From: Eledone cirrhosa
Taxonomy: Eukaryota
Direction of reading: 5' to 3'
Assembly: GCA_964016885.1 (NCBI GenBank)
Contig: OZ024741.1
Span: 371,256,001 to 371,320,000, forward strand
Length of the DNA stretch: 64,000 nucleotides
Shown here: in pieces, positions 1 to 64,000 of the stretch
How positions within the stretch are numbered: position 1 is the first letter of the stretch
Layout of the letters: each line of letters begins with the position of its first letter
The notes under the pieces: model-generated
Told to the model about the DNA's origin: nothing
Seen by the model: the letters and a program-made list of their open reading frames with translations, nothing else
The model's database searches: none
Position numbers and translations under genes: made by a program

Positions 1-199
1 CGTATAGAGTTACGGTCCTTGCCATTCTGAGTTCAAATCACGCGGAGTTTGATTTTGCCTTTCATCCTTATGGGGTCTATAAAACAAAGTACCAGTAATG
101 CACTGGTTAATTGCTGGCCTTGTGCCAAAAGTAGAAACAATTATTACATACTTCAAATATTATAATTGTAATTTATTGGTGTTTAAGAGCAGTCTGTCA

Positions 200-1150
200 C
201 AAAATACTAAGAGGTGTTTAGTTACATCAGTTTATGTTTTCTCAGAGGATGATGTCATCAGAACAATTAAAGCGCTCAGCTGTAGCAAGGCCTTTGGCAG
301 GGATGAAATTCAGCCCGAGATGTTAAAAGGCTTAAATAAGGAACGTAATTCTCTGGCTGAATCGTGTCTACCAGGTGGCTTGAATCTTTGGAAAGGCATC
401 TAAGTAATGGCAATCGGGAGTGAAAATCTCAATTTCAAAAGGCGAGACAAGAGAGATTGCTCTTATTATAGAGGGATCTCCTTGTTAAGCATCCCCAGCT
501 AAGTGTCTGGCAAAGAGATATAGAGATTGTCCAGTCCAAGATAGCTGTGGAAAGTGTGGTTTTTGCCCCGGATGCAGTACAGCCGACCAAATATTCACAC
601 ATATCTTTAAGAAATCATGGGAATAATGCCAAGATGTGTATTCTTATTTCATAGATTTTGAAAAGGCATATGCCCGTGTTCTACGGAACCTGTTGTGTAA
701 GCTTTGTGATTTAATGAACAGCTTCTTGTTGCCTTCACGTCCCTTTATGAATGCCCAAGTATTTGTGTTCGGATAAATGCTGCTAAGTTGAAACCATTCA
801 ATGTGGGTGTTAGATACCACTAAAGGTGCATGCTGGTGGGTGTATGATCAATCAGCTATAATTTGCAGATGATGTAGTATTACTTAACTCATCAGAAGAT
901 TATATCTAACATGCACGGGATAGGTTTGCTACTGAGTGCTGCATGGCTGGAATGAAAATCAGTGCTGTGAAGTCTGAGACGTTCATACTCAGAAGGAAAC
1001 CTGCATAGTGCACTCTACATGTTGTTGGATTACCACTGAAGCAGGAGAAGTTCAAGTATTTTGTGGCCATTTTCACAAGGAAAGCAGAAGCCTGAATTCA
1101 GTGCAAGAAATGCAAGAGCTGGTACAGTAATATGCCAGCTTCAGCATTCA
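200..1150 (+). mobile_element. Old, degenerate RTE (Expander/Rex3-like) LINE RT fragment
   Basis: Broken frames read KAFGRDEIQPEMLK, FIDFEKAY, QFADDVVLL; many stops and frameshifts. Confidence 0.7.
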
Positions 1151-1526
1151 GTTATATATATATATATGTGTGTGTGTGTTATGTAATTCCGTAGAAAGGG
1201 TAAATGAATGAAGAGTGCTCTATGTATAGTACAGAGCTATTTAATTACATAAACAACACAATATAATTAATCCATTACCAAAGGTTTCCATTACTGGACG
1301 TTTCTGTTAAGATTGTCTAGTTTCCTGAAACCTTTGGTAATGGAATAATTATATTGTGTTGTTTATTATGTAATTATATATATTAAAGAGTTAAACAAGA
1401 TTCAATGAGTACAGCAAAGAATGAGTTTTACAGTAGATTGGAAGCACTCTACAGAAAAATATTTTCCAGAGTTTTTAATATTAAAATACAAATATTAATA
1501 AGATAGATGTTCCTGTGATCAATTAA

Positions 1527-1579
1527 ATTTTATTATACATATTTCAGAGGTACAACAGTACGTCCTCATCAGATAAAAT
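1527..1579 (-). ncRNA. Minimal type-I hammerhead ribozyme motif
   Basis: Minus strand AUUUUAU-CUGAUGA-[stem II incl. GUAC/uguu/GUAC]-GAAA-UAUGUA-UA-AUAAAAU; perfect 7-bp stem I. Confidence 0.75.
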
Positions 1580-1822
1580 AAAATGATACATGACATACCC
1601 TGAGATATAATGATACATGACATACCCTGAGATGTTAAATGATTAAGATTAATCAAGGTAGTACCTTGATTAATCTTAATCTGAAATATGTATAATAAAA
1701 TTTAATTGATCACAGGAACATCTATCTTATTAATATTTGTATTTTAATATATATATATATATATATATAAATTAATAAAGTAATGAATAAACAAAGAAAC
1801 AGTTCCTTATATTAACAAAAAT

Positions 1823-1964
1823 TCATCATTTTACGATCGTTTCTAGGATATATATGTGTTAGAGTTGGTATGCATATTCTATAGATCTATGTACAATATT
1901 TATACAAACTATCAGAGGGAATATACATACCTACACATATATATGCTGTCTTCAGAAATAATGA
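1823..1964 (-). ncRNA. Type-I hammerhead ribozyme motif with long stem II
   Basis: Minus strand UCAUUAUUU-CUGAAGA-[AUAUAUAUGUG...CACAUAUAUAU]-GAAA-CGAUCG-UA-AAAUGAUGA; 9-bp stem I (one G-U), palindromic stem III, GUA site. Confidence 0.8.
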
Positions 1965-2612
1965 TATTTGTTTATTGAAAAAAACAAAGATTCAATACAA
2001 TAGGTCTGTTTGGGAACAGGTTTTGAATTGACCAATCAGGAGATAGTGAGGGTCAAGATAGTAATATAGTAGTAGAAGAACCTTAAATTATGGGTAGAGG
2101 AAGGTAGATTTCAGTTTTGGATGGAAAAGAATATGAATTAAGGATTATTTTAGGGAAGAAAATAGGTCGTATGCTGACCTCAGAAATAATTTTATTTGTT
2201 CATTGAATGAAACCAACAAAGATCTAATATATTCTGTCTGTTTGGTAAGAGGTTTAGAATTAACCAATAGAAAGTTAATAATTGGCCAAATGGTAAAATA
2301 GTAGTAATTGAAGCTTATTTTAGGGGTGAAAATATGTCAGGTCAGTAAAAGGTATACAAGCAGTTGCTGTTATAAAATAGTAATGCCAATGCAAATATCT
2401 AAGGAGACTAAAGTTTTACGATAAGAGTGTTAGTGAAAAAAATACATCTATGAAAAGAATATAAATTAATTTAATTGATGGGTATATTTATATTGATAAA
2501 ATTATACTAATACATATAGATATGACAAATAAGAGTTAGATGCAGTTGAAAAGTGCTGTTGAAGATGAGGGGAAATTAAAAGAATATAAAAATAATATAT
2601 ATATATATACAT

Positions 2613-4061
2613 ATCAGGGCTCTGTTCTCAGCCCCCTACTATTTATTATTGCCCTTCAGGCTATAACAGAGGAGTTCAAGACAGGCTGCCCATGGGAACT
2701 CCTATACGCAGACGACCTGACACTCATAGCGGAATCAATGGCCGAGCTAGAGAAGAAATTCCAAACATGGAAGCACGGCCTAGAGTCAAAAGGACTTAAA
2801 ATTAACCTGGCTAAGACCAAAGTTCTAGTTTGTAGGAAAGAAAACAAGGCGGCGGTCCCTTCTGGGAAATGGTCGTGCTCGGTGTGTAGGAAAGGCGTAG
2901 GTAGAAACTCCATTTTATGTCCTAAATGCAAAGTATGGGTGCATAAAAGATGTAGTGGGATCACAGGTAAGCTAACTAAGAACATAGATTTTACATGTGG
3001 CCGGTGTTCTGGTGCAATAAGTAGCAGCAAGTGCCCACAAAATACTAGCTCTTTCAATTGCGCAGAGGGTTCTATAGAAATAGTGGACAGCTTCCGTTAC
3101 CTGGGCGATAAAATCAGCAGTGGGGGAGGGTGCTCTGAAAGTACTGTAGCTAGAGTCAGAACTGGTTGGAAAAAGTTCAGAGAGCTTATACCACTATTAG
3201 CTGCTAAAGGGTTCTCCCTAAAAATGAAAGGCAGGTTGTACGATGCCTGCATACGAACAGCAATGCTGCATGGCAGTGAGACCTGGGCATTGTGTGCAGA
3301 GGATATACGCAGACTAGAGAGGAACGAAGCTTGCATGCTCCGCTGGATGTGTAACAGTAATATACGTGAACGGCAAAGCATAAACGAACTAAGGAAAAAA
3401 TTAGAGATAAGAGGGATCAGATGTTGTTTACTCGAGAGAAGGCTACGTTGGTATGGACACGTGATGCGCATGAAAGTCGATAGCTGTATAACAAAGTGCA
3501 GGGCAATAAAGATAGACGGTAGTCACGGAATAGGCAGACCTAGAAAAACCTGGGACGAGCTGATAAACTCCGACATCACACACTTACACCTCTCCAAGAC
3601 AATGTCACTGGACCGAGACCTTTGGCGGTACTCAGTAACAGAGAAGACCCGCCTTACCTAAATATATAGTAAAACCTACTCCAGCCAGTAGGCATCTCTA
3701 ACAAAATACACCCCGTCCCACCACCACCACCCCCACCCCATCCACACCACCCCGTTCTATGTAAAGTTATGTTGGTGCCGCGCCATCCAGGCCGAAACAA
3801 ATGAGATCGTGTAGGTGTCACGACAAAAAAAAACACACAGTCCACGCTGTAATGTGGCCGTGTAGGCAACACGGTAAAAACCTCCCAGACCCACACTGTA
3901 AATGTGGTTGGTGTTAGGAAGGGCATCCAACTGTAGAAAACCCGCCAGACAGTCTTATGCGAGCAAGACATTCACTCTTGCCTCAAGTGGGACTACCCCC
4001 GTCCAAACCCATGCAAGCGTGGAACACGGACGTTAAACGTTGATGATGATGATGATGATGA

Positions 4062-4065
<4 letters not shown>
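2613..4065 (+). mobile_element. 5'-truncated young RTE LINE (family 1)
   Basis: QGSVLSP, LYADD, PHD-like finger, GRPRKTW, 3' UTR and (GAT)n tail; (TA)n on both sides. Confidence 0.93.
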
Positions 4066-4114
<49 letters not shown>

Positions 4115-4646
4115 CATACACACACACATATACACACATATATATATATATATATACACACATATATATATATATACACGCATATATATATATACATACA
4201 TATATACATACACACACATACACACTTACATATACATATAATTATTGGGGGGGGGGGGGGAATTAAATTTATTAGTGAGAAATAATAAATATATATAGAT
4301 TTCAAGGAACATAGAGTCATAACCTGAAGTTAAAGCATTATATATGTTTACTTAATGGTATCAGTTTTAGGAAATGATAGTTGTAAGAAGGAAAGTAAAA
4401 TTATGTGGTTCATCAGTAGTAGAATATTAATTATAGGTTAACTAAATTAAAAACAATTTATATATTAATTTCTAAAGTCTATATTATCTTGACTCTGTTT
4501 TCCGTTTATTTTTCACCGAAAGTAGTTTTTGAATGCATCTTCTCTTTTCATGATATCCGGATTACATTGAGTTCTTCATACGGATTGGACACTACCGTAA
4601 ACTTTTGGTAGATTTATCTACATACATATATATATATATATATATA

Positions 4647-7600
4647 AAAAACGATGCTATAAGCTTTTCTGGGTGGGAAATGACAATGGGCTGGGTGGGG
4701 TAGGAATCATGTTAGCAGAAAAGTGGGCAGATAAGATAATAGACGTAAATAGAGTGAACGACAGAATAATTAAAATAAGACTTGTCCTCAATAAAACTAC
4801 GGTGACAGTAATATCTGCGTACGCACCCCAATCCGGACTGCCCGGCGCTATAAAAGACAGATTCTACGAGACACTGATGTTCGCTACCTCCCAAATAACC
4901 GACAGTGACTATATAGTTATTGCAGGCGACCTAAATGGTCACGTTGGACAACATTGTGACGGCTATGACGGAATCCATGGAGGCTACGGGTTCGGTACTA
5001 GAAATGAGGAAGGCTCCAGAATCCTGGAATTCTGCGACGCAAATAACTTAACTATCTGTAACACTAACTTCAAAAAACGAGACAATCACTTGATCACCTA
5101 TAGATCGGGGGAACACACAAGCCAGGTAGATTATATCCTTACCAGAAGACGTGACAGAGTGTCTGTTGTTAACACTAAATCCCTCCCCCATGAAGAATTC
5201 ACCTCCCAACATAGACTGATAATTAGCGACCTCATAGTCAGGACGAGACGTACTAGACAGCAGAAGAGGACTATCCTCAGGAGAAAAATATGGAAGCTAA
5301 AGGACCCCATAGCCAGAAATAAATTTCAAAGCATATTACTTGACGCTTTCGACAGTAAGGAAGAGCAATTAGAGTCGTATAATATAGAGGAACAGTGGGA
5401 ATTCCTGAGAGCAAACCTGCTGACAGTGGCAGACGAAGTCTGTGGCTGGAGCAGGCCTGTAGGTAGGAGGAGAGTAACATGGTGGTGGAACAGTAAGGTG
5501 GAGGAGTCAATTAAGGCCAAAAAGTAGGCTTGGAAAGTATGGCGGGATGGGGGAAGTAGAGAAGACTATCAAGTGGCCAGGAGGGAAGCTAGGAGACAAG
5601 TGTACTTCGCAAGAAGGGAAGCAGAGGAAAGAAAGTTCAAGCATGTTCTACAACGTGAGGACCAAAAACGTGAGGTGTTCAGGATTGCCAGGCAATGTGT
5701 CAAGGAAAACTGTGATATTGTCGGGGAGAAGTGTGTACTTAACGATGATGGCATACTTGCCATCACCGACGCTGATAAGAAAGTAGCTTGGAAGTGTCAC
5801 TACGAAAGGCTTCTAAATGAGGAGAACAAATGGGAGAAAGACAGTCTCCCCCACATCGACCCAATAGAGGGACCAGCAGTGTTAGTCCAGGGTAGTACAA
5901 TAAGCAAGGCAATCAAAGATATGAAGACGGGTAAGGCGGCTGGTCCTTCGGAAATAGTTGCTGAGATGCTGAAGGCATCTGGTTCGGTGGGACACACCAT
6001 GGTCACCCGGATAGTTAACCAAGTCGTACAGAATGGGGTTGTTCCGAAGGACTGGCGTAGCATCATCATCGTTAACTGCTATAAGGGAAAAGGAGATGCC
6101 CTAGATAGGAGTAACTATAGAGGCATTAAATTAATCGACCAGGTCATGAAGGTCACGGAAAAAGTAATAGCGCAACTAATCAGAGAGAGAATTGATCTAG
6201 ATGAAATGCATTTCGGGTTTGTGTCAGGCAAAAGTACCACAGACGCTCTTTTCATTGTACGACAACTACAGGAGAAGTACCTAGCTAAAAGTAAACCCCT
6301 ATACTTAGCTTTCGTCGACTTGGAGAAAGCCTTCGACAGAGTCCTCCGTTCCATTATCTGGTGGTCTCTTAGAAAACTAGGTGTTGACGAATGGCTTGTG
6401 AGAGCTATACAAGCCATGTATAAAGAAACAGTCAGTAAGGTTAGAATTAACAACGAATATAGTGAAGAGTTTAGCGTAAAAGTTGGTGTCCATCAGGGCT
6501 CTGTTCTTAGCCCCCTACTATTTATTATTGCCCTTCAGGCTATAACAGAGGAGTTCAAGACCGGCTGCCCATGGGAACTCCTATACGCAGATGATCTAAC
6601 GCTCATAGCTGAATCAATGACCGAACTAGAGAAGAAGTTCCAAACATGGAAGCACGGCCTAGAATCAAAAGGCCTTAAAATTAACCTGGCTAAGACTAAA
6701 GTTCTAGTTTGTAGGAAAGAAAATAAGGCGGCGGTCCCATCTGGGAAATGGCCATGCTCAGTGTGTAGGAAAGGCGTAGGTAGAAACTCCATTTTATGTC
6801 CCAAATGCAAAGTATGGGTGCATAAAAGCTGTAGTGGGATCACAGGTAAGCTAACTAAGAACATAGATTTTACATGTGGCTGGTGCTCTGGTGCAATAAG
6901 TAGCAGCAAGTGCCCACAAAATACTAGCTCCTTCAACTGCGCAGAGGGTTCTATAGAAATAGTGGACAGCTTCTGTTACCTGGGTGACAAAATCAGCAGT
7001 GGGGGAGGGTGCTCTGAAAGTACAGTAGCTAGAGTCAGAACTGGATGGAAAAAGTTCAGAGAGCTTATACCACTATTAGCCGCTAGAGGGTTCTCCCTAA
7101 AAATGAAAGGCAGGTTATACGATGCCTGCATACGAACAGCAATGCTGCATGGCAGTGAGACCTGGGCATTGTGTGCAGAGGATATACGCAGACTAGAGAG
7201 GAACGAAGCTTGCATGCTCCGCTGGATGTGCAATAGTAATATACGTGAACGGCAAAGCATAAACGAACTAAGGAAAAAATTAGAAATAAGAGGGATCAGA
7301 TGTTGTTTACTCGAGAGAAGGCTACGTTGGTACGGTCACGTGATGCGCATGAAAGACGACAGCTGTATAACAAAGTGCAGGGCAATAAAGATAGACGGTA
7401 GCCACGGAGTAGGCAGACCCAGAAAAACATGGGACGAGCTGATAAATTCCGACCTCACACGCTTACACCTCTCCAAGACAATGTCACTGGACCGAGACCT
7501 TTGGCGGTACTCAGTAATAGAGAAGACTCGCCTTACCTAAATACAAAGTAAAAACCTACTACAGTCAGTAGGCATCTCTATCAAAACACACCCCCGTCCC

Positions 7601-8038
7601 ACCACCTCCACCCCATCCACACCGCCCCTTCAATGTAAAGTTATGTTGGTCCCACAACATCCAGGCCGAAACAAATGAGATCGTGTAGGTGTCACGACAA
7701 AAAACACACAGTCCACGCTGTAAATGTGGCCGTGTAGGCAACACGGTAAAAACCTCCCAGCCCCACACTGTAAATGTGGTTGGTGTTAGGAAGGGCATCC
7801 AGCTGTAGAAAACTCGCCAGACAGTCCACGCTGTAATGTGGCCGTGTAGGCAACACGGTAAAAACCTCCCAGCCCCACACTGTGAATGTGGTTGGTGTTA
7901 GGAAGGGCATCCAACTGTAGAAAATCCGCCAGACAGTCCTATGCGAGCAAGACAACCACTCTTGCCTCAAGTGGGAAAACCCCCGTCCAAACCCATGCAA
8001 GCGTGGAACACGGACGCTAAACCTGATGATGATGATGA

Positions 8039-8042
<4 letters not shown>
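4647..8042 (+). mobile_element. Near full-length RTE LINE ORF (AP endonuclease + RT + PHD finger), one in-frame stop
   Basis: ORFs 4673-5527 (APE: SAYAPQ, GDLNGH, VDYIL, SQH) and 5573-7540 (RT: DLEKAFD, QGSVLSP, YADD) are in the same frame separated by TAG 5525-5527; (GAT)n tail. Confidence 0.95.
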
Positions 8043-8097
<55 letters not shown>

Positions 8098-8169
8098 TAA
8101 GAGATATTAACTGATGATGGTGATTTCTATGTGTGTGTATTTGACTGTGTCACACAGTGGGTGTAGTAT

Positions 8170-8470
8170 GATGGAATGGCTAAGAAGTTTGCTTACAATC
8201 ATTAGCTCTCAGGTTCAATCCCAGACCATGACATTTTGGACATGTGTCATTTACCTTAGCCTCATATCCACCCTTGCTTTGTGTGTGAAACTGGGTAGAC
8301 AGAGCGTGTTTGGAAACTTGTTGGATGAACTGTACCTCTAATTCAAAATATATTCAAGGATACATATGTCTGTAGAATGCTCAGCCACTGATATGTTAAT
8401 TTCATAAGCAGGCTGTCCTGTTGATTGAACAACTGGAACAGTCATCATTGAAATCAACAGAGGTCTACCA
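8170..8470 (+). mobile_element. Degenerate SINE (related copies ~13660-13935 minus, ~14310-14620 plus, ~43360-43560 minus)
   Basis: tRNA-like head with GGTTCAATCC box; shared body ctcagccact...ttaatttca...gcaggctg...ttgat...aacaactg. Confidence 0.6.
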
Positions 8471-8696
8471 TTGTGTGTCATGTTTGTGAGTATCTGTGTG
8501 CATGTGTGTCTGTGTGCATGTGTCTCTGTGTGCATGTGTTTCTGTGTGTGTGTGCATCTGTCTGTGTGCATGTGTGTCTAGGTGCATGTGTGTCTGTGTG
8601 CATGTGTATCTGTATATGTGTTTATGTTTACTGTTTGTTTTATTCTTTTACCAGTTTCAGTCATTAGATTTCAGCCATACTGGGACACCACTTTAA

Positions 8697-8904
8697 CCCT
8701 TTAGCATTTAAACTGGCCATATCTGGCCAGAATTCTCTCACCTCTTATTATTTAAATTGGCCATAACTGGCTGCTCATACTGATGTTAGGGTATTTTTCT
8801 CAAAATAAATAATATCAAAGTCTCGTAGATTCGATATTAAGAGAGATAAAGCCTTTACCGTGAAAATACAATAGTAAATATAGAGTAATGTAAATGCTAA
8901 TGGG
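8697..8904. mobile_element. piggyBac-type MITE family A
   Basis: TTAA|CCCTTTAGCATTTA...TAAATGCTAATGGG|TTAA: TIRs starting CCCT, TTAA duplication. Confidence 0.85.
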
Positions 8905-9121
8905 TTAAAGGGCTTCAGTTGATAATATGGACTCAAGTACTTATTTTTTCAAGTTTAGTACTTATGTCTCATAACTTAGTGGCTTAAGAAATAGAGATCA
9001 ATGGATAAAATATGTACTGGGGTTGATATGATTGATTAAAGTCCTTGACAGTGATATGCCAGCATAAACATTGTGTAATGATTGAAGCCAATAAAAGAAT
9101 AAAAGAAAATGTTATGCTTAA

Positions 9122-9342
9122 CCCTTTAGCATTTACATTATTCCATATTTACTATTCTATTTTCATGGTAAAGGCTTTACCTCACATAATTATTTCACAT
9201 AATATCAAATCTATGAGATTTTGATATTATTTATTTTGTGAACAATACCTTAACTTCAGTATGAGCAGCCAGTTACAGCCAGTTTGAACAGAAAGAGGTG
9301 AGAGAATTCTGGCCAGATACAGAGAGTTTAAATGCTAAAGGG
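9122..9342. mobile_element. piggyBac-type MITE family A, opposite orientation to 8697-8904
   Basis: Same TIRs and reverse-complement interior; right flank tcaa (degenerate TTAA). Confidence 0.85.
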
Positions 9343-9463
9343 TCAAATAGTAATTTATGAAAATAAACAACACTTCTGTAATCAATGTTTTGTTATACTA
9401 AACAAATGTTCACTGGAGACTGCTTAATGACTTTGGTGGAATTACTGTATCTTTTTTAATTAG

Positions 9464-9606
9464 TGTTTGGTGTATGACTTTGCCAAAGAAAACCAACTCA
9501 AGCTATATTCATGGCCGATTGATGTCATGAAAAATAAGTATGATGTTGGTGTTGTAGTGTCTTTTGGACGTCTGATTCCTGGAAAGATTATTCGAATGTT
9601 CCCACA
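9464..9606 (+). CDS. MTFMT: MTFMT internal exon (first coding exon found in window)
   Basis: ttaattag|TGT...CCACA|gtaagt; translates CLVYDFAKENQLKLYSWPIDVMKNKYDVGVVVSFGRLIPGKIIRMFP, resembling the YDVGVVASFGRL region of animal MTFMT; 143 nt, ends phase 2. Confidence 0.93.
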
Positions 9607-10233
9607 GTAAGTAAACAATTTCACACTTTTATCATCATTATCGTTTTCATGTTTACTTTTTTATACAGCATGGGTTGGTTAGAATGTTTAGAGACAATGT
9701 TTTATACATAGATGTCCTTTCTGATGCCAACTCATTTAATCAACTTTTACAACACACAGCAATATGGTGTATCTATTCTAAAAACTGAGATACACGTATT
9801 GAAAAACTGAGATATATATATTGATAAACTGAGATATACATATTGAAAAACTGAGATATACATATTGAAAAGAGCAATTATACTAGTGTCTATAAATATT
9901 ATTAGAACCTTGGTATTTTTTTTTTCTTTAGAACAATGCTGGATGTCCTTCTTCGGACATCAGAAAGAGTGTCCAGCCATACACTGCCTTAAAAAGCTGT
10001 GCTTAACTGATGCCAGCATGGAAAAGTGGATGTAAAAATAATGATGAGCATGACAACAATGAGTACTATATGGACCTATCTAAGTATTGATTTCTAAATT
10101 AAGCATAGTGGAAAGTTGATTATACCAACCCAATATTTTACTTTATTTTATTAACCTAAAGGAGAAGAAAGGCTAAGTTAATCTAGGCAGGGTTTGAATT
10201 CAGAACATAAAGAACTGAAACAAATACTGTTAA

Positions 10234-10454
10234 CCCTTTAGCATTTATACCGGCCATATGTGGCCAGAATTCTCTCACCTCTTTCTGTTCAAACCAGCTG
10301 TAACTTGCTACCCATACTGATGTTAAGGTATTGTTCTCAAAATAAATAATATCAAAATCTCATAGATTCCATATTATGTGGGATAATTATGTGAGGTAAA
10401 GCCTTTACCATGAAAATACAATAGTATATAGAGAGTAATGTAAATGCTAAGGGG
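10234..10454. mobile_element. piggyBac-type MITE family A
   Basis: TTAA|CCCTTTAGCATTTA...TAAATGCTAAGGGG|TTAA. Confidence 0.85.
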
Positions 10455-11865
10455 TTAAGGATTTATCCAATGTTCAAACATCTCTGCCATTCCACTGCCC
10501 TAATGACACATTAGATATTATTTCTAATTTAGACATAAGGCCAACAAACTGGAGGAGAAATTTGATGATATTGACCTTAGTATACCACTGGTACTTTATT
10601 TTATTGACCACGGAATGATGAAAGGTAAAGTTGACCTTAGCGCTATTTGAACTCAGAGTACATACAACCAGAATGAATACTGCAAACATTCTATCTGACA
10701 TGCTAATGACTCTGGCAATCCACCACCCTTTAGATAATGATTGAAAATATTAAGATGGGATGGTCATGGTTGAAATGCCATTTATCAAGGGTCATAGGTG
10801 TGCAAGATCAGATTTGACCTTGGGCTAAACAATATCAACTATCTCCCAGTAGTTTAGGTTGTTGTAGTTGTTTAGCCTCTGGTCAGCCCTGATCCAACAA
10901 ACTCATGATGAAAGACATTCAGAGTCATTGTAAGGTGGAATGGATAATATGGTGTTTCATACTAATTCTACTTTTTCTTTGATAAGTTTCCTCGAAAAAC
11001 CTGGAACATATTCTTATTCATTGATGGAGCAAAATATAGTAATTGTTTCCAACATAAGCAGAAGGCCAGAAATTTTGGAAGAGTGGGTAGTCAATTAAAA
11101 CAACCCAATACATTACTGGTACTATATTTTACTGACCCCAGAAGGATGAAAGGTAAATTTGAGCAAACCAAGATTTGAACTTAGAATCCTGCATTTAGCC
11201 CAACTGTCTACCTCTGAACCACCAATTCAATACCTTGCTCATGCAATCATTTTGCCTTTATCTTTATAAATATTGTCCTGGCATCAAACTTGAGCCATTA
11301 CGTAAATGAGTTGTGTCCAAGCACATAACTTATTGTTTTACTAGTTCCAGTCATTTGGCTGCGACCATGCTGGTGCACCACTTTGAATGTTTATAGTACC
11401 TTTATTTTAAAAGTCTGGTGTCAATTTTGTCAATCTCATTTTGTCAAGCTGCTAATTTATAAGACATACGTATAGAGAGGGAGACACACACGGGGGGTGG
11501 GGGCTTGTACAGTTTCTGTTTACCAAAATTCATTCGCAAGGCATTGGTTAACCCAAGGCTATAGTATAAACACTTGCTCAAGGTGGCAAGCTGCCAAAAA
11601 TGTCTTCATCATCATCATTATTTTACGTCCGCTTTTCCCTGCTTGCAAGGGTTGGACGGGTCCTATTCAGCACAGCATCTCTCCACTTGTCATGGTCCCT
11701 CGTCATCTCCTCGGTGAGCTTCAGTGATCTGAGGTTATGCTCTCACCACCTCCACCTATGTTTTTCGTGGTCTACCTCTACTGCATCTTCCTTCTACTGG
11801 GATTTCTTGGCACTTCTTTACCCAGCTTAATTTCACAGTGTGACTAAATTCATATGGATCTGATT

Positions 11866-12400
11866 CATCATCATCATCATCATCATTTAACATCTATTTT
11901 CCATGCTTGCAAGGTTTAGACAGGTTGTCACATTATAAGGCTAGGCAGTTTAGGTGGCCATGTCTTGCTCATACAATATGTTTTTGGCTTGGGTTTCTTT
12001 GGTTGGGTGCTCTTTCTAATGCCAACCACATTACAGCATATACTGGGAACTTTTTTCATGTCACCACCTCTATCACCTTGCAAAGTGGACTGGATGCTTT
12101 TTGTTGTTATTGCACCAGTACGACCACCTTACAGAATATACTGACTGGGTGTTTTTTTTGTTATGGCACTAGCTCAACCACCTCACAGGATGGATTGGGT
12201 GCTTTTTGTAATGATTCGAATGTGATCACCTTACAGAGTAGTCTAGGTGTTTTTTCTATTGTGGCACCAGTTCAACCACCTTACAGGGTAAATTGGATGC
12301 TTTTTGTCAAGGCACCAGCATGATCACCTTACAGTGTAGGCTGAGTGTTTTTTGTTGTGGCACCAACATGATCACCTTACAGGGTGAACTGGATGCTTTT
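11866..12400 (-). mobile_element. RTE 3' UTR-derived element (old)
   Basis: Starts (CAT)n-ttaacatctattttccatgcttgc, the reverse complement of the RTE tail; internal ~37-bp degenerate subrepeats. Confidence 0.7.
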
Positions 12401-12457
12401 TGTTCTGTATATTTACTTACTTTTGTTAATGCATAATAAATGATTTTATTTTCTTAG

Positions 12458-12580
12458 TGGAATTATTAATGTCCATGCAAGTCTTCTACCTCGTTGGCGT
12501 GGTGCAGCTCCTATCATCCATACAATACTGAATGGAGACACAATTAGTGGTGTTTCAATAATGAAGATCAAGCCAAAACA
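12458..12580 (+). CDS. MTFMT: MTFMT exon with formyltransferase active-site motif
   Basis: ttcttag|...AAAACA|gtaagt; (H)[40 protein letters not shown] carries the Fmt N-x-H-x-SLLP-x-x-RG signature; 123 nt, phase-compatible. Confidence 0.97.
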
Positions 12581-12679
12581 GTAAGTTATCATTAGCTTTT
12601 CTATTAACCCGTTTGATACCAACCCACATAACACTGATACAAAACTGATTGTTTTAAAGTGTTCATATTTATATTAGAG

Positions 12680-13092
12680 TCCACATTGTAAAGTGGTTGT
12701 TTGGTGCCACAACAAAAGCACTCAGTCCACACTGTAAAGTGGTTAAATTGGTGACATGATAAAAAGCACCCAGTCCACATTATAAAGTGGTCGTTTTGGA
12801 GCCACAACAAAAAGCACCCAGTCCACACTGTAAAGTGGTTGTGTTGGTGACATGACAAAATGTTCCCAGTCCACACTGTAAAGTGGTTGTTTGGGTACCA
12901 CAATAAAAAGCACTTGGTTCACACTGTAAATGTGATTGGCATGAGGAAGGGCATCCAAGCCAGAAACAGTTTTGTATGAGCAAGACACTGTCATCTGGTC
13001 TGACTTGTCTCACAATGGGACAACTCATCTAACCCATGCTGGAATAAATGGATGTTAAACAATGATGATAATGATGATGGTGATGATGATGA
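12680..13092 (+). mobile_element. RTE 3' UTR-derived element, nested in a second TTAA-CCC MITE (~12609-13272)
   Basis: cagtccacactgtaaagtggtt subrepeats, aggaagggcatcc, cccatgc...gttaaac(GAT)n tail. Confidence 0.7.
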
Positions 13093-13433
13093 TTAAAACC
13101 TTCCAACATAATTATATATAAGAACTCTTTGTTAAATAATGTTTCTAATTACAGTTTACTAATAAAAGGGGGAAACTATTTTACTAAGTTCCTCAAAGTT
13201 CTTGAATGTTTTTGAAATAAGATGAAACACTTTACTAGTGTATTTCTATAGAAATTACATAACAAAAAAAGGATTAATATTATAATTTTTCTTATCAGCA
13301 ATCTCATTTTTAGATTTTTTAATGATTGTGTTTTTTGCTATGTTTCAATTGATATAATCTTCAGCTGTCATCAGATCTCATATTTCTAGATGTATACATA
13401 GATTGAATTTGACCTGGGAACTTTTATTTTTAA

Positions 13434-13640
13434 CCCTTTAGCATTTATATATTGTATTTTTTGTGGTAAAGGCTTTATCTCACATAATTATCTCACATAA
13501 TATCGAATCTATGAGATTTTGATATTATTTATTTTGAGAACAATACCTTAACATCAGTATGAGTGGCCAGTTATGGCCGGTTTGAATAGAAAGAGGTAAG
13601 AGAATTCTGGCCAGATTTGGCTGGCTTAAATGCTAAAGGG
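13434..13640. mobile_element. piggyBac-type MITE family A (further copies ~17358-17554, 31895-32128, ~33556-33758)
   Basis: TTAA|CCCTTTAGCATTTA...TAAATGCTAAAGGG|TTAA. Confidence 0.85.
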
Positions 13641-15118
13641 TTAAACTAAAATGTTGTTGGACCTCTGTTGGTTGTAATGATGAGTATTCCAGTTGTTTCA
13701 TCAATGGAACAACCTGCTCATGAAATTAACATGTAAGTGGCCGAGCATTCCAAGATCATATATATCCTTAATGTAGTTCTCAGGGAGATTCAGTATGACA
13801 TAAATGTGACAAGGCTTGCCCTTTAAATTACAAGTCCACTCATTCTTTTTGCCAGCTGAGTGGACTGGGGCAATGTGAAGTAAAGTGTCTTGCTCAAGGA
13901 CACACACTGTCATTTAGAATCTAACTCATAACTATACAATTGTGAATTGAATCTATATATAAATTTGAGCGACTTCCATCTGTCTGTCTGTCCATCACAC
14001 AATGTATGTGTGTATTTGTGTGAATATTTGTGTGTGTAAAAGGAAGGAAGTGGATGGTGAAAAAAACTATAGCAAAACAGTGACTCCCATTTGCTATGCT
14101 GTGTATGAGTGTGTGTGTGTGTGTGTGAATGTATGTGTGTGTTTGTGTGAATATATGTGTATTTGTGTGAATGTATGTCTGTGAGTGTGTATTTTTGTAA
14201 GTGTGTCTGTGTTTGCGCATTTATATATATACTCATACATATAAATGTATGCATATACACATACACACACACATATACACATACGCGTCAGCATGTTAAA
14301 AAAAATCCTAGTGATTAAAAAGTTCACTTCGCAATTTTTAAGTCCTAGTTTAATTCGCACTGTGTGCTATCTTGTGCAAGTGTGGTGTTTTGGGCCGATT
14401 CCTGTCTTGTGAGTGAAATTAGGTAGACCTTCAGATGGATTGTATCTGTAATTAAAAGATCCAGTCTTATCACACATTGTGTTATACTGAATCTCCCTGA
14501 GAATTACAGTGAGGGTACTTATATCTGCAGAATACTCAGCCACATACACATTAATTTTGTGCAGGCTGCACCATTGATCGAACAACTGAAACACTCATTA
14601 TTGAAACCAATGGAGCTCCATTCCATAAACGAAAGGTAATGATACACTTATCCACTATATAAGCAAGTTGTATTTTATTGTGTTATTTATGTTCTGAGTT
14701 TAAATCCCACCAAGGTCAACGTTATCTTTCATCTTTCCAAGGTTGAAAAAATAAAGTACCAGTCATGTACTGAGGTTGATATAATTGATTTTCCCTACCC
14801 ATCAAATTGCTGGTCTTGTACCAAAATAAGAAAGCATTATTTTATGTATTTTTAAACAGGGTCTTTATTCAAATTTTGAACCAAAACCTGACATTTATAT
14901 AAGAAAAGAAAAGAAATAAAATAATTGTTTCTACTTTTGGCACAAGGCCAGCAATTACCCAGTGCATTACTGGTACTTTATTTTATCGACCCCGTAAGAA
15001 TGAAAGGCAAAGTTAAAATCTCGCTGAGGTTAACATAGACCCGTTGTGGTTGATATCAACCACTTTCGGGGTCCCTGATCTACAGCAAACTCTAACTAAA
15101 TCTTGATTCTTTTCACAG

Positions 15119-15221
15119 ATTTGACATTGGTGTCTTGATTACAGAAAAGAGTGTCCCTGTACCACAATCTTGTACTGCAATGCAACTACAAACTTTACTA
15201 GCTAAGGAAGCAGCAGATCTA
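15119..15221 (+). CDS. MTFMT: MTFMT exon
   Basis: tttcacag|A TTT GAC...GAT CTA|gtaagt; (Q)FDIGVLITEKSVPVPQSCTAMQLQTLLAKEAADL contains the catalytic D-x-G; 103 nt, in frame. Confidence 0.93.
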
Positions 15222-17038
15222 GTAAGTAGCATCTTACAATCTACCTAATCATACTACTGGGCACATGATCATGAGTTCAAACTCTTCTAGAGTCATTATG
15301 TTACGTCATCTTCACTAGCAAGAGTTGATTTGATTGTCACATACCACATCATTGCTGAATTGGAGCCACTGACCTCTCAAATAGGATGGGAGCCAGTATC
15401 TCACTCATATATGATTCTGTTATCTGCAATGTGCATCAAGTGTATTTTATTGTGGGTCCAGCTCTAGAGGGATTGACATGAATCCCCTGAGCTCCTTGTT
15501 TGGCAGGTTTTCTATGGTTGGATGTCCTTACTTTGTTACACTGTATTTCTATGGTTGGATGTCCTCACATGTTACACTGTATTTGTTTGGGTTACCTGTC
15601 AGTTTCATTTTAAAATCTTTTTCTTCTTCCTCTTTGCCCATTTATTTCTGGGAGGGTCATGGTAGCAGAATCCTTAAACACTTCTAGTGACAGGAGCAGC
15701 TGTTTCTAATTGATCTGGCTAGATCCCTAAGTGAGACCAACTGAGCTCATGGATGTCATCTTGCTTGGGGTCTACCCCTTGTCTCCTGCCAGTTGGTTTT
15801 GCCCATAAAATCTGTTCAGCGATTCTTTCCTGAGGGAGATGTGATCTACCTGGAGCAACTCTGTGGTCTCCAAGCTACACACTCAATCGAGTTATGTTAC
15901 TCCAAAAACTCTTCGGAGGAACCTCATTTTGGCTGCTTGTATTTGCAATCATATTCTTTCAGTCATTACCCAAGATCGATGACCATAGGTAAGTGTTGGC
16001 ATAAATACTGAACTGAAGATAACAAGTTTGGTTTTTACACCTACCTCCCTTCCTCTGATTACTGAACACTGAAGCTGCACCTTACTGCATACCATAAATA
16101 TACATTGGGTCTGAAGAAATGTGTTCTCAACCACAGTGTATTTTTAACATCATTTATGGCATGATTTCTACAGAAAACTGACAGTTAACTCATACAAATG
16201 TACAATATTGTTATAACATAGCTTTACAATGGATTTTGAGGTCTCTTACTACATGTTGAATATTATACCACATGCATGCACACATACATGTATATGTGTA
16301 CACATGTATGTATGCATATATATATATATATATATAAATATATTATTATCATCACCTTTACGATCTGAGTTCAAATCCCGCCGAGGTTAACTTTGCCTTT
16401 CATCCTTACGGGGTCGATAAAATAAAGTACCAGTAATGCACTTGGTAATTGCTGGCCTTGTGCCTAAAGTAGAAACAATTATCATTATCATCACCATTTA
16501 ATATCTATTTCCCATGCTTCCATTAGTAAGACACGTTGTCACATTCTGCAGCTAAACTGCTTAAGATACCATGTTATGCTCCTATGCTCCAGTTTTGGCT
16601 TGGTTTCAATGGTTGGATGTCCTTCCTAATGCCAACAATTTTGCAGCATATACTGGAAGTATTTTATTGTGGCACAAACACTACCACTATACAGGGTGGA
16701 TTGGGTGTTTTTATTGTGGTACCAGCACTCTACAACCTTACAGGTAAAGTGGTGGTGCTACAACAAAATGCACCCTGAGCATTCTATTTAGTGATAGTGC
16801 TGGAGACATGATAAAATGCTCCTGCTATATGCAATAAAGTGGTTGGCATAAGGAAGGGCCTCTAGCCATAAAAACCATGCCGGAATGGAATTTATGAGTG
16901 AGACTCGGTCCTCTGACCTGTCTTGCCTCAGAACATGACAACCTGTCTAAGCCATGCAAGTATGGAAAATAGATATTAAATGATGATGATCATTTGATAA
17001 GGTGTTAGTTATCTATTCCTGGTACTTCTATATTTCAG

Positions 17039-17108
17039 CTGTTACAGACATTATCTGAAATCCCTCTTCATGAAGAGAAAGTGCAAGATGAAACGGGTGT
17101 CACCTATG
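17039..17108 (+). CDS. MTFMT: MTFMT exon
   Basis: tttcag|CTG...TAT G|gtaat; LLQTLSEIPLHEEKVQDETGVTY(A) matches the Fmt Q-x-x-x-G-x-TYA linker; 70 nt. Confidence 0.9.
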
Positions 17109-17917
17109 GTAATAAACCTCTGAATTTCTTCATCTATTTATTTTTGATCATTTTTTCATCATCATCAACACTTGTTCTCATAGCCAGATGGCAACCTTGA
17201 TGCCAACTGTAATTTTTTTTTACCCCTTTGATACCAAACCATCTGAAACTACTCATGATTCTATGATAGAAAACTGTTTTAATGTGTTTATATTTATCTA
17301 AAAAACTTCCATCATAATTTTATGTAAACACCCTTGTTAAGCTATGCTCCAAAAATCAGCATTTAAACCGATTGTATCCAGCCAGAATTTTCGCCCCTTT
17401 TTGAAACTGGCTGTTACCAGCAGCTCACACCAACATTAAGATATTGTTCTTAAAATAAACAATAACAACATCAAAAACTTGTAGACTTGAGATTATGAGA
17501 GATAAAGATTTTACCGTGAAAAAGCTATAGTAAATATATGTAAATGCTAAAGGGTTAATAATGAGCAAGTTAGTTGTTTATCAAAATCCCTTCAAACTCT
17601 TGATTTGAAAATTATAGGCAGTGTCTTTCATTAGAAATATAGTAATGAAAGGGTTAAGTAAGGTATGGTTCTTCACACAACAAACTTCAAAACAACTGGA
17701 GTTCTGTTTAGACAACATAAACAAACATCAGTGAGAGCAATGTCCAATGCAAAATGAAGACACCAAGACACGTTTGTTAATTGAAATATTTATAGTAGTA
17801 GACAAAGATTTATGAAAAAATGACACTATTAGACTTCAATTTTTAATGTGATACAGTCATTGTTATGTTTTTATATTTTTCAAGAATGTCTTGCTAATGT
17901 GGTTTCACTTTAGTTAT

Positions 17918-20080
17918 ATCATCATCATCATATGTTCGCTTTTCCCTGCTTTCTAGGGTGGGACAGGTCTTATTCAGCACAGCATCTCTCCATTTCTCAC
18001 GGTCTTTCGTCATCTCCTCCGTGAGCTTCAGCGATCTGAGGTCTGCTCTCAACACCTCCGCCCATATTTTTCGTGGTCTACCTCTACTGCGTCAACCTTC
18101 CACTGGGATTTCTTGGCATTTCTTTACCCAGCGGTCATCCTCCATGCGCATCACATGTCCATACCATCTCAGCCTTCTCTCCTGCACACCACAACTTATC
18201 CCTCTTAAACACAGTTATCTCTCTCAACATATCCATGCATGGTCGTTCACGCATATTGACATTGCACATCCAACGGAGCATACTTGCTTCATTTCTCTAC
18301 AGCCGTCGCATATCCTCTGCAGTTGCTGCCCATGTCTCACTACCATGTAACATCGCGCATCTCACACAGGCATTATATAACCGTCCTTTCTGTATGCATA
18401 GAGAAACCCTTCTTTGTCAACAGGGGAAGCAGCTCCCTAAACTTCTTCCAACCCGTCCTTATTCTAGATACTATGGTCTCGGAACACCCCCGCCTCCCAT
18501 GCTAATCTGATCACCTAGGTACTGGAAGCTATCAACCACTTCTATAGAACCCACCTGCATTGGAAAAATGTGTCTATCAATGCGACTTCTACTGTCTAAT
18601 TTTCCTGTACATCTACTGCATACGTAGTTTTCCCTACCTGTTAGTTTGCCTTCTATCCCACTACATCTCTTGTGTACCCAAGACCTGCATTGCATACATT
18701 TTATGGAATTTATGCCAGTTCCTTTCCTACATATCGAACATGGCCATTTCCCTGATGGAATCAGAGTATTGTCCTCTCTTCTACTTATCAACATTTTTGT
18801 CTGAGCTATGTTCACTCTCAGTCCTCTTGATTCCAACTGTTGTTTCCATAGCCAGAATTTATTTTCTAGCTCCTCTACTGATTCTGCTATAAGAACCAAA
18901 TCATCAGCATAGAGAAGTTCCCATGGGCATCCAGTCTTAAACTCCTCTGTTATGGCTTGGAGGACTTTAATGAACAAGAGTGGGCTGAGGAACGAACCCT
19001 GATGTACACCTACTTGTATCTGGAATTCCTCACTAAACCCCATTCCTACTCTCATTTTACTGACAGCACCCCTGTACATAGCTTGCACTGTCCTCACAAG
19101 CCATTTCTCTACACCTAGTTTCCTTAGGGACGACCAGATGAGAGATCGGGGTACCCTATCAAAGGCCTTCTCTAGGTCAACAAAAGCTAAGTATAGTGGT
19201 TTATTCTTCTCTAAGAACCTCTCTTGTAGTTGCCTCACTAAGAAGAGGGCATCTGTTGTACTTTTCCGAGGCACAAAACCAAACTGCATCTCATCTAATT
19301 TGACCCTTTCTCTAATCAGTTGCGCTAATATTCTCTCTGCCACTTTCATAACCTGATCCATCAGCTTTATGCCCCTATAATTGCTCCTCTCCAGAGCATC
19401 CCCTTTACCTTTGTAGCAATTTATGAGAATACTGCTGCACCAGTCTTTGGGTATGACACCACCATATATAGCTTGATTGATGATGCGTGCAACCAGTTTA
19501 GTGCCTACTTCTTCTGATGCCTTTAGCATCTCAGCAACTATCCCCGACGGTCCAGTAGCCTTACCATTCTTCATTTCCTTAATTGCCTCTTGTATCCTAT
19601 ATTCGTCAATCTCAATAGCTGGTCCCTCTGTCGGGTCTACTGGGGGTAATTTCTCTCTCCTATTCATTCTCCACATTCATCAGTCTCTCATAATGACATT
19701 TCCAGGCCTTCTTTTTTTGATCATTTGTGACACTAAGTACACCGGCATCATTCCAGACACACTTATCTCCAACAACATCCTGATTTGCACTGACACACTG
19801 CCTTGCAATGCGGAACACCGCACGTCTCTGATCTTCCCGTCGCAGAACATTGGCAAACCTCCTACTCTCAGCCTCCCTGCGTGCTAATTACACCTGACGT
19901 CTATCTTCTCTCTTAGCGGCTGTGTATCCTTCTCTACTCCCACCATTTTTTCAAGCCATCCATGCCAGTCTTTTGTCTCTAATGGCCCTATCTACCGTGC
20001 TGTTCCACCACCAGGTCACTCTCTGTCTGCTTGAAGCTCTGCCCCAACCACAAGTTTCTTCAGTAGCCTGCAGTAAATGT
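17918..20080 (-). mobile_element. RTE LINE family 2, truncated and frameshifted
   Basis: ORF 18471-19676: DLEKAFDRVP, QGSFLSP, YADD, PHD-like finger; short 3' end with (GAT)n. Confidence 0.9.
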
Positions 20081-20710
20081 TTGTGAATTATATTTATAAT
20101 GTTCCTAGCAATAATTAATAGATTATACAAATGTACTTCTATTTAATCTTATATATTTATTATATAGTTATACAACCTTGTAAATGTACAAGAAACAGCT
20201 TTTAGACTCATTCTTTCATATGGTTGAGGATATTAAGAGTTGAATCTTATGACTATAGATCTCGTAAAAGATAAGTAGACCAACTTGATTTACTCATGTT
20301 GGGGTCATTTTACAACTGCTTAAAATCACAAGTTTGAGCTAAAGAATTAGGATTCATGAGGAAATGTGTTGCTGACTCATGTTCTTATTATTTAGTCTCC
20401 AAGATGTTCACTGTTTCAGTAATTATTAATTCCTACTTTGGTTTTATTCTAGAGTTGATGGTTTCTATTATTTCCTCATATGAAGTTTCATCAAGTGTTT
20501 TAGGAAACAGCATGTATTGTTTTATAATAGCTTCAATTCCATATTTTCAAAGAAATAATTCTACAATAAACACGTCTTGAGAGTCTTTAGAAACTTTTAG
20601 TATATCAACTGTTGCCATAAAATGAATGAACCATGTAACAGCCTCATTTAGGTCATCAAGACAAAGATATTTAATTTCTTTTAACATTTTCATATGTATG
20701 TGTGTTTGTT

Positions 20711-20785
<75 letters not shown>

Positions 20786-20881
20786 TTTTATATGTATAGG
20801 TGGTGCTATTAAGTTAGACATGGCCAGGGACAATACTGGCCGAAACCTATCAAAGTTATATATATGTGTGTGTGTATAAAA

Positions 20882-21072
20882 TAATTGTTTCTACTTTAGG
20901 CACAAGGCCAGCAATTACCCAATGCATTACTGGTACTTTATTTTATCGACCCCGTAAGGATGAAAGGCAAAGTCAACCTCGGTGGGATTTGAACTCAGAT
21001 CGTAAAGGGACGTAACTATGCTGGAAAGCATGGCGTCCGACACTCTACCGATACTGCAAATCCACTGCCCTA
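20882..21072 (-). mobile_element. tRNA-derived SINE family A (representative; >20 whole or partial copies, e.g. 1-145, 24272-24460, 48362-48577, 51365-51565)
   Basis: Head TGGCAGTATCGG...GAGTTCAAATCCC (A/B boxes), conserved body ctttgcctttcatccttacggggtcgataaaataaagtaccag, tail tagaaacaattatt. Confidence 0.85.
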
Positions 21073-21319
21073 TTGTGTGTATAAAATAATGAAACAAAGT
21101 TATTGAATAGGACTGACACAGCTTTGGTCATTTTCTCACTCACTCAATAATTTAATTAAGTCTGTATTATTAAGACACAAACCTAAGGAAAATTAGAGTG
21201 CATACATATATGTTAATTAGGGAGAAAAACTATTTCGTGTAAATAGAAAATGTTATTAATAAAAAGGCTTGAAATTAATGCATACAAGATTTCACAGTAC
21301 TAACAGCAGTCTTTCATAG

Positions 21320-22660
21320 CCAGCTTACGGACCTTTCAGCGTGGGTTAGATGGGTTGTCCCATTAGAGGCAAGTTGGGTCGGGTGACCATGTCTTGCTCA
21401 TATAGGACTGTTTCTAGCTCAATTTCTATGACTGGATGCCCTTCCTAAAGCCAACCACTTTATAGTGTGGGTTGGGTGCTTTTTGTTGTGACACCTTCAC
21501 GGCCCACGTTCGTGATACCAACATAACTTTATAGTGTAAGGGTGGTGTGTACAGAAGTGGAAGGGTGGTATAGGGGTGTGTGGAAGCTGGTATAGTGGAT
21601 TAAATGGTTAAGAGGTGCCTACTGGGTTGTTTGAGTCCACGCACAAGGGAAGGTGGGTCGTCTGTATTACTGCATACTGCCAAAGATCTCGATCCTGTGT
21701 CATTATCTTTGAGAAGTGCAATTGTGCAAGGTCAGCTTTTAACACATCATCCCAGGACTTCCTGGGTCTTCCTACTCCATAGCTTGCATCAATTTTGATT
21801 GTCCTGCACCTTTTTATACAGCTGTTATCCTTCATATGCATCACATGACCATACCAACACAATCTCCTATCTTGTACACTGTATCTGATCCCTCTTATGC
21901 CTAGTTTCTCACTTAGTTCATTTACACTTTGCCATTCGTGTATATTACAATTACACATCCATTGGAGCATGCATGCTTCATTTCTTTCCAATCTGTGCAA
22001 GTCATCTGCGTACAGTGTCCAGGTCTCACTACCATGTAACACTGCTGTTTGTATACAAGCATCGTAGAATCTGACCTTCATTTTTAGGGAGAGATCTTTT
22101 GTGGCTAACAGCGGTATTAGCTCTGAACTTTTTCCATCCCATTCTTACTCTGGCTACTGTACTTTCAGAACACCCTCCTCCACTGCTGATTTTGTCACCC
22201 AGGTAACGGAAAGTGTTGACTATTTCTATAGAACCATCTGGGAATTTGAAGGAGCGTGTGTCCTGTGGGCTCTTGCTACTTACTGCACCTGAGCATTGAC
22301 CACATATAAAACTTACGTCCTTTGATAGCCTGCCTGTGATCTCACATCTTTTATGCAACCAGAGCTTGCATTTGGGACATAGAATGGAATTTATTCCTAC
22401 TCCTTTTTTGCACACTGAGTAAGGCTATTTCCCAGAAGGGAATCTCCACCCTATTTTGCTTTCTACATACTAAAACTTTAGTCTTAGACAAGTTAACTTT
22501 AAGACCTTTTGATTCTAGGCCATGCTTCCAGGTTTGGAATTTCTTCTCTAATTCTACCATAGATTCAGCTATGAGAGTTAGATTGTCTACATATAGAAGT
22601 TGCCATTGGCAGCCAATCTTAAACTCTTCTGTTGTAGCCTGTAGGGCAATAATAAACAGA
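21320..22660 (-). mobile_element. Older diverged RTE family-1 copy
   Basis: Three frameshifted minus-strand ORFs (22351-22560, 22029-22415, 21608-22081) colinear with family-1 RT, plus 3' UTR. Confidence 0.9.
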
Positions 22661-22818
22661 ATAAATAGAATTTAGCTTCAAACATAGCTGTATACAAATA
22701 TATATTTGAATTTCGTATTTCTAAAGAAATACGGTATGTTTATAAATAAACATTTAGAAAGCCTTAGCTATGAAAAACACTGGCAGCTAATTCTATATGT
22801 ATGTATACATATATATAT

Positions 22819-22846
<28 letters not shown>

Positions 22847-22851
<5 letters not shown>

Positions 22852-24165
22852 CGCAGACGACCTAACACTCATAGCTAAATCAATGGCCGAGCTAGAGAAG
22901 AAATTCCAAACATGGAAGCACGGCCTAGAATCAAAAGGCCTTAAAATTAATCTGGCTAAGACCAAAGTTCTAGTTTGTAGGAAAGAAAATAAGGCGGCGG
23001 TCCCTTCCGGGAAGTGGCCATGCTCAGTGTGTAGGAAAGGCGTAGGTAGAAACTCCATTTTGTGTCAGAAATGCAAAGTATGGGTGCATAAAAGATGTAG
23101 TGGGATCACAGGTAAGCTAACTAAGAACATAGATTTCACATGTGGCCGGTGCTCTGGTGCAATAAGTAGCAGCAAGTGCCCACAAAATACTAGCTCTTTC
23201 AACTGCGCAGAGGGCTCTATAGAAATAGTGGACAGCTTCCGTTACCTGGGTGACAAAATCAGCAGTGGGGGAGGGTGCTCTGAAAGTACAGTAGCTAGAG
23301 TCAGAACTGGATGGAAAAAGTTTAGAGAGCTTATACCACTATTAGCCGCTAAAGGGTTCTCCCTAAAAACGAAAGGCAGGTTGTATGATGCCTGCATACG
23401 AACAGCAATGTTGCATGGCAGTGAGACCTGGGCATTGTGTGCAGAGGATATACGCAGACTAGAGAGAAACGAAGCTTGCATGCTCCGCTGGATGTGTAAT
23501 AGTAATATACGTGAACGGCAAAGCATAAATGAACTAAAGAAAAAATTAGAAATAAGCGGGATCAGATGTTGTTTACTCGAGAGAAGGCTACGTTGGTATG
23601 GACACGTGATGCACATGAAAGTCGATAGCTGTATAACAAAGTGCAGGGCAATAAAGATAGACGGTAGCCACGGAATAGGCAGACCTAGAAAAACCTGGGA
23701 CGAGCTGATAAACTCCGACCTCACACACTTACACCTCTCCAAGACAATGTCACTGGACCGAGATCTTTGGCGGTACTCAGTAATAGAGAAGACCCGCCTT
23801 ACCTAAATACATAGTAAAACCTACTACAGCCCCGTCCCACCACCCCCACCCCATCCACACCGCCCCCTTCTATGTAAAGTTATGTTGGTGCCACACCATC
23901 CAGGCCGAAACAAATGAGATCGTGTAGGTGTCACGACAAAAAAACATACAGTCCACGCTGTAATGTGGCCGTGTAGGCAACACGGTAAAAACCTCCCAGC
24001 CCCACACTGTAAATGTGGTTGGTGTTAGGAAGGGCATCCAACTAGAAAACCTGCCAGACAGTCCTATGCGAGCAAGACAATCACTCTTGCCTCAAGTGGG
24101 AAAACCCCCGTCCAAACCCATGCAAGCGTGGAACACGGACGTTAAACGTTGATGGTGATGATGAT
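22847..24165 (+). mobile_element. 5'-truncated young RTE LINE (family 1)
   Basis: Begins at YADD directly after (TA)n; open frame to stop 23806; (GAT)n tail. Confidence 0.93.
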
Positions 24166-25265
24166 ATACACACATATATGTGTATATATATATATTCATT
24201 TAAAATCACCAGGATGATGATTTTATATGAATAAAACAGTTCTAGTCCTGTAGAAGTTATTTTTATATTAAATAATTGTTTCTACTTAAGGCACAGGGCC
24301 AGCAATTACCCAGTGCATTACTGGTACTTTATTTTATCAACCCCGTAAGGATGAAAGGCAAAGTCAACCTCGGCAGGATTTGAACTCAGATCGTAAAGGG
24401 ACGTAACTATGCTGGAAAGCATGGCATCCGACCCTCTAACGATACTGCCAATCCACCACCTTTTTATATTAAATAATGATGCTTTTTATATTAAATAATG
24501 ATGCTTACACACGTCTAATGTATTGAGTGCTTTTTTAACTGTGGTTATCCCCTACCCCCTCCAATATTACTTGGGATCTATATCATTATCATCGTTTAAC
24601 GTCTATCTTCCATGCTAGCATGGGTTAGACGGGAATTGTCCAAGTTGAGGCAAGATTGATCGGGTGACCGTGTCTCGCCGATATAGGACTGTTTATATGT
24701 ACAAAATACTAGAAGTTTCTCAATGGCTATCCTGTTATATATCATTTCTACTTCTTGTTTACTTGATCCTCTCAACTGATGTTCATGGAACTTTTTTATT
24801 GAGAAACATAATTGATATGTATTTTATATGTAATAGAATTATTTTAAACACACTTGACGCGTTTGTGTATATGTGTGTGTGTGTGTGTATGTAGATTGTA
24901 CACACAGGTGTAGTGAATGTTAGGCGCTGCTTTCTGTAGTTTGTCATCACCCCTTCCTTCCTCAGTCATCTCTAGTGTGTAACATCATCACCCCTTCCTT
25001 CCTCAAATTTATATATAGATTGATTAAACTTAAAATTAGTATATATAAATATAAATATATATATATAACAAAGGAAATGTAGTAAAGAACCAGATGGACC
25101 ATAACGCACCAGAGTACTCAATACTTAGAGTAGTAGAGTGGGAAATAGAAAAAATTTGACCCCGACGGCAGAGCTCAAGCCGTTTTGACGGCTACTAGTC
25201 CAGAAATAGCCGTCGAAACGGCTTGAGCTCTGCCGTCGGGGTCATACTTTTTAATATATATATAT

Positions 25266-25612
25266 ATATTGTTATACTTTGTGAGGGCCATGTTGCCAAT
25301 AAGAAACACACGCACCAGTTGCTTTCACTTCAATTTATTATAAATTAAATTTATAAATTTAGGAATTTATAAATTTCCGGTTGGTTGGTTCCACAACCAG
25401 ATGATTGTTCATATATTGTCAAAGTTCTTTCGTCACACATTATGTGACCTCTTCAGTGACTGGGGATTCTTTTCTTTGTTTTTGTGCCTCTCCTTTGTTC
25501 TGTCCTACGCCATCTTGTTTTTCAAGATGGCGTAGGACAGAGCAAAGTATAACAATATCGGTTTCAACACACGTTTTCAGATAAAGAATCTTGCTAAACA
25601 AATTCAGAAACG

Positions 25613-25614
<2 letters not shown>
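25266..25614. mobile_element. Penelope-like terminal fragment with inverted segment (homologues ~43970-44245, 59675-60000)
   Basis: Shared caaagtat..caatatc.gtttcaacacacgttttcagataa end; contains a hammerhead; flanked by (TA)n. Confidence 0.65.
25418..25460 (-). ncRNA. Minimal hammerhead ribozyme motif
   Basis: Minus strand GUCA-CUGAAGA-G-GUCACA-uaaug-UGUGAC-GAAA-GAAC-UU-UGAC. Confidence 0.75.
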
Positions 25615-25657
<43 letters not shown>

Positions 25658-25667
<10 letters not shown>

Positions 25668-27080
25668 AGAGTTTAGCGTAAAAGTTGGCGTCCATCAGGG
25701 CTCTGTTCTCAGCCCCCTACTATTTATTATTGCCCTTCAGGCTATAACAGAGGAGTTCAAGACAGGCTGCCCATGGGAACTCCTATACGCAGACGACCTG
25801 ACACTCATAGCGGAATCAATGGCCGAGCTAGAGAAGAAATTCCAAACATGGAAGCACGGCCTAGAGTCAAAAGGACTTAAAATTAACCTGGCTAAGACCA
25901 AAGTTCTAGTTTGTAGGAAAGAAAACAAGGCGGCGGTCCCTTCTGGGAAATGGTCGTGCTCGGTATGTAGGAAAGGCGTAGGTAGAAACTCCATCTTATG
26001 TCCTAAATGCAAAGTATGGGTGCATAAAAGATGTAGTGGGATCACAGGTAAGCTAACTAAGAACATAGACTTTACATGTGGCCGGTGTTCTGGTGCAATA
26101 AGTAGCAGCAAGTGCCCACAAAATACTAGCTCTTTCAATTGCGCAGAGGGTTCTATAGAAATAGTGGACAGCTTCCGTTACCTGGGCGATAAAATCAGCA
26201 GTGGGGGAGGGTGCTCTGAAAGTACTGTAGCTAGAGTCAGAACTGGTTGGAAAAAGTTCAGAGAGCTTATACCACTATTAGCTGCTAAAGGGTTCTCCCT
26301 AAAAATGAAAGGCAGGTTGTACGATGCCTGCATACGAACAGCAATGTTGCATGGTAGTGAGACCTGGGCATTGTGTGCAGAGGATATACGCAGACTAGAG
26401 AGGAACGAAGCTTGCATGCTCCGCTGGATGTGTAACAGTAATATACGTGAACGGCAAAGCATAAACGAACTAAGGAAACAATTAGAGATAAGAGGGATCA
26501 GATGTTGTTTACTCGAGAGAAGGCTGCGTTGGTATGGACACGTGATGCGCATGAAAGTCGATAGCTGTATTACAAAGTGCAGGGCAATAAAGATAGACGG
26601 TAGCCACGGAATAGGCAGACCTAGAAAAACATGGGATGAGCTGATAAACTCCGACCTCACACACTTACACCTCTCCAAGACAATGTCACTGGACCGTGAC
26701 CTTTGGCGGTACTCAGTAACAGAGAAGACCCGCCTTGCCAGTAGGCATCTCTAACAAACTACACCCCGTCCCGCCACCACCCCCACCCCATCCACACCAC
26801 CCCGTTCCATGTAAAGTTATGTTGGTGCCGCGCCATCCAGGCCGAAACAAACGAGATCGTGTAGGTGTCACGACAAAAAAACACACAGTCCACGCTGTAA
26901 TGTGGCCGTGTAGGCAACACGGTAAAAACCTCCCAGACCCACACTGTAAATGTGGTTGGTGTTAGGAAGGGCATCCAACTGTAGAAAACCTGCCAGACAA
27001 TCACTCTTGCCTCAAGTGGGACTACCCCCGTCCAAACCCATGCAAGCGTGGAACACGGACGTTAAACGTTGATGATGATG

Positions 27081-27082
<2 letters not shown>
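25658..27082 (+). mobile_element. 5'-truncated young RTE LINE (family 1)
   Basis: Open RT C-terminal frame nearly identical to the 2613-4065 copy; (TA)n on both sides; ends ~110 bp before an MTFMT exon. Confidence 0.93.
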
Positions 27083-27111
<29 letters not shown>

Positions 27112-27195
27112 TGAATGCATTGTTTATTTTTTTTGTTTTATTGTTGATCTTATTCTGATTATAACTTCATCAATCTTCAAATTTCTTTGCTGTAG

Positions 27196-27287
27196 CTCAT
27201 AAACCCACCACAAAGATGACATATATCAACTGGGCAGAACATACCTGTGATATGATTGATAGACAGTACAGAGCTTTCCATGAAAGG
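27196..27287 (+). CDS. MTFMT: MTFMT exon
   Basis: tgctgtag|CT CAT...AGG|gtaaga; (A)HKPTTKMTYINWAEHTCDMIDRQYRAFHER matches the I-x-W...I-x-R-x-x-RA motif; 92 nt. Confidence 0.92.
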
Positions 27288-27379
27288 GTAAGACTATATA
27301 TATTTATATCTATATATAAGACTTCTTTCTCTACACTGTCTGGATAATAGCTTATATATGTGAATATGGCTTGCTAAAT

Positions 27380-30300
27380 TGTTATTGATATTTATGGTAT
27401 TGATGTTGGTGGTGTTGATGGTGATGATAGTTTTGGTGTTGATGTTGATGGTATTAGTGGTGTTGATGGTGATGATGTTGATAGTGTTGTTGGTGTTGGT
27501 GTTGGTAGTGTTGATGATAGTAGTGTTTATGGTGTTGATGTTGTTGGTGATGGTGATAGTTTTGGTGTTGATGGTGTTGGTGATGATCTTGATGTTGATG
27601 TTGGTGTTGTTGGTGTTAGTGTTGATATTGGTAGTGTTGGTAGTGTTGGTAGTGTTGGTGTTGATGGTGGTGTTGTTAGTGTTGATATTGGTAGTGTTGG
27701 TAGTGTTGGTGTTGATGGTGGTGTTGTTGGTGTTAGTGTTGATATTGGTAGTGTTGGTAGTGTTGGTGTTGATGGTGGTGTTGTTAGTGTTGATATTGGT
27801 AGTGTTGATAGTGTTGGTGTTGATGGTGGTGTTGTTGGTGTTAGTGTTGATATTGGTAGTGTTGGTAGTGTTGGTAGTGTTGGTGGTGTTGATGGTGTTA
27901 GTATTGATATTGGTAGTGTTGGTAGTGTTGGTAGTGTTAGTGGTGTTGATGGTGTTGTTGGTGTTAGTGTTGATATTGGTATTGTTGATAGTGTTGGTAG
28001 TGTTGGTGTTGATGGTGGTGTTGTTGGTGTTAGTGTTGATATTGGTATTGTTGATAGTGTTGGTAGTGTTAGTGGTGTTGATGGTGTTAGTATTGATATT
28101 GGTAGTATTGATAGTGTTGGTAGTGTTAGTGGTGTTGATGGTGGTGTTGTTGGTGTTAGTGTTGATATTGGTATTGTTGATAGTGTTGGTAGTGTTAGTG
28201 GTGTTGATGGTGGTGTTGTTGGTGTTAGTGTTGATATTGGTATTGTTGATAGTGTTGGTAGTGTTAGTGGTGTTGATGGTGGTGTTGTTGGTGTTAGTGT
28301 TGATATTGGTATTGTTGATAGTGTTGGTAGTGTTAGTGGTGTTGATGGTGGTGTTGTTGGTGTTAGTGTTGATATTGGTATTGTTGATAGTGTTGGTAGT
28401 GTTAGTGGTGTTGATGGTGGTGTTGTTGGTGTTAGTGTTGATATTGGTATTGTTGATAGTGTTGGTAGTGTTGGTGTTGATGGTGGTGTTGTTGGTGTTA
28501 GTGTTGATATTGGTATTGTTGATAGTGTTGGTAGTGTTGGTGTTGATGGTGGTGTTGTTGGTGTTAGTGTTGATATTGGTAGTGTTGGTGTTGATGGTGG
28601 TGTTGTTGGTGTTAGTGTTGATATTGGTAGTGTTGGTAGTGTTGGTGTTGATGGTGGTGTTGTTGGTGTTAGTGTTGATATTGGTAGTGTTGGTGTTGAT
28701 GGTGGTGTTGTTGGTGTTAGTGTTGATATTGGTAGTGTTGGTAGTGTTGGTAGTGTTGGTGTTGATGGTGGTGTTGTTGGTGTTAGTGTTGATATTGGTA
28801 GTGTTGGTAGTGTTGGTAGTGTTGGTGTTGATGGTGGTGTTGTTGGTGTTAGTGTTGATATTGGTAGTGTTGGTAGTGTTGGTAGTGTTGGTGGTGTTGA
28901 TGGTGTTAGTATTGATATTGGTAGTGTTGGTAGTGTTGGTAGTGTTAGTGGTGTTGATGGTGTTGTTGGTGTTAGTGTTGATATTGGTATTGTTGATAGT
29001 GTTGGTAGTGTTGGTGTTGATGGTGGTGTTGTTGGTGTTAGTGTTGATATTGGTATTGTTGATAGTGTTGGTAGTGTTAGTGGTGTTGATGGTGTTAGTA
29101 TTGATATTGGTAGTGTTGATAGTGTTGGTAGTGTTAGTGGTGTTGATGGTGGTGTTGTTGGTGTTAGTGTTGATATTGGTATTGTTGATAGTGTTGGTAG
29201 TGTTAGTGGTGTTGATGGTGGTGTTGTTGGTGTTAGTGTTGATATTGGTATTGTTGATAGTGTTGGTAGTGTTAGTGGTGTTGATGGTGGTGTTGTTGGT
29301 GTTAGTGTTGATATTGGTATTGTTGATAGTGTTGGTAGTGTTGGTGTTGATGGTGGTGTTGTTGGTGTTAGTGTTGATATTGGTATTGTTGATAGTGTTG
29401 GTAGTGTTGGTGTTGATGGTGGTGTTGTTGGTGTTAGTGTTGATATTGGTAGTGTTGGTGTTGATGGTGGTGTTGTTGGTGTTAGTGTTGATATTGGTAG
29501 TGTTGGTAGTGTTGGTGTTGATGGTGGTGTTGTTGGTGTTAGTGTTGATATTGGTAGTGTTGGTGTTGATGGTGGTGTTGTTGGTGTTAGTGTTGATATT
29601 GGTAGTGTTGGTAGTGTTGGTAGTGTTGGTGTTGATGGTGGTGTTGTTGGTGTTAGTGTTGATATTGGTAGTGTTGGTAGTGTTGGTAGTGTTGGTGTTG
29701 ATGGTGGTGTTGTTGGTGTTAGTGTTGATATTGGTAGTGTTGGTAGTGTTGGTAGTGTTGGTGGTGTTGATGGTGTTAGTATTGATATTGGTAGTGTTGG
29801 TAGTGTTGGTAGTGTTAGTGGTGTTGATGGTGTTGTTGGTGTTAGTGTTGATATTGGTATTGTTGATAGTGTTGGTAGTGTTGGTGTTGATGGTGGTGTT
29901 GTTGGTGTTAGTGTTGATATTGGTATTGTTGATAGTGTTGGTAGTGTTAGTGGTGTTGATGGTGTTAGTATTGATATTGGTAGTGTTGATAGTGTTGGTA
30001 GTGTTAGTGGTGTTGATGGTGGTGTTGTTGGTGTTAGTGTTGATATTGGTATTGTTGATAGTGTTGGTAGTGTTAGTGGTGTTGATGGTGGTGTTGTTGG
30101 TGTTAGTGTTGATATTGGTATTGTTGATAGTGTTGGTAGTGTTAGTGGTGTTGATGGTGGTGTTGTTGGTGTTAGTGTTGATATTGGTATTGTTGATAGT
30201 GTTGGTAGTGTTAGTGGTGTTGATGGTGGTGTTGTTGGTGTTAGTGTTGATATTGGTATTGTTGATAGTGTTGGTAGTGTTGGTGTTGATGGTGGTGTTG

Positions 30301-30845
30301 TTGGTGTTAGTGTTGATATTGGTATTGTTGATAGTGTTGGTAGTGTTGGTGTTGATGGTGGTGTTGTTGGTGTTAGTGTTGATATTGGTATTGTTGATAG
30401 TGTTGGTAGTGTTGGTGTTGATGGTGGTGTTGTTGGTGTTAGTGTTGATATTGGTAGTGTTGGTGTTGATGGTGGTGTTGTTGGTGTTAGTGTTGATATT
30501 GGTAGTGTTGGTAGTGTTGGTAGTGTTGGTGTTGATGGTGGTGTTGTTGGTGTTAGTGTTGATATTGGTAGTGTTGGTGTTGATGGTGGTGTTGTTGGTG
30601 TTAGTGTTGATATTGGTAGTGTTGGTAGTGTTGGTAGTGTTGGTGTTGATGGTGGTGTTGTTGGTGTTAGTGTTTATATTGGTAGTGTTGGTAGTGTTGG
30701 TAGTGTTGGTGTTGATGGTGGTGTTGTTGGTGTTAGTGTTGATATTGGTAGTGTTGGTAGTTTTGGTGGTGTTGTTGGTGTTGGTGATAGTTTTGGTGTT
30801 GATGTTAGTGGTGTTGTTGATAGTGTTGGTGTTGATGGTAGTGTT
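27380..30845. repeat. 3.5-kb triplet-mosaic satellite (GTG/TTG/GTA/ATG/ATA/TTA)
   Basis: Almost C-free plus strand; subunits up to 69 bp and higher-order periods of 1008 and 870 bp. Confidence 0.95.
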
Positions 30846-30864
30846 GCTGCTGCTACAGGAATAA

Positions 30865-31700
30865 ATGTATGGCCCTAAGACATCCCTCCTCCTCTTCCCC
30901 CTATAGACGTCAAATCCCCTGAGAGTACATGGGATGCCATCCAGTGTGACATGGCCTTAGACAGGCTAGCACGCCAGCTTAACCAGCACCGCCTTGCATG
31001 TTTTCACTCGGCCTCGCAATCCCACAGTGGTGCCTGGCTCAATGTCTTAGCCCCCTTTTCGACTGGCACGCTGGACAATGATAGCCTGCGAATCGGTGTT
31101 TCTCTGAGGCTCAGCCTCCGGATTTGTGAGTCACACAAATGTTGTTGCGAATCCACCATAGACTTTTTCAGCCTCCACCTGTTGTCCTGTCGCTGCAGTG
31201 CTAGCCGCCTTCCATGCCATGCTGCTCTCAACGAGGTCATAAGGCATGGCTTGGGTGCTGCAAGTTTCCCCTCCCAGCTTGAGCGGGTGGGGCTGGATCG
31301 AGGGCAGCAAAAGGCCACACAGCATGACCATTCCCCATCCTGCAGTGATAAACCCCTCATCCGGGATGCCACATGCAGCAACACTTTCTCCAGTGGCAAC
31401 GTGGTGCAGTCAGTGATTATCCCAGGCTCTGCTTCACTTCGGGCTGAGGAGGGTTAACTCCAAATATCGGTCACTCTCTGACAGGTTTGTGGTTGAGCCC
31501 ATAGCAGTGGAGACTTCTGGTGTCCTTGGCCCTAGGACCACCTCCCTATTCACTACCATCGGTACAGAGTTGGCTACCAGCAGGTGTGAGCCTCACAAAC
31601 TGGAATGGCTCTTCCAGCATGTCTCCCACCCCGTCCTCCAGGGAAACGCCTTCTCTATTTTGTCCGCCGGCGTTGTGGGGCAGCTAGCAGGTGAGCCTCC
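30865..31700 (+). mobile_element. Degenerate CRE-like non-LTR retrotransposon 3' fragment (zinc finger + restriction-like endonuclease)
   Basis: HSGAWL...LRIGVSLRL...C-C...H.LSC...H.ALN.VI, then DATC, PIAVETSG..G, QGNA; frameshifted. Confidence 0.8.
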
Positions 31701-33298
31701 ATTTGCTTATAATAATGCGAGATGGGGAGAGCAGGGGAAATGGAGACAGTGACAGTGGGAGTTTGGTTCCATTGTGTTCGAATTACCACACCACATATAT
31801 AACTTGTTTTCAAATTAAAGGAGTGGTAGAGAAAACTTATCCAAACAATTCTGCTTCAAGTGTTCTAGTATGTATATAATGTTATGTTGTTTAACCCTTT
31901 AACATTTACACAATATATACTATATATTACACAATATATACTATTATATTTTTATGGTAAAGGCTTTATCTTACATAATTCTCTCACATAATATCAAATC
32001 TACGAGATTTTGATATCATTTATTTTGAGAACAATACTTTAGCGTCAGTATGAGCGGTCAGTTATGGCTTTGAACAGAAAGAAGTGAGAGAATTCTGGCC
32101 AGATACGGCCAGTTTAAATTCTAAAGGGATAAATATTAATTCGGTAAGTCTATCAGCTTTCCCTTAACATAATTGGTCAAATACTAAGTAGCCAGCAGCA
32201 GCTCCCACACCTTTCTTGGATAGTTTTCTGTTTTTTACATTTAATTAGATTTAATAAGGTGCGTGGCTTAGTGGTTAGAAAGTTGGATTCGCAATCATGA
32301 GGTTGCGAGTTCAATTCTTGGACCGAGTGATGCATTATGTCCTTGAGCAAGACACTTTATTTCACGTTGCTCTTTCTGCCAGGAGTTGCGACTGGTAGAT
32401 AGTATCAACAATGGAAAGACCTATGGAAACATTATTTCTTTGGTCCGATTTGATGAGGTCCACTTCACTCGGCAAGCGAATGAGGTCTGGGATCTTGTCG
32501 ATCGATTAGAGCAAGAGAGGTGGGGATTGGTTGGTCAATGTTTTAAGCCATTCCAGCTCATCTACCACTACCACTGTTACTAATCCCACCATCATCACCA
32601 CCACCAACAACAACGCCATCACCACCACAACCTCTACCACCACCTCTATCACTAACACTACCACCACCACTGCTGCTACCACCATCACCACTTAATACTG
32701 GTGTGTTTGTTGTTATTTTGTTCTAGGTTAGCCCTGATCAAGTAACATGTTCTAGCTCTAATTATCTTGTCTTTTTTTCTCAGACACAATGTAGTATTTA
32801 ACCCTTTTGGTTCCAAATTATCTGAAACTGGCCTTGGTTCCATCATATAAACCTGTTGTAATTTTATGTCAGAATATTTATTAAGTTATGTTCCAAACCT
32901 CCACTTAATAATTAGAAAGTTACTTATATTACTAAATCCCTCCAAATTATCAATGCTGCAAGTGTGTTGGCTTGCTTCAAAATTTATTAGAATGAGGATT
33001 TATGCCCCTTGTTATGGTGTGGTATTGAGTGTACACGTTTTCTCTTGCCCCCTTTATTTCATCATCATCATTCCTTATTATACCCCTTTACCGTTTTTTA
33101 GTAATGTATATATCAGCATAGTTTTATATGTTACAGAAATCATATATTGAACACAAATCCCGGTTGTTTTAGGGATCAAATATACATTTGTTTGATGCAT
33201 TTATAATTTTGTAATGTATGACCAGAATTTTCGTAAATTTGGATTATAAATGTAGGACTGCCCTGTGACTTATGACTCACCTTGAATATACACTAAGG

Positions 33299-33332
<34 letters not shown>

Positions 33333-33425
33333 TCATCATCATCATCACCGTTTTACGTCCGTTCTTCCACGCTAGCATGGGTTAGACGTGAAAGAACGGA
33401 CGTAAAACGGTGATGATGATGATGA

Positions 33426-33471
<46 letters not shown>

Positions 33472-34630
33472 CCATGCTAGCATAGAGGAGATTTTATGGT
33501 TTATCAGCTTTCTAAATGTTGTCATCTGATCTTTGATGTAAAGTACGCTGTTTAAAGGCATTTACATTATTCTATATTTGCTATTGTATTTTTGTGCTAA
33601 AGACTTTATCTCACATAATATCAAATCTACGAGATTTTGATGTCATTTATTTTGAGAACAATACTTGAACATCAGAATGAGTGGCCAGTTATGGCCAGTT
33701 TGAATAGAAAGAGGGAAGAGAATTCTGGCCGGATATGGCCGGTTTAAATGCTAAAGGCTTAAGATGGAAGGAAGATGAGTTGGGGCTGTTGTTATTTAGC
33801 CCTGATTCAGCAGATCTATAATGAAAGATATTGCAGGTACAACTGTCTTGTTTTTTATTCAGATATTATGCATCAAGGATATGACTGCATTCCGAAATGT
33901 GTCCTTTTTCTTTTTTTTTTTTTTAAACCCTTACTATTAGGGAAAATGGATGTTAAATGATGATGGTGATGTGATTTGAGAGGGATTTGGCTGGCATGCT
34001 GACTAATCCCATTATTGGTTTCTAATAAGGGTAAGGATATACCTCCCCGCCACAAGGAAAATTGGACATACTTCACAATATACTGCCAAGTGCAACTCAT
34101 TCTCTTTAAAGCTACCCCCATGACACATCACTTGCTCTTCCACAATGTTTATGCCACAACAAAAAGCACCCAGTCCATCTTTTAAGGTGATCATACTGAT
34201 GCCATGACAAAAATCACCAAGTCCACCAAGTTTATTGCACTGGCACCACAACAAAAAGCTCCCAGTTTACTCAGTAAACTAGTAGTGGTGCTACCATAAA
34301 AAACCTCCCAGTGCATGCTGTAAAATGGTTGACATTAGAAAACCAACCCCAAAATGGAATGTATGAGCAAGATGCAGTCACCTGTGACACCTCTCAGTGA
34401 CAATGCATCTGCAAGTATGGAAAATAGACGTTGGTGATGGTGATAACTAATATTTGGTGGGTTTGATTAAACTTAAAGGTAGTGAATATGCAGTGTTGTG
34501 GAGATGGAGATTACACTTTAATGATACCAACTTGTCTTAAAATGCTTCTGGTTCTATGAAACAAAACAGCTCATTTTAAAGGATTCCTATTTAAATCAAA
34601 ACAGTCCATCATAATTTTTATATAAGAATA

Positions 34631-35529
34631 CAGGGTGTATCAAAAAGAATCATCATCATGAAGCAGACTGAAAGACATGTTAAAATTATAAATAACTTTA
34701 TAAAAATTCATAAAAGTTATAAAAAAAGAATAAAACTTTATATTTAGACAGGGAAATTTGATAGAAGAAGTGGCAGTGATAGACACATTTTTCAAATGCA
34801 GGTAAGATCTATAGAGATGGTTGATAGCTTCCGATACCTAGGTGATCAGATTAGCAAGGGAAGAGGGTTCTCCGAGGCCATAGTGTCTAGAATAAGGATG
34901 GGTTGGAAGAAGTTTAGGGAGCTGCTTCCTCTGTTGACAAAGAAGGGTTTCCCCCTACGAACGAAAGGCTAGTTGTATGATGCCTGTTTGAGATATGCGA
35001 TGATGCATGGTAGTGAGACATGGGCAGCAACTGCAGAAGATATGTGACGGCTGGAGAGAAATGAAGCAAGCATGCTCCGATGTATGTGCAATGTCAATGC
35101 ACATGAATGACCAAGCATGGATGAGTTGAGAGAGAAACTGTGTATAAGAGGGATAAACTGTAGTGTGCAGGAGAGAAGACTGCGTAGGTATGGGCATGTG
35201 ATAGGCATGGAGGATGACTGCTGGGTAAAGAAGTGCCAAGAAATCCCAGTAGAAGGAAGATGCAGTAGAGGAAAACCACGAAAATCATGGGCGGGGGTGG
35301 TAAGAGCAAACCTCAGATCGCTGATGCTCACAGATGAAATGACGAAAGACCATGACGAATGGAGAGATGCTGTGCTGAAAAGGACCCGTCCCCCCCTTTA
35401 CAAGCAAGGAAAAGCAGACATAAAATGATGATGATGACATGTATTGCACAAGTTACCACATGATTATATGGTCGTTTGTTTAAAAAATATAGCCTTTTAA
35501 AATCAGATGATTCTTTTTGATACACCCTG
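34631..35529. mobile_element. Tc1/mariner-type MITE interrupted by an RTE fragment
   Basis: TA|CAGGGTGTATCAAAAAGAATCATC ... GATGATTCTTTTTGATACACCCTG|TA: perfect 24-bp TIR, TA duplication. Confidence 0.88.
34745..35437 (+). mobile_element. RTE family 2 3' fragment nested in the mariner MITE
   Basis: DSFRYLGDQI...LREKLCIRGI...GKPRKSW with stops; (GAT)n tail. Confidence 0.88.
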
Positions 35530-38122
35530 TATTTTGTTTTTATTACATTACAAATAGCATCTTAATAAAATTATATAATCTTAGAAAATCTTTCCAAAAT
35601 TCTTTATTAAATAGTTAAACTACAAAGTATTTGAAACAGAGGTGTTTACTAAGATAGGTCTCTAAGGGTTTAAAAGTCTGTCTCAAGCCCAGAGTCTGAT
35701 CAGGCCGGTGCTTACCCCAGTTTCTGTGGCATGAAGCAACTGAGAATACAAGACTCCCTCTGGACAGGACGCCAGCCTATCATAGAGTTAAACTCCCAGC
35801 TATTGCTGGTGCTTATTTTCAGCTGAGTATACTGGAGCAACGTGAAATGAAGTGTTTTGCTCAAGAACACAACTCACAATCCAGGACAGGAATCAAACCC
35901 ACGACATTACGATTGTAAGTTCAACACCTCTGTAAGGGTAATCTGCCCCATTTTCTCAACTATAACCTATAGTCATCAACAGTTATTAGAGTTATTTTCT
36001 GCATTTGGGACTGTCACATTTCCAAATTTCACACATTTTTTGCGTTTTGGTAATTTGTAAGGTTTACTTACATCTGGCTATTTCATTAAAAATATGGTAA
36101 AGAAAGGGTTAATTTCAGAAGTATCTTTTCATTACAGATTTTTCTCTACATCACCTGCTTTTGCATAACAGACAAGAAACGTGAGTGTGTGTGAGGGAGG
36201 GGCAAGAAGTGTATGTGTGTAAGTGGAGTGGGGGGATATAAATCAACAAGATATGTGTATGTGTGAGGGAGAGAGAGGGGGAAAGGGGCTTCATTCAGAC
36301 TTTCACTGTATTAAGAATGCAGTTAAGAGAGAGACATATTATCTTCTTGTTATAAGATGCCAGTCTATCACAATGCAGGATTTGACCTCAGCATTGCAAG
36401 CATGCAAAATACCCATCAGTTGTACAGTAACACTCTTGTTTACACATAGATGGCATCTGCATAGTAGAAGTATAAACAGACAGAATGGTGATGTAACCAT
36501 GGAATACCAAGACAGGAGGTGCCAAACATTACTGAGATTGATGCCTTTTTGCTTCATTCCAAAATGAATGAATCTTTAGAGATGTCAGTAAAGTATTTCA
36601 CATATTTCACATACTGTATATTTTAGCTGTTGTTGTTGTTTAACTCCAGGTCAGCCCTGCATGAGCAGACAAACCAATGATCAAAAGCATTCTAGCGATG
36701 ACCATCTCACCATTTATATTTTAAAAAAAAGTACTGGAATACATAATCCAATCTAGTTTTCCTTTTTTAAGATAGCAAGATGTAATATGATAGGACTGGC
36801 GCCCCTATCATTAAAACACTCAAGAGACCTTCCTATGAGATGCAACCTCATAAGAAGCCAACCAGACCTATATCAGTGTGAGTCAACAACAAATATGAGG
36901 GAGATCTTGCTGCTATTTCTAGTAGATCATATAACTGTCTACAGCTGTTAAACCCTCCCTCTCTTCCCTACAGGTTGAGGCCAGTGACAACTGTATGCTA
37001 AATCAACATTAGTGAAGATGGCTGAAGCAGTAGAATATTGGACTAGATCTCTCTCAATATTTAGATTTGTTCAATTCTGCTGAGTTCAAAACTCGCCTCA
37101 GTTCAACTTTTCTTTTCATGGTATTTTCGTTGGTTTTATATCTGTTTATTTTTCATGTTGGCATGAGTTGGATGAAGACCAGAGCTTATTCCAATTTTAT
37201 ATGATTTTGATACCAATCTGTCTGAAATCACTCATAGTTCTGTGATAATAAGTTGTTTATTCTAAAGTGTTTATCATCATCATCATTTAACGTCCATTTT
37301 CCCTGCTAACAAGATCACTCAGTACTCAAGTAAAGCCTCTGACCTCTAGGTTGGCCAGGGGCCTGACATATGATCTCAGGCTGTACAAAGTACATTATAT
37401 CGTGGCATCAACACTGTCATGCCTTTGAGACAGCAGAATAGTCCTCCCACCTCTTTGTTTGGTAGGTTTTCTACAGCTGGATGCCCTTCCTGCCATTTCA
37501 CAGAAAGTACTGGGTGATCATTTATATTATAGATTTCCTACAATAGGGAGGTTGTCATGTTTATAGTACAGATCAGAACCTTTGTCAAGTTAAGTTAAGT
37601 TCCTAACACCAGTCTAATAATAACAAAGTTAGTTGTATTACTAAATCCCTCCAAATTTTTGATTTTCAAAATTATGATCAAAGTTTGTCGCTGACCACAT
37701 CACTTTCACCCCAAATTCTTTTCCCTTTGCCAATATTATTATTATTCCCTTATGGATTGACAGAATCGGTAGAGAGATGTACAACATGCTCTGTGGCATA
37801 AAGCTAGGTCCCTTTACATTCTGAGTTCAAATGCCACCAAGGTTAACTTGGCCTTTTATCCTTACGGTATCGATAAAATAAAGTACCAGTAACGCACAGG
37901 GGTCAATTAAATCAACTTACCCCTCTCCCAAAATTGTTGGTTTTATGACTAAACCAGAAACCGTTTTATTCTTTTATTCTTACTTGTTTTAATCTTTGGT
38001 CTACAGTCATACTGGGACACTGCCTTGAAGATTCTTAATCAGATATATTAACACCCAGTACTATATATTGAATTTCATTGATGAGTATGATAATGGTGAT
38101 GATACTGATGATGTATTTTCAG

Positions 38123-38195
38123 GTCTATTTGAAAACTGTTTGGAATTCCAAAGATGTAAAATTATTAGACATGGTTGATATTGACACCTCAAAAC
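38123..38195 (+). CDS. MTFMT: MTFMT exon
   Basis: ttttcag|GTC...AAA C|gtaagt; VYLKTVWNSKDVKLLDMVDIDTSK resembles vertebrate LQTLW...IKLLDLV; 73 nt. Confidence 0.88.
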
Positions 38196-38432
38196 GTAAG
38201 TAAATGTGTCTGTTTTGGGTTATAGGCACACACACACACATATATATACGTATATATATACATACATTCATATATGTGTATATAGATATAAATATATATA
38301 TATATATATACATTCATATCATCATCATCGTTTAACGTCCATCTTGATTTACAGTATGGAACTGGGAACTTTTTACCGTGTTACCTACAGCGTGAACTGT
38401 GTGTTTTTTGTCGTGACACCAACATGATCATA

Positions 38433-38489
<57 letters not shown>

Positions 38490-38659
38490 GATATATATAT
38501 ATACTTATATATATATATATATAGATATATACGTTTCTCTCTCTCCATCTTTTTACTTACTCTTAACACTATGACTTACTAAAGTAAACAAACCACTATC
38601 CTGATGGCCTCCAAAAGCAACGGTCAATTTTTGTCTATTTATAAAACTGTTATATATTG

Positions 38660-38724
38660 TATTTTGTCTGATGAAGGCATACCATAATGTAACTTGGTAT
38701 CCTTGAAATATATATAATGAAATA
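38660..38724 (+). ncRNA. Minimal hammerhead ribozyme motif (sense strand of MTFMT intron)
   Basis: UAUUUUGU-CUGAUGA-AGG(c)AUACCA...UGGUAUCCU-u-GAAA-UAUAUA-UA-AUGAAAUA; stem I kept with two G-U pairs. Confidence 0.78.
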
Positions 38725-38763
38725 AATATGGTTTTATAAATATAGTTTCCATTTATTAATATC

Positions 38764-38799
<36 letters not shown>

Positions 38800-38949
38800 T
38801 AATATATAAATATTTGCTTTACGGTTCTTATATATTTAATATATATTTATCCTTATCGAGCCCTCTTTGGATTTTAGTCTTCAAATTTATTATTATTACT
38901 ATATATATATATATATAAATATATAAATATATATATATGATGATATATC

Positions 38950-39283
38950 ATCATTTCATCATTTCATTTTACGTCCGCTTTTCCCTCCTTGCAAGAGTGG
39001 GACGGGAACTGATTCTGGCTTGATTTCTAGAGCTGGATGTCCTTCCTAACACCAACCTCAGTTACAGTGAGTGCTGGGTGCTTTTTTGCCGTGGCACCTC
39101 CACGACCATTTTTGCAGTGGAATGATAGGGAATGATAGGGACCCCATCTCATTTCTACAGCTGAGTAAACTGGAGCAATGTGAAATAAAGTGTCTTGCTC
39201 AAGGAAACAACACATCACCCGGTCTGAGAATTGAACTCACAACATTTCGATTGCAAGGCCAATGCTCTAACCACTAAGCCATA
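38950..39283 (-). mobile_element. tRNA-derived SINE family B with RTE-derived 3' tail (copies 44597-44873, 45770-46050)
   Basis: Minus strand TGGCTTAGTGG (A box), GAGTTCAATTC (B box), ccttgagcaagacacttt core, tail cccgtcc...ttgcaag..gggaaaagcggacgtaaaatga shared with RTE family 2. Confidence 0.82.
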
Positions 39284-39302
39284 TACCTCTATATATATAC
39301 AT

Positions 39303-39393
<91 letters not shown>

Positions 39394-39866
39394 ATGAAGA
39401 GAGAAGAAACATTTAGATATAATTAGTAATAAAATGTATCATACCTAAACTGCTCCTAGATTCCTCGACTACGTAGTTTCGTGGCATAAACAAAAACAAT
39501 ACATCATAAAGATATAGAGTACTTGCGAGGTCTGCCGACTTATCAAGAGGATACCTCATTTTACTAGTCTCAAGAACGCGTCTACACGACGTGAGAAAGA
39601 ATCCCAAAAGGCGGAGGGGGAGATAGTCACGCGATATAACGGTCGAGAAACAGAGCTAAGCCTCTTATAATCCCGAAGAAAATACCACGGAGGCGGAGGG
39701 GGTATTTATATCGAAGCCGTAGAAGAGGTGGTGAAGGGGGCGAGAAGTATGAGTAATGGAATCTTTCCAACAGTCCCCACACTTCAAAGGTTGCTCGACC
39801 AGAGGGAGTTATTAACAATATATTTAGAAACACACAGATACATGCGGGGACACACATATACATGAA

Positions 39867-39917
<51 letters not shown>

Positions 39918-39922
<5 letters not shown>

Positions 39923-41106
39923 AAAGGAGTAGGCAGAAATTCAATTTTATGTCCCAAATGCAAAGTATGGGTACATAAAAGATGTAGTGGGATCACAGGT
40001 AAACTATCTAAGAACGAAGACTTTATATGTGGCCGATGCTCAGGTGCAATAGGTACCAAGTGTCCACAGGATACTAGCTCCTTCTATTGCCCAGATGGTT
40101 CTATAGAATAGAAATAGTAGACACTTTCCGTTACCTGGGTGACAAAATCACCAGTGGTGGAGGGTGTTCTAAAAGTACAGTAGCCAGAGTCAGAACAGGA
40201 TGGAAAAAGTTCAGAGAGCTTATACCACTGTTGGCCGCTAAAGGTTTCTCTCTAAAAATGAAAGGCAGATTGTATGATGCTTGTATACAAACACGAATGC
40301 TACATGGCAGTGAGACATGGGCATTACGTGCAGAGGACCTGCGCAGACTGGAAAGGAACGAAGCATGCATGTTCGGTTGGATGTGTAATATACATGAACG
40401 GCAAAGCATAAATGAACTAAGTGAGAAATTAGGAATAAGAGGGATCAGATGCTGTTTACTTAAGAGAAGACTACGTTGGTAAAGCCACGTGATGCGCATG
40501 AAAGACGACAGCTGTATAAAAAAGTGCAGGGCGATCAAAATTGATGGTAGTTATGGACTAGGTAGACCCAGAAAAACCTGGAAGATCTGATAAATTCTGA
40601 CCTTACACACTTGCACCTCTCTAAGACAATGTCACTGGACTGAGATCTTTGGCGCTATGCAGTAATACAGAAGACCCGCCTTGCCTATGTACAAAGCAAA
40701 ACCTACAGTCAGTAGACACCTCTTAACTAATTATACACCCCAATCCACTACCCCTACCCTATCCTCCCACTCCCACCAACACTACCCTCTCTCTGTAAAG
40801 TTGGTACCACAACATCCAGTCCAAATAAATGAGATAATGAGATCGAGATCATGTAGGTGTCACGAGAAAAAAACACAGTCCACGCTGTAATGTGGCCGTG
40901 TAGGTAACACGGTAAAAAATTCCCAGTTCCACACTGTAAATGTGGTTGGTGTTCGGAAGGGTATCCAGCCATAGAAAACCTGCCAGATAGTCCTATATGA
41001 GCGAGACACGGTCACCCGACCAACCTTGCCTCAAGTGGGACAACTCCCGTCTAACCCATGCTAGAGTGGAAAATGGACGTTAAACGAAGATGATGATGAT
41101 GATGAT
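39918..41106 (+). mobile_element. 5'-truncated RTE family-1 copy, moderately diverged
   Basis: RKGVGRNSILCPKC... with frameshift and stop; 3' UTR; (GAT)n; (TA)n flanks. Confidence 0.9.
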
Positions 41107-44014
41107 ATATATAATAAAGGAGTGAAGAATAACACACATTGGCTATACAGTAGGGTTTAAATACTTGGAATAAACCCTACTGTATAGCCAATCCGTGTTA
41201 TTCTTCACTCCTTTATTATTAATACTCCAGGAACTGCTTACCTAGGAACTGTCTGGAATCGGCCAGCCAACACCACAACTAAGTAAACATCTTGCTGAGT
41301 CAAACAACCCCAAATGTTAGAACTATCCTCAATACAGAGTACTCATAACTTCTACTTGGATTGCTTCAAACGATACCTCGTTAACTTAAATATATATATA
41401 TATTAACCAGGTTCATTTAACTTTTGTTGGAAGGGAGAAAAATACAAGAGACAAGTAATTTTTATTTTTGTACTCTTACTTTTCTTCTCGTGGCCCATTG
41501 CTGTGAGGCTAAGGAAACTAGATGACCTGATGACCCTTACTTTTTTGGCTCTCCATAAGTAAACAAACTCGTATAATGTATTATTGGCAACAATAGCATT
41601 TTATCTTCAATCCAAATCAGTATTTTTGTATATAGGAAATGTTTGTGGCTATTGTTAGCTCAAACAATTGCTAGTGAGCACAGCTTAAAATATTCACAGT
41701 GAGATGTATGTATGTTAATTATACATAAACGTATTGTATATGTTTCCATATACGATTCTATTCTGGATCTGGCCATGTTAGTACTATTACTAATATATTT
41801 GTATATATATATATGCATATATACTGTAATTTTATGAGCTCACTTTTCGTAGATCGTATATTCTTCACTCTAGTGGTTCTCTACCCTTTGTAACTGAAAA
41901 CATACCCCTTTTTGTGTTTTCTTCTCTATATACTGTATTATATATATATGCATATATATATATATATTAATTAAAGGTTAATTAGTCACTAATACCCAAA
42001 CATCTCAATGAAAGAACTCTCTCAGAGAAGCAATATCATATATTAAAATTAAATGAGAAAAAAACTCTCCCGGAGTATAAACAAGCCAGACGGAAAATAT
42101 TTTTCCTCTAACTTGTCTTATATATAGATCTCCCTACCATGGTTTCGTATGGGAAAAAAACCATCATTGGAATGGAATTGCCAATAATTCAAGAACTCCT
42201 ATAGTCTTCAGGCTTGTTTAAACTCCTGTAGTGTTTTCTCTCATATAATTTCATACAGCATGCTTCTCTTAGGCTTTTGCATCTCTACCATTATTCAACA
42301 CATGTCATCATTGTTTAAAACAGACAGTAAATATGCTTTGCTGAAAAGCTCTAATAAGATTAAACATGTCTGTTGCTTTCACTAAGTTAGCATAAACACA
42401 AAGTTTACTCTTATTAGATTGTCTAAAAAATGTTCCAAAAATCTGGATCAACTTAGACTACAGGAGTTCTCTCCTTTGCTTTGTTCTCACCAAACAGTTT
42501 CAATCTTGATATTGTAAGAGTAGTTTTGGTGGATTGATGTTTTTTCCAATTCGTCCATGATTTATATTGTTTTAACCTCCTCCTTATTCTTTTTCCACTT
42601 ACTCCACTTACTGGGAGGGTCATGGGAACAGAGTCCTCAAACACACCTTCTTGCTGGTCCTGTCATAAGCAACTATTTCCAACTATTCCATTAGATCCCC
42701 AAGCGAGACCAGCCGAGCTCATAGATGTTATCCAACCATCTTGCTTGGGGTATCTTTTCTACTTAGCTATTTGATGTTCCCTGCATAAAATAAGTTATCC
42801 CTAAATTACACACAAAGGTAAGGAATTGGCAGAGTCATTAAAACATTGGATGGAATGCTTTGTGGTATTTATTCTGACACTGTGCATTCTGAGTGCAAAT
42901 CTTGCCATGGTCAAATTTACCTTTCATCCTTTTAAGGTAGATAAAGATAATACCAGTCTAGTAATGGCTTCAGTCATTTCTATATATCTCTTTCTCATTT
43001 CCTCTCTATCGCTTTCACTCTCTCCTTCTCTGGAAGAAGACAACTGTGTTCAGACCTGGAGAGGGGAGGGACTCCACCAGGTGTAAAATGCCCATGACAT
43101 GCCATATGTCACTTTGACAGCCCTGCGTCTCTATCACGAGTTACAGGTCCATACGTACATACTAATTACACATAAAGTATGTTTGAACTAAATGCACCCA
43201 GAATGTAGAATAGTTGATACATTATCAAAAATCTCTTCAACTTTACACCCAATAATAAACTAGCACTAATAATATATAAAACACACATTAGAATTAAAAT
43301 ATCTCTTCATTACAAACTGCAAGCTTGCAAATTACTGAATATATTTGAGATGACTAATGTAATTTCAATCAATAGAACAGCCTGCTCAAGAAACTAATGT
43401 GCAAATGGCTGAGCATTCCACAGATATGTGTGCCTTTAATGTAGTTCTCAGGAAGATTCAGGTTGACTCTTTCAATTATAACTATGTTGACAGGAGCAAT
43501 GTTAAATAAAGTGTCTTGCTTAATGTGCTGCAGTGAATTGAACTCACAACCTTACAATCATGATCCAAACAGCAGGAGTACATAGTCAGGGTTATAGAGT
43601 TCTCATCTAAGTGATCCTGTTCCACCATACCATAAAGAGGTTAGCTATGTCACCAACAATGTTGATGCCAAAAGCTGCCTCCTCCTCTTAGGCATATGTT
43701 TTGCCATTGATTTTAAACGTATGTTCCTTAAGGGTTAGTCTTTTACTGGTCTCCACTGCATATGTAATCATTTTCTTTACTTGGTTGTGCTTTTCGGGGG
43801 TCTGTATGGCACTTGTCCACCTGCTCTATCATTCTACGTGAGTTTTCTTCACCGTTGTGGTAATGGTAGGTGGTCTGCCTCTTCCTGGCCTTGTAGGACA
43901 GAGGCTGCTAATGTCATGTGTATCTAAGTATTCCTTATCCTGCATAAGTCTCAGTTGGAGTTCTAACACATAGGTGTAGGAAAGAACAAAAGAGAGACAC
44001 AAAATAACAACAAA

Positions 44015-44065
44015 GATAGTCACTGAAGAGGTCACAGAATATGTGACGAAAGAGCTTTGACAATC
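44015..44065 (+). ncRNA. Minimal hammerhead ribozyme motif (sense strand of MTFMT intron)
   Basis: GAUaGUCA-CUGAAGA-G-GUCACA-gaaua-UGUGAC-GAAA-GAGC-UU-UGACaAUC. Confidence 0.78.
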
Positions 44066-44871
44066 AACAACTAAATAACCATCGAGTTATTAAACTAACC
44101 AACTAAGAGTCTATAATAAATAGAGGTGAAAACCAACAGGTGCTTGTGTTTTTATTGGCAGCATGACCCTGCCAAAGTATAAAAATATCTGTTTCAACAC
44201 ACATTTTCAGATAAAAAATCTTGCAAACAAATACAAAAACGAAGTATATCTACATATGTGTATGTATGTGTGTGTGTGTGTGTATAGATCATTTGTTATT
44301 AACAGTAACTGTTTACTTCGAAGTTTCGCCAAAGCTACTAGCTTTTCAAGAATAGTTTGTTTTGAAAAGCCATTAGCTTTGGTGAAACTGTCACTATATA
44401 TTTTAAACATATTTACTGTATAAACAACATATCAGTCCAACCCATAAAAGAAGCATTTGTTTACATGCATATATATGTATGCATGTAAATATACGTATAC
44501 ATATATGCATGTTTATATACATATATATACATGCATATGTATATATACATATATATACATGCATATGTATATATACGTATATATACATGCATATGTATCA
44601 TCATCATCATCTTTTTATGTCTGCTTTTCCCTGCTTGCAAGGGTGGGACGGGAACTGATTCTGGCTTGATTTCTACAGCTGGATGCCCTTCCTAACACCA
44701 ACCTCATTTACAGTGAGTGCTGGGTGCTTTTTTGCCGTGGCACCTCCACGACCACTTTGCAGTAGAATGATAGGGACCCAGTCCTATCATCTCATTTCTA
44801 CAGCTGAGTAAACTGGAGCAATGTGAAATAAAGTGTCTTGCGCAAGGAAACAACACATCACCCAGTCTGAG

Positions 44872-45578
44872 AATGTGTAATAGTAATATACGTGAATGGT
44901 AAAGCATAAACGAACTAAGGGAGAAATTAGGAATAAGAGGGATCAGATGTTGTTTACTCGAGAGAAGACTACGTTGGTATTGTCACGTGATGCGCATGAA
45001 AGACGACAGCTGTATAAAAAAGTGCAGGGCGATAAAAATAGACGGTAGCCACGGAGTAGGCAGATCCAGAAAAACCGGGGACGACTTGATAAATTCCGAC
45101 CTCACACACACCTCTCCAAGACAATGTCATTGGACCGAGATCTTTGGCGCTACACAGTAATAGAGAAGACCCGCCTTGCCTAAGTACAAAGCAAAACCTA
45201 CAGTCAGTAGGCACCTCTAACAAAATACACCCCCGTCCCACTAACCCTACCCCCCACCGCCATCTACACCACCCCTTTCGATGTAAAGCTATGTTGGTAC
45301 CACAACATCCAGTCCTAAATAAATGAGGTCGTGTAGGTGTCACGACAAAAACAATACACAGTCCACGCTGTAATGTGGCCGTGTAGGTAACACGGTAAAA
45401 ACCTCCCAGTCCACACTGTAAACGTGGTTGGTGTTAGGAAGGGCATCCAGCCGTAGAAAACCCGCCAGACAGTCCTGAGCAAGACAACCAATCTTGCCTG
45501 AAGTGGGACAATTCCCATCCAGACCCATGCTAGCGTGGAAAATGGATGTTAAACGATGATGATGATGATGATGATGAT
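44872..45578 (+). mobile_element. RTE family-1 3' fragment
   Basis: Sequence colinear with 7227-8042; (GAT)n tail. Confidence 0.88.
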
Positions 45579-46346
45579 ATACGTATATATACATATGCAT
45601 GTATATATATGTATATATACATATGCATGTATATATATGTATATATACATATGCATGTATATATACGTATATATACATATGCATGTATATATACATATAT
45701 ATACATATGCATGTATATATATGTATATATACATGCATATGTATATATACGTATATATACATGCATATGTATCATCATCATTTTCTTTTTACGTCCGCTT
45801 TTCCCAGCTTGCAAGGGTGGGACGGGAACTGATTCTGGCTTGATTTCTACAGCTGGATGCCCTTCCTAACACCAACCTCATTTACAGTGAGTGCTGGGTG
45901 CTTTTTTGCCGTGGCACCTCCACGACCACTTTGCAGTAGAATGATAGGGACTCCAGATCTCATTTCTACAGCTGAGTAAACTGGAGCAATGTGAAATAAA
46001 GTGTCTTGCTCAAGGAAATAACACATCACCTGGTCTGAGAATTGAACCTGGTGATGTGTTGTTTCCTTGAGCAAGACACTTTATTTCACATTGCTCCAGT
46101 ATATATACATATATATACGTATGCATGTATATATACGTATATATACATATGCATGTATTTATATGTATATATACATATGCATGTATATATACGTATATAT
46201 ACATATGCATGTATATATACGTATATATGCATATGCACGTATATATACATATATATGCATGTATGTTACACAGGACACTGTTGATACTCCTTGGTCACCA
46301 ATTGTTTAAATTACTGCTATAAATATTTACGTTCCTTCTAATTCCC

Positions 46347-46938
46347 CACTTTCATCCCTTATTCAAGCCACCCTATTGGTCATATCACTTTCATCCCTTA
46401 TTCAAGCCACCCTATTGGTCATATCACTTTCATCCCTTATTCAAGCCACCCTATTGGTCATATCACTTTCATCCCTTATTCAAGCCACCCTATTGGTCAT
46501 ATCACTTTCATCCCTTATTCAAGCCACCCTATTGGTCATATCACTTTCATCCCTTATTCAAGCCACCCTATTGGTCATATCACTTTCATCCCTTATTCAA
46601 GCCACCCTATTGGTCATATCACTTTCATCCCTTATTCAAGCCACCCTATTGGTCATATCACTTTCATCCCTTATTCAAGCCACCCTATTGGTCATATCAC
46701 TTTCATCCCTTATTCAAGCCACCCTATTGGTCATATCACTTTCATCCCTTATTCAAGCCACCCTATTGGTCATATCACTTTCATCCCTTATTCAAGCCAC
46801 CCTATTGGTCATATCACTTTCATCCCTTATTCAAGCCACCCTATTGGTCATATCACTTTCATCCCTTATTCAAGCCACCCTATTGGTCATATCACTTTCA
46901 TCCCTTATCCAAGCCACCCTATTGGTCATATCACTTTC
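46347..46938. repeat. 39-bp minisatellite, ~15.2 copies
   Basis: Unit cactttcatcccttattcaagccaccctattggtcatat, head-to-tail with no spacers; one variant seen in the last unit. Confidence 0.97.
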
Positions 46939-46959
46939 CTCTAACAATGGTCCTCTCTA

Positions 46960-47544
46960 TGTCTCTACATATATCTCTCCTCCACACTCTCTCTCTTTTC
47001 TCTCATATTTCTCTCTCTCCTTCTCTTCAGTCCTTCTCACTCCTCTCTTTCCTTCTCTTCTCTCTCATCTCTCTCCTTCTCTCTCTCTCCTCCTCTCTCT
47101 TATTCTCCTCTCTCTCCTTTTCCTTTCTCTCTTACTCTCCTCCACTTCCTCTCTCCTATCTCTCCTCCCCTCACTCATCTCTCTCCTCTTTCTCCTTCTC
47201 CCTCTCCTCTCTCTCTCCCCACTCTCCTCTCTCTCTCCCCACTCTTCTCTCTCTCTCTCTATATATATATATATCTATTTCTTTGTCTCATATAGAGTAC
47301 AACCTTGCTCCTTCTCTTTCTCCTCCCTCTCCTCCTCTCTCTCACTCTCCTCCTCTCTCTCTCTCTCTCCCCACTCTCTCCCACTCTGTATATATATCTA
47401 TATCTTTGTCTCATATAGAGTACAACCTTGCTCCTTCTCCCTCTCCTCTCTCTCTCTCTATATATATATATCTATATCTTTCTTTGTCTCATATAGAGTA
47501 CAACCTTGCTCCTTCTCCCTCTCCTCCTCCTCTTTCTCTCCCCA

Positions 47545-47575
<31 letters not shown>

Positions 47576-47733
47576 GTATATATATATATCTATATCTTTG
47601 TCTCATATAGAGTACAACCTTGCTCCTTCTCCCTCTCCTCCTCCTCTCTCTCTCCCCACTCTCCTCTCTCTCTCTCTCTCTGTATATATATATATATATA
47701 TCTTTCTTTGTCTCATATAGAGTACAACCTTGA
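46960..47733 (+). repeat. CT-rich tract with five copies of the terminal-exon splice acceptor
   Basis: tctttgtctcatatag|agtacaaccttg with AG ending at 47295, 47418, 47496, 47610, 47720. Confidence 0.92.
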
Positions 47734-48007
47734 TGTGTTACTGAAGGAGAAATTATCAGTAAATTCTTCTGATGATGTTTATGCTGGAACTGTGATATAT
47801 TACAAGAAGGCCAACTGTTTGATGGTTAAATGCCTCGATGGATGGGTGGCATTCCGGAAAATAATCAAAGGCAAAACAATGACAGCCCAGGAGTTTCAGA
47901 ATGGTTATCTTAGTAAAGTATCTGCATGCACGATTTGTAAATTTGACAGCCAAAAGAATTACCTGTATGATGATATTTTTAATAAAAAACGAACAATTCA
48001 AAGCTAG
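47721..48007 (+). CDS. MTFMT: MTFMT terminal coding exon
   Basis: tctcatatag|AG TAC...; (Q)YNLDVLLKEK...AGTVIYYKKANCLMVKCLDGWV...KTMTAQEFQNGYL...RTIQS* matches the MTFMT C-terminal G.VIY...V.C.DGW...TA..F.NGYL pattern; phase matches previous exon. Confidence 0.92.
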
Positions 48008-48917
48008 ATATAATTGCTTTAGATAATTCTTTCAGTACAACATGTCTGTGTGATTCAGAAGATCACTCTGTAACCATGTGGTTTCAGGTTCAATCCCATG
48101 GCGTGAAACCTTAGGAAAGTATTTTCTACTATAGCTTTGAGTTGACCTGTTTTGTGGGTGAATTTAAACTAAATATAATTGTTTCTACTTTTGGTACAAA
48201 ACCACCAATTACCCCAGTGTATTACTGGTACTTTATTTTATTCCCCCCCCCCCCGTAAGGATGAAAGGCAATGTTAACCCTGGCGAAATTTGAACTCAGA
48301 AAGTAAAGGGCCATAACTCTATGCTATAAAGTAGAAGCAATTATTATTATCATCACTTTGCGAGGGCGGTGGATTGGCAGTATCAGTAGAGAGTTGGACA
48401 CCATGCTTTGCAGCATAGAGTTACGGTCTGAGTTCAAATCCCGCCAAGGTTAACTTTGCCTTTCATCCTTACGGGGTCGATAAAATAAAGTACCAGTAAA
48501 GCACTGGGGTCGATTTAATCAACTCCCCCCTCCCCTTAAAAAATTGCAGGCCTTGTGCCTAAAGTAGAAACAATTATTATTATCATCACTTTCTCACTTA
48601 TGTTATCTTTATTGATTACCTTTAGGGGAGACAGCAAGCACAACTACATGCCAACAGTCTCTGTTTCCTATCAAGGTTTGTGGATCATCTTTGTCAATTC
48701 TAGTGTCTCTTTCTCTGGTATCCTGGTATCTAAGCTTTCTGGAAGAGATCTCCCACAAGAGGTCTGAAACCATCTCACCTTCTGCATGGAAGCAGTGACC
48801 AGCAATCCTTGTACAATGTTCAATCAGTCATGCACTTACTTTGGGGATTTTTCCATATATCTAATTAAGTGAAGGTTGTTATTATATATGCAAAAATATC
48901 TGTACACGAATATATAA

Positions 48918-49852
48918 TCTATATATATAAAACTGTGGTTGTCTGTCTGTCTATCGATTTTTGGCACACATCTCCTCTTAGAATCTCTCACGGAATTGCA
49001 CCGAAATTGCTATACTTGTACATTGAGCCCTAGCGAAGACATCGGAAAAAAAAAAATTTCAAATTGACCCACCCTATGTGACGAAATCGAATATAATGTA
49101 TCGATTTTTGAGCGTAAGTTATCAGTTATTTCCCTTTGTTCTGTTTACATTGAGCGTCTTACGTAAAAAATTACGCTGGCTTTAACAGTTGTCGAGCCAG
49201 CAAAATATTGACCTGCAAAATTCATCAGTTCGAACACTAAGCTTCCGTTTTGCTTCATTTCCATTTAAAAGCATTTTAAAACAATATTTTTACTTGAAAA
49301 CAAGTCTATTTAAAGACTACGTAAAACAAGCAAATATTTCGTCGTTAGGCGTGCAGACAGACAGTCGTGCAGAGAGGTGATATAGGCGTGCAGACAGACA
49401 GTCGTGCAGAGAGGTGATATAGGCGTGCAGACAGACAGTCGTGCAGAGAGGTGATATAGGCGTGCAGACAGACAGTCGTGCAGAGAGGTGATATAGGCGT
49501 GCAGACAGACAGTCGTGCAGAGAGGTGATATAGGCGTGCAGACAGACATAACTGATAATTTGGTTACGCTAATGTTTTTCTCTGCGTTGCAGTGTTTACA
49601 TTTTCGATCTTTGTTAATAAATAACCAGTGCAGTTTTTATCCCCAGCATCCTCTTTTGTTATAACATTCGGGTTATCGTTATATTTTCTTAACTTCATAA
49701 GGCATATTGTTGGTTGAGGGAATATTAATCAAAAACACCACATGCAAGTCTGCACAGTAGACACTACAGTTTTTAAGCCAAAAAGAAACTTAACATTGTA
49801 ACTTTAACACAGCTACTGAGCGACCCCGAGCAACGCCGGGCTTTACTGCTAG
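48918..49852 (+). mobile_element. Non-autonomous Helitron
   Basis: A|TCTATATATATAAAA 5' end; 3' CCCG-agcaacgc-CGGG hairpin then CTAG|T; inserted in A/T with no duplication. Confidence 0.88.
49346..49548. repeat. 37-bp minisatellite, ~5.5 copies, inside the Helitron
   Basis: Unit taggcgtgcagacagacagtcgtgcagagaggtgata. Confidence 0.95.
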
Positions 49853-49983
49853 TTATATATATATATTAAAATAACAGATTGAAGTTTAAGCAAAGGATCG
49901 CTGCTTTCACCCTTAACGGGATCTTCTGAAACTAAAATAATCAATCTGTGAGCGCAGAAGTAAATATTTCGAAAAACGTTACA

Positions 49984-50042
<59 letters not shown>

Positions 50043-50207
50043 CACACACTATATATACATATACACACACACACACAGATAGCGAAGTCAATGTTTTCAT
50101 AATGTCGTAATGCAGACAATCAGTCATACAGACAGATATTATAAGGGCGCGACGTTATATCTACGTATCTATCTAAAAAGACAGACTAAGAAAGAGAGAG
50201 AGAGATC

Positions 50208-50385
50208 ACTAACCGGCGCCTAATGTGGTCCCAAGGGCATTGAAAATATGAAATATCTTTTGCTCAAAACACTCACACGACCATAAGTATTACATGTGTA
50301 AAGTTTGGAAAAAATCGGTTGGGTTGTTCTCGAGTTTTAGTGGGACAGACAGACAGACATACATTCTCTGTTTTAGATATATAGA
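50208..50385 (-). mobile_element. Short Helitron-like fragment
   Basis: Minus strand A|TCTATATATCTAAAA...(tgtc)n start like the upstream Helitron; 3' end not canonical. Confidence 0.55.
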
Positions 50386-51039
50386 TAGTTACGTTGTGTT
50401 CAAATCCGCCGAACTTTGCTTTTCATCCTTATGAGGGGTCAATAAAGCAGCAGTAATGCACTGGCGTCAATTTAATCGACTTTCCCTCCCCCATAAAATT
50501 GTTGGCCTTGTGCCTAAATCAGAAACCGGATTGGCAGAATCGGTAGAGCGTCGGACCGTAGCGATATAGAGTTATGGCCCTTTACGTTCTGAGTTCAAAT
50601 CCCCTCAAGGTTAGCTTTGCCTTTCATCTTTACGGGGTCGATAAAATAAAGTACCAATAACACACTGGGGTCGATTTAATCAACTTGCCCCTCCCAAAAA
50701 ATGTTGGCCTTGTGCCTAAATCAGAAACCATTGTTATTTTTAATTTTGACTAAAGGCCAGCAATTTTGGAGCGAAAGGAAGTCTATTATATCGAACCTAG
50801 TGCTTGACTGGTACTTTATTTTAAAAGAAAAATTGACCTCTGTAGCGTTTGAAGTCAGGACGCTGAAGGCCGTAACAAAATACTGCAAGAAATTTCATCT
50901 GATGCACTAACGCGTCTGCCAATCCAAAGATAATGAGACTGGACAGGATACAAATACAGTAGGGAGATCACATGTGACTTGTACAAAATAAAATAACAGA
51001 ATCAACAATTTTGTGGGAAAGGAACGTCTTGATAGCAGG

Positions 51040-51684
51040 TGTGGAGGAGGGCTTCTTATTACGAAGTCGGTGGATGGTCTGTCAGAACACTTTATTTGCT
51101 GATCTGAAGTCGGATTCCAGCTTAACTCCAAAGTCCTGTTATGTTTTAACTTTGGACGTCTTTACTGTCTCTGCTGCGATTCTTCGTGCCTGCTTGTACC
51201 ATAAGTGCAAGAAGGAAGACTTATTTCCAAGTCAAGCTATGTAAGTCTCCTTCTTTGCTTGGATGGCATCTTTGACCTCTTGATTGAACCAAAGGGTCCT
51301 CCTGCCATCCGATGCCAGACTCCGCCAAGGGTGCGTATTGTCACATCTCCTGTTCATTATTTGGGGAGCCGGACGCCATGCTTTGCAGCATAGAGTTACG
51401 CCACTTTATAGCCTGAGTTCAAATCCCGCCGAGGTTAACTTTGCCTTTCATCCTTACGGGGTCGATAAAATAAAGTACCAGTAATGCATTGGGGTCAATT
51501 AATTCGACTATTCCTTCCCCTTAAAAAAATTGCTGGCCTTGTGCCTAAAGTAGAAACAATTATTTATTTAAACAGGATTGACATGCGCAGCCGGGTTGGA
51601 AGTGGTATGAAGTGGTATCATATCAGTCAACTGGAATTTGCAGACGACATGATGTTACTTAACTCAACAGAAAGTGATATTTGA
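51040..51684. mobile_element. Rearranged old Expander/Rex3-like RTE: minus-strand linker piece joined to plus-strand RT piece, split by a SINE
   Basis: Minus: WFNQEVKDAIQAKK...DFRSANKVF*QTIHRLR; plus: LRQGCVLSHLLFII then QLEFADDMMLL after SINE 51365-51565. Confidence 0.7.
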
Positions 51685-52134
51685 TTTAGACACAAGGCCC
51701 AACACTTTAAATCGATTAAATCGATCCCAGTGCGTTACTGATACTTTACGTTATCGACACAGTAAGGATGAAAGGTAAAGCTAACCTCGGCGGGATTTGA
51801 ACCCAGAACGCAAAGGGCCATAACTCTATACCACAGAGCGTGGTGCCTGACGCTCTACTGATTCTACCAATCCACCGCCCATAATAAAAAAAAAATAATA
51901 ATAACAAAAATAAGACGCAGAGTCAAATGTATTTCCTTATTTATTTTAAAGTCAAGCTGACATCCTGGAATTCTTTAAATTCTTTATTCTATTACAGTTA
52001 TAGCGTACTCCTTTCCATGCGACTCCCAGGGATTCAGCTCCCTCTTGTAAATCTTGTATTTAGAATTCAAAGAATAACAGGAAAACGTTATATATACATA
52101 CACACACAGACACACACACACACACATATAAATA

Positions 52135-52167
<33 letters not shown>

Positions 52168-52461
52168 TTATATATATACATATATAGACGTGTGTGTATG
52201 TTTGCATGTAGTTGTGTACCTGTTTACATATGCTTATGCACACATACATATACAAATATAGGTGAACCAGTTGGATGTTTTTCTAAGGAAATGTATCAAT
52301 ACATACATACGTACATAAACACCATCATATATATATTATACATATATGCATACATACTCATATATATATATATACATCACACATATATATATATATATAT
52401 ACATCATCATCGTCTACGTCTGTTTTCCCTGGTGTGAGTGTGTGTAATATATATGCATGTA

Positions 52462-52501
<40 letters not shown>

Positions 52502-52742
52502 TATGAGTTCAAATCCCGACGAGGTTAATTTTGCCTTTCATCCATACGGGGTCGATAAAATAAAGTACCAGTAATGCACTGGGGTAATTGCTGGCCTTGT
52601 GCCAAAAGTAGAAACAATTATATATATATATTATACTTACGTTAAATAGTGATGATAATGAGGGTGAGGATGATATATATCCATATGCGTACATACATAC
52701 ATACATACATACATACATACACATATGTATGTATGTATATAC

Positions 52743-53058
52743 ATGATGGGTTGCCCCCTCGTTATCGAGTATGGCCATTGCACGATATACCATTATTAAT
52801 AATTATTAATTAATTCTATCGTGCAATGCCTATGCGTGAAGATATATTTTAAAGTGAGGAAAGACTGTGCACTGAGCCAATCCCACTCTCTGAGCGACAG
52901 TAGCTATAACCCGAAAAGAAGAAAAGATCAACATCATCGGTAACTACTGAGCCGCAGGGTTTATATCGGAGTTATCCCAGTTTCCTGAGTTGCCTTCTTC
53001 TAGAAGAATACCCTGACAAATGCTAGGGGTCCTTCACTCCCAGTGGTTTAACCGCGTC
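52743..53058 (-). mobile_element. Dispersed non-coding retro-like element, partial copy
   Basis: Close reverse complement of 60311-60630. Confidence 0.75.
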
Positions 53059-53184
53059 ATCGGGTGTCCAGCCCGACTATTTCTATGTCCCCGCGCATAT
53101 ACATACATATGTACATGTGTATATACATATTTACACACTTTTTGACATATATACATACATGGATGCATATATACATACATGCAT

Positions 53185-54278
53185 ATGGTCTAAAATCCAT
53201 ATTAACATCATATGAGACCCGGATAGTAACACTAAAGCAACATCTTCAACAGAGGAAAAAGGTTGGCAACCATCTTGCCCAGGTTTATGAGCATGACGAA
53301 AAAAATATCATTAGAATAGCGACTGATCTGGAGGAGAGATATGGAATAAAGCCTGATATAAATCTCTCACCCAGAAAAATGGGAAGATCCTATTCAATGT
53401 TCAAACACGATGAAAAAATTGACCAATTTACAGAAAAAGTTGTGCATGGATACTTGAGACGTAAAACACAGACCATAGAGGGGATAAACCACTTAAAAAG
53501 CCTGGCATGGAGTTCCGACAAGTTTATGACATCACACCTTGAGGGATATCTCTATGCAATACAGGAACAAGAACTCCCTAGCAAATATCTGCTGCACAAA
53601 AGAGGAGGGCCATCAGCTGACAATAAATGTATGCTATGTAAAACAAAGATCGAAGATGTAAGCCACATTGTTGCCAGCTGCGAAAGAATGTCATCTCGCT
53701 ACTACCTCCCCATGAGACACGATGGGATAGCTAGAACCATCTGGAACGCACTTCGGAAAACAAAATTAACAACAAACGAAGAAGAATATATTGAGACAGA
53801 TGGCACTAAGGAATACTGGTGGAACCTGAAAATAAAAACTGCCACCAAATTAAAGCACAACCCGCCTGATATTGTTGTTTGGGACCACACATTGAAAACG
53901 TGTTCTGTTGTGGAGATCAGCTGCCCACTTGATGTAAACGTTGTCAGAAAAATACAGGAGAAGGAGGACATCTATGGATCATTGATGAGGAGTTTACAAA
54001 TCCAGTATCCAAGATACACCTTTAGCTTCATACCCATCATTATTGGTGCTACGGGTTATATACCAACCCGCTTGGACCAAAGTATGACTGAACTTGGATT
54101 TGCGGACAAAAAGCGCAGCTCCCTAATTCATAGTCTACAAATGGCTGCGATAGCTGGCACCTTCAAAATTTGCAAAACATTCTTGCGATTCAAGGGATGA
54201 CAATTTCTTTTCTTTTACAACCTTGCCACCAGGAAGGTGGCCGGTCAAAAATATAAGCGAAATTAAGAGAAAGAGAGA
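53185..54278 (+). mobile_element. 5'-truncated R4/Dong-like LINE (CCHC knuckle + restriction-like endonuclease)
   Basis: AIQEQ, CMLC...H...C, RHD, PDIVVWD, VEISCP.D...K motifs in an open frame to 54200; 3' end runs into (CATA)n. Confidence 0.85.
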
Positions 54279-54788
54279 ACATACATACATACATGCATAC
54301 ATACATACATATATACATACATGCATACATATATACATACATACATACATACATGCATACCTACATACATACATACATGCATACATGCATACATACATAC
54401 ATACATACATACGTACGTGTATACATATACATATGTAGATATTTAAAATATTGATATATCAACTAAATTTCAGTTTTACAGAGAGAGAGAGTGAGTGCGA
54501 AATATAGATAGAGAGAGGGTGGGGGGTATATTTGACACAATAAGCATAAATCAAATTCTGGTTTATATTAGTTTAAGGCATAGTTTGAAATGATTCATGA
54601 GTTGGAAATCTCGGCGAGACATTTTTTAAAAAACAGTTTTTAAATTTTGCAGATTTCGGGCGAAAGAAGAAAACTGTGTTAGGATAAAACAATCTATTTA
54701 TTTATTTATTTGTTCGTTTGTTTGTTTGTTTATTTTGTACTCACTCTTTCTCTGTCTCCCTCTCTCTCTCTCACCTGCGTCTGTTTAT

Positions 54789-54829
<41 letters not shown>

Positions 54830-55099
54830 CACACACACACACATATATATATATATATTCACTACAGAACTTACTTAGGTAGATTCCTATCCTTTGGCCG
54901 TACATCACAGTTTTTATTTTATTTTATTCTATATTTTTCCAGGGGAGGGGGCGTTTGAGATGAGGGAATATTAGTGGAATACTTCTTACATACTTTAGAT
55001 TTATATTTGAAATTTCGTTGTTAGTAGCTGAGAACAAAGAGACGAGATGATATTTAATATATGTACATATTAAGTATTAGAATGGCTTCAGCTTCTCTG

Positions 55100-55310
55100 A
55101 GGTGGTTGACCTCATGCAACCTTCACTCAGACATTCCCAACTCATTCGTTTCTCCCTTTCATGATTCACGTTATGTCGAGACTGACAAGTTCAGGATTAA
55201 CTACTACAACCAGTCCTTCTGCCCTAGAATGCCACCCCTCTGGAATTTTCTCCCTGTAAGTGTCAACCTGCAGCTATTTAAACTAAATATCAACAGCATC
55301 AATCTCATCA
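55100..55310 (+). mobile_element. Degenerate CR1/Jockey-group LINE 3' end
   Basis: QSFCPR...LWNFLP...NLQLFK..IN resembles the conserved C-terminus of these ORF2 proteins. Confidence 0.5.
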
Positions 55311-55734
55311 GTCTTGGAGGGCTTGCCAAGGCCTCGGGCAACAGGCCCTTCCTCTTGACAGAGCAAAAGAAAACAAATACTTTCCATGTTAGCCACAGTT
55401 GTAGGTTGGTGAGGTCGAAAATGCTACAAATGAATTTTGTCAATTGATTTGCACCTTTCATGACATTTCCTCCAATCAAAGATTCCACTTCGTTATTCAG
55501 GCTACCTGAGTTAGCTGGGATATTTTCCATCACCTGTAGCTCGGCGGTCCTGTTTGCTGGCACTGAATAGGAACAATTGGAAATGCCCAAACATATGTTT
55601 TTCCTGCAGTAGTCGACTTGCAACAATTCATACAGTGCATCAACTCCCATTAGTCCCATTAGTCCCATTAGTCTCGTGGGGTTGGGGATGCAAAGGTCAT
55701 AGGCACAGCCTTTACCCCCAAAATAAAAATAATA

Positions 55735-57570
55735 ATGGTTTCGGATTTAGGCAGAAGGCTAACCATTTTGGGGGAGAGGAAAGTCGATCATTTCGACCCT
55801 GGTACTGGTACTTTCTTTTATCGACTCCATAAAGATGAACGGCAAAGCTAACCTCGACGGGATTTGAACCCAGAATGTAAAGGGTCGTAACTTTAAACCG
55901 TGAAGCAGGGTGTCTGATGCTCTATCATTCTAATAATTGTTTCTACTTTTGGCACAAGGCCAGCAATTATCCAGTGCATTACTGGTACTTTATTTTATCG
56001 ACCCGTAAGGATGAAAGGCAAAGTTAACCTCGCCGGGATTTGAACTCAGATCATAAAGGGACGTAACTCTATGCTTCAAAGCATGGTGTCCGACTCTCTA
56101 CCGATACCGCCAAATAGTTTCTTATATAGGCACAAGGCAAGCAATTTTGGGGGATAGGGAAGTCGATCAAACCGACCCCAGTTCGTGACTGGTATTTTAT
56201 TTTATCGATCCCGTAAGGATGAAAGGCAAAGTTAACCTCGGCGGGATTTGAACTCAGAACGTAAGGGATCGTAACTCTATGCCGTCAAGCAGGGTGCCCG
56301 ACGCTCTATCAATCTAATAATAATAATTTCTGATTTGGGCACAAGGCCAGCAATATTTGGGGAGGGGAAAGTTGATCAAATCGACCCCAGTCAGTTACTG
56401 GTGCTTTATTTTATTGACCCCGTAAGGATGAAAGAAATACCACAATAAATTTTATTTGATACACTAATGATACTGCCAAGCCACCGCCCTTAAAAAAACC
56501 AATAATCATTGTTTCTACTTTTCGCACAAGGGCAGCAATTACCCCAATGTATTACTGGTACTTTATTTTATCGACCCCGTAAGGATGAAAGGCAAAGCTA
56601 ACCTCAGCGGGATCTGAATGTAAAGGATCGTAACTCTATGCTACAACGCATGGTGTCCGACGCTTTACCAATCTAATGATAATAATTGTTTCTACTTTTG
56701 GCACAAGGCCAGAAATTACTCAGTGTATTACTGGTACTTTATTTTATCGACCCTGTAAGGATGAAAGGCAAAGTTAAAACAACTACCCTTGCTCCTGCTT
56801 AAATTATAAAAATATACAGTAGGGTAATATTGGATTTCTTAAAATACTTGCACATTTTCCAAATTTAAATGGGGCGTCCGTTTTAAGGTTTATTTCCAGT
56901 CACACACAGGCCGAATTGATAGTATTTACACACAGGCCATATTTATTAGTATTCGGGAGGTGGATTGGCAGTATCGGTAGAGGGTCGGACGCCATGCTTT
57001 GCATCATAGAGTTACCGCCCTTTACGGTCTGAGTCCAAATCCTACCGAGGTTAACTTGGCTTTTCATCCTTACGGGGTCGATAAAACAAAGTACCAGTAA
57101 TATACTGGGGTATTTGCTGGCCTGTGCCAAAAGTAGAAACAATGATTATTCGTTTCTTTAAGGGCGGTGGCTTGGCAGTATCATTAGTGTATCAGATAAA
57201 ATTTATTGTGGTATTTCTTCAAGACTCTTTATGTTCTGGTTTCAAATTACGCTCAGTTCAACTTTGCCATTCATCCTTCTTGGGTTGATAAAGTATAGTA
57301 CCACACTCTAGGACTGGGGTTGATTTAATCGACTTTTCCTTCCCCAAACAAATAGCTGGCCTCAGAGCAGTGAAAGTACAGAATCATTAGGACGCCGGAG
57401 AAAATACCCTCGTGGTATTTTTCTGGTTCCTTGAATTCTGAGTTCAATTCCCACCGAAGTCAACTTAACCTTTCATCCTTCCAGAGTTGATAAAATAAAG
57501 TACCAGTCAAATACTGAGCTTGATGTAATCAACTTTCCTCTTCTCAAAATTTCTTGGCCTTGTAAATTAG
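55735..57570. repeat. Dense cluster of SINE family A copies (minus-strand run then plus-strand run)
   Basis: About six head-to-tail minus copies 55735-56776 and about three plus copies 56957-57570. Confidence 0.85.
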
Positions 57571-57617
57571 AAACCCTTATCATTCATACCCTGAGGCTGG
57601 TGAATTAGTAGAGTCGT

Positions 57618-57677
57618 TAACCCTAGCCCCTACCCTCACCCTCACCCTAACCTTAACCTTGACCCTAACCCTAACCC
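57618..57677. repeat. Degenerate (CCCTAA)n telomere-like tract
   Basis: taaccctagcccctaccctcaccctcaccctaaccttaaccttgaccctaaccctaaccc; second short run ~57791-57805. Confidence 0.7.
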
Positions 57678-58027
57678 GAATATAAAAAATTAAGCTTTCA
57701 GAATCATCAATCGAAAATAATAATAATAAATGGGAAGATGTAGAACTTAGAGTTAGAAATTATGTAATCCGTAGTGACTAAAACTAAGACTAACCCTAAC
57801 CCTAAGTCTAAGAGATATTAACTCATTGATTGTTAAATCATTACGTTCTATAATTTAAATTAATCTTCTATTTTTCGTTACGGTATTTTCCCGTTTTGTT
57901 TTATAGCAATATATGTATAATATACTCTATGTACTCAGTATTTATCACAGTTTTCAATCACATTGTATTTGTGTATTTCGGATATCCTGTTGATGAAAGA
58001 GTTACTGTTAAATGAACACCTAAAAAA

Positions 58028-58430
58028 TGGCTACTCCTCAAGAAAAGGCACAGTGTGTGTCATGGTTTATTGAAAACAAAATCGGATATGCGGACTCAGC
58101 GAAACTACAGAACTAAGTATGGAAGAGATCTACCGTCACGTCCGTCAATTCGGGCATGGCACAAGAAATTTATCATTGGTCCATTATTCTTCAAATTTTT
58201 ACCTTGACTTTTTGACTGAATATGTGAGACCACAACTAGATGACCTTCAACCAACCATCATTTTTCAACAAGATAGTGCACTACCACATTTGGGACTGCA
58301 TGTTCATGGGTTCCTAAATCAAACATTTCCAGACCGGTGGATTGGAAGGGATGGCTCAATTCCCTGGCCACCTCGTTCACCAGATATCACTCCCCATGGA
58401 CTTCTTTCTATGGGGCTATGTGAAATATAG
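58028..58430 (+). pseudogene. Internally deleted Tc1/mariner-superfamily transposase
   Basis: MATPQEKAQCVSWFIE...RNYRTKYGR..PSRPSIRAWHKKF (HTH) joined to FQQD...WIGR...WPPRSPDITP.DFFLWGYVK; frameshifts. Confidence 0.85.
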
Positions 58431-59089
58431 ATGGATGTCACCATACGAATTAACTAGCTTTGATTGTAGACTCAAGAATATGAGATACAAGATACAGTGT
58501 ACTTGTATCTAAAACAAACAAACGATGTGATGCACGGCTATTCTAATCAGTCTTATGCGAAGGGGCGTCGAATAGACCGGAAAATACAGTATATTGTTAT
58601 TAATAATTTAGCGTTAAAAAGTGTGAAAAAATATATTACGCCACGAAAAAAGCCCTAAAATAATCGCGGAAGATATTTACAATTCTGCAAATATGCGGTG
58701 GTTTCCAAATATTAGTTAGATTCTAAGGGAAATTCCGCGAATAAATGGGATTGCGAATGCCGGGGGTACACTGTATATACTTTTTTCACACACACACACA
58801 CACGATTATTCTATTTCAATTAACCAGTCAGATTCACTCGGTTGTGCACATAGACGCACACATACATTTAAACACCCACTAAGCCAGACATCTACACACA
58901 CAACCACTCTCTAACCATAAAAAGCCTCACTTATACGAACAGAATTTACAATTCGATAAACAATATATCCCTTATTTGGAGAAACCACACTGCATGATGA
59001 TACAGTAAGTTAACCGCCAAGGCCTTCGGCAATCAGTCTGGAACTAGCTGTTGAAACGGCAAGAGCTCAGTTATCGGGGTTCCGATTTT

Positions 59090-59145
<56 letters not shown>

Positions 59146-59775
59146 AACGAATAGGACCCCGACGGCTGAGCTCAAGCCGTTTCGACGGCTAATTCTGGAC
59201 TCTCGGTCCAGAATTAGCCGTCGAAGCGGCTTTAGCTCAGCCGTCGGGGTCCTATTCGTTCCTATTACCCACTCTACTACCCTAAGTATTGAGTACTTTG
59301 GTGCGTCATGGTCCACCTGGTTCCTTACCACATTTCCTCCGTTATATATATATATATATATGGGAAAATGTTCAAGACCCCGACGGCAGAGCTCAAGCTG
59401 TTTCGACGGCTATTTCTGTCCAGAAATAGCCGTCGAAACGGCTTGAGCTCTTCCGTCGGGATCTTGAACATTTTCCTATTACCCACTCTACTACCCAAAG
59501 TATTGAGTACTCTGTACGTTATGGTCCACCTGGTTCCTTACCACACTTCCTTCGTTATATATATATATATAGATATATATATATTCCCAGGTGTAAAACT
59601 AATAATAATAACTTTTGTACTGCCTCTTCGTTTTTCTGTTTTTTGTTCTCTGTTTACTTTTTAAAATATATATATATTGTTATACTTTGGGAGGGTCATG
59701 CTGCCAATAAAAACACACGCACAAAAACAAGATGGTGTAGGACAGAACAAAGGAGAGACATGAAATAAAAACCTA

Positions 59776-59816
59776 GTCACTGAGGAGGTCACAATGTGTG
59801 ACGAAAGAGCTTGGAC
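59776..59816 (+). ncRNA. Minimal hammerhead ribozyme motif
   Basis: GUCA-CUGAGGA-G-GUCACA-aug-UGUGAC-GAAA-GAGC-UU-GGAC; one stem-I mismatch next to the core. Confidence 0.65.
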
Positions 59817-60092
59817 AATATATAAACAACGTTCCGGTTATCAAACCAACCAACCAACCGGAATTTTATAATATATTGAAGTGAAAACGAACAGGTGCGT
59901 GTGTTTTTATTGGAAATATGACCCTCCCAAAGTATAGCAATATCTGTTTCAACACACGTTTTCAGATAAGAAATCTTGCAAAACAAATTCAAAAACGAAA
60001 AAAAAATATATATATATATATATATGTGTATGTATGTATGTATGTATGTATGTATGTATGTATGTATGTATGTATGTATGTATGTATGTATG

Positions 60093-60630
60093 TCGGGTCG
60101 CTTTTGAGTGCTACTGGTAACATGTAACCCAGTACAACCTGTCGCATGGTCGGGGCGTCGGCGACTAAACCGGCAACCCCACCAAGTTTACTTGGTGAGG
60201 AGGTGGATTTAAGATACCCTGCAGGACAAAAAACAAAACCTGACAAAAGGCAGAAGAACTAGTAAGAGTCAACCGCCATCCAAAAGTGTGTAAATATTAT
60301 ATACACATGTACCGCGTGGTTAAACCACTGGGAGTAAAAACGACCCCTAGCCTTTGTCAGAGCATTCTTCTAGGAGAAGGCAACTCAGGAAACTGGGATA
60401 ACTCCAATATAAAACCTGCGGCTCAGTAGTTATCGATGATGTTGATCTTTTCTTCTTTTCGGGTTATAGCTACTGTCGCTCAGAGAGTGGGATTGGCTCA
60501 GTGCACAGTCTTTCCTCACTTTAAAAAATATCTTCACGCACAGGCATTGCACGATAGAATTAATTAATAATTATTAATAATGGTATATCGTGCACTGGCC
60601 ATACTCGATAATGAGGGGACAGCCATCATG
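60093..60630 (+). mobile_element. Non-coding retro-like element in a (TATG)n tract
   Basis: GC-rich head, aggagaaggcaact...aaac motif resembling RTE 5' UTRs, catcatgtatg tail; second copy at 52743-53058. Confidence 0.6.
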
Positions 60631-61019
60631 TATGTATATATATATATATACTGGTTGTCTGCTCGATACAAAGCTTGACCACTCCAATGTACATGATGCT
60701 CAGTTCTGGCATGGGGCTTATGGGGCTTTTCAGGCATATTTTTAAAAAGCCATCTACATAAATTCTATATTAGTTTTGGTGTAGTTTAGACACATGTGTA
60801 TCTTGAACCTTGAAATGTCTCTTTAGACCTTCTTATGATTTGCAGATCTTGTGGCATATGTGGCACTGATATATATATATGTGAACTGTATATATATATA
60901 CATCTGTATATATGAATATATGTAGGTTGGTATGTATGTATATAGATACACGCGCACACACACACACGCGTGCACGTGTGCGTGCGTATATATATATATA
61001 TATACCCTGCAGGACAAAA

Positions 61020-61087
<68 letters not shown>

Positions 61088-61381
61088 ATGATATTAATAA
61101 ATGGAAACTATATTTATAAACGGAAAAAATGAAACGAAATTTCATTTTCCACTCTTAGTACGGCTGTTACTTAAATATAAGTATGTACACGTACATAATA
61201 TATGTATACAGACGTACAGTAGTATGTATATATATATACATACATGCACACATATATATATGTACGTATGGATTCACCGAACATTTATTATAATGCTCGG
61301 TGTGTTTGTAAACAAACATCCCGTATTAAGCCGTAGTGTCCAGCAACCATTGTTGCTCGTTTGTTCAACACTGACAAAGGA

Positions 61382-61424
61382 ACGCTGTACTAGTTTCAAG
61401 CTTATTAGCTATCGTCAGCAACGT
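61382..61424 (-). ncRNA. Hammerhead ribozyme motif (CUGACGA type)
   Basis: Exact reverse complement of 62004-62046. Confidence 0.85.
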
Positions 61425-61587
61425 ATACCTTCCTGCCAGATTGTTGAACGTATATACTTACCTTACGCCTCAAACTCATTTGCATATTCATCAAAATAAT
61501 TTGAAATATTTGTTTTTTCCTCTCTTCCTCTTTGTCCCTTTTTCTCTCTTTCCTTTCACTATCCAGGTGAAACTTGAACAAACTTTG

Positions 61588-61648
61588 TATTTTATCTGAT
61601 GAGTGCGTACCAAAGTTTTGGTACCCTTGAAATATATATAAAAGAATA
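61588..61648 (+). ncRNA. Hammerhead ribozyme motif (CUGAUGA type)
   Basis: UAUUUUAU-CUGAUGA-..GUACCAA..UUGGUAC..-GAAA-UAUAUA-UA-AAAGAAUA; one stem-I mismatch. Confidence 0.7.
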
Positions 61649-61872
61649 AATATAGTTTTATAAATATATAAGTATGTACACGTACATACATATATGTATA
61701 CAGACGTACAGTAATATGTATATATATATACATACATGCACACATATATACATGTACGTATGGATTCACCGAACATTTATTATAATGCTCGGTGTGTTTG
61801 TAAACAAACATCCCGTATTAAGCCGTAGTGTCCAGCAACCATCGTTGCTCGTTTGTTCAACACTGACAAAGG

Positions 61873-61915
61873 ACGCTGTACTAGTTTCAAGCTTATTAGC
61901 TATCGTCAGCAACGT
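61873..61915 (-). ncRNA. Hammerhead ribozyme motif (CUGACGA type)
   Basis: Exact reverse complement of 62004-62046. Confidence 0.85.
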
Positions 61916-62003
61916 ATACCTTCCTGCCAGATTGTTGAACGTATATCAGCCGTTAATATGCATAAGGTAAGTATATACGTTCAACAATCTGGCAGGAAGG
62001 TAT

Positions 62004-62046
62004 ACGTTGCTGACGATAGCTAATAAGCTTGAAACTAGTACAGCGT
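62004..62046 (+). ncRNA. Hammerhead ribozyme motif (CUGACGA type)
   Basis: ACGUUG-CUGACGA-uAGCU-aaua-AGCUu-GAAA-CUAG-UA-CAGCGU; complete core, palindromic stem III, predicted cleavage after 62040. Confidence 0.87.
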
Positions 62047-62424
62047 TCCTTTGTCAGTGTTGAACAAACGAGCAACGATGGTTGCTGGGCACTACGGCTT
62101 AATACGGGATGTTTGTTTACAAACACACCGAGCATTATAATAAATGTTCGGTGAATCCATACGTACATATATATATGTGTGCATGTATGTATATATATAT
62201 ACATACTACTGTACGTCTGTATACATATATGTATGTACGTGCACATACTTATATTTAAGTAACAGCCGTACTAAGATTGGGAAATGAAATTTCGTTTCAT
62301 TTTTTTCCGTTTATCGTTTTCGGTGCACCCGGCCGATTAACCCACCCGATATGCAAATTGGACTACTCAGCCGTTAATATGCATAAGGTAAGTATATACG
62401 TTCAACAATCTGGCAGGAAGGTAT

Positions 62425-62467
62425 ACGTTGCTGACGATAGCTAATAAGCTTGAAACTAGTACAGCGT
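62425..62467 (+). ncRNA. Hammerhead ribozyme motif (CUGACGA type)
   Basis: Identical to 62004-62046, 421 bp downstream; predicted cleavage after 62461. Confidence 0.87.
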
Positions 62468-62694
62468 TCCTTTGTCAGTGTTGAACAAACGAGCAACGAT
62501 GGTTGCTGGACACTACGGCTTAATACGGGATGTTTGTTTACAAACACACCGAGCATTATAATAAATGTTCGGTGAATCCATACGTACAATTATATATGTG
62601 TGCATGTATGTATATATATATATACATACTACTGTACGTCTGTATACATATATGTATGTACGTGTACATACTTATATATTTATAAAACTATATT

Positions 62695-62755
62695 TATTCT
62701 ATTATATATATTTCAAGGGTACCAAAACTTTGGTACGCACTCATCAGATAAAATA
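62695..62755 (-). ncRNA. Hammerhead ribozyme motif (CUGAUGA type)
   Basis: Reverse copy of 61588-61648 with a fully paired 8-bp stem I (UAUUUUAU/AUAGAAUA). Confidence 0.75.
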
Positions 62756-62899
62756 CAAAGTTTGTTCAAGTTTCACCTGGATAGTGAAAGGAAAGATAGA
62801 AAAAGGGATAAAGAGGAAGAGAGGAAAAAACAAATATTTCAAATTATTTTGATGAATATGCAAATGAGTTTGAGGCGTAGGGTGAAAAAATCGTTATTT

Positions 62900-63520
62900 T
62901 TAGATGCTAGGTAGATTAAAATAATTATTAGGATATATATATGTATATATAGGAAGAAGAAAGAAAGAAAAGCTTGTAATTATATTACTAGTGTACGTGA
63001 ATTTAAAAAAATTGAAACGTTAAAAATTAAATGTTTGTTGAAGTGGTGGAATATCAATCCAGAATTAAAAAAATATTTAGCTAAATCATGACTTATAATA
63101 TTATATATATAATCATTACAATTAGATTATATGAAGAATTATGGTTGTAAGTACATTTTATCTTATTATATTACAACAGGTTGTAAGTATATAAATATCT
63201 ATATAGATTAATAAGTGTATAAATATAACTATTATTGGTGATTATATAGATATAAAACACACGTATTAATTTGTTTACATTTCTAATATGAGTTACGAAG
63301 GATGTTGATTTTACATTTTAAATATATACTTAAGAAAAAGACATAGTTCAAATTGTAAGAGAAGAACAATTTGTAGATTCAAATAGTTTCATAAAAAATT
63401 GAAAATATTTACAGAACATTATTAAGTTAGAGAAATTACATAGAATTTAACATACAAGTTATTATGTCTACGTCTGCTCAATTGTAAAGGAAAAGATAAC
63501 TCCAAAATTATTTGTTAAAC
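62900..63520 (-). pseudogene. Heavily decayed Penelope-type reverse transcriptase remnant
   Basis: Minus-strand peptide scraps in the expected order: VDI..NLY, KQIN, SPII, FKFTYTSN...SFSF; many stops and frameshifts. Confidence 0.45.
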
Positions 63521-64000
63521 TATTAATATTAGATTTGATGAATAATTTTCTTAGAAAATGCGGAAAGTATGTAGAGAAAATTATATATTATTTTGTGTGA
63601 GATTATAAGGTATTTTATATTACATGTTTTCAAGGATGAGAATTTCAATTATATATGTATTTGGATATTATCTATATCGAAAGATGTGTGAAAAGTTTGA
63701 AAATTAAAGAGAGGAAAAATATATTATTAGATAACTCAAGAGTGCATTTAGAAAAACTATCGTAAAGAGGATATCTTTCACAATATCAATTAAAAAGTAT
63801 CAATCTAAAAAAATATCAATCTAAAAAAAAATAGATTAAGAAGAGTATCATTAGGAAAAGAATATCATTGGTAAAAATATCAAATTTAAGAAGAAAAAAA
63901 TCATAAAAAAAAAACAAAAAAAACCTCATTAGACAACAGAAGCATTTTAAAGACGTATATGTAGTCAAGTGTAATGAATATTATAGATTAAAAATACTTC

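Follow-up and report, generated by a model that had tools for sequence, protein, structure and literature searches.

The window analysed here, a stretch of 64,000 nucleotides from Eledone cirrhosa (GCA_964016885.1, contig OZ024741.1, positions 371,256,001 to 371,320,000), contains 12 hammerhead motifs belonging to four short non-coding families. We consider it likely that three of these families (A, B and D) are terminal repeats of 5'-truncated Penelope-like elements (PLEs), that the fourth (C) is a non-autonomous 421-nt derivative of retrozyme type, and that all were moved by a Penelope reverse transcriptase (RT) and endonuclease supplied from elsewhere in the genome. The kind of element is known; the four families themselves are new and unlisted.

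About 13 intact cores had been claimed in the initial annotation of this DNA. The CUGANGA ... GAAA ... UH arrangement was present at all 13 coordinates, seven of them on the minus strand (1527, 1823, 25418, 42131, 61382, 61873 and 62695) and the other six on the plus strand. Sites were assessed with a strict type-I descriptor (i.e. at least 4 consecutive pairs in helix I, at least 4 of 6 in helix II, the closing pair of helix III and a loop II shorter than 45 nt). This descriptor matched 9 of the 13 sites in the window and gave no match in any of 200 local dinucleotide shuffles, nor on the reversed or complemented window sequence. Raising the loop II limit to 160 nt added the site at 1823 (10 matches; mean of 0.04 in shuffles), and the comparison with shuffled sequence that the annotation had proposed accordingly stands, for the window, at 9-10 matches against 0-0.04. 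A relaxed scan permitting one core mismatch and non-consecutive pairs, with loop II below 45 nt, returned 11 matches, namely the strict nine together with 59776 and 61588, both of which have a single helix-I mismatch; it revealed no further site in the window beyond those already listed, and 12 shuffles gave a mean of 1.33 at the lowest threshold and 0.42 at the score of the weakest match. The site at 42131 is broken, with a single pair in helix I and, in helix II, a mismatched first pair and a second mismatch. Judged on sequence, plausible type-I cores in the window thus number 12 (nine strict, one with a long loop II and two with a helix-I mismatch); the claim stands as far above chance, with three cores imperfect and one lost. 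The bare CUGANGA box is hardly enriched in the window (35 versus 26.7 +/- 4.6 in shuffles), so the signal resides in the helices.

Chance matching, or a by-product of AT-rich palindromes, is a very improbable explanation of the motifs, as is an assembly artefact for the palindrome at 61-63 kb. Helices I and III of family A are AT-rich and lie near microsatellites, but the empty composition-matched shuffles refute the chance part, and variants restoring helices were found in two sequencing data sets from different studies. Among the 150 of 250 window matches listed, none was to an Rfam hammerhead model, and at E values up to 10 no hammerhead family was found at 61270-61700 or 43900-44250; the listed matches were microsatellite hairpins scoring below gathering, none of them at 43900-44250. 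Standard Rfam annotation misses family C.

Where at least five families had been proposed, we recognised four well-formed ones and one broken singleton. In family A, the first copy (A1, 1527..1579, minus strand) has a helix I of 7 bp, a helix II with 7 of 8 pairs and a C.C mismatch, and a palindromic helix III, with a predicted cut after 1534; the second (A2, 38660..38724, plus) lies within a long outer hairpin and has its predicted cut after 38716, with a 40-bp tail and then a (TA)n tract behind it. The single family D hammerhead (1823..1964, minus) has a helix I of 9 bp, a palindromic helix III, a predicted cut after 1832 and a helix II of 13 of 15 pairs around a 75-nt loop, with C.A at its base and C.C at position 4 as in family A. 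A decayed partial tandem copy of the 5' part of its unit (2170..2327, minus) is 75% identical, with a mutated core and without the GAAA half. Family B comprises B1 (25418..25460, minus; helix I of 4 bp, a bulged G followed by G10.1-C11.1, helix II of 7 bp), B2 (44015..44065, plus; unit 43973-44285) and B3 (59776..59816, plus; first pair of helix I mismatched; unit 59723-60000). The B1 unit of about 260 bp (25266-25522) is followed by an inverted, internally deleted copy (25523-25615), and the 5' neighbour of the B3 unit is an inverted 49-bp piece of itself (59674-59722), its other end being (TA)n. The bulged base, the G10.1-C11.1 pair and the combination of a short helix I with a long helix II are found in family B only, families A, C and D being without them. 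The singleton (42131..42215, minus) keeps its core boxes and a palindromic helix III and was not counted as intact.

The description of stem III as tiny and usually palindromic holds for families A, C and D and for 42131, where the palindrome is perfect, and fails for family B, whose helix III has 2 pairs, a 2-nt purine loop and a U at the predicted cleavage site. U is the slowest base allowed at this position. Fold computation indicated that helix III is unable to form in the monomer, and self-duplexes of -4.2 to -12.0 kcal/mol were computed for A1, A4, C3, D and B2, the last including two purine mismatches; for helix III of B1, no stable self-duplex was computed. In a two-unit tandem transcript, pairing between the two palindromic helices III would produce a dimer that would cleave behind the UH site and set free RNA of unit length; in family C, the 421-nt monomer could then circularise. 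The initial reading of the motifs as type-I hammerheads of the Penelope kind, with a tiny palindromic helix III suited to dimers, is supported, and two or more of the families are high-copy in this species.

Independent insertions number about eight (nine counting 42131) rather than 12, because the six cores between 61.1 and 62.9 kb share a single locus formed in two events. As its sequence reads, this locus is a single copy of family A that was interrupted when one composite insertion of family C entered it. The interrupted copy is split into a 3' tail (61085..61120, minus) and a body (62675..62765, minus) that holds A4 (62695-62755), and each part includes one copy of the 12-bp target duplication flanking the composite insert (left, 61109-61120; right, 62675-62686). 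The last segment of the insert (61121-61465) carries C1 (61382..61424, minus). Next to it, an inverted copy of the target flank (61460..61670, plus; 98% identical to 62675-62883) carries A3 (61588-61648, plus), which has one private helix-I mismatch, and the segment 61666-61946 carries C2 (61873..61915, minus). A full family C unit of 421 nt follows (61947..62367, plus) with C3 (62004-62046, predicted cut after 62040), then a second, partial unit (62368..62677, plus; 98% identical) with C4 (62425-62467, predicted cut after 62461), so that the predicted cut-to-cut monomer (62041-62461) also measures 421 nt. C3 has a helix I of 6 bp with a bulge and an outer helix, a helix II of 4 bp over a U.U pair, and a palindromic helix III. 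Such a structure could arise if unit RNA were reverse-transcribed at an AT-rich nick, template jumps giving the tandem, inverted and flank-copying arrangement. An assembly artefact might be suspected from the 98% identical inverted repeat that the locus forms and from the fact that no listed contig spans the stretch, but the copies inside differ mutually by about 2%, and the target duplication and the split family A copy are coherent.

Sequencing runs of the same species showed that A and C are separate high-copy families. Relative to the A-C spacer of the locus (61466-61576), which is low-copy, depth reached about 4100x for C and 1200x for A in run X1, and about 2000x and 340x, respectively, in run X21. 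These depths bear on a quite different view of the locus, as a viroid-like unit of 491-nt period that has hammerheads on its two strands, A in one polarity and C in the other, and would replicate by symmetric rolling circle. A3 and C1/C2 do lie on opposite strands inside a 491-nt repeat; yet depth over the spacer is at most about a thousandth of that over either motif, the loose ends in reads extend C and A into their own family sequences, a single insertion copying its target flank explains the arrangement, and opposite-strand pairs 100-700 bp apart are known for PLE remnants (PMC4209133). Depth and loose ends largely refute a both-strand unit, which we regard as extremely improbable.

Covariation within families had been named as a check: the variants listed from reads restore or keep helix pairs in A and C, and covariation in the window was weak for A and absent for B. 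The variant statements rest on the 40 of 118 variants listed. Changes in reads mend the mismatches of the window copy of family A (in run X1, 61642 A>T at more than 99% and 61604 T>A at 90% of depth), and variants at 61603, 61643 and 61644 keep its pairs; of the eight indels listed for the A motif, seven cluster about loop II, at 61613-61623. In family C, the listed changes affect N7, loop II and both partners of one helix-I pair (unphased). No variant among these 40 of 118 touched an invariant core base of A or C. Within the window, 93% of cells in family A are paired and two pairs changed on both sides, a value reached by 27 of 500 shuffles, A3 and A4 not being independent; the helices of family B are invariant in its three window copies.

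Family C is a non-coding 421-nt tandem unit that, by its sequence organisation, fits the definition of a non-LTR retrozyme, and is a probable cephalopod retrozyme. This definition asks for two or more non-coding tandem units in succession, each containing a complete type-I hammerhead, with a motif minimum free energy below -5 kcal/mol; C3 and C4 lie 421 nt apart and have -8.6 kcal/mol each. The longest stop-free frame of the unit is 105 codons. Its circle has a computed energy of -131 kcal/mol (z -6.9, 100 shuffles) and 68% versus 62% of bases paired, with the signal stemming from two local stretches of hairpins and no such excess in the last 210 nt taken alone. Family C resembles the non-LTR retrozymes described in metazoans (PMC7229834, Cervera and de la Pena 2020; bioRxiv 10.64898/2026.07.22.740005, Li, Clavereau and Pollet 2026) in being a non-coding tandem unit with one type-I hammerhead per unit, in its GC content of 38%, in its target duplication longer than 4 bp and in its thousands of copies or more, and the axolotl HHR_Amex2 has the same U.U at the base of helix II. 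The length of 421 nt is slightly over the 170-400 nt given in the former (PMC7229834) and inside the 51-972 nt given in the latter. Family C differs from known retrozymes in having only 1.7 units here and in its insertion with inversion and a copy of the target flank. In the same preprint, homology between retrozymes and the PLE terminal repeats (pLTRs) is reported and only one of nine predicted Xenopus retrozyme dimers cleaved in vitro (bioRxiv 2026.07.22.740005). Cephalopods are not mentioned in the sections consulted. The 421-nt tandem unit, with its canonical helix sizes, resembles a retrozyme more closely than a minimal pLTR motif, a point missed in the initial annotation.

The relation to PLEs is drawn from anatomy. 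The minimal hammerheads that PLEs carry in their pLTRs (PMC4209133, Cervera and de la Pena 2014) share with the window motifs the core boxes, the type-I topology, the tiny or palindromic helix III, the mostly single dispersed copies, several sequence families per genome and pairs on opposite strands at distances of 100-700 bp; family B also has their bulged base and G10.1-C11.1 pair. In contrast, families A and D lack G10.1-C11.1, their helix I is long (7-9 bp) and AT-rich, their helix II contains a C.C mismatch, the loop III of family B is not a perfect palindrome and has U as H17, and no PLE ORF flanks the motifs here. Partial tandems, adjacent inverted shortened copies, 30-40-bp tails and microsatellite targets are PLE traits (Craig et al. 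2021, PMC8557442), and the window shares partial tandems, inverted copies, short tails and microsatellite or AT-rich targets with described PLE insertions (PMC8557442; PMC11167929). Features of this kind were found at A1, B1, B3, D and the 61-63 kb locus, and for seven of the eight loci a (TA)5+ tract is found no more than 250 nt away, versus 31% of random places. Naiads, which are without canonical hammerheads, are not the source of the window motifs.

No Pfam match to Penelope RT or GIY-YIG was obtained among 150 of the 159 non-LINE window ORFs of at least 62 aa, nor in the seven longer ORFs of the window, so each family is linked to PLEs by anatomy only, and its clade (Penelope/Poseidon, Neptune, Nematis or Hydra) is unassignable because the window holds no RT or GIY-YIG coding part. 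Shortened PLE copies normally are without an RT/GIY-YIG ORF. A decayed PLE ORF suspected by eye at 62.9-64 kb was not supported: three read-through frames of 62761-64000 gave no Pfam match, and phmmer with one frame gave 0 matches. In Octopus vulgaris, Penelope elements are numerous and have been active recently (PMC13282606), and for the Poseidon PLE of Anolis, cleavage required protein and was dispensable for insertion (PMC11167929).

The four families could instead be independent retrozyme- or SINE-like elements that share only the hammerhead and were moved by RTE-type LINEs. The window is rich in RTE-like LINE copies with RVT_1 and APE domains and has no PLE ORF, and the 12-bp duplication fits a LINE-type insertion equally well. 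We nevertheless judge this improbable, since self-BLAST revealed no hammerhead unit with a 3' end common to the LINE copies, adjacent inverted copies and partial tandems are PLE traits (PMC8557442), and family B fits the pLTR minimal hammerhead consensus (PMC4209133). In the LINE search, the best animal-named match by identity was an Octopus bimaculoides RT, with 65% identity across 73% of the query, which is compatible with an octopod host without proving it; matches to the R4/Dong-like ORF carried no informative names. It is hardly credible that the host retains these hammerheads for cutting or circularising its own transcripts at the locus, as no host gene was recognised in the window and the copies at 59776, 61588 and 42131 carry private helix-breaking changes. 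Under movement by Penelope machinery, the single dispersed copies would for the most part be relics without activity, and no function for the host is implied.

The proposal that this genome may hold a very large unannotated ribozyme complement corresponds to what the literature gives as normal in invertebrates and amphibians; published counts of such motifs in animal genomes run from thousands to 126,000. As support for it, the window count fares poorly, being inflated by one local duplication event: rough estimates from reads (biased RAD data) are about 10-13 per Mb for C and 1-4 for A, far below the 62 per Mb of each in the window, so extrapolation from the window overshoots. A class known by the thousands in single animal genomes here gains four hammerhead families and, probably, a cephalopod retrozyme. 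Family C is young, occurs in high copy number and is a candidate source of cephalopod circular RNAs, and the 61-63 kb locus, which keeps the insertion footprint of a retrozyme-type unit, bears on which enzymes move animal retrozymes. A bolder reading, which we think unlikely, would place this genome among those with the highest hammerhead density known (tens per Mb, at least 100,000 motifs) and put an active 421-nt retrozyme, abundantly expressed as circular RNA, at the head of its complement, with the locus as a direct footprint of retrozyme insertion by Penelope machinery and fold-back hairpins centred on loop II marking self-priming of cDNA.

Finally, fold-back hairpins were considered as cut-off hammerheads and rejected: 4 of 13 passed a 3'-half test, versus 8.7% of random places, three of them being one family, which leaves 2 of 11 independent cases (P 0.25). 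A metagenome scan for this hairpin family with a 16-base piece gave 120 loci whose best matches, of about 20 bases (1 of 42 at 81%), were at the level of chance.

The three boxes of the minimal type-I hammerhead (CUGANGA, GAAA and UH) were found in type-I order at all 13 sites that the initial annotation had taken as intact cores. A strict descriptor (i.e. helix I of at least 4 consecutive pairs, helix II of at least 4/6, a closing pair in helix III and loop II below 45 nt) matched nine of these sites and no other place in the window; none of 200 local dinucleotide shuffles produced a match, nor did reversed or complemented DNA. Raising the loop II limit to 160 nt added the site at 1823 (0.04 in shuffles), and a relaxed scan gained 59776 and 61588, with one helix-I mismatch apiece, and no new site. 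The site at 42131 is a broken hammerhead, its helix I being reduced to one pair. Twelve plausible cores were therefore retained instead of 13.

These cores were classified into four families, fewer than the five or more first proposed. Family A (1527, 38660, 61588 and 62695) has an AT-rich helix I of 7-8 bp, a fixed C.C mismatch in helix II and a palindromic helix III; family D (1823) builds helix II in the same way, with a loop of 75 nt. Family B (25418, 44015 and 59776) combines a 4-bp helix I, a bulged G, a G10.1-C11.1 pair, a helix II of 6-7 bp, a helix III of two pairs and U at the cut site. Family C (61382, 61873, 62004 and 62425) displays a 6-bp helix I followed by a bulge and an outer helix, a 4-bp helix II over U.U and a palindromic helix III. 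In computed folding, helix III formed in 0/7 monomers tested and as a self-duplex in 6/7, a model outcome that fits action as dimers. The region of the A copy at 1527 (1478-1750) also contains a perfect 71-nt inverted repeat of its 3' half (1680-1750), which follows a hairpin of 20 bp (1641-1681) together with a duplication of 27 nt.

Six cores are clustered at 61-63 kb. Self-BLAST revealed 97-98% identity among the C copies, and the A copy at 61588 with its flank is an inverted copy of that at 62695 with its flank (98% identity). The left end of the locus (61085-61120) is a family A tail matching that found 3' of the copy at 38660, and 12 identical bases occur at 61109-61120 and 62675-62686. 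The simplest reading is a single A copy split by a single composite insertion, made of 1.7 C units, a piece of C in inverted orientation, the target flank copied in inverted orientation and a further C piece. The six cores then represent two events, and the window therefore about eight insertions (nine counting 42131).

The locus was present, whole or in part, in 20 of the 23 runs listed, from 16 studies, none recorded as RNA; four runs were aligned to 61265-61665. Relative to spacer depth, coverage reached about 4100x over C and 1200x over A in a run read as contigs, and 2000x and 340x, respectively, in the raw RAD reads of another study, 37,765 of 12.5 million of which were placed on this segment. 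Summed depth is not a measure of copy number; read as an order of magnitude, it would give family C 10^4-10^5 copies. When depth was normalised to the letters read, it gave 10-13 copies per Mb for C and 1-4 for A (RAD sampling being biased and copies less than 80% alike being missed), against 62 each in the window, whose density is thus a poor guide to the genome.

Covariation within the window was weak for family A (two double changes, 27/500 shuffles) and absent for family B. Run variants of A restored or kept pairs: the two mismatches of the copy at 61588 appeared paired in >99% and 90% of the contig run's depth, and, among the 40 of 118 variants listed, three further A changes preserved pairs. 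In that same set, 7/8 indels lay around loop II, and the four C changes fell at N7, in loop II and at the two partners of a single helix-I pair; the variants listed behave as expected of a kept structure. Pieces of C also occurred in runs labelled as two other organisms, one differing at 3/154 bases.

(TA)n tracts lie within 250 nt of 7/8 loci (P 0.002). This proximity is established, as are the anatomy, copy abundance, tandem and inverted structure and target duplication. Retrozymes are linked to the terminal repeats (pLTRs) of Penelope-like elements (PLEs) in bioRxiv 10.64898/2026.07.22.740005, and our families probably derive from PLE terminal repeats. The hammerheads would cut as dimers, family C releasing a 421-nt monomer (62041-62461), and the units are probably mobilised by PLE proteins in trans. 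The putative C circle gave a z of -6.9 in computed folding, driven by two hairpin regions. Against PLE origin and predicted dimer cleavage, no PLE ORF was found within the window, no Rfam hammerhead model appeared among the matches listed, and many motifs of this type cleave weakly or not at all in published tests, according to PMC4209133, PMC11167929 and bioRxiv 10.64898/2026.07.22.740005.

PMC4209133 counts about 2,000 minimal hammerheads for Schistosoma, 4,000 for coelacanth and 9,000 for Xenopus; each genome holds several families, and most motifs stand alone, some being paired on opposite strands at a distance of 100-700 bp. PMC7229834 gives >6,000 motifs in 16 families for a coral, about 5,000 for a mussel and 126,247 for axolotl (4.5 per Mb by our calculation), with accompanying circular RNAs. 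Penelope elements are described as abundant in two cephalopod repeat papers (PMC13282606, PMC8967140), whose main text lacks the word ribozyme; no paper on octopus or cephalopod hammerheads was found by title or abstract opening, and subscription papers or supplements may carry counts. The initial annotation correctly picked out a phenomenon that is already known, with its count and density put too high; the families are new additions to it, among which family C and its insertion footprint merit follow-up.

A GC-rich fold-back hairpin family within (TA)n (25149-25252 in unit 25040-25269; 59141-59265 and 59363-59476 in unit 59124-59583) adjoins family B at each of the two loci, with the relative orientation reversed between them. 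One of its arms looks like a hammerhead reduced to its 3' two-thirds (helix II, GAAA, a 4-5 bp helix III and GUC), an inverted copy standing in place of the CUGANGA side; these may be hammerheads folded back at loop II, or merely nested hairpins. Two further fold-backs, at 1238-1380 and 44322-44389 (the latter with a perfect palindrome, minus strand), have one arm whose foot bears GAAA, a short helix III and UA; the CUGANGA box is missing from both. Enrichment of hammerhead-like fold-backs over background was not significant after counting by family. Fold-backs with 50-bp arms and no hammerhead boxes occur at 41111-41219 and 45980-46100, one being made of a SINE-like repeat; fold-backs here are therefore not hammerhead-specific.

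The window (GC 38%) is dense in microsatellites, SINE-like repeats and LINE copies, and no host gene was recognised within its 64 kb. The very AT-rich segment 62884-64000 (27% GC) looks by eye like decayed coding sequence, for which Pfam and phmmer gave no support. A young RTE-like LINE (4601-7540), with APE and RT domains plus an inserted PHD finger, is near-full with one stop; truncated copies lie at 2540, 18471, 22688, 25585 and 40078, and 3' ends pass into (TGA)n(TA)n. By identity, the best animal-named relative of the LINE protein comes from Octopus bimaculoides (65% identity across 73% of the query). The 3' portion of a restriction-endonuclease-type non-LTR element with a zf-RVT match (53052-54200) is, by its motifs, presumably R4/Dong-like. 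Ten TAACCC-type repeats (57618-57677) precede a decayed Tc1/mariner-like transposase fragment with a DUF4817 helix-turn-helix match (58016-58500). Near-perfect minisatellites occupy 46347-46938 (39 nt x 15.2, 99%) and 49346-49548 (37 nt x 5.5, 100%). A 3.4-kb minisatellite (27404-30846) of GT-rich units built on 9-mers, with long plus-strand stretches devoid of C, is probably non-coding despite four open reading frames of 1000+ codons, the minus-strand products of which are rich in Thr/Asn or Thr/Pro.

Follow-up and report, generated by a model that had tools for sequence, protein, structure and literature searches.

Near one end of the 64,000-nt stretch of Eledone cirrhosa DNA analyzed here (the window) stands a cassette of near-identical direct and inverted blocks carrying six hammerhead motifs distributed over both strands. 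An earlier note on this DNA had read it as a retrozyme-like source of circular RNA, in which either strand could yield a defined noncoding monomer. The locus raises the question of whether it is such a two-strand ribozyme device or the product of an insertion and, in the latter case, what was inserted, into what, and by which enzymes. Our analysis indicates that the cassette is very probably a young insertion of a 421-nt retrozyme in the AT-rich 3' terminus of an old Penelope-like element (PLE). A PLE RT/endonuclease likely acted in trans to make it, and 205 nt of target DNA were taken up as an inverted copy, probably during integration.

Architecture of the cassette

We compared positions 61000-63200 with themselves by BLAST and ran a repeat finder. 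The segment 61117-61469 is the reverse complement of 61960-62314, 61460-61946 is the reverse complement of 62394-62883, and 61946-62254 recurs as a direct repeat at 62367-62677 with a spacing of 421 nt, each at 98% identity. The whole of 61117-62883 resolves into four copies of a block A, which is the retrozyme unit U (reference copy, 61950-62370), and two copies of a block B, at identities of ∼98% (Table 1). The second B copy, 62678-62883, is the reverse complement of the first, and arm A2 together with block B forms an inverted duplicate of 62394-62883. The inversion junction lies at 61946/61947, and block B joins arm A1 via ∼9 nt of imperfect microhomology (61460-61469).

The six hammerheads and the two-strand block structure described in the earlier note are present by self-BLAST, repeat finding, and reading of the sequence, and the tandem plus-strand hammerheads do lie 421 nt apart, with cuts after 62040 and 62461. 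For the minus-strand and second-type hammerheads the note had the right places, but the coordinates that it gave are motif edges and not cut sites; the minus-strand HHR1 cut nucleotides are 61388 and 61879, 491 nt apart.

Table 1. Features of the cassette and its surroundings (positions in the window)
Feature	Position	Strand	Basis or remark
PLE-terminus sequence	61085-61120	-	Adjoins the start of block B directly in other copies of the old PLE family
Target-site duplication, left copy, 12 bp	61109-61120	+	Few-base microhomology overlap with the insert end
Retrozyme arm A1, unit positions 11-365, long end with ∼60-nt tail	61117-61469	-	Self-BLAST, alignment
Type I hammerhead HHR1, cut nucleotide 61388	61382-61424	-	Sequence, alignment
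Block B, inverted copy of 205 nt of right-hand target DNA	61460-61665	+	Shared private deletion
Copied PLE hammerhead HHR2, cut after 61640	61588-61648	+	A.A mismatch in helix I
Retrozyme arm A2, unit positions 24-305	61666-61946	-	Self-BLAST, alignment
Type I hammerhead HHR1, cut nucleotide 61879	61873-61915	-	Sequence, alignment
Complete retrozyme unit U, 421-nt period	61947-62370	+	Repeat finder, genome search
Type I hammerhead HHR1, cut after 62040	62004-62046	+	Sequence, folding
Predicted 421-nt cut-to-cut monomer, candidate circular RNA	62041-62461	+	Folds
Second, partial unit, positions 1-305, short end without tail	62371-62677	+	Alignment
Type I hammerhead HHR1, cut after 62461	62425-62467	+	Sequence, folding
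Target-site duplication, right copy	62675-62686	+	12-bp match to 61109-61120
Native HHR2 of the old PLE 3' repeat, cut nucleotide 62703	62695-62755	-	Same motif beside PLE ORFs in L170, L171, and L173
Old Hydra-type PLE, noncoding 3' part, insertion target	62678-64000	-	Colinear with other copies, tblastn

The hammerhead motifs

HHR1 has a CUGACGA core, a 4-bp helix II with U.U at its base, a CUAG helix III, and a GUA triplet, and with a 6-bp helix I alongside the 4-bp helix II its build is canonical. HHR2 has a long imperfect helix II and a UAUAUA helix III. Our helix scan demanded a pair at the base of helix II and did not list the type-1 copies because they have U.U there; these were recovered by folding. 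When the plus-strand tandem transcript was folded, both HHR1 copies took up the expected three-way junction, in which helix I is extended. The minus-strand HHR2 (62695-62755) has helix I paired at 8 of 8 positions; the plus-strand HHR2 (61588-61648) is mismatched (A.A) at the second helix I pair, and this copied motif is probably impaired.

No hammerhead family was among the 87 Rfam matches at an E value of ≤1 in positions 54000-64000 of the window, a search that was uninformative, all of its matches lying under the gathering score and most being microRNA hairpin models placed on palindromes. The 31-nt type-1 core, by comparison with its reversed control (0 matches), has 10,046 exact matches in the genome (5,264 plus 4,782). 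In 90 motifs drawn from 60 stretches of contig C1, two of them belonging to a related family, pair 3 of helix I is U.G in 48, A-U in 24, G.U in 9, C-G in 3, and U-A in 2, with U.U in 3; five standard pair types in 86 of the 90 motifs mean that helix I covaries. The search pattern fixed the core and the length of helix II, and their conservation in these motifs is thus no evidence. The core count against the control and the covariation of helix I exclude chance, and the HHR1 motifs are real.

Because helix III of HHR1 consists of one pair plus a palindromic loop, an arrangement described as requiring a dimer in the available text of PMC4209133, the earlier note's remark that the CUAG stem fits dimeric cleavage is a reasonable reading. 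The same one-pair helix III with a palindromic tetraloop occurs in axolotl Amex1, and axolotl Amex2 likewise has U.U as the basal pair of helix II, as far as these are described in the available text of PMC7229834 and of the preprint 10.64898/2026.07.22.740005. This U.U speaks against HHR1 activity; the preprint, in the same text, reports cleavage in vitro for one of nine tested frog retrozyme dimers. The fold score of the monomer (z = -6.07) was discarded as evidence, being inflated by a self-complementary TA/TG-rich stretch.

Two further PLE-type hammerheads of the HHR2 build lie elsewhere in the window, at 38668 (plus strand) and 1572 (minus strand), with a well-paired helix I and a palindromic helix III. 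These are probably the ends of other Hydra-type copies.

A genome-wide family of noncoding tandem units

A search of the 3.0-Gb genome with the 421-nt unit returned 645 candidates, the best 40 of which were scored and are 90 to 98% identical to U, on many contigs. In stretches taken around the best matches, the unit forms head-to-tail arrays of 57 units on contig C4 and 29 on contig C11, with no ORF between units, and three 10-kb stretches hold at least 21, 23, and 24 units, the arrays overrunning the stretches. The check for tandem arrays of block A that the earlier note had suggested has thus found arrays of 21 to 57 units; together with the covarying type I hammerhead and the lack of an ORF, they bear out its view that the 421-nt unit is of the retrozyme type. 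Its impression that the repeats are young also holds.

In the window, two consecutive tandem units each have a complete type I hammerhead (62004-62046 and 62425-62467). The unit is short, with a GC content below 50%, and has neither an LTR nor a protein ORF, its only frames being short and repeat derived; the family is both dispersed and tandem at a high copy number (10,046 cores on many contigs), and its hammerhead is supported by covariation at helix I pair 3. Judged from its sequence, U fits the structural definition of non-LTR retrozymes in the available text of PMC7229834 and 10.64898/2026.07.22.740005 and is a new sequence family of this known class. Like the animal non-LTR retrozymes covered there, it consists of tandem, noncoding, low-GC units of a few hundred bases with one type I hammerhead per unit, occurs in thousands of copies, and has PLEs alongside, whereas its sequence family is a different one. 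We found no description of such a hammerhead family in octopus in the literature.

U could instead be the terminal repeat (pLTR) of an autonomous PLE, which would make the cassette an ordinary 5'-truncated PLE stump. The ends and inversions of U are PLE-like, truncated PLE stumps look similar, and our sample covered 60 stretches in one contig region, of ∼10,000 cores. We nevertheless consider this explanation very unlikely given that arrays of 20 to 57 head-to-tail units have no ORF between them and that, in 37 5' flanks, U was never joined to a PLE body and showed no common extension towards an ORF. PLE protein matches near U also vary in position and orientation, and HHR1, with its 6-bp helix I and 4-bp helix II, contrasts with the long-helix-II motifs beside Hydra ORFs.

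One place where U abuts a PLE was considered as a possible PLE body of U and rejected. It lies in a ∼25-kb retrozyme array (G000:C4:375754000-375792000; stretches L187, L026, L027, and L186) into which a young PLE inserted at an internal TA run, the young PLE plus a few U units then being repeated in tandem. A second retrozyme family is present in stretches L134 (205-825) and L163 (637-947), with 310-nt tandem units and a related hammerhead that has U.U at the base of helix II and a CGCG helix III.

Insertion ends of the family carry a PLE signature

We took the first 60 distinct core-match places on contig C1, chosen without regard to similarity, and counted elements of at least 150 nt. The 65 elements found comprise 32 inverted, 32 single-strand, and 1 complex. 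Their U 3' ends fall near position 305 (short class, 298-313) or 365 (long class, 355-367). Every inverted element with two classifiable ends (22 of 22) combines one short and one long end, which has a probability of ∼1e-7 if ends are chosen independently; in the remaining 10 of 32, one end lies outside both classes. The single-strand elements have 10 short, 14 long, and 8 other ends. Around the top matches, with the window's own locus left out, 5 of 6 further inverted elements are also short plus long, and in the 29-unit array on contig C11 the inverted head ends at 363 and the far end at 305. The window insertion itself ends at 365 on the left and 305 on the right; its locus (L041) had been classed as 305/305 because it was cut at 61178. 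By inspection, and not by count, most U 3' ends run into (TA)n.

PLE insertions are described as having an inverted 5'-truncated copy and a one-sided tail (PMC8557442 and PMC3846280), and in the anole Poseidon PLE, whose protein cleaves and extends both strands in vitro, the tail has been traced to a pair of internal sites at which the RT starts (PMC11167929), in the available text of these papers. Both the U family and the insertion in the window show inverted, 5'-truncated copies with the tail on one end only, in an AT-rich or (TA)n target; the short target duplication in the window is 12 bp. Set beside endonuclease-positive (EN+) PLE insertions, as far as these are described in the available text of PMC3846280 and PMC8557442, U shares the head-to-head inversion, the two alternative 3' ends, the tail on one arm only, the AT-rich or (TA)n targets, and the target duplication of ∼10 bp.

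Mobilization in trans had been suggested in the earlier note, and the short-plus-long pairing with its one-sided tail makes mobilization by a PLE the best reading. Because 22 of 22 paired ends show the one-sided tail signature of PLEs, we consider that U is likely mobilized in trans by PLE enzymes. The enzyme that moves animal retrozymes has so far been argued from co-occurrence and pLTR homology, which is how the available text of PMC7229834 and 10.64898/2026.07.22.740005 makes the case for PLE dependence; here, a countable PLE signature is found at the insertion ends. We did not find an inverted-arm, one-sided-tail signature documented for retrozyme insertions in the available main text of the literature, supplements aside. 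On balance, we are inclined to see in these ends direct sequence-level evidence of PLE-integrated animal retrozymes, with a strict short-plus-long rule (22/22), as if a PLE dimer held the RNA asymmetrically, and with a cDNA that, in the window, folded back into the flank.

The ends also bear on whether the cassette could be a fold-back artefact of assembly. Both repeat families were present in four DNA sequencing runs, and no read or contig spanning the locus was found in them, which would suit an artefact. This is barely conceivable, since each arm shows private differences and the outer ends are the two standard ends of the family with a 12-bp target duplication; the same inversion, furthermore, is present in 32 of the 65 sampled elements.

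By eye, a pair of TACT...GAGTG-like motifs lies 7 to 20 nt past the short end in the tail of the retrozyme and in those of the two Hydra families (window 62262-62280; L067, ∼1440-1585; and L064), and it is possibly an RT recognition element.

The insertion target is an old Hydra-type PLE

Positions 62678-63100 match an older repeat family (2,255 candidates, the best 40 scored, ∼79 to 90% identity), and block B and the sequence from 62884 onward are colinear with copies of this family at 85 to 90% identity over up to 1.9 kb. In other copies, a (TA)n run and ∼25 nt precede B; in the window these sit at 61085-61120. Since the sequence that usually precedes B stands to the left of the cassette and a 12-bp target duplication is found at 61109-61120 and 62675-62686, the cassette interrupts the terminus of an old PLE. 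Joints of 61118/61120 to 62684/62690 in the DNA runs were set aside, being uninterrupted old-PLE ends from elsewhere and not from the cassette site.

The old PLE lies on the minus strand, with a linker and a GIY-YIG-like remnant at L021 2094-2603, 94 to 603 bases past the window end, and among its relatives, ORFs bearing DKT and CxCX5C motifs reach 699 codons. The Hydra clade of C-terminal EN+ PLEs is defined in PMC8557442 (section 11). We find its features for the target element (DKT, a CxCX5C linker, a C-terminal GIY-YIG domain, a 3' hammerhead, and a (TA)n target), read in translations where they are protein motifs, the linker and EN in this copy and the others in relatives, and we assign the target, by motifs only, as a Hydra-type PLE. 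Both the target family and a young intact family described below share with the clade the DKT motif, the CxCX5C linker, the C-terminal GIY-YIG-like domain, the 3' hammerhead, and the (TA)n targets; they differ from it in that the RWK motif reads RW plus another residue and in that the units are longer than the "<3 kb" stated for the clade (PMC8557442).

The earlier note had placed a decayed RT next to the cassette. We find no RT similarity in 62884-64000 by tblastn with two Hydra-type proteins, and no RT part of the target copy was found by tblastn in the window or the next 18 kb, the sole match in the window being 15 residues of low complexity that we do not count as real. Pfam returned nothing in the six frames of 62884-64000, which says little because two genuine PLE ORFs were also blank and four others gave only subthreshold matches. 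By its sequence, the neighboring decayed element is the insertion target, a noncoding 3' part of a PLE, and a helper role is not implied. Broken LINE-type endonuclease/RT frames lie ∼3 to 5 kb to the right of the window (L021 5253-7381, minus strand), seemingly unrelated to the cassette.

An inverted copy of the target and the 491-nt unit

Both B copies of the window are without ∼40 nt that are present in 25 of 26 other aligned rows, one of which diverges further on; the 26th row (L065) has a different, shorter gap, and the window deletion occurs in 0 of 26. A substitution at 62689 is also common to the two copies. The deletion junction is spanned only by the two window copies (best 40 scored of 574 candidates), the B-to-U junction only by the window (best 40 of 391), and the whole 491-nt stretch is matched in full only at the window (best 40 of 2,672); with the best 40 candidates scored, this uniqueness is a strong indication and not proof. 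Because the private deletion is common to both B copies, the left B was copied from the local target, and we conclude that the inverted block B is of local origin, taken from the cassette's own target.

The six-ribozyme, two-strand device proposed in the earlier note does not survive this result: the second-type hammerheads belong to the old PLE target, and one of them is an inverted local copy with a damaged helix I. Nor does its 491-nt unit with a ribozyme in each polarity hold as a defined unit, being found only at the window among the best 40 scored. A replicating two-polarity unit should recur in the genome and have undamaged ribozymes on both strands, which is not what we observe, and we take the 491-nt unit to be a by-product of the insertion. 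That it is a distinct functional, viroid-like circular RNA with ribozymes in both polarities appears extremely improbable. Two intact minus-strand HHR1 motifs 491 nt apart do enclose the antisense HHR2, and a read-through transcript could release such an RNA, but the unit is single copy among the best 40 candidates scored per search, its antisense part was copied from the local target, its HHR2 has a helix I mismatch with no tandem second HHR2 on that strand, and it has diverged from the donor to the extent expected of neutral decay. Some viroid-like circular RNAs are known to carry ribozymes in both polarities. The 491-nt stretch resembles them formally in having a hammerhead motif on each strand, whereas it is a single genomic chimera with one damaged motif, and nothing about it points to a family or to RNA-RNA replication.

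No clear comparable flank copy was found in 69 other stretches. Nine duplications were flagged in 70 stretches, one of them the window; of the other eight, L030 and L128 were read in detail and rejected as target-copy events. L030 is an inverted element of an unrelated kind. L128 (126-3233) is an inverted chimera of PLE and U sequence, in which a PLE endonuclease end is joined to an antisense retrozyme and duplicated on both arms of the inversion.

A model for the insertion

The four A copies differ by 3 to 4 substitutions in ∼281 nt, in a star-like manner with no shared pattern, and the B copies differ by 3 in 202. Because the divergences of A and B are alike, and the units in the window differ by 0.6% from each other compared to a median of 3.7% to other loci, the six blocks look like the outcome of one event on a homogeneous template. 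Such a pattern would fit a template in the form of a monomer circle, copied by the RT in more than one turn, or of a young uniform array. A single homogeneous template does not account for all insertions, since among 28 multiunit loci the units within a locus resemble each other more closely than the between-locus median in 22 but not in the other 6.

We propose that tandem copies would be transcribed and cut by their hammerheads, probably as dimers given the single pair and palindromic CUAG loop of helix III, into 421-nt monomers that can be circularized. A PLE protein would nick both strands of the target 12 nt apart, and each 3'-OH would prime cDNA synthesis at its own internal start, at unit position ∼305 on one side and ∼365 on the other. 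In the window, the right 3'-OH would have primed at 305 and copied ∼730 nt (∼1.7 units), and the left 3'-OH would have primed at 365 and copied to position 11. The right-hand cDNA would then have folded back near position 24 and copied itself along with 205 nt of attached flank, and the two cDNAs would have been joined at 61460-61469, where they share ∼9 nt of imperfect microhomology. The available text of PMC3846280 proposes self-priming as a source of PLE inversions, and that of PMC11702581 describes junctions of the templated or fold-back kind at LINE-1 breaks. The star-like differences leave as alternatives that copying may have run in the opposite direction or that a later rearrangement was involved.

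In the latter case, a normal retrozyme insertion would have been followed by inverted duplication of 62394-62883 when DNA folded back during repair or replication. Palindromes that are long and AT-rich tend to be unstable. Templated and fold-back junctions at LINE-1 breaks also lend themselves to this alternative (PMC11702581, available text). We consider it unlikely in view of the B1/B2 divergence (3 of 202), which equals that of the four A copies (3-4 of ∼281) as a single event would predict, and of the position of the duplication exactly at the inversion junction between the arms, where twin-primed products join. The preferred reading remains copying during integration, and the cassette is itself an ordinary, untidy insertion whose value lies in the family to which it belongs.

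A candidate helper in the same genome

A young Hydra-like family is present in the genome, its 100 best matches being 98 to 100% identical and its commonest open frame 821 codons long; the family, of which one example is found at G000:C3:211749796-211754049 (L174), occurs in tandem and inverted arrangements with an 88-nt tail. We regard this family as a candidate active element and a candidate helper. In the three of its insertions with both ends in view, short and long ends are paired 88 nt apart, and the tail of the old target family is about as long (∼88 nt). At ∼57-60 nt, the tail of U falls short of those of the two Hydra families. Between U and the terminal repeat of the intact young family we found no homology beyond embedded U pieces and one 92-nt match at 71%. 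The candidate helper is thus present and not tied to U, since an intact family exists while neither terminal homology to that family nor, in 37 5' flanks, a PLE body is seen at U.

If the proposed mobilization is correct, trans-mobilization of a hammerhead RNA circle would become testable in vitro, an intact Hydra-like ORF being in the same genome. The two mapped start sites and the candidate intact helper would provide a defined substrate pair for tests of mobilization and of the origin of the tail.

Other features of the window

Two related, near-perfect 120-nt hairpins (59141-59265 and 59360-59479), with arms 97% and 93% complementary, have a ∼85-nt tail in common behind them and (TA)n at their borders, and they may be stumps of another PLE-type family. 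Copies of a ∼200-nt dispersed repeat, similar in kind to a SINE family, cluster in direct and inverted orientation at 56000-57570, and the broken reading frames at 58016-58470 resemble a Tc1/mariner transposase remnant. Degenerate (TAACCC)-like repeats occur at 57623-57805, far from a contig end. Positions 26001-32000, with an extreme strand skew (GC skew of 1.0 in 28001-30000), are probably a simple satellite.
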